Made by a program: the position numbers and the translations under genes. From Ylistrum balloti (lineage: Eukaryota): DNA of 64,000 nt. Below the pieces are notes generated by a model. The model did not search any database. It was not told where the DNA came from and worked only from the letters and a program-made list of their open reading frames with translations. Positions 1 through 64,000 of the stretch are shown piece after piece; within the stretch, counting starts at the first letter, position 1; the number at the start of each line of letters is the position of its first letter. The DNA lies in the NCBI RefSeq assembly GCF_031769215.1, contig NW_026782827.1, positions 1-64,000 on the forward strand, in the 5' to 3' direction.

Positions 1-1782
1 CAATGATACCAGTTACTTAATTTTCAGACGTTACAACACGACGTCATTTTAATAACTAGTTAATTCACGACCAGTCTAGATTATAATCAAACAAATATGG
101 TGTAATTGTAACAATCTCGCAATATCACGGCAACTCTGTCGAACATCGGAATCCGTAATTTGACGTCATCGACCGATATGTTAGGAAGTTGACGATGATT
201 AAATCATACTTTTAAAATTTCAATGCTATATTTTCTCTACACTTTCAATCTGGTGACATCTACTGCATAAATTGACGTAAAACTACATAAATGTCATGCA
301 CTGCGAAACATCACAGAAACTGTTGGTGTTAGTTCCTTGTACGTAACAAGGTACACACACAGAAACATGTCGCTTTCCTTTGACCACATCTAACATCAAT
401 TATCTTACCTGTCCGACCACATGAGCGTGATATTCTGCTTAGTATGCTCTAAAGTAAATTCACCTACTGTTATTTCTTCAATGTTTTCGTCTAAGTAAAT
501 ATCCACGCAGCCTTTATCACAAAACCAATATTATATTTAAGCTGCGATTGTCTACAAAATACACGATAGACTATATATACACTGGACTGATTATGGCGTA
601 ATCAATTCCGTTTCAAATTTCCATACCCATATTTTTTCAATGGAACTACCTCTGCATTGTTCTGGAATGTTCTATTAGATACGTGTGGGGGGAAAAGTAT
701 ATATATCTACACGTGTAGGTAACAAAGCAAATAAGACAAAAACACTGACAGGTGACCGAGTATTAGCCTCTTGATTAATATATATCTATTTATTTTCTGA
801 AGTTTTATGTCATATAACTTAATAAGAAACTTAAAGTTTAAGAATAACTATATTGTTGATTATATGTTGATTATATTTATTCAACAAAATCGCAAACATA
901 ACTTTATCTATATGTACTCTTAGCCTTACAATGCAGGTACATGGCTGTAGTAGTTAAAGCTGAACCCACACCGTATCAATATTCTTAACAAAGGGCTATC
1001 GAATACCTCTGTGCTATGACTGGCATATCTATACAAAATACAAATATTCCTGTATACGTTCTGACAATCTGTGTTTCAGAGATCGAACGAGAGATAATCA
1101 TTTATCGATCGATACAGTGACGGGTTAGGACGATTGCCAGTGTCCTATCTTACAATCCCTATGTAGACATCTGTATTGGTGTTGTTTAAAAGTACTTCTA
1201 CGCGATTTTAATGTATAGTGAAATAAATTTGATTTATGTATTTTTAAAAATTTCTGATAAAGAAGATAAAAGCATTAAGTGTTAATTGAAATTATGTAAG
1301 GACACGATAAAGCTAAAATTAAGTATTCTGAAATTAAAGTTGATACTGCTGTCAGAATTGTTACCCCAAAGAGAATTTATGTCGTATGTTTAATCGTCCC
1401 TCTTTAAAATAAATGTCATTTTCCTAAACAATATTTGTTTACTAAGACTGATTCACACAATGATCGTGTTCTATTTAATCACATCGCTACCCTGTAATTA
1501 CTTTGACTGCCATCACGTGGACCCACGAATGACACTTTTGTAGATAAGGATGTATCTTACTCACTATATATTGGCCAGCATATTATCGTGTGCCATTTTC
1601 CGGATCCTTTCGGATTCCTCTCGGTATCCGCCTGTCCGGCTTTTCCTGAAACATTTAAATGAATATTTTGACACTTTTATGAAAAAGATTCCATAGACAT
1701 ACCAGTGTGATTTATTTGACCCCGAGGTTATAAGTTATGAATTCCTGAGAGTCACATGGATAAAACCACAAAACTCTTTGCC

Positions 1783-2084
1783 TTAGGTAACATTAGTCCG
1801 ACCTGAGGTCACATTAGTCCGACCTGAGGTCACATTAGTCCGACCTGAGGTCACATTAGTCCGACCTGAGGTCACATTAGTCCGATCTGAGGTCACAATA
1901 GTCCGAACTGAGGTTAGGGTTGCATTAATCCGACCTGAGGTTGCATTAATCCGACCTGAGGTTGCATTAATCCGACCTGAGGTTGCATTAATCCGACATG
2001 AGGCTGCATTAGTCCGACCTAAGATTGCATTAGTCCGACCTGAGGCTGCATTAGTCCGATGCTTTACCAACTGAACTACCTCCC
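1783..2084 (-). repeat. 21-bp tandem repeat (13 copies, TCGGACTAATGCAGCCTCAGG-like) fused to a tRNA-like/SINE head
   Basis: TCCGA recurs every 21 bp from 1797 to 2055, with one 27-bp interval. On the minus strand 2084-2061 reads GGGAGGTAGTTCAGTTGGTAAAGC, an A-box/D-arm-like sequence running directly into the first unit. Confidence 0.85.
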
Positions 2085-2536
2085 AACCCTAACCACCACC
2101 ACTACGTCCTCCTGAAGACAGAGAACAACCAAGATTTATATAAAGTTTCTTTATCATTTTTTTAAAGAAACAAGCAAAAAAGTATGTCTTCACCCTTCTT
2201 GTCGTTCTGTATGTTTCTAAATAATATTTCAGACAGTTTTATCTTACCGGAAGTATCTAGTTTGTATCTTATCTCAAACAATTACTTCTTAATTCCGATA
2301 TGTATCTCTTACAAAACTCGTTTCCCAGTATAACGTCATACATGATGATATAAAAACATGTTCACAATTAAAATATCTAATATTACAACTAGATCACACA
2401 TGTACCCTAGCCTACTTTGTAACAAACTTATAGATAATCTTACGGTCAATTATAGGAATGACGTCAGTATATCTATAATTGATTGATTAATTAATTGATA
2501 AATATGAAGCAGTGCGAAACAGTATTTGTCCACTTG

Positions 2537-2539
2537 TAA

Positions 2540-2582
<43 letters not shown>

Positions 2583-2620
2583 ATAGATAAATAAATGAAT
2601 GAACAAATAAATAAATAAAC
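2537..2620. repeat. (TAAA)n microsatellite
   Basis: Direct reading. Confidence 0.95.
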
Positions 2621-3750
2621 ACTATTCAGGATGTTTTGATATATAAATGATATATAAAATGGTTCCAAAGACAATAAATCACATGATGTATCGATTTTAA
2701 AAACCCAAAACCTTATTAATGTACACAGTAAATCTTGAAGTATACTATTAATGGAAAGCTCCATTTTTGTGTTGATGATACTAGTCAAGATTCAAAATTA
2801 ATATAATAATTCCAGTTGTTCGTAAATTTGTTAAGTTCATGCTTAAACACGGACGAATCCAATCGATTTTCCTACGTTTACCAAAACACGTAGAGCGTTT
2901 CACATACCAAAGAGTTGTATCTAATGAAAACTATATATTACCAATAATTATAGGAATAATTCATAGTTATATCTCTTTGTCTCCAAACACAACTCCGGTC
3001 CGGAACATAAACCCGTGTCCGGATCACATCCCTGTAGTATCCCAAGCCGTCTGCGGTTCGAACGTTCCGTAATCAATTAAAATACGATCAGTCCAGTAAC
3101 ACTAGTGCTTATATTGAACTCCAGCCAGCATTAAATCGATATACTTTGTTTGAATGCTTGAAATTCGATAAGGACAATGAATGTATAAAGATAGTCACGT
3201 GATACTATAATCTCGCACCTCTGTCTGTGAGAGATTGGTCAGAGACATATATCTACAACGATGTATATATACGTATCTATGGACTGGTCAACATCTTTAG
3301 ATCGCCACGAGGAACTTAACCTCACAGTGTAGATGTCAAAGGTTACACAGATAACATTATCAACATTTAATCGGTTTGATTTCTGCTTGTAAAATGGTAG
3401 ACTAAGTTAATGTTTAGATAATGGGTAAATGAGAGAATATAAAAACACACTGTAAATATGAGATAAAAAGTAAATTAAACTAAACAAATACTGGCACACG
3501 TTCACATAATTCTCTTCCATCTTGGAAATGTCATGATTCCACGGTTTTTAGTGATTATAAAGAACGACAACTCTGTATCAAAGTTATTTACGTATGTCGC
3601 ATAATGGTCTAGTGATACCCTGACATGTTTTCTTTGAAATGCTTAATATAATAACCGAAACGAAGGTTTGTGCAAATACAAGATGTAGAAAGTTATTAGT
3701 GTAAAACTTGAAAATTAAGTCTTAATAGCCAACTGTAGATTAAGGTTTAC

Positions 3751-4791
3751 GGTAAATGACTATAACGACAAGGATTCAAAACGGTAAATATCTGTAACGA
3801 CAAGGATTGAAAACTGTAAATAACTATAACGACAAGGATTCAAAACGGTAAATATCTATAACGACAAAGAATTATAACGGTAAATATATATAACGACAAG
3901 GATTCAAAATGGTAAATATCTATAACGACAAGGATTCTAAACGGTAAATATCTATAACGACAAAGATTCAAAACGGTAAATATCTATAACGACAAAGAAT
4001 CAAAAAGGTAAATAACTATAACGACAATGATTCAAAACGGTAAAATCTATAACGACAAGGATTGAAAACGGTAAATATCTATAACGACAAAGAATTATAA
4101 CGGTAAATATCTATAACGACAAAGATTCAAAGCGGTAAATATCTATAACGACAAGGATTCTAAACGGTAAATATCTATAACGACAAAGATTCAAAACGGT
4201 AAATATCTATAACGACAAAGATTCAAAACGGTAAATATCTATAACGACAAGGATTGAAAACTGTAAATATCTATAACGACAAGGATTGAAAACGGTAAAT
4301 ATCTATAACGACAAGGATTGAAAACGGTAGATATCTATAACGACAAGGATTCAAAACGGTAAATATCTATAACGACAAGGATTCAAAACGGTAAATATCT
4401 ATAACGACAAAGATTCAAAACGGTAAATAACTATAACGACAAGGATTGAAAACGGTAAATATCTATAACGACAAAGAATCAAAACGGTAAATAACTTTAA
4501 CGACAAGTATTCAAAACGGTAAATATCTATAACGACAACGATACAAAACGGTAAATAACTATAACGACAATGATTCAAAACGGTAAAATCTATAACGACA
4601 AGGGTTCAAAACGGTAAATATCTATAACGACAAAGATTCAAAACGGTAAATATCTATAACGACAAGGATTGAAAACGGTAAATATCTATAACGACAAGGA
4701 TTCAAAACGGTAAATATCTATAACGACAATGAATAAAAAAGGTAAATAACTATAACGACAAAGAATCAAACCGGTAAATATCTACAACGAT
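3751..4791. repeat. 32-bp minisatellite, about 32 copies (TAACGACAAGGATTCAAAACGGTAAATATCTA)
   Basis: Period of 32 measured (TAACG at 4146 and 4178); no unique spacers. Confidence 0.97.
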
Positions 4792-6103
4792 TCAATTACC
4801 GAATTACATAAGAGATGTTATAAGAAACTACTTGTGGCCTGATGACCCCAACTTGCTAGTCAAGACACCTCTATGAAATCTTATATTGGTCCAAACAATA
4901 TTTGCAACCAAGGAAGAAGGTTTTCGCAAGAAAGTTTGTATTACGAGTGTTTCCAATACCGATCTAAGAAAACGCTGGAATAGTACGACAACTTTGTGAA
5001 GATTAATACAGTTTCTATAAATAACGAGTAGACACAATGCTTTAAAGTGTAAAAATGTGTGTCAAATATAGACAATATTAAGTAATACAGGTAATAATGA
5101 TGTGTCTGATTTCCGAGGTGATTTACATGGACAAACGTAATATAATACACATATTGTTAAGGCAGTATGCGTCCTGATTGACATATCATTGTCTATATCT
5201 CAGGTGTTGTATTGTTTTACCTGTCCTAGTATTAATATCTCACGATACTATTTATACGTGTGACTTGTTCTCGTGATCGCGTGACTTTACTACAGTGTAC
5301 ATTTCAATAACTTGAACGACACTTTGTAGCTACAGTTAACTGTTTACTGACAATAGAAGATAATGTTACAAATATAGATAAGTTTGAATATACGGGTTTC
5401 TATAACAGATTTTAGAAAGGGGGTGTTAAGGAACAGTGCACATTTCTAGACATGTATACCACACCTACAAATGTTTAGATAAACAAAGTCTTTCAAAATA
5501 GGCCGAAAAAGGTAAACAAAGAAAAAAATGCCAAGAGAAAATCCATTTGTACGAAAATTAAACCATCGGGTTTAGATCAAACTAATTCTTACGGAACTTT
5601 TAAAAGCATATCGGACTTAAATTCCATGTATTCTGATCTCCCAGAGTTATTTCTCTTATTTCCACTCTATCAGTATGTTATAGCGATAAGTTTTGACTGC
5701 CGATGGGGGCGAGAATGAGGTACTGCACATGATTATTTCAGCGTGAGTAAATTGCCCCTTACGAATTACGATTTTTTATCAAGTCCCCAAGAATAAACAA
5801 GACAGATAATTTCAAGGGCAGAAAGAGGGGCGTGTAAATGTATGACAAGCACAGTAGCTACCAAAGAATCGAAAGCAATGTTACTCAACCTAAAATTCTC
5901 TTAATGAAAACAAGAACAGAGTTAACTTTGTCAGAGTTATCGCCCTTAACACGGACTAATATCTACTGATCGTGGTTACAATTTGATTATGTTTATGATA
6001 TCTGATTATAAGAAATGAAAATTGAACACATTTGTCTTCCCTTTTCTTCATTAAACAATACATGATGAAACAAAAATACATGATGGAATAAGGCAGGCCT
6101 TAC

Positions 6104-8536
6104 CGTTTCGCCAATAATTTTTCCGGCTGACCATGTGTCTTTTCAAGCAAGTCGCCATGTGTGACAGTTCCACGTGGTTGCACACTATCCCAAAATATAC
6201 ACTTCTGCCAATCGGAAGGACTATCCTCATACTTCCGGCCGTGCAAACGAACCATATCCGCTTTTGGCTCGAGAGTGCTTTTTGGAGGATGGATCTGGAA
6301 AAGCGACCCAGAGTACACCGTGAGGATTATTTGTCAACAAGATAAAGTACGACACACATGCACAGTGTGCGGTAGTTGGACTACATTTGCATTATGACCA
6401 GCACTGATTCTTCTGATGGAGGAGATTCAACCCTAAGATGAAATAGCTTTTATGCAATGAAATACAAATTTAAAACAGAGGCCATTTCCAATACACCCAA
6501 GGTTGGATTAATCTTACTGTTGTGATGTGTTCTATAGTTTGATACGGGGTTGGTTTCCTCATCATTGATCTGGACGTTTGGTAAGAAGGTGACTTAAGTC
6601 GATCACCTTTTTTCTTTGATACTAGATACATGTAGTGAACTGATATATTCCGAAGGTGATAATTAACCGACTCCTTGAGTCCAGAAATCGTTTCTAAAGA
6701 TAGAGATATTCCTTACTATTACGAGAAACTATCTACCATACTACAAATAAGATTAAAGACTTCTTGTTTCGGGGTAATTGGCCTACAGAATGCACATCTT
6801 ACCTCTGGAACAGGAATGGAGGCATACTCTTCCTCCCCGGCATCTGTTGTTGTGGATGTCCAACGAATACGGTTGACCAGCTTGTTAATCATGTTGATGT
6901 CCATTTTCCCGAACTTTGTGTCAAACTCTCGTTTCTTTTCGACAGGTCTCGCCTCGGTCTCGCGGGTACGTATAGGCATGGTTGGTTTGAGTTCTCTATA
7001 AGGTGTGTTTGTGGCTGTTTTCAAGTCTAGATTCCTGGTAAATCATACGAATTTGGCTTCGTCAAAATGTAATGAATGTTATTTGACATCATTATTATAA
7101 ACCTTGATATTTTCAACTCAATTATTTCCAAAAAAAAATTATATTTAGGACGGAAATGGATAATGACTTATAACTATATACAGTTTACATTAAGATATTC
7201 GACGACGAGCAAGTATTTTCCTAACGGATTTATAACTGTTTTAACTATTACAATATACCTACTCGGCACACTTTGCTTTGCATTGTTTCCATTGAAAGTT
7301 ATCTCCCCTCTGAAGGACACTGTGTTGTATTGTTCTTTGTACGTTCCGTACAACCGTTATGTTTCAGACCCCTATTATCTAAACATGATTCCCAGAAATG
7401 TCACTGTCTTGGTAACATCAAAGTCATTTTAACACCAAATACTTCGCCAAGTGAACAGTAAAACGACTTACTATTCTTTCATTGCTCTTCTTTCATGGCT
7501 CTTCTTTTAATGTAGTAAATTGCCAGTAAATTGACAGAAAAGAGATTTGTCTTTCTTTTAAACATGACATTCCAATTTTTACAGTGCAAAAAAATGCGTT
7601 CCTGGTGAGACCGTTCAAGTCACTGTAAACTTGGGTCTTCCCAGGTATGAAATTCGGATTATTTCTAATCTGCCTACAATGACTGGAAACGTACAATTGT
7701 AGATACAATGTAGACGAAAGCAAACATAATCATTCACTAGTAAGGACTGGAAGTATCTGCCACGGGAACACAGGAGCGATGGCGGGGCGGACAGAGCCAA
7801 GACTTACTAGAGGTTGGAATAACACGGGCCGCCATCCTTGTCTAAAACTCTTACCAACCAACTTGTCAACCCAACCAACCATCACGAGGACCCGGGACAG
7901 ATTTAATACCTAGATAGGGTGTTATTATACCTACATTTCGGAAAATTACACCGCTAATTGTCGATATAAACCTATAGATATACTTAGTGTTATGCCGCCA
8001 GGTTGTTAAAAGACCAAATAAAGATAACCAATGATTAGTTAAAACTTTCAAACATGAATTAAAGAAATTTGAGTATTCTTTATCATTTAACGCCTGTAGG
8101 TTTGCTAAGACAAGTCAGATTGGTATATTTTGAGTTTCCTGTTACCTTTAATGCTGTTGTATTTTCTGAAAAAATGATTAATTTTTTCCTTAATCGCTTG
8201 TCAACTTTTGAGCAACCGGGTCTTTTGAAAACACCTTGTGCTATATGGCTCTTAAGTCCATTTGTTTAACCGATCAGTACTGAACAAAGTCATGTACTCT
8301 TACAAATCATTTTCTGATACTCACTCAGACCCATCTGGTTTCCTGGTAAATGTTTTGACAGCTCCTTCGGGTTCTACAGGGAGTTGATGGGTCGGGCGCT
8401 GGCCACTGATTCCGGCGTGAACCAATGAAGGCATCTGGTGATACTTTATAATGGGCAGCACATTTGGACTTCTTGTGTAACATCTCTGGTAGGTTGTCAC
8501 CGGAAATGGATCCAATATTGAAGCCCTTACCGGCAT
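6104..8536 (-). CDS. Multi-exon gene, uncharacterised protein of at least 212 aa resembling ciliary/sperm microtubule-inner proteins (SPATA48/SPMIP7-like segment); 3' end not resolved
   Basis: Exons 8536-8325 (MPVRASILDPFPVTTYQRCY...KPDGS, donor GA|GTGAGT), 7034-6803 (acceptor TTTACCAG, ...RIRWTSTTTDAGEEEYASIPVPE, donor GAG|GTAAGA) and 6294-6104 (acceptor TTTTCCAG, IHPPKSTLEPKADMVRLHGRKYEDSPSDWQKCIFWDSVQPRG..., donor CG|GTAAGG). Phases 2/0/2 join in frame. An in-frame ATG also exists at 8566. The family resemblance (STLE..AD...RY...WQ...WD..Q.R) is from memory, not a search. Confidence 0.7.
7998..8220. mobile_element. MITE-like element, copy 1 (TIR CC(A/C)GGTTGTT(A/C)AAAG...CTTTTGAGCAACCGGG)
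   Basis: Imperfect terminal inverted repeats; the interior (TTTCAAACATGAATTAAA..., TTCTTTATCATTT, AGTCAGATTG) is shared with 12928-13147. Confidence 0.7.
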
Positions 8537-8594
8537 CGTTAAATGTGTAACGTGACACACAGACATTTTTTGCAGATAAACTACCTCCGACTGT

Positions 8595-8649
8595 GTTACG
8601 GTAGCTACGCGATTGTTCGCGAAATCACGTCAAGCCTTCTATGACGTCA
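8595..8649. promoter_or_regulatory. Candidate promoter motifs of the minus-strand gene: X-box-like GTTACGGTAGC (8595-8605) and CRE TGACGTCA (8642-8649)
   Basis: Motifs lie 60-110 bp upstream of the ATG in a CpG-richer patch. RFX X-boxes are typical of ciliary genes and CRE of spermatogenic genes, but short motifs occur by chance. Confidence 0.3.
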
Positions 8650-9123
8650 TCATATTGTGACGCACTCAATACAACTGAATGCTCACACAGTAAACTAGCG
8701 ACTTGCCGTCTATCACTTTATTAAGTAATGCCGCGGTTTGCAAGGCATTCGATAAGATTCGAACCTCGAACTAATTTTCACAATAGCATATCGGCTAAAT
8801 TTACAACCATTCTAATAATTCTGACGAGTACCAACTTGTAGATATCATCCCTTTAGCTCGGTAGACAACACGCAAAAATCTTAAATATTGCTTGAATTCG
8901 AGGTATTCAGAAAAATCCCACGTGGTCAGACAGGAGGCCACCTCATATCGTTCATTCAGATTTGAGAAGTGAACCTCGGCAGCCTGTAAAGTTACTCTAA
9001 TACCATTTCTTCTATGATTCGATAATAGGTATAAACTTTTAAAACAATTCACATTATATTATTCTATATAACGTATCTATATGAAGGATAGAACAATATG
9101 TCGTAATTATAGGAGGGATACCT

Positions 9124-9975
9124 GTGGATGACAACATACCACACCTTCGGAAGTGGAACATCTTTATGACAACACAACACACCTTCGGAAGTCGAACCTC
9201 TGGATGACGACATACCACACCTTCGGAAGTCGAACCTCTGGATGACGACATACCACACCTTCGGAAGTCGAACCTCTGGATGACAACATACCACACCTTC
9301 GGAAGTCGAACCTCTGGATGACGACATACCACACCTTTAGAAGCCGAACATCTGGGTGACAACATAACACACCTTTAGAAGTCGAACATCTGGATGACAA
9401 CATACCACACCTTCGGAAGTCGAACATCTGGATGATAACATACCACACCTTCGGAAGTCGAACCTCTGGATGACAACATACAACACCTTCGGAAGTCGAA
9501 CCTCTGGATGACGACATACCACACCTACAGAAGTCGAACCTCTGGATGACAACATAACACACCTACGGAAGTCGAACCTCTGGATGACAAAACACCTCAC
9601 CTTTGGAAGTCGAACATCTGGATGACAACACACCTCACCTTCGGAAGTCGAACTTCTGGATGACGACATACCACACCTTCGGAAGTCGAACCTCTGGATG
9701 ACAACATACAACACCTTCGGAAGTCGAACCTCTGGATGACGACATACCATACCTACAGAAGTCGAACCTCTGGATGACAACATAACACACCTACGGAAGT
9801 CGAACCTCTGGATGACAACACACCTCACCTTTGGAAGTCTAACATCTGGATGATAACATACCACACCTTCGGAAGTCGAACCTCTGGATGACGACATACC
9901 ACACCTTCGGAAGTCGAACCTCTGGATGACAACATAACACACCTACGGAAGTCGTACACTGGATGACAACACACC
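9124..9975. repeat. 38-bp minisatellite, about 22 copies (TGGATGACAACATACCACACCTTCGGAAGTCGAACCTC)
   Basis: Period of 38 (TGGATG at 9201 and 9239). It explains the repetitive minus-strand ORFs at 9054-10034. Confidence 0.97.
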
Positions 9976-11694
9976 ACATTCTTACCTAACGGAGTCAAAC
10001 CCCCGGGCTTCAACATCAGAAGGTCAGAAGACAAGTTTCCTTAAGGGTAGTCAGAGCCTAGATAAGACTCTTCATCCTGGTAAGAATCGCTATCAGAGGA
10101 ACCAATGGAGAGGTGAACAACGCCATCACCCGCCCCACCCGCTCCCACAACATCCATGTCCTACTAACGGTCCTCGCCTTGGGTCTAAAGAGCGCCAGGT
10201 CCAACCGAGAAGTGGAATTTCCAAAAGTCTGGCGAACCTTTATGGGACTGTCCGAAAATCCCACGAAGCGTATGAACGTGTGGAAGGATCAACGGACAAC
10301 CACCAAATCGTCTCGTAGTTAGATAAACTAAACACAAGGTCCACAGAGGAATATTCTGGAGTTATTAACAAACCCATCAGGGAATGAACGAGGTCCCACG
10401 GGTTTGGGGGAGGGGTTTCGACAGGTATGATATCTAGTTTGAATTACATGTAACAATAAGACACACTGATCAAAGAAAAGCGAACAAATTAATCCTCAAA
10501 CGGAACGTTAAAATACATACTTGCACATTACACTTTCTTTATTCATTATCAAAGTCAACACTGTCATAGGGATTTGAGATCAAACTCATTTTTCTCCAGA
10601 CCTTCTCGCCTCAAATTTGATTCATCACGGTCCATTTCATGTCGATATAATACTACACAGTGAATTCTCGTGGATATTGTTAATTGTAATACCCGGCGGC
10701 CAATCCTGATCAATATAACCAATATCTCCGCGAACAGATGTCTCTCTTCTTTTAAGCGGGCGGATCGGTCTGGTCAGATTACCTAATAATGGAACTGTTA
10801 TGAGAGAGAGGGAGAGATTTTCTCCTGTCTCGTTTTGATTTCTCCACAACAAGGGAACAGTTCCCTTAGGATAGACTGGTGACTGTGTGGTTCATAAGGT
10901 GTGTGATGAAACATGTATTGGGGAATGAGAGCGCCATTTCAGTACAATAACAACACTTTACCCTACCATTGTGAAATAAAGATACTTCATTTGTATCAAT
11001 AACTAATTTCAACGGTATTTATTTATTTAATTTAAGACTGAGTTTTAAGAAGGACTACAGACTTATATCCATGCCCCAAAGTTACATCTCTTTGTTTACA
11101 GAATGCCATACTCAATCATTGCCTAGAATACCCGTGACTTTTTTCATCAAAATGTAGGAAAGTGTTGCTTACGACTGTTCTGAAATTAACGGCGGCGATT
11201 TTTGCTGATGTCAGCTGACACGTTTACATCTCCAAAAGGAGTACTCATCTCAGACTACAAATATGTACTTTACATTTTAATTTTTTTTTCTAAGATTTTG
11301 AGATACACATAGATTAAAAAGAGAAAAAAAAATCTTTATCTGATCATTCAGCCGATTTTATTTTCCAACCTGTACTATTTCATTCCATTCTTTTCCATAG
11401 TTCCGCCCTTAGCATCACTGATGAGCTGGAGTCCTATATTACTGTATAATGTATTTCGATTTATGTATGTTTCCACGTGCGTGTATTTTGTATGTCTCCA
11501 TCACCTTGATCAGCTAATTTACAGATGTATACCTTCAGACCGATTTAAATTTTTACATACTAGTACACAATTTTCAATAACTTGGTCGACATGGCCTCGT
11601 TTTCAGTATGTTTTCTAGGCACCAGAAACTATATGTATGTGCAGACTTACATATTTTCAATTTCATATACAGGTTTACTTGTTACAGGGATAAC

Positions 11695-11937
11695 ACCGCC
11701 TCGTCAAATTAAAGAAAGGTAGGGTTGTTTAGTGAACACGTTACAGGATTAAGACCGCCTCGTCAAATTAAAAGAAGTGTGGGATGTCTGGTAAGCTGTT
11801 ACAGTGAAAAATAAAAATCGCCTCGTCAAATTAAAGGAAGGATGGGATAGTCTGATACACAATATATATGGAAGTAAATCAGTGTACGAGACCAGATCAC
11901 GCGCACACAGGGAAGTTTACGGACACGTAAGGTAAGT
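11695..11937 (+). promoter_or_regulatory. Candidate promoter and non-coding first exon of EEP gene A
   Basis: Three CGCCTCGTCAAATTAAA motifs about 60 bp apart, TCAGT at 11879, and a consensus donor AAG|GTAAGT at 11931/11932. Gene A has an acceptor 10 nt before its ATG and so needs an upstream exon. Confidence 0.35.
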
Positions 11938-12927
11938 GTGTCTCGGTTATAACAATGACGTCTATGATTAAAGAATTTTTGTATGACAAGACATTCAATC
12001 AAGATTTCACTGCTCATATCTTAATACCTTCATATGCGCATTTCCACACTATGACAGAAAATATCATGCATTTGTATATAATATTCCAGATTTATTTCCA
12101 TATTCAATAAACGTCCTAAAGCTTCCATTTTCAAGCGAATTATCAACAAACAAATGCCCAGACTCCTTCTTACTCTTTATCCTTATAATTTCATAAATCG
12201 GAAATATGAGTGACATCAGACACAATCCAGCACTATTATGACGTCAGTATCTTGGACACAAAAACGACTCACCGTCAAAATGGCTGTTCCATATGACGGA
12301 TCACACTGTCGATGATGAAAACTTCACATGTATATATCTTAGTTTTAATCAAGATATTGTCGTTTGATGCGGGAACTTTGCCTGAAAAAAACTTTGTCAT
12401 TTATATTTACCATAAATGCCATAACAGGACAGTCAAATGCTTAGAGATGGAAACAATTCATCAGGCAAGTGTCACAGCTTATCACTAGACGAGTTTCATA
12501 TATTTAATGTGATATGGACACGATTGCAAGATTCTATTTATCGTAAAATTTATAAACTTTAAAAGGTAAAACTCCCATTTGTTGTCAGTATGACACGAGA
12601 AGTCGTACAGAACTGGACGATGTGATGGACATAACTTTCGTGTGCTTTATCTCATTAGAGATGTGTGGAAAGATTGCGTTACTCTTTCAATACTGTAATG
12701 TCATCCAAATTATTACGAGAATTGTTGGATAAGAGAAAGTTTGTGATCATGATAGCCTAGTAGTGGACCTAAACTTGTTTGGGGATATATTTTGAGCGTT
12801 ATTGTAAACTTATACAACAAGGATCTAGAGACAATGATTCTCGTTGAATAGGTGTAACTCTATCTACGAGAGGAAATAGGGATAGGCATTATGTCAGTAA
12901 TTACAGAGACAAAACATTAACACAAGA

Positions 12928-13147
12928 CCCCGGTTGTTCAAAGGCTGGTCAGAGATAACTAGCGGTTAGTGAAAATTTTCAAACATGAATTAAACAAAAT
13001 TAAGAACATTCTTTATCATTTCACATCTGTTCATTTGTTTACACCAGTCAGATTGAAATATTTTGAGCGCTAATTTGGCCTTTCAGCAGCAACAATTTTT
13101 TTTCACTAAGCGCTCGTTAACTTTAAGTAACCTTTCAGAAACCGGGG
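12928..13147. mobile_element. MITE-like element, copy 2 (CCCCGGTTGTTCAAAG...CTTTCAGAAACCGGGG)
   Basis: Terminal inverted repeats and interior similarity to 7998-8220. Confidence 0.7.
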
Positions 13148-14206
13148 CGTGATCTCCACAAAATATTGGGGGGTTGGGGGAGTGGTTTCCCTAGTATGTT
13201 AATAAACACTCGTTATGTCTATCCCTCTACATTTATAGTGTCGACCAATGCAGTATTTACAGAGTTCACTAAATTAAACGAGGAACTCGAGTTGCCTCGA
13301 TTTTGACATCCAAATTATGCATTATACAAAGACGAATTTGAGGTAACTATTTTGAATCATTGCTTGGTCTGGCAGTGATATATATTACCACACGTCTTAA
13401 ATATGACATCGAGATTGTGAAATCGTGTTCAAAAAGATGAAAAATATATAATAAGTCCTAATTCGGTATCAGCGGACACACAAATGGTCTTCATGCAGTT
13501 ATTTGTGTAATATATCATTAAGGGGATAGTTCTACATAGTATCACATACGGATGTGACTTGTAGAATTACGATAGTCAAACACCTGCTCAATATAATATC
13601 AAAATATTATCAAAAACTATCCTCTTCCGTAATGTCACTTTTGTCTCGAAAAATGTAATTGACGTTTAAAGGTTTTCAAAAAAAAAAAAAAAGATTAAAA
13701 AGGATAGCCGCTATTTGTAGGATTTCCTGAACGCGACGGGCCTGGGATAGGTATAATACAAATGGTTTAGCGGTTTATAAGGAAAGAACAATCCGTTTGT
13801 ATGAGAGTATTTGAGAGGGTGTGTATAAGTGTTAAAATAATTCAAATATATGTTTATAATATGATCTACTTACACACTTTGGTGCGACTAATGATGGTTT
13901 ACTTACTATTAACTACTTCACCCATTCAATTGTTATTTAATATTCTTGACCAATCATAGTGACATGAGCTTTTATGTTATCAATGGTGACCGAAGCAAGT
14001 TTTATTGATGCAGAAGGAAAGCTTTTTCGCGCAGAAAAATTATAACTTTCCTCTGTACGTGCTCCAACAATTTAAAGTATTGCAATGAAGATGGCTAAAA
14101 ATAGATTTAACTTCTATCGAAAGGCACTGATAAATTATTGTCAGTATTTACTAGTTATTAAAAACATGTGGTTTTTTTTTCGTTTTTTTCCCTTAGGCTT
14201 CACAAT

Positions 14207-17200
14207 ATGACATTGGCAATAACGTTGTGTATGACGTCATTGTGTATGACGTCGTTATGGAATGTTATTCAGGCAGTAAAAATACAGACCTACAACGTCG
14301 CCCTCCTCACCAATACAGCCAAATACAAACAAAGGAGACCAAACGTAATCCGCGCACTGGCATCCGGAGATTATGACGTCATGTGCCTTCAAGAGGTGAC
14401 TATCAATGATTCGGAGCTGTTGAATGTCTTCAAATTTTACATTCTTACAAACTCATTTGTAAAAGGAACGTAGGATTTGCAGTATGAAAGTAAATCATAA
14501 TGCAAGTTATTTGCCTGAGAATGTTAAAATCATGCGATGCCTTATTGTTATCTTTGAGATAAAACTATTAATGTATAATAACTTCTGATGGGATAAATCA
14601 ACGATAGAGGGAACTGAACAAAATGCGGAAATTTATAAACGTGATTTAGGCATGCTTTATTTTTTAACAGGAATGATGTTTTCTTTAAACGTTTGCTTTC
14701 CAGATGTGGTTCGGAGATGATGTTGACATGCTGAAAGAAAAGCTAGACAAAGATGTTTCAATTTACACACCGCCTTTGTACCAGGAGAAGATGTTTTGGG
14801 GATTATTAAACGCTCCCCCGTGCCACAACGCACCACTGACAGTAGCCTGCATAGCTTTAAGATGTGCCTCCCTCGCAAATGACTTTGGGGCCCTAACAAA
14901 CTGTTCAATAGACTGTGGGTTATTGACTGAGAGTCAGGGATGTATTGCCTGTCTCACCGCTTCCGGTTTGAGTGCATTGCGCTGTTTTAATTACGTGAGA
15001 CATGAGACAATAAATATTCCAGGTGTTGTCCTTCTAAGTAAGAGGAGAGTGAATTCAGCCAAAACGATTTTCTTTGAACCAAATGTAAAACAGATAACTA
15101 AAAGGGGCTATATAGAAGCTGAGGTAAGTTTTTTTCTCGATTCATTTCCCTCATTATCTTTTATTCGAATGACGTCACTCTGTAAAACATCGACTTTATG
15201 AAAAGAAAAATCGTATTTTCCAATAACTGAGATTGGTTAAATGTTGAAGAACAAATGGGAAAAACTGTAACCTTCAACAAGGATATCCAATAAGGTGGGA
15301 ATAATGAGGTCGCTGGTAACACGTGATGCCAATTATTTCCTAGTGATTAGATTGTCACGTTCACAGTTAGTTGACTACTTGGATCACGTTGTGGAAATTT
15401 CATGCTAATATTAAGTTTAATAGGACTCACTTCAGCGCAGTTGTTACTTAAATACCAGTTTGTAGATTCTGTCCAGTATAATGATATCTCAGAGACGAGA
15501 ACTGAATGTTTACCAGTAAACCGTTTGCTGTCTCGTTATAATACTTCTCTACTTGTTTTTTATGGATTAAGAATTCCAATTGTCATATAATGACACATTA
15601 ATTTAGTTGCCATGCTACAATAAGAGAGACAAATTGAACAGAAATCAGCATTAAGTTTGATTTTGATTTAAACATTTTATTGAACAATTTCAATGGAATT
15701 GGGCACAAGTTTTCCAACTTATATCAAGTCTTGTCCCTATAAAGTGTGACAAATTACACAATAACAAGACAAAACGACATGTTTAAATACAAAATTACAC
15801 GGAGAGAGAAAGATATACTATTTGTTTTAAGTGTAAATCAGTCTCTCTTGAACCGGACAACAATAGTATTAGTTACACCGTACACTTTTCAATGCCTTCC
15901 AACTATTCTAAAGTTCGTCACATCCCGTGCGTTGTCCAACTTTCTCCTGTCGTCCTGGTCTTTCTCAATACTAGTGGGCCTGAGTGAGGAGAGACATTTA
16001 ACTTTTTATTTTAGGGAGAGTGAGAGAGAAGGAGAGAGAGATATGACAATCTGTTAGAGTTAAGAATATATTGCTGAGTGAATTGACAATATTTTTACAT
16101 TATCTTCATTAGAGAGGTTATCAGTACCATGTAGTACTAACTACATTAAGTATTTACGAAATGTAAGGAAAAACAAATTAAATGAAAACACACAGACACA
16201 ATTTATCACAATCCCCTTCTGTCTGTCTGTGTCTGTCAAATGAGCGCTGACATACCTATAAAGTAAAAGTCAGTGCTCAATATATTTCCAATATCTTGGT
16301 TGGGTTTTATCTAGTTACTATATTAATATTCTCTTCTACATCCCCCTAGAAACTACATAAAGAGTTCACGTGCTGCTTGATTTGCATTCTTTAATATACA
16401 TTTTTTCTTTTGTTTTTCCCCATTGAATTTGAAAATACAAACACATGATAATGAATTATTGAATTATATATTATGTTTGCAGATTGACGGTGTAGGGACG
16501 GTCTTTTGCAGTCATTCTACTTCCAACGCTGAAACTGAATTCTACGAACGTATGTAGAAATTTGTCAGATTAACATTTCATTCATTCATTCGCTGACTAT
16601 CAAAAGATTTATAACACATGCAACAATTGCGTAATATGCAAGTGCTTAGATTTCAAGAGAAGTCAGTCGTGTCCTTTGACCCAATAACGTCGACAGTTGA
16701 CAACCACGTAATCGTTTTGAACCCCTGATATAACAATGTTATACTGTGATATTTTTGGGGTGCGTGGGATTGCTCTGGACCTCCCTTATGTTGTTCCTTG
16801 ATGTAGTCACTAGCTTCAACAAGGATACCTTGCCTCAATATGACGCAGACTGTTTACGGAGCCAAATCATATCAAACAAACATCATCGATTTGATCTAAC
16901 AAACAAGTAGGATAAAGTGGTTACATACTGTCTAGGTTGGCTCTATATGTTCCTGTCATAATTTTCTTTTAGCTTTTGTTGTTGCTGGTATATACTTTTG
17001 TTATGTTATTTCGATTCAATTCCAGCAAACCTTCGGGACGTTTACTCTAATATGGCGGAACAAAATCTCGCCGACTCTCGTAAACTAACGAAAGCAGCCC
17101 TCATGTCTGACAAACCTCTCATCATTGGGGATCTTAATACCAGTCCCGACATACCAGCCTACAACGTCACCGCAGACTTCAAAGGTAACTCGCAAATGCT

Positions 17201-18399
17201 AATATATCGGAACGGTAGGGGAAGGAAATAGTAGTTACGTATGAGTTTGGGAAAGATGTTTAGAGACGTATTCCGGCCTGAACCAATAATTGTCATATTT
17301 TGCAACTAATTTGATATCATTTAAAACGGAAATGCAGGGTTAAAAGCAGGTACACGACTTTAGAAGCTGCTATTTCTTTCATTGGAAAACATCAATATTC
17401 TTTAACTTCTGTTCTGAACGAAGTTGGGAGACGCCATGATGCTTTCTTGTGAAGGGACGCCAGGTGATATCAGGAACGCCGTTTATTTCCTTCTCATCTT
17501 AATTAGAAATCCTCAATATACAAGACATTGACGACAGCAGTTATGTCGTAACTGAAACTTATAACAGTACTGATCAAGATAATACCAAAGACACACAAGT
17601 AAATAACACATTTTCATACAAATTTAGAGTTAGATATAGAGTCAAGCAAAGAAATTAAACTCCATGGTACGCCTGTTTCTCCCTTCTAGAACACGTCAGT
17701 GATGCTAAGGGCCTAATTCAAGGTACAGATATAATGTTTGTTATCGTATGATAGAGTTCCGAACTCTTTCCAGGGGAGGAGGACATAACCTTTCAGTCAA
17801 TCTCTGTTATATGATGTTTACATGGAATCTGTAATTCTATTCCACAAACTGAAAAGATACAAAGAAAATATAAGCAAACAATTATGTAAACCGTTCCGCT
17901 ATTATTTTTTTTCTAGACTCCTACAATCATTTCTTGTCGGAGGGTTTCGTGTCGCCATACGTTACCATGGTGGGAAAATGTACTTTTTGTCGTCGAAATC
18001 CTCTTGTTAAAGACTGGAATTACAATAACGTACTAGATCACGTGATGGTACGAAATCACACCGTCCTCAGTGCCAAGGTTTGATATTCCTACGTAACTAT
18101 GAAGTTGAATTTATTTATTTATTGAATTATTTATCATTTCTCTACTTTATTTTTAGTCGACAGCATGATGTATCTCGTCTTTAAGCCTTTCTCCAAATGA
18201 GAGCCCAAATTTTGTAAACATGACAAAAGTCAATAACTATGACATAAGTCCGCTGTGATATCTGTAACTTTTATACGATTATGTATGCTGGCCCATTTTT
18301 ATATATTTTTTGTTTCAGCGATTTTATGACGCAAACATACCAAGTATGGACTTTCCGATGTCCGATCACTATGGAGTTGAAGTAGAAGTTGGAAACTGA
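14207..18399 (+). CDS. EEP gene A: secreted endonuclease/exonuclease/phosphatase-family protein with Cys-rich insert, 358 aa
   Basis: Exons 14207-14395, 14704-15123, 16483-16549, 17026-17184, 17917-18077, 18319-18399 (TGA). All introns are GT-AG with phases 0,0,1,1,0 and the frame is uninterrupted. Signal peptide MTLAITLCMTSLCMTSLWNVIQA; motifs TYN, DVMCLQE, GVVLLSK, CSH, GDLN, LDH, SDH. AATAAA at about 18932 is followed by a GT-rich tract. Confidence 0.93.
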
Positions 18400-19190
18400 A
18401 ACATCAAAGCATGCCATAACGTCAGTCTGTCCATTCGAGATGTGATTGACCAATAGAAATCGACAGAGTTGCGTGTACTTTGAGTAAACGACAATGTGGA
18501 GAGAAGAAATATTTCTGTACTACCTCTCTTGACTCTGAAAATATTTTAACTGATGAGAAGGTTTTAACTATAGGATGTGGTAATGACAGACATATTAATT
18601 ATCTAAATACAATATGAAAACACAATAACTTTTTCTAACTTTTTCCCCCGAAATATTTGAATTTTGAAATTTCATTGCACGTTTGTTTTAAAATAACATA
18701 AAGCATTAAAAGAAATGTAAATGAGGGGTTTTATAATATAAGTTTAAATCTAAATGACGTACGTTAGAGTTTTAAGAAGATCGTCAGTGCTGGTTTCGAA
18801 AATGTTGGAGAAAAATATTAATGATTAATTCCAATATAGATTTTGTATTTGCATTGCAGTGTTTTGTCAAAACGTGGGTGTAGCTTCAGATTAATTCTAT
18901 TATTTACTTACACCTGTGATACCGTTGATTAAATAAACATTGGATTTGTGTTTTTTCTTTGTATTACTTTGTATTATCTGAATGAAGTGGTCCAAAAAGC
19001 TTCCAACATGTCTGCCCTGAGACGGGAGACAAACTTTAACAACATTTTAGAGGAGTTTCTGTGACTATAACTGTATGTGATATCTACATAAAAAAATACA
19101 AACCTTTTTATAGCGAAAATATTTAATTGTTGGTTTGCGAACATCGATTAATCTTTTGCATGATTGTTTAAAAATAAAATTCTGCACTCA

Positions 19191-19286
19191 TAGGCATTTA
19201 ATGGAAGGCCAGCGCAGTAAAAATATTCAAACTTCAATAGGCATTTAATGGAAGGCCAGCGCAGTAAAAATATTCAAACTTCAATG
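19191..19286. repeat. 47-bp exact tandem duplication
   Basis: ATAGGCATTTAATGGAAGGCCAGCGCAGTAAAAATATTCAAACTTCA occurs twice. Confidence 0.9.
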
Positions 19287-19480
19287 ACGTAGTGTATCTG
19301 TAATGAGAAAGACCATCAGCTGACTTTAGTGTTTCAACTGAAAATATATTAGATTTATGACAGAAATACATAATAGCAATGCTTGTTAACTTGTCAACAC
19401 TTGTCGTTACACATCTGATAGTACTAGCCATTGTATACAACACACTGAAGAGTTCTCCCTACTGATACCTGTACACCCGA

Positions 19481-20470
19481 GATTCTTGACATCCTCCAAA
19501 CATCAACATTGGTGAATATTTTAAGTTAATTACCTGTTGCACTTAAAACTACTGAGTATAATTTGTGTCCTCTTCAAGTTATAAATAACTTTCCATTAGA
19601 CGAGTTCAATAATCAGGCAAAAAGTTATGAACTTGTCCCCAGGAAAGACATCGCCATTGAACATACCTAATACATAATGATCTTTAAGTCATTGGTTTCT
19701 TTACCATGAAAATATTGAATACAAACAATAACTACCTTAGAGTTTGATCAAATTGTGAGCAAGACAAAAGCCTCGTCCTACAATTGTTGCTTATCCCTGT
19801 GATTCATTGGTTTAAATAAACGATTTCATTTCAAAACATTTTATTAATACAAGGTATTAATAGGATTAGACAGCAGGCTAGTGCCTATATAAGTCTTCTC
19901 CTGGGACAACACAGGTGGTCAATTACAGTTACACTGATCAGATTCAAACACACATACATACTCCCTCTCTTTCACACTCACAAACCTACATATTTACATG
20001 TACAATAAACGATTGGTATGTGTTTTAATTTTTCACATGCTATTCTCTAAATGGAGTGCTGCAAAAATAAGATACATATGTCTATAATGATTGTGGGCTG
20101 TTATGAATTATGAGATAGAATTTATAACATAGGAGATATTTAAACATGAAACACTAGTAAAACTGCAATTCGTAGCGCACAACTATAAGAATGGACACGT
20201 GACACGATAGACAGATTCACATACATGTTTTAAAAAATATCAATGTTTAAATATTCTTTTCCATTATCTAATTAAAACAGTTTTCATCATTTCCTACAAT
20301 TCTAGACATTCTCCACACATCAACATTGGTGAATATTTTAAGCTAATTATTTGTTGCACTTCAAACTACTGAATATATATAATATGTGTCCTCTTTAGGC
20401 TATGCATAACTGTCCATTAGACGAGTTCAATAATCAGGCGGAAAGTTGTAAACATGTCCACGGGGAATAT
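19481..20470. repeat. About 170-bp diverged direct repeat (19481-19655 and 20301-20470)
   Basis: Both copies contain CATCAACATTGGTGAATATTTTAAG...TTGCACTT...TCCATTAGACGAGTTCAATAATCAGGC. Confidence 0.85.
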
Positions 20471-21264
20471 TCACGGTACACGGTACAGGTATTAGAAATG
20501 TGTATTTCAGAAAGATTTCCTGTTGGGAAGTTAAAGAAGTCCATGGATTACATGTAGAGGAACATTTACCTATTTTTGTTTCCTTAAGGAGCGGAAGGTG
20601 AAGTATTTTCCTTGAAAGGAAGACAATGATGTAGTGTCCGGTAAGGTACATGTACACATGTTTTAGATGCTACTTCATGTGTTTAGTAGGAACTCTAATA
20701 AATAGAATTACTAACTTGTCCTACTTGTAAATGATGTACTGTATGATTGTTTGTTATATATGTTAAATGATACTTGTTTTGTCGGTATAAATTGTTTCAT
20801 CAATATAGCAGGGGTATATTATTAAGTAAAGACTGTGTCAGGAAAATTATACTTATACATAAATCTGATAAAAACAAGCTTTTAAGTAGAATTATGTTAA
20901 AGTCAAAAGGCAGCTGCAAACATATACTTGATGTATAAGACTACGTGATAACACATTAAGTGTTAATACTTTGTGATATTTTGACTTATCCATTGTAAGA
21001 TGAAAAATACACCAGTTGTATAAGGTGGTTTTATAAGATGGTCTGCGAGGTAGAACTGATTCATAATTAAGTAGAGGAATATTTTACGGTAGATGTTTCT
21101 CATCTCCAGCTGTTGATATAGGTCAACGAGATATAACTTGTATATGTAAATCTCCAAGTTCATTTGATCAGTTATATAGTGGTGATATTATCCAAATAAT
21201 AATAATAATAATAAAAATAACTATATCTAATATAAAACCACCAAAATCGTTTAACAAAAGATAA

Positions 21265-21920
21265 ATAATAACAACTGTTTTTTACCTATATATAATGTGG
21301 CAAACATAATAACAACTGTTTTTTTACCTATATATAATGTGGCAAACATAATAACAACAACTGTTTTTTACCTATATATAATGTGGCAAACATAATAACA
21401 ACAACTGTTTTTTACCTATATATAATGTGGCAAACATAATAACAACAACTGTTTTTTACCTATATATAATGTGGCAAACATAATAACAACAACTGTTTTT
21501 TACCTATATATAATGTGGCAAACATAATAACAACAACTGTTTTTTACCTATATATAATGTGGCAAACATAATAACAACAACTGTTTTTTACCTATATATA
21601 ATGTGGCAAACATAATAACAACAACTGTTTTTTACCTATATATAATGTGGCAAACATAATCACAACAACTGTTTTTTACCTATATATAATGTGGCAAACA
21701 TAATAACAACAACAACTGTTTTTTACCTACCTATATATAATGTGGCAAACATAATAACAACAACTATTTTTTACCTATATATAATGTGGCAAACATAATA
21801 ACAACAACTGTTTTTTACCTACATATAATGTGGCAAACATAATAACAACTTTTTTTACCTAAATATAATGTGGCAAACATAATAACAACTGTTTTTTAGC
21901 TATAGATAATGTGGCAACCA
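21265..21920. repeat. 44-bp AT-rich minisatellite, about 15 copies
   Basis: Unit GTGGCAAACATAATAACAACAACTGTTTTTTACCTATATATAAT; period 44. Confidence 0.97.
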
Positions 21921-22217
21921 TAACAGAAGAACTCGTGTACAAGTACATGTATACGTTAACGTTTGAGGACAAAATTTAACAGATTAACATATGATAAATA
22001 TCAAAAAGTGTTATGTTAATGAAAATGGAATTATTATGTTATGCATGAATTAAAATTAAAACAACTACAATAAAAAAAAAAAAAAACCCACAAAAAGCAA
22101 AAACCAAAACATAAACAAAAAAATGTAGAAATATCTAGAGCATTTATTTTTGTGTTTACAAGATGAAAATAGTTAAAATATTTTATTTTTATGTGTTGCA
22201 GAATTTCCACCATAACC

Positions 22218-25200
22218 ATGATGCAGCCGTTTTGTATGACATTACTGTGTATGGTGTCGCTTTGGTGCGTGGTCCAAGCGATCAAAATTCAGACTTACAA
22301 CGTTGGCTTCATCAGCTTTATCGACAACTATGAAGAACGAAAAGAAAACGCCATCCGGGCACTAAGATCTGGAGATTATGACGTCATGTGTCTTCAAGAG
22401 GTGGGTATTAACAACATGGGTTGTATATAAACTAAATGATATTGATCACGCTTTACGCACTGAGTGATCAAAGGAGGGAAGTCTTGAAAGGAATACACTT
22501 AGAACGTGATCTTTTGTTCCGGAAGAGGAAACTTTGGACCATCCGCCCTTTTGCTAATAGCATGAAATTAAAGGTACACAAAAGGTATATGCTTAAGTTT
22601 TATGAAGGGTTCATTTACATATTCACTTAGGCGAGCATAACGCTAGGTGAAAATATGTTTTGTGTGCCAATCCCTGTCTCTCATACTTGGATTTTTATCT
22701 ATGGTTCGGGTATTCTTCTGAAAACGTAATTGTACTTGTATTATCGACCTTGATTCTTTCTCCGGTTTGATCACATTGCTTAATGAAGTATTACTTCTTT
22801 AAGTCTCCAGACCTCTATTGCCGACCATTCCTGTATAAGTGATCACATTTGATTTTCTACCGACACTTTAAAACACCCTCAGGATTCTTGACGTTCTATA
22901 AGTTACATACCTGTACGATAGCAAATCAAGCGCAACAAGGTATATATGTACATATACATGAACGCGATGTTTCGCCGATATGTATTATCATACATACCCC
23001 TACATGGTATAAGAGATTGAGTCTGAAAATTGGTCATTTTGCTGAACTTCTGGCTCTAAACAAGTTTCAAATACCCCGTAGGAAATGGAAACAAATATAA
23101 GATGATACTTTTCACTAAACAAGAATACTTTTTGCAATTTATTGGATTGCTACAAAATCTGATTTGGCGTTAATCTCACATTATATTTCATTTTTGGTTG
23201 CGCATATGACGCCATATGTTGCCACAGTTGTTCTAGATGTTTTACTGGTACGAACAGATTTGATGTAAGAAGACGGATTTTATCCAAGCTGGATAAAGAT
23301 TTGTACATCACTAGACGATGCAATTAAAAAAAAACGTACATCAACCTAGTTATAGTAATTGGCGTATATAAATAACATATTTCATTTCTTGATCAGGTGT
23401 CGGCCTTTTTAAAGAAATGGTCGATGAAAGAACAAATGTGATTTTTTAAATTCAATTATTCTTCAGATGTGGTACGGAGATGATATTGACAGGCTTAAAA
23501 AGAAACTGGGAAAGAGCATTACAGTTTACACACCACCTTTGTACCAGGAAAGGATGTTTGGGGGGTTCCTGAAAGCTCCCCCCTGTCACAACGCACCAAT
23601 AACAGCAGCATGTATAGCTCTAAAATGTGCAGACCTGGCGAACAATTATGCAGCGCTTGCAAATTGTACTGTTGAGTGTGGACTTATGTCTGAAAGTCAA
23701 GGATGTATAACCTGTCTGTCGGTTTCCAGTTGGACTCCGTTACGTTGTTTTAACTACTGGAAAGGGGAATCGATAAATATACCAGGAGTTGTTCTCCTTA
23801 GCAAAAGGAAGGTGACCTCAGTAAAGACGGTCTTCTTTGAACCAAACGTGAAGCAGTTATCACGACGGGCGTATATAGAGGCCGAGGTAAGACCTTTTCA
23901 TGAATGATGTGAAATTAGCTAAAAAACAATTTTTTAAAATAAGAATTTAATGAAGGTATGGAAGAACATGTCGACTTGTTAACATTGTTAAATCAAACTC
24001 ATATTCAATAAAACGGGGGCAAACTATGATCAAAAGAACGATTAACACGAACATACTTGAAAGAGTACAAGATTAAGACCAAATGTTCTGCTTCACCGAG
24101 AAACGTATAAACAACGAAATCGCCAGGCATTGTAACGAATATAAAGCGTATCAATGTAATTCGTTATATAATCTGTCTTAATTGTGCAGTAAGGCTACAC
24201 TAAACTATCAATTAAAACGTCGTGTTGTGAGAACGCAACACTTTTGTCTTTGTATGATATAGCAGCTAGCGGACATCTGTGCATGGTCTAAAGGTAAGAA
24301 TGAATTCAAAACGTGACCATTAATGTTCAATTTGATGTAGTAGGAATCAAACACATGTTCCTGTTAAAGAAAAAGAAAACTTTTTGTTATGGGTATTTGA
24401 TTATTTATACAATGTAAGACTAAACTATGATTATAAAACCATGACGATTCTCCTCTTGTATAGTAAACAGAAAATGAATAGAAAGGAAAAAACGACCGCT
24501 GAGTTGGAAGAGAAATGTTTAGTAAATTATCAATGTTAAGGCAAAAGAATTGTAAGTAAATATTAAACAGATGACGAGCTCCGTAAAACCAATTTTGATA
24601 TGTAATACACCAACAGGAACCGCGATATTTTCTGTTAAAAACGACATTTTGAGTATATTTTAGGGGCTTGACAATCAAAAATAGATAACTAGTTTTTTTT
24701 TTTTTTGCATTTACAATAAAATTTGCCTTTAAAAAATGTCCTCTGTTCAATTTGGTCAAATCATTTGACTTTATAATGTTTGATATAGATGTGACAGATA
24801 TTTTCATGAAGGAAACTGAAACAGATGATAAAAGAAATTCTGTCCGATTCACAACATTTTCATTTTCTTTAAGAATTAATGTTTGAATCTGTCCGTCCCT
24901 AGTGAAGTTCCTATCGAAAGCTTTCTGACATAGTCTTGTAAAACACAAAGTCTTATTGATGATACCTATATGTATCTTTGATTCAGATTGAAGATGTGGG
25001 TACCGTCTTCTGCAGCCACTCTACGTCCAACGCTAATACGGAATACTACGAACGTATGTAGAATATCCATAATTATATCTTATTCATTTATGAATTCCTC
25101 CGCCCGTCCGTCCGTTCGTTCGTTCCTTCGTTCCTTCGTTCGTTCTCACATGCTTTACATTATAATGCTTGCCTGCACAGGGTAATACATCAATGTGGTT

Positions 25201-25653
25201 TACCATGTTTGTGACCCCCGGTAAAATACTTTCATACATCGATACATGGAAAAGAGACTACCTTATCGACGAAGGAGGAATCAAATTATAACTAGTTATC
25301 GTCGACGGAGAAGTCTTATCATAACTAGCTATCGACGACGGAGAAGTCTTATCATAACTAGTTATCGTCGACGGAGAAGTCTTATCATAACTAGTTATCG
25401 ACGACGGAGAAATCTTATTAAAGCTAGTCATAACTGGAATTCTTATAAAGCTAGTCATAACTGGAATTCTTATAAAGCTAGTCATAACTGGAATTCTTAT
25501 ATAGCTGTAGGTAAATGAATAAATCAATTCACAAAGATTTGAAAAAAAACTTGAATTAAAAATGTTGACAGTCATTGTTAAATTTTGCAAAAAGTTATTC
25601 ATTTCCACAACATGATTTATTGTTTAATCTCTACCTCAAATTCGGTTTAATTC

Positions 25654-25688
<35 letters not shown>

Positions 25689-26475
25689 TTAGGCTTTTCT
25701 GATTAAATCAAGCACGAATTATTATTGACCGTCGATTGGTTTCCCTATATGAGTGGATACACAGCGTGAGGTTAGACTTGAAATGTATCGCATGGTCACA
25801 CGGAATGGCTTAAATCTATTTCGATATGTCTTTCTATGATGCATATAGATTTTTAAAATCAAACACACTAGTTGGCTGTGGAAACAGTCTCCTTACTTCG
25901 GCCAACATTATTTTAATGATGTTCAGAAAATTTGTAAATTACTCAAATGTTTGCATATTTCATTGAGAGTTTGTAAATATGGGACAAAGGAGCCTCTTTA
26001 ATCATTTATCCCTTAAGTTAAAGTAATGTCATCACACGTATTCTGGGGATACATTTCACATCTGCATCAAACCAAGTCACAGATAAAAAATGTGAACTAT
26101 TAAAAGTTAATACGTGAGTTAATTAAATTATTCAATATTGTGTCTAGTTAGTTATACGCCAGATTTTTAATCATAAGTTAAATACTAGAATGAGAAAGCT
26201 TAATTTATTACTGACATATATCGACCAATTGGCAATTATGTATTGATCAGTAGCCGGAGGCATACTACACATATATCCATGTATCATTTCATTTCCTGAT
26301 TATTTAAGTAATCACCTGAGCCTAGGCAGTTCGGAAGGTCAGTGGTACTTATCTTGTGGAAAACTACCTAATCTTCGATCAGTCCTATGTATAAGTATGT
26401 AACAGCTACTCAAGTATTACACAATCTTTGTTATCCCATATCATTTTTAGTATAAACAGACCTATCTTGGTCTGC

Positions 26476-26518
<43 letters not shown>

Positions 26519-28129
26519 GGCGGAGGCAAGACAGGAGAGAGGCTCACCCGAGCAAGAAACATCCTTTACCATTGTACAAAAGACATATATGAACGCTTTT
26601 CACTATAAATTTAAAATAAATTACATTATCGCCAAACAATGAATATACTGCATCATACGTCTGTTTCGCCCTTCTAGGACTCTTTACTGATGCTATGGAC
26701 CTAACTTCTGAAATGAATAATGTATAAAGAAACAATACTGATCGAAAGAAATATAAAAATTTAGGTAGGTAGGTAGGTGCCCTAACCCCATAATTCAATC
26801 AATTTCAGAATTTCGATATATCTAATAATTTTAAAAGATCGTCAAGTACTTGTGTATATTCTGAACCCTGTCACCATTCGAATTAAGTAAAATGTGGCAA
26901 AGACCGTTTCATGACTCTAAAGACTGTACATTGTACAACTGAATATCATTTATTCATACAAATTAAGACAGGGCCAAACAATGAATTAAACTGCACCAAA
27001 CATCTGTTTCGTCCTTTAGGATTCGTCGGTGATGTTAAGTGCCTAAATTTTGAAGCCTTTGTGGCGATTGAGGAATATCGAAAGTGGTCGAAAGAAATGT
27101 TAGAATATAGACGGGGAATCATCTGGATTTATTTCACTATATGTTTTTCATTTAAAAGAATACATATTGCATCACTGAAAAGTTAAATGGCATCATGTAT
27201 AAAGTGACTATGTCAAACCTGTCTATTCCAGCGCAGCTCCGACATCTGTACTCCAGTTTGGCTGAACAAAATCTCGCAGACTCTCGCAAATTAATTGAAG
27301 CAGCTCTCCAGGCAGACAAACCTGTGATCATGGGGGATCTAAATACTGGCCCTGAAATACCAGCCAACAACATCACTAACGAATTTGAGGGTAACTATCG
27401 CAGAGCTAAACAAAAGGTAGCAGTAAGGGGTGTTGATAAATGATTACAGAATGAAGACAGATAGCAAAAATACAAAGAAATAAAAGTTCATGACATTGAT
27501 GAGTTAATCCTGTCTGTTGATTAAGTAATTTTCTGTCGTTAGATTTGCTTATCTATATTACCTAGTGATCGCTGTACCCTATAATTGATATAACTGTACA
27601 TTAAACATGTAAATCGTTTATAGATTCCTACAACGAATTCCTGTCCCAGGGCTTCCAGTCCCCGTATGTTACCATGGTGGGAAAATGTACTTTTTGTCGT
27701 AAGAATCCTCTTGTTGAAGACTGGGAATATGATGAAGTGCTGGATCACGTGTTGGTCAGAAATCACACAGTTCTGGGTGCCAAGGTATACTACTTCTATG
27801 TGGCGTTGATGTTTAATTAGAAGACGTAATTTCTAGTGTAGGTGAGGAGTAATTGAAAGTTTAATGAAGAGTTGATAAAGTTGTTAAGGTTCCAACTCCC
27901 ATTCTATGTCTAAAGGTAAGATTTGTAATTAGCCCACATCTCAAAAACGAATGATTAAGTTAGCACCGTTTTATCTACCAGAACGGGGAAGTTGCCAGAA
28001 AATATTGAATATACAATTATAATTTGGTCATTACTGTTCTTGTTACAGCGGATATACGACCAAAACATTCCTGGTAAAGATTTCCCGATGTCCGATCACT
28101 ATGGCGTGGAGGTAGAAGTTGGAAACTGA
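22218..28129 (+). CDS. EEP gene B: secreted EEP-family protein with Cys-rich insert, 356 aa
   Basis: Exons 22218-22400, 23467-23886, 24987-25053, 27232-27390, 27624-27784, 28049-28129 (TGA). Same intron positions and phases as gene A. Signal peptide MMQPFCMTLLCMVSLWCVVQA; TYN, CLQE, CSH, GDLN, LDH, SDH all intact. Confidence 0.93.
25255..25505. repeat. Compound minisatellite in gene B intron 3: 33-bp unit (4-5 copies) then 27-bp unit (3 copies)
   Basis: ATCATAACTAGTTATCGTCGACGGAGAAGTCTT repeats, then ATAAAGCTAGTCATAACTGGAATTCTT repeats. Confidence 0.9.
26478..26516. repeat. (GA)n microsatellite
   Basis: Direct reading. Confidence 0.95.
26650..26693 (-). ncRNA. Degenerate type I minimal hammerhead ribozyme, copy 1
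   Basis: Minus strand: GCATCA-gTaAAGA-GTCC TAGAA GGGC-GAAA-CAGAC-GTA-TGATGC. Stem I is a perfect 6 bp, stem II is 4 bp, with GAAA and a GUA triplet. The core differs from CUGANGA at two conserved positions. Confidence 0.7.
26993..27035 (-). ncRNA. Degenerate type I minimal hammerhead ribozyme, copy 2
   Basis: Minus strand: ACATCA-CcGACGA-aTCC TAAA GGAC-GAAA-CAGAT-GTT-TGGTGC. Stem I is 5 bp, with one core substitution and one stem II mismatch; flanks are homologous to copy 1. Confidence 0.7.
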
Positions 28130-28184
28130 CCACGAAAATCATACACAAATATATCACAAAACACATGAGAGTGAACTTTTTTCT

Positions 28185-28540
28185 CATACATATACATGTA
28201 TATCTGTCTCTGTAACACCAGTCTGATCTATATATAACATATACATGTATATCTGTCTCTGTAACACCAGTCTGATCTATATATAACACCATATACATGT
28301 ATATCTGTCTCTGTAATACCAGTCTGATCAATATATAACACCATATACATGTATATCTGTCTCTGTAACACCAGTCTGATCAATATATAACACCATATAC
28401 ATGTATATCTGTCTCTGTAACACCAGTCTGATCTATATATAACATATACATGTATATCTGTCTCTGTAACACCAGTCTGATCTATATATAACATACACAT
28501 GTATATCTGTCTTTGTAACACCAGTCTGATCAATATATAA
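28185..28540. repeat. 44-47-bp minisatellite just downstream of the gene B stop (about 8 copies)
   Basis: ATATACATGTATATCTGTCTCTGTAACACCAGTCTGATC(T/A)ATATATAAC(ACC) units. Confidence 0.95.
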
Positions 28541-31009
28541 CAACATAAAAACATAAAAAAAAACATAAAGAAAAAAAAAAAAAAATACCACAATTATGTA
28601 TTCCTGAACTGAATTGTAGTGACTTTACATTCTGGAATTTTGTTAATGTAAAATATGAAATATTAGATTTGTTTCAATGAGTAAGAGACAAATGTTACCT
28701 TGGCTCTTTTTACTTGAAAACCTTCGATCGTGATTTGTCACGACAAATCTAAAGGCTCATTTTGTGATTTCAATAGTCTGGAAAAATCACACCAACAAAA
28801 ATATTAAATCAAAATCGCTTGATTTTGATGAACAGATGTTGCACAATTTTTTAAAAGCAACAAAGAAAATGTTGACACGTCAAGAGAGTCTTGGTTCAAA
28901 TTTAAATTCGATGACACGAGAGCAAAATTTCAAAAAATGTTTACACTGATATCAACGAAAGGAGGAAAGTAAGACCAGGTGTTCCGGAAGGATGTCAGTC
29001 TAGTGACTGGACAGTTTTATGTGTCTGAAACTCATCAAATTACTGATAAATAGCTTTCTTTTTGTCACAACATACTCGCAGGATCTTTTTGAAATTTTCA
29101 AATAAAATACCCCAAGGATGCCAGGACAGACAAGATGTTAAGGTAACGAGCATGAGACTAAGATACATAGTACATGGAAACTTGTTTTACTCAAACAATC
29201 ATACTTCAAATTGCTCGAAAAAGTAGCCTTACAATGAGTCCTGTAAGTAATGGCTGTGTATGAAGTGACATTATAGCATCAAAGATTTGTACTTTTCTTG
29301 TTGTTAAGGGTTTCTCAAATATGTTCCCGACAGGCGACACGTGGTTTTGTATCCAATACAAAAATATGAGGGATTATCCAAACCTGTTTATTTCGCATGA
29401 ATTATGCGGAAGGTTTAGATATAGGAACGTGAGGTTTAGAGAATATCATCGACAAGAAATTTATTTAAAGGACTAGATATTTAGATTTTCATTCCATAAA
29501 TGATAATTATCTGTGAAAAGTTGAGCAAGAACGCCAAAATATTAAAATAAGATACGAGCATACCAACACCAATTCACATTATTATCGTTCGGAGAGCGTA
29601 AACAACGTCTTTGTGTATGCAAATTTAGATATGTAATCATAACACCGAATGGCGGTAGACACATCAGCGAATGTCGACCAGTGTTAGTTTGAAATTGATA
29701 ATCTTTATCAATCTTTCTCAGAAAGCGCTGTACGTTTGTGAATAGTCTATTTTTAAGTATGACAACGCCTGCCCGAAGTCAAACACGTGGAAAAATTAAC
29801 GAAATCCAACCAGTTAGTCCATTCAAAGAGCCCAATATACAAAAACAGTGGAAGGGGGCATGATAGTGGGCGTGGTAAGAAGGTTGATGATTTATATACA
29901 ACGCTTTCCTCGGTAGAAAATGTAACGTCTGGTATGTCTAAACATCAGCGGAAATCACAGCTTTACGAAATGTAGCGTTGTTGATGAAATAAATTAACTC
30001 CTAGAGTCTGGAATAACTGATATATCAGCATAAATGGTCTCAAGTGTAGAAAAAAGGAACAGGAAAAAACAAAAGAAGGCACGTGACATTTAAAACTACA
30101 TTCAAACACGTGACAAATGATCCGCTGATTAAACTGTTTTTCAACAAAAGTTATTTTTTTCATTTCATAACAATCATTGAGTTTTCGTATGTCGGGAAAA
30201 ACACAATTATGATTAGTGAACTATTTAAGTAAAACATTAAAAAAGAAAATATTCAGTTTAGTTGTATTGGTATGTTAGTATGGGAATTTAAGGCAACGCT
30301 TTGCTAATTACATTTTTGGTTTCTGAGAATTAGTGGTTGGTTAAACTTTATAACACTAACATGCGGACTTTTTATCAGTCACCCGTAAATAACTACTCGC
30401 CATAAACATGATCAATTTAAGAAAAAAAAAAAAAAAAAAATAGAACGCAGGGTATGTCTTAAATCCTGCTATAAACATACACTAACAGGGTCGTCTTCAT
30501 TGATAACAAACGACATGTAGTAGTTTTTAATATGAAGAAAATTCACTCCATAAGATGACAATTCGGCCGCTGTCATATCTAATTGACCTATTTTAAACGT
30601 TAAACGTATTAAGACTTTCACTGTGATCAGTAATTTGTGCAGATTTAAACATAGTATAGATTGTTTCATCCTGTTTAACAAACATTATCTATTTCAGTTT
30701 CTATTGTGTATTTACTAAGCAGGCCTTTTGCGTTTATCAACAACTAGGAGTAAAACGAAATATTTTTCACGAAATCCATAGAAAGACTTACAGTTTCTCT
30801 GTAATTTTTATTTCCAAGATATTTGTTTTCTCGATTTTCATCTTACCTCATCATATTACCTCGTAGATAACGGTATTACAATAACACATTACATAATTGG
30901 AAAGTGTATTTACTCTCACTACTTCAAAAATTACACACAAGGAAGGACATCTTTTATAGTATTCTGATACAGTCATATATGTTTAAGATATCTTTGATAG
31001 AAAATTTGA

Positions 31010-31477
31010 NNNNNNNNNNNNNNNNNNNNNNNNNNNNNNNNNNNNNNNNNNNNNNNNNNNNNNNNNNNNNNNNNNNNNNNNNNNNNNNNNNNNNNNNNNN
31101 NNNNNNNNNNNNNNNNNNNNNNNNNNNNNNNNNNNNNNNNNNNNNNNNNNNNNNNNNNNNNNNNNNNNNNNNNNNNNNNNNNNNNNNNNNNNNNNNNNNN
31201 NNNNNNNNNNNNNNNNNNNNNNNNNNNNNNNNNNNNNNNNNNNNNNNNNNNNNNNNNNNNNNNNNNNNNNNNNNNNNNNNNNNNNNNNNNNNNNNNNNNN
31301 NNNNNNNNNNNNNNNNNNNNNNNNNNNNNNNNNNNNNNNNNNNNNNNNNNNNNNNNNNNNNNNNNNNNNNNNNNNNNNNNNNNNNNNNNNNNNNNNNNNN
31401 NNNNNNNNNNNNNNNNNNNNNNNNNNNNNNNNNNNNNNNNNNNNNNNNNNNNNNNNNNNNNNNNNNNNNNNNNNNNN
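31010..31477. other. Assembly gap (468 N)
   Basis: Run of n. Confidence 1.
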
Positions 31478-32195
31478 AGAAGTTGGCTTCTAAAACTTGT
31501 TTATTTATTTATTTTTTTTTTTTTGAGAAATTCTGGCTAATTCTAGCTACTAGGACAATAAAAAGACTAATATTTGAAACAGAATATCGGGAAGGAAATT
31601 ACTGTTTGTTGGTTACAAAATTTGAAGATTGGGTGTTTTTATTATTTAAGATAACACAGAATGTTAAAGGACTATGTCATAAAATGTGTATGTAAACAAG
31701 ATGCTACTTGATTAAATTAAAATTGTCTATAAACCCTATTTTATGTAGAGTCGTAACAGCTGATTCTTGTATTTACAACAAGGCTATATTTGGCATGTAT
31801 GGGTTGTGACGATCATGTGATAAAGTAGCCTTGTTGTAATTGTTTTCAGACTCAGCTGTTGCAAGGTGCCCAATAATTCCACAGTTTGAATTGTTTCACT
31901 TATTGGTCTGATGTTCAAAGCAGATCTCAAAATATTTTTACTGGCCATCACGCAAAACTGCTTAAGCTACAAGAAACTCTTCCATTGAATCTTTTATAAA
32001 TATTGTATATTACCTTCTTGACCATATGTAATACGAGCATATTGCTCAAGATGTTATCAAGAATAAATAAAGCCTATTACTTATTATTATTATTATTATT
32101 AATATTATTTTTTTTCCCGCCAAAACTCTAATTTGCAATCTTCTGACTTAATCACAGCCGTACATCTGATACATGCTTTTTTCTACGCTATCACA

Positions 32196-32229
32196 CTGAC
32201 GAGTTCTAGAAAGACGAAACACATGTAGG
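32196..32229 (+). ncRNA. Hammerhead-core-like motif (intact CTGACGA and GAAA boxes, poor stem I)
   Basis: CTGACGA-GTTCT AGAA AGAC-GAAA-CACAT-GTA-GGATAC. Stem II has one bulge and no clean stem I partner is present. Confidence 0.45.
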
Positions 32230-32752
32230 ATACAGCCGAAGGCATGAGTAATTAAAACCTTCCACACGTACCAACCTCTCGACATCACCATATGAAGAAC
32301 AATACTGTGTGAACCAATATTATCGTATCGGTGCCTGAGGCTTTCTTGTCAAGAAAGAGAATATGTCAAAGGTCATTACATCTAGTGGAACGTTACGTAC
32401 AGATTTCAAATGTTATCTCGACCAATCTTAAATGATGATGATAATGGTGTTTCAAAGGGCGAGCCGATTTGATCATATCTCTAATATTGGACATTTATAA
32501 CACATATTACATATTCATACCATTCAGTTCCAATTAAGACGGCTCCGTCAAATAATGGGAATGTATAATACTTTATATGTGTTAATAACAACATAACGGC
32601 TAATAGCTTGTTATGTTCCTTATATGTAAATACGATTACATGAGCACACTCAAACGTATGAATGATTCGTACTCTGACGTACTTCTCCTGATTAACAGTA
32701 GGTCTATAACTGATACTTGTTAATCTGAACGCCTAACAACTGGAAGACGAAG

Positions 32753-34475
32753 AACAACAGAGGAGGGACAACAGAGGAGGGACAACAGAGGAGGGACAAC
32801 AGAGGAGGGACAAGAGAAGAGGGACAACAGAGGAGGGACAACAGAGGAGGGACAAGAGAAGAGGGACAACAGAGGAGGGACAAGAGAAGAGGGACAAGAG
32901 AAGGGGACAACAGAGGAGGGACAAGAGAAGAGGGACAACAGAGGAGGGACAACAGAAAAGGGACAAGAGAAGAGGGACAACAGAGGAGGGACAAGAGAAG
33001 AGGGACAAGAGAAGAGGGACAAGAGAAGAGGGACAACAGAGGAGGGACAACAGAAAAGGGACAAGAGAAGAGGGACAACAGAGGAGGGACAACAGAGGAG
33101 GGACAAGAGAAGAGGGACAACAGAGGAGGGACAACAGAGGAGGGACAAGAGAAGAGGGACAACAGAGGAGGGACAACAGAGGAGGGACAACAGAAGAGGG
33201 ACAAGAGAAGGGGGACAACAGAGGGACAACAGAGGAGGGACAAGAGAAGAGGGACAAGAGAAGGGGGACAACAGAGGAGGGACAAGAGAAGAGGGACAAC
33301 AGAGGAGGGACAACAGAAAAGGGACAAGAGAAGAGGGACAACAGAGGAGGGACAACAGAGGAAGTACAACAGAGGAGGGACAACAGAAGAGGGACAACAG
33401 AGGAGGGACAACAGAAGAGGGACAAGAGAAGGGGGACAACAGAGGAGGGACAACAGAGGAGGGACAACAGAAGAGGGACAAGAGAAGAGGGACAACAGAG
33501 GAGGGACAACAGAAAAGGGACAAGAGAAGAGGGACAACAGAGGAGGGACAACAGAGGAAGTACAACAGAGGAGGGACAACAGAGGAGGGACAACAGAGGA
33601 GGGACAAGAGAAGAGGGACAAGAGAAGAGGGACAACAGAGGAGGGACAAGAGAAGAGGGACAACAGAGGAGGGACAACAGAAAAGGGACAAGAGAAGAGG
33701 GACAACAGAGGAGGGACAACAGAGGAAGTACAACAGAGGAGGGACAACAGAAGAGGGACAACAGAGGAGGGACAACAGAAGAGGGACAAGAGAAGGGGGA
33801 CAACAGAGGAGGGACAACAGAGGAGGGACAACAGAAGAGGGACAAGAGAAGAGGGACAACAGAGGAGGGACAACAGAAAAGGGACAAGAGAAGAGGGACA
33901 ACAGAGGAGGGACAACAGAGGAAGTACAACAGAGGAGGGACAACAGAGGAGGGACAACAGAGGAGGGACAAGAGAAGAGGGACAAGAGAAGAGGGACAAC
34001 AGAGGAGGGACAACAGAAAAGGGACAACAGAGGAGGGACAACAGAGGAGGGACAACAGAGGAGGGACAAGAGAAGAGGGACAACAGAGGAGGGACAACAG
34101 AGGAGGGACAAGAGAAGAGGGACAACAGAGGAGGGACAACAGAGGAGGGACAAGAGAAGAGGGACAAGAGAAGGGGGACAACAGAGGGACAACAGAGGAG
34201 GGACAAGAGAAGAGGGACAAGAGAAGAGGGACAAGAGAAGAGGGACAACAGAGGAGGGACAACAGAAAAGGGCCAAGAGAAGAGGGACAACAGAGGAGGG
34301 ACAACAGAGGAGGGACAAGAGAAGAGGGACAAGAGAAGAGGGACAACAGAGGAGGGACAGCAGAAGAGGGACAACAGAGGAGGGACAACAGAAGAGGGAC
34401 AACAGAGGAGGGACAACAGAAGAGGGACAACAGAGGAGGGACAGCAGAAGAGGGACAACAGAGGAGGGACAACAA
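32753..34475. repeat. 14-bp purine-rich minisatellite, about 120 copies (GGGACAACAGAGGA / GGGACAAGAGAAGA)
   Basis: The plus strand is almost devoid of T. It produces the three spurious ~600-aa minus-strand ORFs. Confidence 0.98.
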
Positions 34476-35009
34476 AAGAGAAGGTAAAATACCAGAGTAC
34501 GTTTTACTGTGTAAATCACCAAAAGTGGTTACAGAAATACTGCTCAGTAGCACCGATGTATTTGTTTAAGTTTCCAAGCAACAGCTAATAATATAAAAAG
34601 GTTTTCAAGTTGATGATGTGACCAATTATTGTCGATTTTATAGTGCCGTCACACTGAAATGCTATAACTCTGATGCAATAGCATGACAGTCCTCCGGTTA
34701 CACGATACTGGTAATGGGAGAAAAAGTTCAGATTTCAAATTTAGTAATATATACAGCAGGTTCATTTTAGACACTTTCGAGTTCAAAAGAAAAGAAAATT
34801 TGCGGAATCACTGAGGAGATAGACCCTGGTGCAATACTAAAGGTCTACCAAAATTGAAGTTCCGTATACCAGGTTAATATATATGTCCGGTTTAAATTAA
34901 AGGACGTTGTAGATAGTAGTTCTGTGTATCACTAGGAACCGCTTTAGATAAATTGTAGGTATTTCACATGAATACGCAGCGTTGGTTACTTCACCAGAAT
35001 ATGGAGCGT

Positions 35010-35690
35010 GGGTATCTCGATCGGAATACAGGGTGTAGATATATCGATGGAAGACAGAATGTAGATATTTCCATCGGAATACAGAATGTAAGTACCTCTA
35101 TTGGAATACAGAGTGTAAATATCTCCATGGAATACAGAATGTAAGTACCTCTATTGGAATACAGAGTGTAAGTACCTCTATTGGAATACAGAGTGTAAGT
35201 ACCTCTATTGGAATACAGAGTGTAAGAATCTCCATGGAATACAGAGTGTAAATATCTCCATGGAATACAGAATGTAAGTACCTCTATTGGAATACAGAAT
35301 GTAAGTACCGCTATTGGAATACAGAGTGTAAGTACCTCTATTGGAATACAGAGTGTAAGTACCTCTATTGGAATACAGAATGTAAGTACCTCTATTGGAA
35401 TACAGAATGTAAGTACCTCTATTGGAATACAGAGTGTAAGTACCTCTATTGGAATACAGAGTGTAGATATCTCCATGTAATACAGAGTGTAAGTATCTCC
35501 ATGGAATACAGATTGTATATATGTTCATTGGAAGTGTAGTTATCTCCGGAATACAGAGGGCAGGAATCCCCAACGGTATACGGAGTGTAGATATCTCCAT
35601 CGGAATACAATATGGAGGCATCTCCGTGGAAGTGTAGATATATCCACCATTATACAGAGTGTAAATACAAGCATCTCCACGTAATGTAAA
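35010..35690. repeat. 26-27-bp minisatellite ending just upstream of the gene C exon acceptor
   Basis: GGAATACAGAGTGTAAGTACCTCTATT and GGAATACAGAGTGTAAATATCTCCAT variants, degenerating towards 35690. Confidence 0.95.
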
Positions 35691-35746
35691 TGGCTTTACC
35701 ATTTGTCGAGCATAAATCTTTTTGTTTTGTTACCAGATTTCACAGG

Positions 35747-38700
35747 ATGACATTTGTATGGCTGTTGTGTTTGACATCGCTGTGTATGACTTTACATCTG
35801 GGCACATCCTCAGCAATTAAAATACAGACTTACAATGCTGGCTTACTTAGCCAAATAGACAACTATGATGACCGGAAACCAAACATCATCCGGGCACTGC
35901 AATCCGCAGATTATGACGTCATGTGTCTTCAAGAGGTACCTATAATTTTTTTTTAAAATTTATTTTATATTTGATGATACATGTATAGGAAATTAGTGAT
36001 GATAAATGTATAAGCTAGTATGTACGTTAACAGCGAACGTGAGGACGGGTTTTTAATGAAACCTGTGAAATTCAATTGAAGTATGATTTACAGTAAAGAT
36101 CCATACATAAAGTACATCATGACTTTAATATGTTTTATGTTAAAAGAAAATGCCCCGATATCGACAATATGACCTACCACCAAACATGATTCACTATTTC
36201 ATCAAAATAGCTCTTCAGGAAAGCTTTTATTCTCTCAACAGTTATCCTGTATGGAAGATCCTCGTTAAAGTCACCCTAAGACTCTTGGCATGTATGACCT
36301 ATGCCTGTACTAAGGGAACTGTCCTACAGAGGTTGTAATCATCGTTTGTTAAGCATTAAGTTCGATATCTATATAGTGTAGTGACAACAACCTGAATGAA
36401 ACATCCGATCTGGCCGAATAGGAATACCTTCTATTGATTATAGGGAAACACTTTGCATTTCTTTAATGTAATGGTTTGTATCAGACTATGATTTCATATA
36501 TGTAGCTTAACACATCATCTAAAGAAAGCAATAAGATTTTAAAAACGAAACCAAATTAGTATTTGCATGTCTATTTTTAACTACAAAAAAGTATGAGACT
36601 TTTGAGGAAAATGATATACACATTTGCAGGTATTTTACATAAAACCTTGAAGGCATATATTATGTTGAGTGAATTATTTGATTCTCTTTCTTAACGAGGA
36701 AACGAATTTCGAAGCAACGTTGGAGAGACATGTAAATACTTTGTCATACTCACCTAAATACATATAATAGTGTGTAAGCATTTTCCCCTTGTTGACATGT
36801 AGGGTACATGTATACTACTAAACAGCCTGTCTAACATCTTGCTAACGTTGTACGGTATAGTCTCTTACCTACTACATATACATATTTAACCATTGAAAGT
36901 CGTCAGATGGTCGTTATTTCTTTTATGAATGCAATGTAGGTACATATGTATATCAAAAACGATAGTATAGGTATTAATATCAGCTCTGAGCTTTGTTTAA
37001 ATTGATACCATTTGTTGTTTCAAGGAAATTAATTATTTCTAAAGGTACATAGCAAAATTTAAGATCGATGCTTTTCAATCAGAAATTGTGATTTAAAAAA
37101 AAAATTGGTTTCCAGGTGTGGTTCGGAGATGATGTAGGTATGCTGAAGAGGGAGTTGGACAGAAGCGTTTATATCTACACACCGCCTTTGTACCAGGAGA
37201 AGATGTTTTGGGGAACAATAAACGCTCCCCCTTGTCACAACGCACCACTGACAGTAGCCTGTTCAGTGTTTAACTGTGCAGATCTGGTCAACAACATCCC
37301 TGCGTTCGTAAACTGTAGTGTTGATTGTGGACTTATGTCAGAGAGTCAGGAATGCATTTCTTGTCTAGCTTTTACTGGTTTAGATATGATGTTACGCTGC
37401 TTTAACTACTACAGGAGAGAATCAATCAATGCCCCTGGTGTGGTTCTTTTGAGTAAGAGGAAGGTGACATCCGCCAAAACGGTGTTCTTTGAACCCAACG
37501 TGAAACAGATCATCAAACGGGCGTATATCGAGGCAGAAGTTAGTGTGTTATATAGATAATTTCTACCGAATTATCTCTTCATTTAGCGGTTAGAAAATTA
37601 GAACACATTCGTAAGGATTTTACTAATACCTGGAATTATATCAACAGAAAGCCAGATGTGTTTTGATCCTGATTGGTTGAAATCTACCTTTTCGAACAAA
37701 TTTTTGATGTTTCTGGTGTCAAGTTTTTAATGTATGTAATTGTTAAATTTATTTACAGCTTTAGAATCTGTAAGTATGTCTTTTATTTTCACGTGAAATA
37801 ATATGATATTTTGTAGGCCAGGGTACTTTTTATAAGTGATCAATAGGTCGGGAGATCACATGTTGCAGAAGGTTTTAATGAGTTAGTTTTCCAAAGGCTG
37901 ATCTTACTGCTGTTTGTTGGTTTTTGTTGGGTTCTATTTTCAACCACTTTGAAATTCTACAGACAATACCATAATACGTTTTCACCAACTGAAAACAATT
38001 GCACCTGACTAACAACCATTGGTCGCTGAGGCACTCTTCCAAATGTCAAAGGTTGACTTTTACATTATAAATACACGTGACCTTGAGATCAATGAAGGGA
38101 GGCATTGGTCTGTTGCATGGACAGGGATATATCTACCCGGATGTAATAGATTTGTGACCCTGCGCTCGGGTTAAGATATCCATGTCCATCAAACAGACTG
38201 TGTTACTAGCCACAGGAATGCACTTGTCAAATGTTTAAATAATGACGTCATTCCACCAGAACAAGTGGTAGACAGACAAATGACGTCATTGGACCAAAGC
38301 ATATGTATCTTAACAAGTTGGATATCAGAAAAATCTGGACGTAACTGTTTTGTGTTTCGTGATTGAGTTTCCACCCTCGAAAATTTTGTTAGCCATAGCT
38401 ACTTCCGGTCTTTTGTAAATGCGCGTTTGATCGATAAAAACCTAAACATTGTGCGACTATAATTTTACTATAACACCTTCGACATTACTCGTATTTATTT
38501 AAAGTACGTCACAAAGTTTTTGATGGATTCTTTGGTAAATAAACCTCCAAGGATGTTACTCTACACTATCAAAGGCTTTGCGACTGTTATTTTAGCTCTT
38601 GGATTATTTTTGAGCTTTAATTTAATTCTAATTTACACCCGATATGCAGTAAAACTTTTTTTCTGCATATTTTCCCATTGTAATAGAATATTTTCACAGT

Positions 38701-41700
38701 AGGATTATACAATATCACTTGAAAACTTGATTCCACACCCCGGAATTGCCAGGGTATAGGAAAACGGGAAAATCACATGACTGCTGTAACTAAAATTAGA
38801 GATAACAGTTTTGAATCTAATTTGAAAGACAGTTGTTGTGTGATGTTGCCTAGCTGAGTAATAAGAAATTTAACATACATCTGTGTTTTTGCAATGATTG
38901 CAGATTGAAGATGTGGGGACGGTCTTTTGCAGCCATTCTACTTCCAATGCAAACACGAAGTACTATGAACGTATGTTTTATTCACTTGAAGAGCATTCAC
39001 TCATTCATTATAAATATTCATTCATCCATTCATTCATTCATGCCTTTGATTCATTTCACGGTCATCATGATATGATAAATTGAATGCTTCCATTACATTA
39101 ATGTCAAAACAAAAATAAACCTTGCTCGAGTTATCTCCCTTAATACGTAGATTTATACTATGAATATGATGGTGCCAATTTCACGAGCATTTAAAAAATC
39201 CTCTCTGTTATGTAGTACTCTTGTTTGACAAACGCTTAAAGTGAACAAAATCACTCATAGTAATAGCGCTTTAAACTGTTTCAGCCAACCTCCGTGACGT
39301 GTACAAAAGTTGGAGAGAACAAAATCTCGCTGACTCTCGTAAACTAACGGAGGCAGCAAGTATGTTTGACAAACCCCTCATCATTGGGGATCTTAATACC
39401 AGTCCCGACGTACCTGCGTACAACGTCACCGCCGACCTCGAAGGTAACTGTCAAACCACAAATATATAGTAAGAATACATCTAGTTCATACAAAGATATA
39501 ATTTATAGCGAAATCGAAATAGTCTACTTTCACATAGATATTTTTTCCATTGAACTGAACACGTGCGAAAAAAAATTAAACAGTAAGAGTTTTGCAATTT
39601 TCCTGTCTGATTCTTCGTTAATATGTGGATATTACTTGTTACTACATTTACTCAACTTTCATTTTACTGATAATAAACATAAAACGTAAGGAACAGCCGA
39701 GTTATCTGAAACATCAACTATAAACAGTATTGTCTGTCTGATTTCACCTATGGCCCGTTAAGTTTCAAACCGTGTTCGGACTCCGCTGTCTAGAGTTTTT
39801 GTAAGAAATGAGTTTTGTATCAAAGGTGTGCAACTGGAGAATGTTAAGATAAGCTCGGATTTCCTCTGACCCAAAAACCAGACATAAAAACCAACAAAAT
39901 GACGTAATTAATACAATGAAAAGCAAATAACAAGATTATCTACAAAGTTTGTTATCTATATAGCTGAACTCCAATGATATAGACTATAACGCCTACAGAC
40001 AAAGGGGATTCGATCAGAGTATTGCGCCTCTGCTGGATGATTTCTGATAATCTCTGTCTACGAAGGAGTTCCAGATTATGCATACTCCAAAAAATTGCCT
40101 CAGTTAATGCAGATCTTGTTATTATTTGTGAAAGAGTATATTAATAAGCATTGATCAATACATGTATAAACGTAGTATATATGTTGTAAATACCCCAAAT
40201 AGTCAAACATTTATGGTTAACTCCGCACCAGATAATTCCTCGTAATATATATCGAATGGTGCTAGGCTTAGAGGAGACGGGTATCTATGTTTAGCCAGAG
40301 ATATCGTGAAATGAATATTCTAACCACTACATGTCCGTCCGATTTCTTTTGTAGATTCCTACAATCATTTCCTGTCCGAGGGTTTTGTGTCGCCGTACGT
40401 TACCATGGTGGGAAAATGTACTTTTTGTCTTCAAAATCCTCTTGTTATTGACTGGAATTACAATAACGTACTAGATCACGTGATGGTACGAAATCACACC
40501 GTTCTCAGTGCCAAGGTATGGTGTTCCTACGTAACTGTGAAATAAGTACATCACAATACACGTTATTGTACAGTGTTAATCCGTTTTTAGACCCAGAGTA
40601 CAATCTGTACATATGTTATTATGCCACTAATATGCCAGCATACCATTTTGTCCGATACCATGGCGTTTGTTTGTTACTTTTCCGTTAGTCTGTGACCACG
40701 TTGTTTGTTACTTTTCCGTTAGTCTGATACCACGTTGTTTGTTACTTTTCCGTTAGTCTGATACCACGGCGTTTCTTTGTTACTTTTACGTTTATCTGAT
40801 ACAACGGCGTTTGTTACTTTTCCGTTAGTCTGATACCACGGCGTTTGTTACTTTTCCGTTAGTCTGATACCACGTTGTTTGTTACTTTTCCGTTAGTCTG
40901 ATACCACGGCGTTTCTTTGTTACTTTTACGTTTATCTGATACAACGGCGTTTGTTACTTTTCCGTTAGTCTGATACCACGGCGTTTGTTACTTTTCCGTT
41001 AGTCCGATACCATGGCGTTTGTTTGTTACTTTTCCGTTAGTCTGTGACCACGTTGTTTGTTACTTTTCCGTTAGTCTGTGACCACGTTGTTTGTTACTTT
41101 TCCGTCAGTCCGATACCATGGCGTTTGTTTGTAAAATTTCCGTTAGTCTGATACCACGGCGTTTGTTACTTTTCCGTTAGTCCGATACCACGGCGTTTGT
41201 TACTTTTCCGTTAGTCTGTGACCACGTTGTTTGTTACTTTTCCGTTAGTCTGTGACCACGTTGTTTGTTACTTTTCCGTTAGTCTGTGACCACGTTGTTT
41301 GTTACTTTTCCGTTAGTCTGATACCACGGCGTTTCTTTGTTACTTTTACGTTTATCTGATACAACGGCGTTTGTTACTTTTCCGTTAGTCTGATACCACG
41401 GCGTTTGTTACTTTTCCGTTAGTCCGATACCATGGCGTTTGTTTGTAAAATTTCCGTTAGTCCGATACCATGGCGTTTGTTTGTAAAATTTCCGTTAGTC
41501 TGTGACCACGTTGTTTGTTACTTTTCCGTTAGTCTGTGACCACGTTGTTTGTTACTTTTCCGTTAGTCTGATACCACGGCGTTTCTTTGTTACTTTTACG
41601 TTTATCTGATACAACGGCGTTTGTTACTTTTCTGTTAGTCTGATACCACGGCGTTTGTTACTTTTCCGTTAGTCTGATACAACGGCGTTTGTTACTTTTC

Positions 41701-44223
41701 CGTTAGTCTGATACCACGGCGTTTCTTTGTTACTTTTACGTTTATCTGATACAACGGCGTTTGTTACTTTTCCGTTAGTCTGATACCACGGCGTTTGTTA
41801 CTTTTACGTTAGTCCGATACCATGGCGTTTGTTTGTAAAATTTCCGTTAGTCCGATACCATGGCGTTTGTTTGTAAAATTTCCGTTAGTCTGTGACCACG
41901 TTGTTTGTTACTTTTCCGTTAGTCTGTGACCACGATGTTTGTTACTTTTCCGTTATCTGTGACCACGTTGTTTGTTACTTTTCCGTTAGTCTGATACCAC
42001 GGCGTTTCTTTGTTACTTTTCCGTTTATCTGATACAACGGCGTTTGTTACTTTTCCGTTAGTCTGATACCACGGCGTTTCTTTGTTACTTTTCCGTTAGT
42101 CTGATACCACGGCGTTTCTTTGTTACTTTTACGTTTATCTGATACCACGGCGTTTGTTACTTTTCCGTTAGTCTGATACCACGGCGTTTGTTACTTTTCC
42201 GTTAGTCTGATACCACGGCGTTTGTTACTTTTCCGTTAGTCTGATGCCACGGCGTTTGTTACTTTTCCGTTAGTCCGATACCATGGCGTTTGTTACTTTT
42301 CCGTTAGTCCGATACCATGGCGTTTGTTACTTTTCCGTTAGTCTGATACCACGGCGTTTGTTACTTTTCCGTTAGTCTGATACCACGGCGTTTGTTACTT
42401 TTCCGTTAGTCTGATACCACGGCGTTTGTTACTTTTCCATTAGTCCGATACCATGGCGTTTGTTACTTTTCCGTTAGTCCGATACCATGGCGTTTGTTAC
42501 TTTTCCGTTAGTCGGATACCACGGCGTTTGTTACTTTTCCGTTAGTCGGATACCACGGCGTTTGTTACTTTTCCGTTAGTCTGATACCACGGCGTTTCTT
42601 TGTTACTTTTACGTTTGTCTGATACCACGGCGTTTGTTACTTTTCTGTTAGTCTGATACCACGGCGTTTGTTACTTTTCCGTCAGTCCGATACCATGGCG
42701 TTTGTTACTTTTCCGTCAGTCCGATACCATGGCGTTTGTTTGTAAAATTTCCGTTAGTCTGTGACCATGTCGTTTGTTCGTTACTTTTCCATTAGTCTGT
42801 TACCATGCTATCGGTCTGTGACCATGCCATCAGTCTGTTCCATCAAGATGCTGCTTGTCTGTTGCTTTACCATGTCATAAGTCTGTAGTTATGATGTTGG
42901 TTCGTTACCATGCGCTAGCCTGTTACACTATCAATATCACTGTCAATACGTTAACCTGTTAATATGATGCTAATTCGTTACCATGCCATTGTTCCGTTAC
43001 CATCACGGCAGTGTTACCACGACGTTTATCTTTTACCATGACGTGCGTTTTGATAGCATGATGTTAGTCTGTAACCATGACATTAGTACGTAACTATGAC
43101 ATTAGTCGCTTATCATGACGTTAACCGTAACCATGATGTTAGTTCGTAACTATGACGTTAGCCCGTTACCATAACGTTAACCGTAATCATGACGTTAGTT
43201 TTTTACCATAACGTTAGTCCCGCTACCTTGACGTTAGTCCGTAACTATGACGTCATTAATATTGATATTAATCGATTATTATATCAAACAGTTGCCATAG
43301 TATCAAGTAACTGTACTGACACTGGTCTGTCCAAGAGAGGAAGGTCTTGCTGCTCCTAGCCACGTAGTGTCCACTGTATATTTCAGTACGATAAAACTAT
43401 AAGAACGTCCGTCACTGCCCCATGTTGCGAGGACGTAAAATTTCAGACATCTAACACGTCTTCTGTTTCCTTCTTATACGTTGTCTGTAACTATTCCTTT
43501 ATACCTCCTTAAAATCGAAAATGAAAACAATGCGAAAGTCAGTATTCCTTGATCTCAAAATATCAAATCAACACGGCAAATTTTGCTGTGATAAAGATGT
43601 TATTTTGCCCGCAGATAAGGCATCTGACAACTGTTTTTTCCGCAAACATTGTATTTCCTGCATGCAGAAAGAAACATGCGCGCTCGATAATGAAGGAAAT
43701 TCTACCTAAATACATTTGAAACTCGTTGTCTCGAAGTCGCTAGAGTCGAACTTCCGTTTGAGTAGAAATAATTTTCAAGTCCCGATTTTTTCCCTTCTAT
43801 ATTTTGTAATTTAAGTTGAAGACTTGAATGTTGACCGAGTCGAAATTTCGGTTGATTCGAAGTGATTTTTGAGTCAATTCAATTGTAAAGCAAGGGAAAA
43901 GTAATTCGTTGTCTCGAAATTATTTTTTGTCAAAACATCGGCACGTCTTCTTACGAAATCTGTTAACACATACACAGTAAAAAGTCACCTGTTCGTAACA
44001 CATGGCTAATTACGGCGTATCGGTCCATCCTACACCCAACACTTGGTCTCTGGCGAGTAATTGCCAGTTAAATGATCTAGTTAAAGGTTGGCTTCTTAGT
44101 GTTACTTCTTGTAGCAATGACTTACCTGTATTATCAAATAAAATAATACTAACCAATTACATTGTCTCATCATTAAGGGCACGATTCTTTCTGATTAGGA
44201 TTGGATACCGGGTTACCTCATCG

Positions 44224-44256
<33 letters not shown>

Positions 44257-44416
44257 ACCAGTGTATTATTGCTGGCTTGTCTAGATATCCGACCAAACCT
44301 TTATCACGATTTTTTTCTAGCATTCTTAGTACGGCCATATCAGGGTTACTCTACTTCTGTTGTATTAAGCTGGGCTGGCCGGCTGGCTGGCTGGCTCTCT
44401 CTCTCTCTCTCACTCT

Positions 44417-44448
<32 letters not shown>

Positions 44449-45278
44449 TCGTTGAAGACGCTTTCCCTCCAGATAAGCTGGACTAATCCTCCTGGGACCT
44501 TTACAAGTGTCTTGCTTGTAAATCTTTCTTTCATACTTTTTTGCCGTAGTTTTATAGAATTTTGAATTTGAAGAAGCTGTTTTTTTCCAAGAAATCATTT
44601 TTGTTTTTCTTTATAGTTGTCGATGCTCCTAATATCCACAAATTTATCTCTTTTTGGCCTCATCAAAAACCTGGTTTAGACATATTTATAATAATTCATG
44701 TGAATGTTTTAACTTTTTTAAAGATAAGCTTTCAATGCAACTTCCTTGACATTTGTGGTCCAATGCTTGAAAATACTTGATAAAAAATTCAACCCAAGAC
44801 TTTATCGTAATATTCACAATCAGTTTTCCCCTTCGGACCCTGGTTTTGTCGAATTTGAGTATAAAGTAAGATTCTGTTGCATGTCGGTAATACGTGTTTA
44901 AAAATAGCATGTATATTTGTATAACGTTATGTATCGACAATAGCAGACATTTTCACAATACCAATCTATAACTAGTTCACGATATCTTTATATTGGTTAA
45001 GGCATTGTATATAACTCTCTGTCGCGTGTGTTGAAACTTGAGATTAATATACTTTTAAACGAATTTGAAAACAAAAAGTACTGCATATCATAAATTTGAG
45101 CCTGATCCTAACAGTTCCAACATGTCTGGATATACGAGTACATTAAAAACAATGCCGACAGAATGTTGTCACATGTTACTTCCTACTTCCGTTTCAGAGA
45201 TTCTATGACCAGAACACTCCGGGCCAGGATATCCCGATGTCGGATCACTATGGAGTGGAGGTCGAAATTGAAAACTGA
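35747..45278 (+). CDS. EEP gene C: secreted EEP-family protein with Cys-rich insert, 359 aa
   Basis: Exons 35747-35935, 37116-37538, 38904-38970, 39285-39443, 40355-40515, 45198-45278 (RFYDQNTPGQDIPMSDHYGVEVEIEN*). All introns GT-AG, same phases as A and B. The last intron is expanded to 4.7 kb by repeats. Confidence 0.92.
40648..42800. repeat. 34-38-bp minisatellite, about 60 copies, in gene C intron 5; degenerate related short repeats continue to about 43260
   Basis: GTTAGTCTGATACCACGGCGTTTGTTACTTTTCC and variants. Confidence 0.97.
43505..43710 (+). mobile_element. Penelope-like retroelement RT N-terminal fragment (degenerate)
   Basis: Translates LKSKMKTMRKSVFLD...VILPADKASDNCF...LDNEGNST. 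This resembles the VVVPADKASNN...GNPTY segment I recall from invertebrate Penelope-like elements and is homologous to 49640-49810. Confidence 0.6.
43711..43887. mobile_element. Tc1/mariner-pogo-type MITE (TA...TA)
   Basis: Starts TACATTTGAAACTCGTTGTCTCGAAGTCG and ends GAGTCAATTCAATTGTA (imperfect TIR), with internal TCGA subrepeats. Confidence 0.55.
44227..44438. repeat. (TA)n and (CT)n microsatellites
   Basis: Direct reading at about 44227-44254 and 44394-44438. Confidence 0.9.
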
Positions 45279-46299
45279 ATATATTTCTGTTTAGTTTTGA
45301 TATTGCATCAACACCAGAAATTTCATTTAATGATTCTAAATCGTGATTGGTTGCAATATACAAAGCTGCTTCATTTTTAAAAAAATGGCTATTTGGTTCC
45401 GGTGTTTTCGCAAAAGTAGTGGTCATCAAATGTAACCTTTAAGCGCATAACCTTAAGAGGAACCATTTAGATTTAATGAGCTGTTTGTCTTCCCTTTGTT
45501 CTGGTTTGACGTAAATATTTCCAGCATTCGAGATGTTGTGTGGGGTCAGCAGCAACGGTAATTTTGGAGGGGACAATGGACCCTTAAAATCTGAAATCGG
45601 TCCCCTCCCCTTTTAATTTGCCATTTACATAGAGCGGCTCGCCTGATTTTTGACATTGATTGAAGTTGTTGAAAACGGTTCATTGCGTCAAAGATATTTC
45701 CGTGACGCATATCCATGTCAAGACGTGATGATATAATTTAAACCATGGCCCCTTATGAGATATTGTTAGATGTTCTAAGGAGAGTACCGGAGTTAGGATC
45801 TGATATTCAATCATATTAGATAATAATCACATGGGTACAGATAGAACATACATATCATTTTATACATATTAGAAATTCACATAAGCATTCATTGTTAGTC
45901 AATATTACCTCTGAAACGGTTTCCATTAATTCAGATGTTTGCTACAGGAGAGGGGGAATAGTTTTAAGAATTGTGCACGAAAATGTTAGATTGTCATTAT
46001 GCTAAAAAGGTATATGTATCAGAAAGCATGTTATGGTTTTCTTTGTGAAAACTTTTTAGATTTCTATCATAATTAGATGAACTTTTGCTCGTGCTAGCCT
46101 TCCGCCGACATAATCAATATTCGTAGTCTAATTTTATTCCAATATTAAGACGTTTACTATCAAAGCGAAATCCCATTGGGATCGTGGCACCTACCATACT
46201 TAAATGTATCTCGTGTAGTCTTCAAAAGTTATTAAAATTATCAAGTGATAATAAAACAGTGAAATTCCCGTTATTCCGGGCCATATCCGCGAATCAAGA

Positions 46300-46795
46300 T
46301 CCATGCAGCTTCCTGTGACGGCGGACCACGAGTTCACTTCTGTAACAGCGGTTCACGACCCATGCAGCTTCCTGTGACGGCGGACCACGAGTTCACTTCT
46401 TTAACAGCTGATCACGACCCATGCAGCTTCCTGTGACGGCGGACCACGAGTTCAATACTTCTGTAACAGCGGATCACTACCCATGCAGCTTCCTGTGACG
46501 GCGGACCACGAGTTCACTTCTGTAACAGCGGATCACGACCCATGCAGCTTCCTGTGACGGCGGATCACGAGTTCACTTCTGTAACAGCGGATCACGACCC
46601 ATGCAGCTTCCTGTGACGGTGGACCTCCTCGTAATTTTCTGTGACATTGGACCACGTCGTAACTTCCTGTGACGACGGACCACGACCCATGCAGCTTCCT
46701 GTGACGACGGACCTCCTCGTAATTTTCTGTGACATTGGACCACGTCGTAACTTCTTGTGACGACGGACCACGACCCATGCAGCTTCCTGTGACGC
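46300..46795. repeat. 59-bp minisatellite with internal subrepeats between the convergent 3' ends of genes C and D
   Basis: CCATGC at 46301 and 46360; unit GACCCATGCAGCTTCCTGTGACGGCGGACCACGAGTTCACTTCTGTAACAGCGGATCAC. Confidence 0.93.
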
Positions 46796-47281
46796 GGACA
46801 CCGACCAAATCTGACTTAACGGTACACTACTTAGTTTACCGTGATTGCTGGTCACATGACAATCCCAGTTCCTTTAGTTTTGCGATATTGCTCAGTCATC
46901 ACATATTTATGTAAACCACTGCACACAATATTGATATCAAACAAAACTGTTAACATACCGACAAATAAACAGAGACGAACATCACATCGAACTTCCTTAG
47001 AAAATATTGTATTAAAAAAAAACAAGCACCATCAACGGTCATTAAATATATAGGAAAATTTAATTTCAACCCTATCAGTACATATAGGTATATGAATAGA
47101 TGAGAATGCAAAAAAACAAAATGATTCAAGGGTAGATATAAGATATATTCAAAATGTACCAGAATATCACGTGCAGTGTAAAGTTACATGTATATAGATA
47201 TAATGAATAGCTGTACTTCATTCCATGTTGGTGAAAAAGTCATGATAACAACCAGTCTTGTCCAAATATAACCAGCCTCGT

Positions 47282-50200
47282 TCACAGATAACCTGAGGCA
47301 ACCTCAACCTCAATTCCATAGTGATCCGACATTGGAAAATTTAGATTAGGAATGTCTTCAACGTATAGCCGCTGAAACAAACAAAACAAACTGTGTATAT
47401 TGGAGTTAATATCATATTCTGTTCCATAGAGATGTCACTTAAGGAATTGCATCATAGTTCAGGACTTCATGTCTTGTTAATTTAGTGATGTCATAGTTCA
47501 GGACTGACGTCATGGTAGCCTATCGATGTCATAGCTCAGAACTGACGTCATGGTAGCCTATCGATGTCATAGCTCAGAACTGACGTCATGGCAATACACT
47601 TATTAGACTGAAACAAACAAAACAAAACAAAAAAAATGAAAAAAAAACCCATAAAATTCTATTATATAGAAACAATACCTTTGCACTGAGGACTGCATGA
47701 TCTCGTACAAACACGTGATCTAACACGTGACTATGATTAGATCCATGTGTAAGAGGATTCTGAAGACAGTAAGTACATTTTCCCACCATAGTGACGTACG
47801 GCGACACGAAGCCCTCGGACAGGAAATGGTTGTAGGCATCTACAAAGGAATGCGTAATTTATACCATATAACTAAGACGGTTTGTGTAGTTCATAGTAGT
47901 TTGTAAAATAATCTTAGTAGTAGATTAGTTTAAAATTTTAAAATACGAGAATTGAAAATTTCTTTAGAAAATAAAAAAATAATTTCGCACGAATTCCTTT
48001 AGATTGTATGAAACACGTACGTCTCGAGTCTCTGGAGAGCTAATAAGAAACATTTTCACTAACGGTGACGTAACCTATTTGTAATGACCAGTTTCATGGT
48101 CGTATTACTTTTCTCCGCTTTAAGTAAGTTTGTCGGTAATTTGAGGATGTTGATCAAGTCGTTACAGAAAGTAACATTCTCAATCCAGGGACCTACTTCA
48201 GTTAGTAATATCGCAACTGAATAAGATGAAATGCCACATGGTATTGTCTCCTACCTCTACTGGATATAATACACAGATTCCAGTCTACATATGAAAGAAA
48301 CATCTCGATGTCTGTCCACGATGTCCGATTTTTATCGATCTACTTTAGTGAACAAACACCTTTAATATTTATAGATATACATAAAGAATTTCAGGTATAT
48401 TTAGTAGGAATCGATAAAACAACAATTTAGATAATCCACGCAAAGCTTTTTTCATATGCCTCGACCTACATCTTGGCCTGAAACTATCGACAACTAGACC
48501 AGAAAGCAGGCGGAGCTTCTACATCATCAATTGTTGAAATTAGCGTTTTGATTGGCTAAGAACACGTGAGGGACCGTTTCGAACAAAATTGTGACAATAG
48601 GAGTTTAAAATTCAATCACCTTTAGACTGGAGTCTTTTGAGAAATGAATGACAATTTTTACAATAATAGATGTAGTTGAAAATCACACAAGAACAAAATT
48701 ATTTCTTCCAGGGGAACACAAACCACTACGGGAAGGCAGTGTGGAACCTTCACCTGGTGGTAGGTAGGCGCGGCGCTACGGCCCTTCATTAACGTTATAT
48801 CACACGACTTTCTAAATCAACACAAGTGTATACATACATTTACAGTATATCTAGTTGGTAGCGGCAATTTTGGAAACTCCACATTCCGTCTTAGGCAGAA
48901 AAAATGTAATGAGCGTATCTAAAGTAACGTTTTAATTTTTTTAAGCTGGATCTAAATATTTTCCCTTAAAACAATTAAATAATAAACTGTTACCAGATAG
49001 CTGATATGAAGCCATTGCGCTTAACTAAATACTGACGTCAGCAAGGATATGACCTGAGGATATCCATGCAACACCAGGGAATGATGCTCTTTCATATATA
49101 CACTGAACAGGTGGGTGGTGAAAGTTAAGTGTTGCAAGGCAGAGCCTTGGGGATGACGCTCGTCCTGGAAGATGCGTCACTGTTACAACCCCAGAAATGG
49201 TCAATAAAGTTCATAATATTGTTTATATGACTGACTGGCGATATATGGCCAGTACAGTTAGGATTTCACAGGAAAGAGACTATTCCATTCTTACGGCAGA
49301 TCTTGCAATGAGAAACTCTCAGCCCGTTGGGTACCAAGACTTTTGACAGTTGATCAGAAGCACACCAGGCGGACTAATCTGAACCTTTTAGAGGCATATC
49401 CATCATTTCATTCCAGAGGCCAAACAACCCTCTAGACAATGGAAACACCAAAGAAGTCGTGAACTGACTATGGATTCTTGAGTAGTTTAGGAATCCAATA
49501 TAAACGGAGGAGGTCCATATCCTTATCATTAATAGGCTATCTAAATTATTGTAATATCGAAGCATACTTAGCTAGTATTTCTTCGTTGGAAAGATTGCAT
49601 AATGTATATGAGAGGTTTCTTTCCTGATCAAGTAAGCATAGTTCTTTTTGTAATGTAATGAAGTCTGCAGACAAGAATCAAGTTATTGGACGCCTTATCT
49701 ACAAGCACAATAACAAACCTCTCTGATGAAGTTTGAAGTGTGTATTTAACATCAGGATCGAGGAACGCTGACCTATATTTTGTATTCATTTTAGATTTCA
49801 AGCTGCAAATTCTTATGAGACTTTGAATGGATTTAGATGTATATTTGTATGTTTGGACTGTCAGATCGATGTCTAGCAGACGAAATTGACAACCTTGGTA
49901 ATCTTGAAAGTTCTTGGGAGGGGGCAAAAATCTCATGTTTGGCAGTTAATTTGTTCTGTTGCAATTTGATAGCTTTGTAATGTTACTTATTTTAATGAAG
50001 GACCTGACCATCGAATGTGTATTCCTACGCTTGGTCAGATGGGCGCTCGTAGTCTGATGTACTCCCATCTGGTTTACACAGAACTTAAACTATTTAGAAC
50101 ATCAAAAATATGAAACCATTCAAATACATATTGGATTCAAAAGCTTTTGTTTGAGAAACCGAACACCATCTCACCCTTGTTAATATTACGTCATTAAAAT

Positions 50201-53200
50201 TTTAACAGTGCTATATAAAGTACATTAAGGGTTTTACCCTCAAAGTCGGCGGTGACGTTGTGAACAGGAATACTTGGACTAGTATTAAGATCCCCCATGA
50301 TCAGTGGCTTATACGACAGGCGAGCGGCTTCCGTTAGTTTGCGAGAATCTGCGAGATTTTGCTCCTCCCAGCTCGAGTACACACCACGGAGGTTTGCTGA
50401 AACGAGACAATGGGAATAATGAAGTGTTCAACAGTACATGTACGTGCTTCGTGTTACAAAACCATTCAAAACTTTTCTCGGATCGGATATTAATTTAGAT
50501 TTTTCAGCAATACATATATTCAACAGTTGTACAAGTATAATTCCATTTGTCCCAGTCCAAGTTGTGTTGAACTATATGTAATAAGGATAAATACTTATCT
50601 CACATTTAATACCAATAGTAACGTAGTATAAGGTTTTATTCGGATAGCTTTATGTACACTGCCATATGTTCTACATATATAATACCTACGTTCATAGTAC
50701 TCGTCCCCAATATTAGAGGCTGTATGGCTGCAGATGACTGTCCCTACTCCTTCAATCTAGAATGAAGAAGTCATCAGTTTATGTTAAGCCCATTCATGCT
50801 GGAGAAATCCAAAATCAGACATGACGGCTGTATTAGGGAGAGCTCATAATGTCGTTCTATTGAATGCTCATTAATTTGTGTCTTGTCTCTATTTTGGCTC
50901 AACTGGAGACCAAGGGCAATCTACATATCAAATTGTATGAAAGTGTTTCAAAAGAAACAACCATAAAAAATCTTTCTTCGTCAAAATCTAAGATGGCCAC
51001 CTGTCAACCATTTTGTTTTTCTGATATGTCCCAAAATCTAAAGGGCCCAACCAAAGAACAAGAGGAACTTACGCATGACATTTGACAAAGTTCTGATAAA
51101 CATTTCTCAAGAAATATCACTCGATCCCAAAGTCAGACCTGTTGCACAACCGTTAAGAAGGATACCTTACAATTTGTGGGACAAACTGGAGAAAAAAAAT
51201 TGAGAAACTTCAAAGTTTGAACATTTATATATTTCAACATGAGATTTTCCAAGTGTCAGGTGTTGCTGTTGAATCAGGTGGAGGGAAGGTATATAAGCGA
51301 AATGTTACGCATTTAAAAAATTCATGCTCCTAATTCTCCAGCAAAAAGGCACAATCGGGATTCTAATCCAGAAGTAGGTGCTGATCTTGATCCTCCAACT
51401 GATACTTGTCAAGGTCAAAGTCAAGGTAAAACGCAAGGTCAGAGTTTAGGCCAAAGTGTTGAACCAAATGAAATGGGTCTGGAGCCGATAAATGCTGATG
51501 TTGGTCGTCCACAGAGATCGAATCGGAAAATGCCCAGTAAATACAATGTTGTTGGTTAAATAACACTGTGAGATTATTGTGAATGTTCTATACATTGGAC
51601 AGTCTTATAGACCAGTATGTCGAAATACCTAATTTGTTTAAAATGTTTCATGTTTTACCAGAAGGAAGTTATGTTCAGATATTTTTAAGATGATTATTGA
51701 TTCTAGTCATGTGAATCAAACTTTATTTAATGTTTGATATACGTCACAATTCTAACCATGGGTGGATAAAAAAAAAATTAAGGTTGTTTTTCAATTCTAA
51801 ACGAGGGAGGAATGTAGTGTAGGAGAGCATATATTATAGCGAGTGAGTTGAAGGGCGGGAACTATCTGTGTTATCGGGGTGATGCTGACATGCGCGAGAG
51901 ATAATAAAAGAGACCGCATGGTATGGAGTCCTCCAATGATGTTGTGTTTTGTTGACGAGTTCAACTGTGGGGTGGATCCCGCACACGGGCCATATCAGTA
52001 TTACAGTCGCCTGTCAGCCATTTATTTTTTCAGTCCCGAAAAAACAACCACAATCGGGAACCAAGGGGAACAAGTATATGGAATTTGAGAAAGAAATAGC
52101 TATCACAAGAATTATTTACAGACGTAGGGCGAATTAAATCGCCAACAATCTGCTGGAGGTGGGCTTAAAACACCAGTCGTTGGCAAATTATATTTATGCA
52201 GATTTGTTTCCCCTTTTTAATGGCGTATTTGTCTTTGTAAAGTAAAAGTTTTCCGTCCTAAACAATGCGTCATAAAACCTGTATCAAAAAAAGATCGGTC
52301 ATAGTGCGGGATCAATTACAAAAATAAAAAAAAACACAAAAACATCGTACCTCCGCTTCGATGTATGCCCGTCGTAAAATTTGCTTCACATTTGGTTCAA
52401 AGAAAACCGATCTGACAGAATTCACTTTCTTTTTACTCAGAAGTACAACTCCGGGAACATTCATAGCCTCTCGCCTCGTGTAGTCAAAGCAGCGCAGCGC
52501 CCCCTTACCGGAAACGACGAGACAGGAAATACAAGCCTGACTTTCTGACATCATTCCACATCCTACAGAACAGTTTGTGAGAGCTGCCTTGCTGGTTATT
52601 GATGAACAATGTATAAATATACACGCAACAGTAAATGCTGCTTTGTGACACGGAGGAGCGTTAATCCAGTCCCAAAACATTGTCTCCTGGTACAAAGGTG
52701 CTGTGTGCACAGAAATACTACTGCCTAAAGTCTGACGTATCCTAGAAACATCACTTCCGTACCACACCTGAAATCGGACAATAGATAACAATAATGAATT
52801 TTAAATATCGGAGTATCAACTCTGTAATTTCAGTGAAGAGGCACTGTATGTAATGACCAAGATATCACACAACACGACAACTGTGACTTATGTCATTCTA
52901 TATGTCGTGTAATTTGGTGTAAATAAGGTTGGGATTTTTTATGTGCTTCGAATTGTATTCACATTAGGGTAACGTGCACCACAGCTTTGATGATGATAAT
53001 AATGATAATTGGTCGTCATTGACGTCACGTCAAAAAAATAGTTCAAAAATGATTTATTGGATGTTTTTATTTATCATTTGAAAACATGCTACATCGCGCA
53101 TTTAAATACGGCATAAATTATGACGAGATGCTTTAAAATTGATAAATGCACACGTTGTGGTTGGTAAGCTTCAACTATAGATGCAACAAGTGTTTTTAAA

Positions 53201-53849
53201 ATACTAAGCGAGAAATATCTGGTCTGTTGCATCTGAACGACAATGCAAATACCAGGGGGAATTCGTTGAAATTTCTGAAAGGTCATTTCAAGAAAGACTT
53301 ACAGACGTATAATTTCACCTTTCGAGTAATTGATACATGGAACCGTCTGGCGGAACACGCGATAAGATCGTCAAATACTTATCGATTAGAAAACAGGCTT
53401 GACAAATTATGGAAAAACCATCCAATGAAATATAATTTCAATATAGAGTATGGACCTGTCACTGGAAGGATCGTGGACTAGATATAATTACTTGTAATCA
53501 GAACTGCCTATAGAGGACCAGTATGGTCCTACAGCCGGATACAACATATGTAAACATAAGTAAACATAAGTAAATAAGTAAATCTACGAATATCATTTTT
53601 GTTTCGAGACTAAAATGCAAACCCTTATGATATATTGTGTATTGTTTATGTAATACGCACTTCCTGTAGACACATGACGTCATAGTCCTGAGACTGTAAT
53701 GCCTGTATTACGTTCGGTTTCCGGTCTTCGTAGTGGGCTATTAGATTGAGGAGGGCAACATTGTAGGAACGGATTTTGACTGTCTGAACCACGCCCCATA
53801 ATGACGTCATACAGAGTGAAGCCAGACACACCAGTTGTACCAACGCCAT
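47282..53849 (-). CDS. EEP gene D: secreted EEP-family protein with Cys-rich insert, 360 aa (inverted, convergent with gene C)
   Basis: Exons 53849-53661, 52767-52351, 50756-50690, 50396-50238, 47839-47679, 47371-47282 (RLYVEDIPNLNFPMSDHYGIEVEVASGYL*). GT-AG introns, phases 0,0,1,1,0. Signal peptide MALVQLVCLASLCMTSLWGVVQT; SYN, CLQE, CSH, GDLN, LDH, SDH intact. Confidence 0.92.
47480..47592. repeat. 38-bp repeat, 3 copies, in gene D intron 5
   Basis: GATGTCATAGCTCAGAACTGACGTCATGGTAGCCTATC. Confidence 0.85.
49640..49810 (-). mobile_element. Penelope-like retroelement RT N-terminal fragment (degenerate)
   Basis: Minus-strand frame RICSLKSKMNTKYRSAFLDPDVK...FVIVLVDKASNNLILVCRLHYI; same family as 43505-43710. 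Confidence 0.65.
51110..52005 (+). mobile_element. Internally deleted Ty3/Gypsy LTR retrotransposon with PPT and 3' LTR, antisense in gene D intron 2
   Basis: 51115-51225 encodes SLDPKVRPVAQPLRRIPYNLWDKLEKK (pre-RT segment of Gypsy pol). 51250-51560 encodes VAVESGGGKVYKRNVTHLK...RPQRSNRKMPSKY (integrase tail). The purine tract AAACGAGGGAGGAA directly precedes TGTAGT at 51813. The LTR ends ATTACA at 52005 and contains AATAAA. Confidence 0.8.
53190..53585 (+). mobile_element. 5'-truncated CR1-clade LINE 3' end, antisense in gene D intron 1
   Basis: ORF 53227-53481 TRGNSLKFLKGHFKKDLQTYNFTFRVIDTWNRL...ENRLDKLW is a typical CR1 ORF2 C-terminus. It has a 3' UTR hairpin AGGACC-agtat-GGTCCT and a TAAGTAAA-type tail. 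Confidence 0.85.
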
Positions 53850-54239
53850 ATTATGAAGTCTGTAAATAAAAATAGTGAAGCATATTAAGATATTCTCATA
53901 ATAGACAAATGTTTGAGTAAAATTCGTCAAGAAATTTAGACACTGGATTAACTTTGTTGTTTGTCAATAAATATTAGTGGAGACACCTTGGTTGGTCACT
54001 GGGTGTCTTTCGTCGCGACTCCTATCACTAGCCTTTGTCTCGCCGACGAACGTCAGTGTCATCCCCTCGTGGCAGTACCTTGTAACATATACCCTAATGA
54101 GATGCAGTTGTATTACCTTATTACACTGGGTTTGCTTGGCCGAAACTGATTAATCAAAACTAATGGAATTCCAAATATATAAGCACACAACGCAACAAAA
54201 CCATCATGCTTCATACCAAATTAAGACCGAATCTTCCCA

Positions 54240-55870
54240 TTCCTACAGAAGAAGGACTGAAACGAATTTCTTATTGGGTCCTGCTTGTCCCGTCCCAGGG
54301 GATCAAGATTCATCGTATATATAACATTGATTTCTCTTCTCTCAACAATGCTTCAGACTAAATTTGGGTTAAACCCAATCATCCCTCAAGAAGTTGGATT
54401 TTAAAGAATTTGCACCTTTTTTCCACCTTTGGCCCTCCCATCTGGCCCCAAGGGGCAAATACCAACCATTCAAATAAAATTGATTTCCCTTCACATTCAT
54501 ACAAGAATAGAATTTTAAAGAATTTACTCTATTTCCCCTATTGGGCCCGCCCCCGTCCTCCCGTATTTCCCCTATTGGGCCCGTCCTCCCGTATTTCCCC
54601 TATTGGGCCCGCCCGCCCTCCCGTATTTCCCCTATTGGGCCCGCCCTCCCGCCCGCCCTCCCGGCCCGCCCTCCCGTATTTCCCCTATTGGGCCCGCCCT
54701 CCCGTATTTCCCCTATTGGGCCCGCCTCCCGTATTTCCCCTATTGGGCCCGCCCTCCCGTATTTCCCCTCTTGGGCCCGCCCTCCCCGCCCTCCCGCCCT
54801 CCCGTATTTCCCCTATTGGGCCCGCCCGCCCTCCCGTATTTCCCCTATTGGGCCCGCCCTCCCGGCCCGCCCTCCCGTATTTCCCCTATTGGGCCCGCCG
54901 CCCCCCTATTGGGCCCGCCTCCCGTATTTCCCCTATTGGGCCCGCCTCCCGTATTTCCCCTATTGGGCCCGCCCTCCCGCCCTCCCGTATTTCCCCTATT
55001 GGGCCCGCCCTCCCCGCCCTCCCGTATTTCCCCTATTGGGCCCGCCTCCCGTATTTCCCCTATTGGGCCCGCCCTCCCGTATTTCCCCTATTGGGCCCGC
55101 CCTCCCCCGCCCTCCCGCCCTCCCCCGCCCTCCCGCCCTCCCCCGCCCTCCCGCCATGGGCCCGCCCTCCCGCCATGGGCCCGCCCTCTCCGCCCTCCCC
55201 GCCATGGGCCCGCCCCGCCCCCCCCCCCCCCCCCGCCCTCCCCGCCATGGGTCCGCCCTCCCCGCCATGGGTCCGCCCTCCCGCTCCCGGGGGCCGAGAC
55301 CTAATGTCTTTACATGTTATTTCCTGTTACTCTGTCCTTTATATTCTAACCCCAGGAAAAAATATGTAAAAAGATATTTTTATAATCACCCATCAGTGTA
55401 CAAACTTATTAAGTTACTAACAGAGGAAAACTATAAACAACAACTCAATAGATTTAAGAAATGTTACAAATACATAAATAGTAGATGTATTAGATGATCA
55501 AAATGTTGACTGTTTCCAGTAGATAATATTGTTAACACTAAATTGTCAATTTGATTGCGTATGCCATTATATCCATCCTCCATTCTGTCACTTGTATATT
55601 GTATATGATTATGTATGTGTACATACAGGGCGTGCGGCCTTTGGTTTTTGTCAGTAAACAATAAACAGGATTGATTCCCCTTCAACAGAGAATGCGTCAG
55701 ACAAAATTTGGGCAAAATTCAATCATACTTACAGAAGGAGTAGGATTTTGATTAACTTACTCTATTTCTCCTATTGGGCCTGGCCCTCTCGCTCCAGGGG
55801 CCCAGAGAACTAATGTCTAGATTGATTCCCTCTTCACCAAAAATGCTTCAGACCAAATAGCTATTGTGAC
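54240..55870. mobile_element. Non-autonomous Helitron-like (satellite-carrying) element with a central GC-rich 28-bp array (54531-55280)
   Basis: Repeated subunits (AATGCTTCAGAC.AAATTTGG..., TTTACTCTATTTCCCCTATTGGGCCC) flank an amplified TTTCCCCTATTGGGCCCGCCCTCCCGTA array. The class is assigned from recalled bivalve repeat architecture; the array itself is certain. Confidence 0.55.
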
Positions 55871-57682
55871 AGCTTGTAACATGTTTGAAATATTCGAGCA
55901 GTAGGAATACCACTGTCCAAAACACATGCTACAAACGGAGATATAGTCACAGTACTAACTCCCCCCCCCCCCAAAAAAAAAAAAAAACCCATTGAATTCC
56001 ATCGATCAGAGCCCATAATCCCCGTCTAAATACTTTAGCTCGTCACACCCCAAAATAATTAAGGAAAAATGTCTAGTGTTTATGAATCCTGATATGCCAA
56101 ATAAAAGTTTTGAAGATTAATGTTGAATTGCTCCGATGTATATGTTACAGCTAAATCACGAAGAGTACTTGTCCACTTCAATATCTCGCAGAAGTCAATA
56201 TGTAAGTCAAATTACAAATAAGGTTGTGAAAAAAGTTGATATCACCTTCAGTCAGATGTTTGATATTGTAGAAAGTTAAAATCGGTCACAGTTTAGCCAA
56301 AATAATAATCAACAGGACTGTGACATACACTTCTTCGTCCGTGATGTCACGTAATTCCGGTGGAGGGGTTAGAGGGGGAGAGACAATATGTTGATAGTTG
56401 AATGGCGATGCTTTGCTCAATATTTTGGTATTGTAAACAAACCTATTAGCACCTAAATTGTTACCGTTGATTGATAAATGAGACGAAAGATGTGTACATA
56501 ATCTATCTTGGTATAAAATCACACTCACCGTGCTGTGTTCGACGTTCTGCGTGTCTCGTGCGCCGCACACTCTGCTGACAGAGGGCGCCTACGTGCAGGT
56601 GAGGGATCACGTGACTTTTAATCACATAATCGTTTCAGGATCCTCCCACCTATTCCTATTGATTTGATTTAGATATTGTTTATTTTGTATATATTATACG
56701 CATTAGTATGAAGCCTGTTGGAGTGATTGACCTAGAACTTTATTGATGAAGATTTATTGACGTCAGTAACGTTTTTTTATTGAAACTGTGGTATTGGTGG
56801 AGTCTGAAGATTTTTTTAATGTAATCTGCGGACACTCGCATCAGAGTACCGATTTAAAAGTATTGATTTAAAATATCAATTATGTTCGCATATATATTTT
56901 TTCGTTAGTTTCTTTAGATTATTCGTATGATGGTGTTGTGTGGTTTTTTTTAAATGGTTGGGTTTCCCAAAACGATTTGATCTACGCTTTCTTAAATAGC
57001 ATGTCTCTTTTCCTTATTTTACGTCGCAAGTCAGACTTAAACCAACATTTGAAATTAAGTCGTATCGTAAACGTTTTAGTTGGTACTCACTTCCTAGTTA
57101 TGTCATATTTTTTTGTAAAATTTTCACACACGTCGTCCAAAAACAATTCTGAATTTCGTTGTAATAATAGTACCTACGGTGATTTCTACTGTCGTCGCAG
57201 ATACTCAAAATACATTATACCCAGTCTGGTTGTGTACATAACTGCGCATACCGAAGGTCGTGTACACCACAATAAAATGAACTGTACCGAAGATAAAAAC
57301 AAATAAAAATACGACAGAAACATGAATAACCACTGATTCTAAAGTGACAATAAGTTGTTGTGTTTGTCATACTGATGCTTAAATTGACCTAAAGTGCATG
57401 CTCTGCTGAAAACGTCATGGGAGCCGATGTGGGGGTACATTTGTCTCAGAATGTTGTGTAATCTGTTAAACCAAACAAATGTCAGTAAATATGGAAACAA
57501 CAAATATTTTATCACCAAAACGCTATATTCACTAGAATCTTGCATTCTTATATTTATATGTAAGACATCGTGGCCTATCTACTCACCAGTTGCTCCAGAA
57601 GCGCCGTTCTGCGGTCATATCTGCTTATTATACCAAATTACACGCTCATCATACCAAACGAGTTACACTCCATAAACAAGTT

Positions 57683-60600
57683 CACGTCAACATGACGCCA
57701 CACCAGTAGGTTAACGTTAACACCACATCACACCAGTAGGTTAACGTTAACACCACATCACACCAGTAGGTTAACGTTAACACCACATCACACCAGTAGG
57801 TTAACGTTAACACCACATCACACCAGTAGGTTAACGTTAACACCACATCACACCAGTAGGTTAACGTCAACACCACATCACACCAGTAGGTTAACGTCAA
57901 CACCACATCACACCAGTAGGTTAACGTTAACACCACATCAAACCAGTAGGTTAACGTCAACACCACATCACACCAGTAGGTTAACATCACACCACACCAC
58001 ACCAGTAGGTTAACGTCAACATGACGCCACACCAGTAGGTTAACGTTAACACCACATCACACCATACCAGTAGGTTAACGTCAACATGACGCCACACCAG
58101 TAGGTTAACATCACACCACACTACACCAGTAGGTTAACGTTAACATCACACCACACCAGTAGTTTAACGTGAACATCACACCACACCAGTAGGTTAACGT
58201 GAACATCACACCACACCAGTAGGTTAACGTTAACATCACACCACACCAGTAGGTTAACGTTAACATCACACCACACCAGTAGGTTAACGTTAACATCACA
58301 CCACACCAGTAGGTTAACGTTAACATCACACCACACCAGTAGGTTAACGTTAACATCACACCATACCAGTAGGTTAACCTCACACCACAACAGTAGGTTA
58401 ACGTTAACATCACACCATACCAGTAGGTTAACATCACACCACACCAGTAGGTTAACATCAACATCACATCACACCAGTAGGTTAACGTTAACATCACACC
58501 ACACCAGCAGGTTAACGTTAGCATCACACCACACCAGTAGGTTAACGTTAACATCACACCATACCAGTAGGTTAACATCAAACCACACCAGTAGGGTAAC
58601 GTTAACATCACACCACACCAGTAGGTTAACGTTAACACCACATCAAACCAGTAGGTTAACGTCAACACCACATCACACCAGTAGGTTAACATCACACCAC
58701 ACCACACCAGTAGGTTAACGTTAACATCACACCACACTATACCAGTAGGTTAACGTCAACACCACATCACACGAGTAGGTTAACATCACACCACACTACA
58801 CCAGTAGGTTAACGTTAACATCACACCACACCAGTAGTTTAACGTGAACATCACACCACACCAGTAGGTTAACGTGAACATCACACCACACCAGTAGGTT
58901 AACGTTAACATCACACCACACCAGTAGGTTAACGTTAACATCACACCACACCAGTAGGTTAACGTTAACATCACACCACACCAGTAGGTTATCGTTAACA
59001 TCACACCACACCAGTAGGTTAACGTTAACATCACACCATACCAGTAGGTTTACCTCACACCACAACAGTAGGTTAACGTTAACATCACACCACACCAGTA
59101 GGTTAACATCAACATCACATCACACCAGTAGGTTAACGTTAACATCACACCACACCAGTAGGTTAACGTTAGCATCACACCACACCAGTAGGTTAACGTT
59201 AACATCACACCACACCAGTAGGTTAACGTTAACATCACACCATACCAGTAGGTTAACATCACACCACACCAGTAGGGTAACGTTAACATCACACCACACC
59301 AGTAGGTTAACATCACACCATACCAGTAGGTTAACGTTAACACCACACCACACAAGTAGGCTAACGTGAACATTACAACACATCAGTAGGTTAACGTTAA
59401 CATCACGTTACACCAGTAGGGTAACATCACACCACACCAGTAGGTTAACGTTAACATCACGTTACACCAGTAGGGTAACATCACACCACACCAGTAGGTT
59501 AACGTTAACATCACACCACACCAGTAGGTTAACGTTAACATCACACCACACCAGTAGGTTAACATCACACCAGTAGGTTAACATCACACCACACCAGTAG
59601 GTTAACATCACACCAGTAGGTTAACATCACACCACACCAGTAGGTTAACATCACACCAGTAGGTTAACATCACACCACACCAGTAGGTTAACATCACACC
59701 AGTAGGTTAACATCACACCACACCAGTAGGTTAACATCACACCAGTAGGTTAACATCACACCACACCAGTAGGTTAACATCACACCAGTAGGTTAACATC
59801 ACACCACACCAGTAGGTTAACATCACACCAGTTGGTTAACATCACACCACACCAGTAGGTTAACATCACACCAGTAGGTTAACATCACACCACACCAGTA
59901 GGTTAACACCACACCAGTAGGTTAACATCACACCAGTAGGTTAACATCACACCAGTAGGTTAACATCACACCACACCAGTAGGTTAACATCACACCAGTA
60001 GGTTAACATCACACCACACCAGTAGGTTAACATCACACCAGTAGGTTAACATCACACCACACCAGTAGGTTAACATCACACCACACCAGTAGGTTAACAT
60101 CACACCAGTAGGTTAACATCACACCACACCAGTAGGTTAACATCACACCAGTAGGTTAACATCACACCACACCAGTAGGTTAACATCACACCACACCAGT
60201 AGGTTAACATCACACCACACCAGTAGGTTAACATCACACCACACCAGTAGGTTAACATCACACCAGTAGGTTAACATCACACCACACCAGTAGGTTAACA
60301 TCACACCACACCAGTAGGTTAACATCACACCAGTAGGTTAACATCACACCAGTAGGTTAACATCACACCACACCAGTAGGTTAACACCACACCAGTAGGT
60401 TAACATCACATCACACCAGTAGGTTAACATCACACCAGTAGGTTAACATCACACCAGTAGGTTAACATCACACCAGTAGGTTAACATCACACCAGCAGGT
60501 TAACATCACACCAGTAGGTTAACACCACACCAGTAGGTTAACATCACACCAGTAGGTTAACATCACACCAGTAGGTTAACATCACACCACACCAGTAGGT

Positions 60601-61045
60601 TAACATCACACCAGTAGGTTAACACCACACCAGTAGGTTAACATCACACCAGTAGGTTAACACCACACCAGTAGGTTAACATCACACCAGTAGGTTAACA
60701 TCACACCACACCAGTAGGTTAACATCACACCACACCAGTAGGTTAACATCACACCACACCAGTAGGTTAACATCACACCAGTAGGTTAACATCACACCAC
60801 ACCAGTAGGTTAACATCACACCACACCAGTAGGTTAACATCACACCAGTAGGTTAACATCACACCACACCAGTAGGTTAACATCACACCACACCAGTAGG
60901 TTAACATCACACCACACCAGTAGGTTAACATCACACCACACCAGTAGGTTAACACCACACCAGTAGGTTAACATCACACCACACTAGTAGGTTAACATCA
61001 CACCAGTAGGTTAACATCACACCAGTAGGTTAACATCACACCAGC
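57683..61045. repeat. 3.4-kb satellite array, 30/24/19-bp units (CACCAGTAGGTTAAC[GTTAAC]ATCA[CACCA])
   Basis: Direct reading; explains all minus-strand TLTYWCGVM/WCDVNLLV ORFs. Confidence 0.98.
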
Positions 61046-61956
61046 AGTAATTAACAATATTGGACATATCTATGTAGAAGTAACACTTTTCGTAAATAAA
61101 TGATAACAGCCTGAACTGTCGCTCTTTCATTAAATTTGTCCTTTTCATTCGTCCATCAATGTCATCTGTAAACTGTAAATACTGATATGACCTTCAGTGT
61201 TGTACTACTTATTTTATATGTATCCAGTAAATACACTCAGTAATAATATAATATTGACTAACTACTGGTGGATATACTCAATTGATTTCACTTTTCAGTT
61301 GCTGGGTATTTCTGTGTATGTAAAGAGTAACGTTATTTTGCAAAAAACAAGATAACGATCATATCTATACGGTTCTGGACCAATAACCAGGTACATATAT
61401 ATTAATTGTTTTGCACATTGCACATTATTTCATCGTTGTGTAAAAATAAAAACACGTCCAAATTATGTTCCGCTATGTTGAATGTCAATGTTAATGAAAA
61501 CTACATGTATGGTTGTTGGTTAACTCATATTTCCGCAACTGTGAGTCGATGTTTCAGTAAATTTAACAATCTGTTCCATATTCCAATTTTTGTTCCATAA
61601 TGTAGGAGACTTGAAAACGAAGTTTATCATCATACTTTAACGGGCGTGATATATCTGAGATTCTATTTCAATTAATTACACCTGTTATCAAGAGACTCAG
61701 CTTCTGTACCGCTCACCTGGATGAAGAAGGCTCATGGTTAAAATAATGACCACGATTCTCTCCCTTTTTAAAGATGACCCATTTTAGAACTGAACATAAA
61801 ACAATGAATCAAAACATGTAATATATTTTGTCAATTTCATAGTATCAGAAAATAACCCCCCACCCCGGGCTTCTGGGGCGAGACTCCATATATTCCAAAC
61901 CACTGTGACAATTGTTTCACCACCGAAAACCCAAAAGTTCGTAACAAAGGGACAAG

Positions 61957-62170
61957 ACCCAGGGTGGCGCAGTTGTAACGCACTCGCCTTTCACCTAACC
62001 GTCAGTGGCTCGATTCCCAAACGGACACATGGTTTTTCCCTGGTTACTCCAAGACTCCTGGCGTACTTATATTCGGGCCACCAAGAGTTATTACATTATG
62101 AATGTGTTTATCTCTTGAAGGCCACTTAGGCCTCGGTGAAACATTTGATCTGGCGGCCACCATATAAATA
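61957..62170 (+). mobile_element. tRNA-derived SINE
   Basis: A box GGTGGCGCAGTTGTAACGC (about 61963), CGCCTTTCACC, and B box GGCTCGATTCCC (62007-62018). No cloverleaf or 3' acceptor stem; the downstream body ends in an AT-rich tail. Confidence 0.75.
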
Positions 62171-62362
62171 CAATGGTGACGTCCGCCGTACGGTTATCAT
62201 GTAACACTGACAGTAACTCATTTCTTACATATACCTACATATACATGTTTATCAAGTGGAACGAAAACAAATAGTTATATCAAGTGTCGTGTCACGGCTA
62301 GCATCATTTCAATCCACGCTATAGTCACATATTCAATGAGGTCAAGCGATAACAACACAAAC

Positions 62363-62414
62363 ATGGCTGCCTCGGACATCGGTGGGCAGAAGGGATATGT
62401 GGATAGCCACTTTC
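62363..62414 (+). CDS. Probable first coding exon of a further gene (MAASDIGGQKGYVDSHF...), remainder not identified
   Basis: CAAACATGGCTGCC start context (Kozak/YY1-like) followed 52 nt later by donor TTC|GTAAGT. No downstream exon could be confidently joined. Confidence 0.4.
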
Positions 62415-63299
62415 GTAAGTGTCAATGATTATAACAGTGGGAGAGGTACTGTGTATACACGCTATGACTACAACAACAAATATCATTTACCTCTTTGTTT
62501 ATATGTTAGGTAAAAAACTTCCTGATTTATCATTGAGCTAAAGTTGTCAAGATGTAGGTCGATCTTAATCACGTACGTTTTCCAAATTATAGATCTATAT
62601 AGTAGACTATTGATACAGTTAAGTGACACGTGAAATAATCACATGTATGTCAGCATCAGCAGCATGATTATTATCATCATGTTTATCAGTGATACAACGG
62701 CCACGTTAATTTTCTTTATAACAACGTATACAGCAGGACTTTGACCGAAGTAAACATAGTTTGTCTTCTCGAGTTATTTCCCTTCATACTGCTTTTGTTT
62801 TTATGCATATCTATTAAAACTTTCGTCGGACCATGACAGAAAATCAACTTGTGTAGCGTATTGTTGTTAATGTATTCGTGCACTCCCTTCTTGTCAGACT
62901 TATCTTCTGATTGTTTACGTGTACCAACGTGCTATTTATAATTCTAATCAAAATGTTTAATGACACATATATAGACGTAAAACGTATAACTATTTTAACG
63001 CAAATGATAATAATTTTGGATTTTAACATTAAATGCCATTGTACTCTCACGAGTTCAAATAATTTTCTTTGTCAATTTTATAATATCACTTTTTTTATTA
63101 TCCCATTGGGTCTGTTGGTCGGATGTGATGTAGGACCAATATTTCCGCACGTGTCGTTGCTCACTTCATATATTTTACATGATTATGATACCTCGGGTAT
63201 ATACCAGTTTCAGGGTTGGCCAAAGTCATTGCTACTGTTTTAAAATAATTCTCGTGATCATTATAATGATTACATTCCTTGTGGGAGTTGTGATAAAAC

Positions 63300-63420
63300 T
63301 TACACAAACATGTATATAAGCGACCATGACAGTTCGGAAAACATTGAGTTTGAGGGCTTTAGGGTCAAGGTCAAGGTCAAGGTTACCGCTGATACTATTT
63401 ATAGAAAATCTTTGACAGCG
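63300..63420. repeat. Dispersed-repeat fragment with (GGTCAA)3
   Basis: TAGGGTCAAGGTCAAGGTCAAGGTTAC; recalled as typical of molluscan Helitron-like non-autonomous repeats. Confidence 0.4.
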
Positions 63421-64000
63421 CTTAGATAGGTTATCGTTTCCAGTTTTATAAAATCATCATCAGCACTCTCACGGCTGTCCGTTTGTGATGCCTTGTTACG
63501 TATTTGTATTGTCTCATTAGCCATTCAATGTCTGGGCATTTTCAAATATAGGTGAAGTTAAAAAAGGGTAAAACTACTCAACATCGCCATATAGAGAGTC
63601 AAGGAATATAGAACTCAATGACATGGAACATTTCTTTCGACAAAGAAAAACATCTTTTAAAGAAAAGAAATCAATACTTAAAACAAAACAAGGCAAAACT
63701 ATGATGTTTCAAAGGGACTAGAAATGTGAGATATTAAATTCAAAACTGATGAAAAAAAGCATTATAACATTTAAAATACTGTTAAAAATTGGGTACTTTC
63801 TATAAATTATGATTTTTAAAGTTTGCATAATAAAAACAATCATAAGCGACCCAACTCTAATTCGTATCATTATCGTTTAGAGAGTGTAAACAATGTCTTT
63901 GCGCATACAGTTTTAGATTCAGATTGATTCAAATTCATTTATTTCGCTCTGTCACGCGTATATTGTGAAACAAGAGTCATTTTACAAAGAAAGAATTGAA

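Follow-up and report, generated by a model that had tools for sequence, protein, structure and literature searches.

Four linked scallop genes for secreted-looking, probable phosphodiesterases of an uncharacterised EEP subfamily

What do four neighbouring genes of the scallop Ylistrum balloti encode, and on what would their products act? The genes, here called A, B, C and D, lie in a window of 64,000 nucleotides (contig NW_026782827.1, positions 1 to 64,000, to which all coordinates refer), between the ATG of A at 14207 and the ATG of D at 53849. On balance we believe they are functional tandem paralogues whose products are secreted, stabilised by disulfides and act as Mg2+-dependent phosphodiesterases. 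They belong to an uncharacterised subfamily of the endonuclease/exonuclease/phosphatase (EEP) superfamily which, among characterised enzymes, stands nearest to the neutral sphingomyelinases C (SMases), and the likely substrate is the head group of a membrane (sphingo)phospholipid.

Rebuilt from the sequence, each gene has six coding exons with canonical AG/GT at all junctions, and the exon start phases (0,0,0,1,1,0) are identical across the four. In A, on the plus strand, exon 1 (14207..14395) carries the ATG, the predicted signal peptide and the YN and QE motifs, exon 2 (14704..15123, phase 0-0) the core strands and a helical insert with eight cysteines, exon 3 (16483..16549) the CSH motif, exon 4 (17026..17184) GDLN, exon 5 (17917..18077) CTFC and LDH, and exon 6 (18319..18399) SDH and the stop codon. 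B, also on the plus strand, has the coding part of exon 1 at 22218..22400, followed by 23467..23886, 24987..25053, 27232..27390, 27624..27784 and 28049..28129, the last with the stop codon. The plus-strand exons of C are 35747..35935, 37116..37538, 38904..38970, 39285..39443, 40355..40515 and, after an intron of 4.7 kb, 45198..45278 with its stop codon; that intron holds a tandem array of 2.1 kb. D is on the minus strand, with exons 1 to 6 at 53661..53849, 52351..52767, 50690..50756, 50238..50396, 47679..47839 and 47282..47371, where the stop codon lies. The open reading frames come to 358 (A), 356 (B), 359 (C) and 360 (D) amino acids.

All four models are identical (100%, full length) to Y. 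balloti RefSeq proteins, which we reached through a profile search with exon 2: LOC132563179 for A, LOC132563165 for B, LOC132563178 for C and LOC132563167 for D. The genes are thus already in RefSeq, as 'uncharacterized protein' and with no function given. The six exons and shared phases described in a sequence-only reading of this locus are right, and so is its splice acceptor 10-16 nt before the ATG. An AG with a polypyrimidine tract stands 10 nt before the ATG in A, C and D and 16 nt before it in B, where the RefSeq model joins an upstream plus-strand exon (20402..20475) to precisely that acceptor (22200-22201). An in-frame ATG in the upstream exon gives the RefSeq protein of B 30 extra N-terminal residues; we think this exon is probably 5' UTR.

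One could argue that these are not functional animal genes at all but decaying copies, bacterial contamination or an artefact of assembly. The nearest non-animal relatives are bacterial, and there is an assembly gap within the cluster. The gap (31010..31477, 468 N, no strand) is intergenic, however: B has already stopped at 28129 and C does not begin until its ATG at 35747, so that the gap is outside every coding exon and crossed by no coding frame. An independent Y. balloti DNA run covers the exons and introns of the locus. No RNA run turned up: this was the only run found for the locus, and we take it as DNA since its contigs on gene B run through the introns at about 10x and show no joints. 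The one sign of expression is indirect, a Crassostrea gigas family member with an uninterrupted reading frame on contigs of about 1.2 kb from two runs. A non-functional origin would also have to account for the five introns of each gene, all GT-AG, for the low GC content and the open frames, for exon-2 boundaries kept in two paralogues of about 30% identity elsewhere in the genome, and for the orthologous clusters that four further scallop genomes carry. Pairwise dN/dS among A-D is 0.14-0.21 (about 0.17) with dS of 0.9-1.5, so the duplicates are old and under purifying selection. We regard the non-functional explanation as extremely improbable.

The cluster is common to other Pectinidae, and the expansion is not private to this species: at least two paralogue lines had formed before Ylistrum, Pecten, Argopecten and Mizuhopecten diverged. 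Further afield the subfamily is present in other molluscs, in Lingula, in a sponge and in many Myxococcota and Bdellovibrionota, and all of these distant members share the cysteines and the insert. Outside the scallops its carriers are for the most part predatory bacteria, with a small number of filter-feeding invertebrates. The animal members are patchily distributed and form a single clade, and when the sponge protein was used to start a word-based search, the 8000 candidates sharing most words added no other animal phylum. Members from Myxococcota and Bdellovibrionota are 24-31% identical to the scallop proteins over their full length and carry signal peptides or lipoprotein signals.

The proteins look secreted. 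No 19-residue window of A-D exceeds 1.6 in hydrophobicity except at the N-terminus, where the hydrophobic segment leads into small residues at -3/-1, and there is no C-terminal anchor; the signal peptide was assigned by eye and hydropathy, and on these grounds agrees with what had been proposed. Fourteen cysteine columns are invariant in A-D, two in the signal peptide and the expected 12 in the mature chain, and these twelve are conserved from bacteria to scallops. The YN, QE, SH, GDLN, LDH and SDH motifs are present in 4/4 proteins, so the earlier statement that every catalytic motif is kept holds. In the numbering of protein A the catalytic set is N30, E63, H214, D261/N263, D319 and D348-H349, all found in A-D and kept in at least 66 of 67 family members, animal and bacterial; catalytic residues and cysteines together are invariant or at least 90% conserved across the 67. 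The claim of shared N-glycosylation sequons fared less evenly. The NCS/NCT and NVT/NIT sites are conserved in position in all four proteins, but the supposed NHT/NHS site is not: NHT occurs in A, B and C only, and D lacks a sequon there but has an NHS that comes 13 residues before it. A, C and D share a fourth sequon, NTS, whose Asn is the catalytic Asn of GDLN.

The assignment to the EEP superfamily is borne out from several directions. PF03372 (Exo_endo_phos) is precomputed on the RefSeq proteins identical to A, B, C and D, and orthologues score 28-50 bits against it, above the cut-off of 24.5; Pfam places the proteins no more finely than this superfamily. Single exons searched against Pfam and PDB gave sub-threshold or chance matches only, those to PF03372 being collinear as well as sub-threshold. 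An EEP fold, the four-layer alpha/beta sandwich, is predicted with high confidence by AF2 (pLDDT 94.5, pTM 0.91), and the model aligns with many solved EEP enzymes at VIA-align Z 22-26 and 12-20% identity. The best of these is human nSMase1 (Z 26.0, 245 residues aligned, rmsd 2.8), with TDP2 at 25.7 and Bacillus cereus SMase at 23.9. It is important to realize that searches by fold, whether with Foldseek, VIA-align or ESM Atlas, cannot tell SMases apart from TDP2, nucleases or phosphatases, all of which fall within this range of Z 22-26, and a language-model search returned generic EEP clusters only.

When the family profile is run by hmmsearch against PDB, its top match is SMase C (E 7.4e-16), with beta-toxin at 1.4e-11, SmcL at 2.3e-10, SMPD2 at 1.5e-6 and SMPD3 at 1.1e-5, and the family CTHLTA is aligned to the SMase motif GTHLQA. 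Exonuclease III (8e-6) is the next non-SMase family with a known function. Neither TDP2 (E 0.16-0.25, with no stretch passing alone) nor DNase I (E 0.26-0.29, 13.4 bits) is significant. By profile, then, the subfamily sits with sphingomyelinase C and not with DNase I, and of the two likenesses first suggested, to DNase I and to SMase C, only the second is upheld. The proteins do not nest in any family that has been characterised. In NCBIfam every model stays below its cut-off, and homologues in public databases are all named 'uncharacterized protein', 'hypothetical protein' or generic 'endonuclease/exonuclease/phosphatase family', as expected if there is no named orthologue. Literature searches by gene identifiers and by topic found nothing on the family.

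What sets the subfamily apart is the insert, a three-helix segment of about 75-90 residues with 8 of the 12 cysteines, placed between two core strands where SMase has a loop of about 14 residues. We infer both the disulfide pattern and the location of the insert over the active site. Folded alone (pLDDT 80) the insert matches nothing in Foldseek, and its highest Z is 3.6; saposin-like matches to the isolated insert score Z 3.0-3.1, which is no more than noise, and serve as a lead only. An exposed hydrophobic beta-hairpin is the membrane-binding element of B. cereus SMase and beta-toxin, and the hairpin of 2ddr has no counterpart here, falling in a gap of the family profile alignment.

We can now ask how such enzymes might work. 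Once the signal peptide is cleaved they would act extracellularly. E63, the metal ligand, would bind Mg2+ and, together with H349 of the general base D348-H349, would activate a water to cut a phosphodiester. They probably act on a membrane phospholipid head group, and the bond cut would most likely be the phosphodiester by which a (sphingo)phospholipid carries its head group, cleaved in the manner of a phospholipase C. The cysteine-rich insert may stand in for the absent bacterial SMase hairpin as a substrate- or membrane-binding element. That the carriers are predatory bacteria and suspension-feeding or grazing invertebrates suggests that the enzymes help to digest microbial cells or to defend against them, but proves nothing.

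Several points count against an SMase-type reading. Most bacterial prey are not known to contain sphingomyelin, the membrane hairpin of bacterial SMase is missing, and the fold searches fail to single out SMases. A nuclease is the obvious alternative, either DNase or RNase, DNase I-like or ExeM/NucH-like, acting on extracellular or prey nucleic acids in gut or mucus. Whole-cell digestion by predatory bacteria and filter feeders makes the need plausible, TDP2, NExo and Mth212 match the model as well as SMases do, and there are weak NCBIfam matches to xth and ExeM/NucH. The C-terminal SDHYGVEV also resembles the SDHYPVEV of DNase I, which bacterial SMase has too. Against this, the NCBIfam matches are far under their cut-offs (best 25.9 bits vs 99), and the profile values (0.29 for DNase I and 0.16 for TDP2 vs 7e-16 for SMase C) favour the lipid enzymes, so we give nucleases a small but real chance. 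We put slightly lower the prospect that A-D are phosphoesterases on some other extracellular substrate: glycan phosphates, as with the Bacteroides mannose-6-phosphatase Bt3783, phosphodiesters of LPS or teichoic acid, or inositol and other small phosphates. Structural matches are equal here as well (4c1r at Z 24.1; 3mpr, 3g6s and 3l1w at 24-25), the family lacks the SMase hairpin, and its unique insert could shape a pocket for a non-lipid substrate. Against this, profile matches to such enzymes are absent or much weaker than to SMase C, and the gene neighbourhoods of three bacterial loci show no link to glycan or cell-wall pathways; these loci share no neighbours, and their downstream genes are mutually unrelated.

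The SMase-type reading can be carried further, into an idea that we offer as speculation and think doubtful. The cysteine-rich EEP subfamily might be a distinct class of extracellular lipid phosphodiesterase with the eight-cysteine insert as a saposin-like lipid-binding lid, part of a 'microbe-eating' toolkit of Myxococcota, Bdellovibrionota, sponges, brachiopods and molluscs that reached animals once, very early or by ancient inter-domain transfer. Possible substrates would be sphingophospholipids that are not of the mammalian kind, for instance ceramide phosphoethanolamine or phosphonate, or else lipids of bacterial membranes. In mollusc membranes it is ceramide aminoethylphosphonate that is abundant, in place of sphingomyelin (PMC7431532). 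For bacteria, a role specific to phosphonates is unsupported. Among 151 Myxococcota genomes the family is present in 43 and a PEP mutase match of at least 294 bits in 17 (13 of them above the 319.55-bit cut-off), and the two occur together in 3, which is below the base rate.

This is a coherent, conserved and unstudied enzyme family that combines a familiar catalytic core with an unprecedented disulfide-rich insert, and its carriers include economically important scallops, oysters, clams and mussels besides the predatory bacteria. Should a membrane lipid prove to be what they cleave, they would be the first enzymes of a secreted SMase-C type to be reported from molluscs, and they could bear on digestion, innate defence and the dismantling of prey by predatory bacteria. 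If they are ordinary nucleases instead, the result is a routine improvement of annotation. The patchy distribution among animals, whose members all fall in one clade, makes a test case for ancient metazoan genes lost repeatedly vs an old transfer.

It remains to set the scallop proteins beside the systems they most resemble. The closest by profile are the bacterial SMases C (Bacillus cereus SMase 2ddr, S. aureus beta-toxin 3k55 and Listeria SmcL 1zwx; E 7e-16 to 2e-10), which share the fold (Z about 23-24, with some 250 residues aligned), a catalytic set of Asn, Glu, His, Asp-x-Asn, Asp and Asp-His, similar THL, GDxN and SDHY motifs, and secretion, which is predicted on the scallop side. Identity to the family is only 14-18%, however, and the family differs in its 12 conserved cysteines, its helical insert of 75-90 residues and its lack of the hydrophobic beta-hairpin. 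SMPD2 (8j2f), the top structural match, and SMPD3 (5uvg) have the catalytic core in common with the family but at 16% identity are not orthologues. Both are intracellular membrane proteins with C-terminal transmembrane helices or N-terminal membrane anchors, whereas the scallop proteins have a predicted signal peptide and no anchor. DNase I belongs to the same superfamily, is likewise secreted and glycosylated and ends in a comparable SDHY-VEV motif, but it is absent from the best structural matches, and its profile E of 0.29 is not significant. True members of the family are the uncharacterised Myxococcota and Bdellovibrionota proteins annotated as 'endonuclease/exonuclease/phosphatase family metal-dependent hydrolase', which have the 12 cysteines, the insert and a signal or lipoprotein peptide; they differ from the scallop genes in being intron-less and usually single-copy, with a slightly longer insert.

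The four genes of the cluster were modelled by using conserved peptides as anchors in six-frame translations, which gave six coding pieces per gene, and by reading each boundary. Gene A lies on the forward strand with exons at 14207-14395, 14704-15123, 16483-16549, 17026-17184, 17917-18077 and 18319-18399 (358 aa). Gene B follows on the same strand at 22218-22400, 23467-23886, 24987-25053, 27232-27390, 27624-27784 and 28049-28129 (356 aa), and then gene C, also forward, at 35747-35935, 37116-37538, 38904-38970, 39285-39443, 40355-40515 and 45198-45278 (359 aa). Gene D is on the reverse strand at 53849-53661, 52767-52351, 50756-50690, 50396-50238, 47839-47679 and 47371-47282 (360 aa). The shared six-exon plan proposed by the sequence-only reading holds: exon start phases are 0,0,0,1,1,0 in every gene, and exon sizes are almost equal across them. 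All introns are GT-AG and no reading frame has an internal stop. The region is low in GC (about 0.29-0.46), and the only run of Ns in the window, at 31010-31477, is intergenic: it comes after the B stop codon and before the C start codon, and no coding frame depends on it.

Compared by BLAST with the RefSeq proteins of Y. balloti, the spliced products are each 100% identical over their full length to one entry: A to LOC132563179, B to LOC132563165, C to LOC132563178 and D to LOC132563167. The window is thus confirmed as scallop DNA and the NCBI gene models share our junctions; these models together with conservation suggest that the junctions are the ones used. All four entries are titled 'uncharacterized protein', and a literature search found no paper on any family member. 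The acceptor that had been read 16 nt upstream of the B ATG is exactly the one RefSeq uses in its B model, where it is joined to the GT donor of an upstream exon at 20402-20475, adding 30 N-terminal residues. That exon is probably 5' UTR, since a signal peptide placed behind 30 extra residues would be buried, and since translation of the paralogues begins at the downstream ATG. We believe the RefSeq start of B (20402-20475, 22200-22217) is probably an annotation artefact.

A tandem array at 40668-42805 (a 34-nt or 106-nt unit, about 61 copies) takes up a large part of intron 5 in gene C and explains why this intron is 4.7 kb long when its counterparts in A, B and D are 241, 264 and 307 nt. The stretch from the assembly gap to gene C contains a minisatellite of about 123 copies of a 14-bp unit (32754-34474), whose strong purine/pyrimidine strand skew produces long artefactual minus-strand ORFs. 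Other tandem arrays are found immediately before the start of gene C (35012-35522, 27-nt unit), a short way past the stop of gene B (28188-28547, 52-nt unit) and within the first intron of B (21264-21923, 44-nt unit). The flanks of the cluster are mostly minisatellites (1781-2059, 3749-4790, 9120-9978, 46289-46799, 54552-55106, 57680-61044), and at 1-14000 and 54000-64000 nothing else looked convincingly protein-coding. Across gene B (22950-28149), an independent DNA run of the species and the assembly disagree at about 1-1.5% of sites. The differences include sites in exon 2 (23763) and exon 4 (27377) as well as small indels in introns, and high heterozygosity would fit them. In intron 3 of B, at 26631-27110, the depth of this run is raised and a contig joins positions in rearranged order (26993 to 26662), the behaviour expected of a repeat.

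The four proteins are 62-75% identical in pairs. Of their 14 invariant cysteine columns, two fall within the signal peptide and the others are the 12 that had been claimed for the mature chain, and the motifs YN, QE, SH, GDLN, LDH and SDH are found in all four. The glycosylation claim stands in part: the NCS/NCT and NVT/NIT positions are kept in A-D, but NHT is found in A, B and C only, and the NHS sequon of D is at a different position. Each protein has one strongly hydrophobic window of 19 residues, at the N-terminus; VQA/SSA/VQT and (I/V)K come next, a pattern like that of a signal peptide. The chain stops directly past the last strand, leaving no room for a C-terminal anchor. Pairs of the genes have dN/dS values of 0.14-0.21 (dS 0.9-1.5), and the core and the cysteine-rich insert each stay below 0.25. 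A-D are old duplicates, all four retained under selection.

Searching 1.84 billion representative proteins with a profile built from the exon-2 translations of A-D gave only 35 matches at E <= 0.001. The best full-length match seeded a word search that recovered the scallop relatives, and orthologues of the cluster are present in Mizuhopecten yessoensis, Pecten maximus and Argopecten irradians. More distant members, at 27-38% identity and none with a functional name, occur in the bivalves Crassostrea, Saccostrea, Mytilus, Ruditapes and Sinanodonta, the limpet Lottia, the brachiopod Lingula and the sponge Sycon. The product of Crassostrea gigas LOC105322019 appears as an uninterrupted 396-aa ORF in two separate public runs, on contigs of about 1.2 kb that look like spliced transcripts. 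The Y. balloti genome itself holds two more distant paralogues, at G000:C256:645966-646382 (+) and G000:C677:9677-10102 (-), the latter being RefSeq LOC132559681 (358 aa). In both, the exon-2 boundaries are exactly those of the cluster genes, AG preceding the post-QE codon and GT following the xAE codon, so the intron-exon structure is old.

Bacteria also carry the family. A scan of one genome per species confirmed 220 loci, and the best 80 of these belong nearly all to Bacteriovoracaceae, Bdellovibrionales, Oligoflexia, Myxococcota, Bradymonadales and Haliangium, with some Halieaceae and Pseudomonadales. The products begin with signal or lipoprotein peptides. In even samples the carriers are 43 of 151 Myxococcota genomes and 6 of 151 Bdellovibrionota genomes, almost always with a single copy. 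In an unrooted maximum-likelihood tree covering 27 animal and 68 bacterial sequences, a branch with an SH-aLRT of 97 sets the animals apart, in the order sponge outermost, Lingula, then molluscs. Within the scallops, D falls with a single orthologue from each of Pecten, Argopecten and Mizuhopecten; the group formed by A, B and C also takes in Pecten LOC117337017 and one Argopecten protein. Because the tree is unrooted, a single ancient animal origin fits vertical descent with many losses as well as one old transfer.

The 12 cysteines and every catalytic residue are conserved in at least 90% of family sequences. Eight of these cysteines lie in a three-helix segment between two core strands (residues ~101-168 of A). 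Since the 12 cysteines and the catalytic residues are conserved in bacteria too, this insert is ancestral to the family and not an animal gain by exon shuffling. The cysteines would form disulfide pairs, and the insert would be placed over the active site. Folded alone with a 54-sequence alignment, it gave a moderately confident model (pLDDT 80) with no Foldseek match and a best Z of 3.6 by VIA against 48,161 chains. Saposin-like proteins reach a Z of 3.0-3.1 in that comparison, which is at noise level.

That these proteins have the EEP fold we regard as certain on the modelling: the AlphaFold model of A is an EEP sandwich (pLDDT 94.5, pTM 0.91), and Pfam PF03372 (Exo_endo_phos) is recorded for all four proteins and above threshold on ten relatives. 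An NCBIfam scan of the family brought no model near its cut-off. Structure matching by Foldseek and VIA-align leaves many EEP families tied: human nSMase1 (Z 26.0), TDP2 (25.7), Bacteroides phosphatases (about 24), B. cereus SMase (23.9) and nocturnin/CNOT6L (about 22). The placement near the sphingomyelinases therefore rests on the sequence profile. When the profile of the 67-member alignment was searched against all PDB sequences, the best matches were B. cereus sphingomyelinase C (E 7.4e-16), S. aureus beta-toxin (1.4e-11), Streptomyces SMase C (3.4e-11), Listeria SmcL (2.3e-10) and an uncharacterised Leptotrichia EEP protein (7.7e-10), followed by human SMPD2 (1.5e-6), exonuclease III (8e-6) and SMPD3 (1.1e-5), and then by TDP2 (0.16) and DNase I (0.29).

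We lean, somewhat better than evenly, towards A-D being secreted, Mg2+-dependent phosphodiesterases that would act on a membrane phospholipid head group. Three things favour this substrate: the profile relationship to SMase C, a predicted location outside the cell, and an insert that is helical and locked by disulfides. We consider it unlikely that they are nucleases, given the profile values for TDP2 and DNase I, although TDP2 is among the tied structures. Action on other phosphoesters, the Bacteroides phosphatases being part of the same structural tie, seems to us slightly less probable still. Within the phospholipid reading, a phosphonolipid-specific role was attractive because ceramide aminoethylphosphonate is abundant in mollusc membranes (PMC7431532) and Bacteriovorax stolpii makes sphingophosphonolipids (PMC6148460). 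However, the bacteria lend this role no support, since the family and PEP mutase do not co-occur in Myxococcota: the family is in 3 of 17 mutase-positive genomes versus 43 of 151 overall.

Bacterial SMases use an exposed hairpin on membranes, and a counterpart of this hairpin is absent from the family alignment. Where the family has its three-helix segment, B. cereus SMase has only a loop of ~14 residues. The profile alignment matches CTHLTA of the family to GTHLQA of SMase, GDLN to GDMN, and the C-terminal SDHYGVEV to SDHYPVEA.
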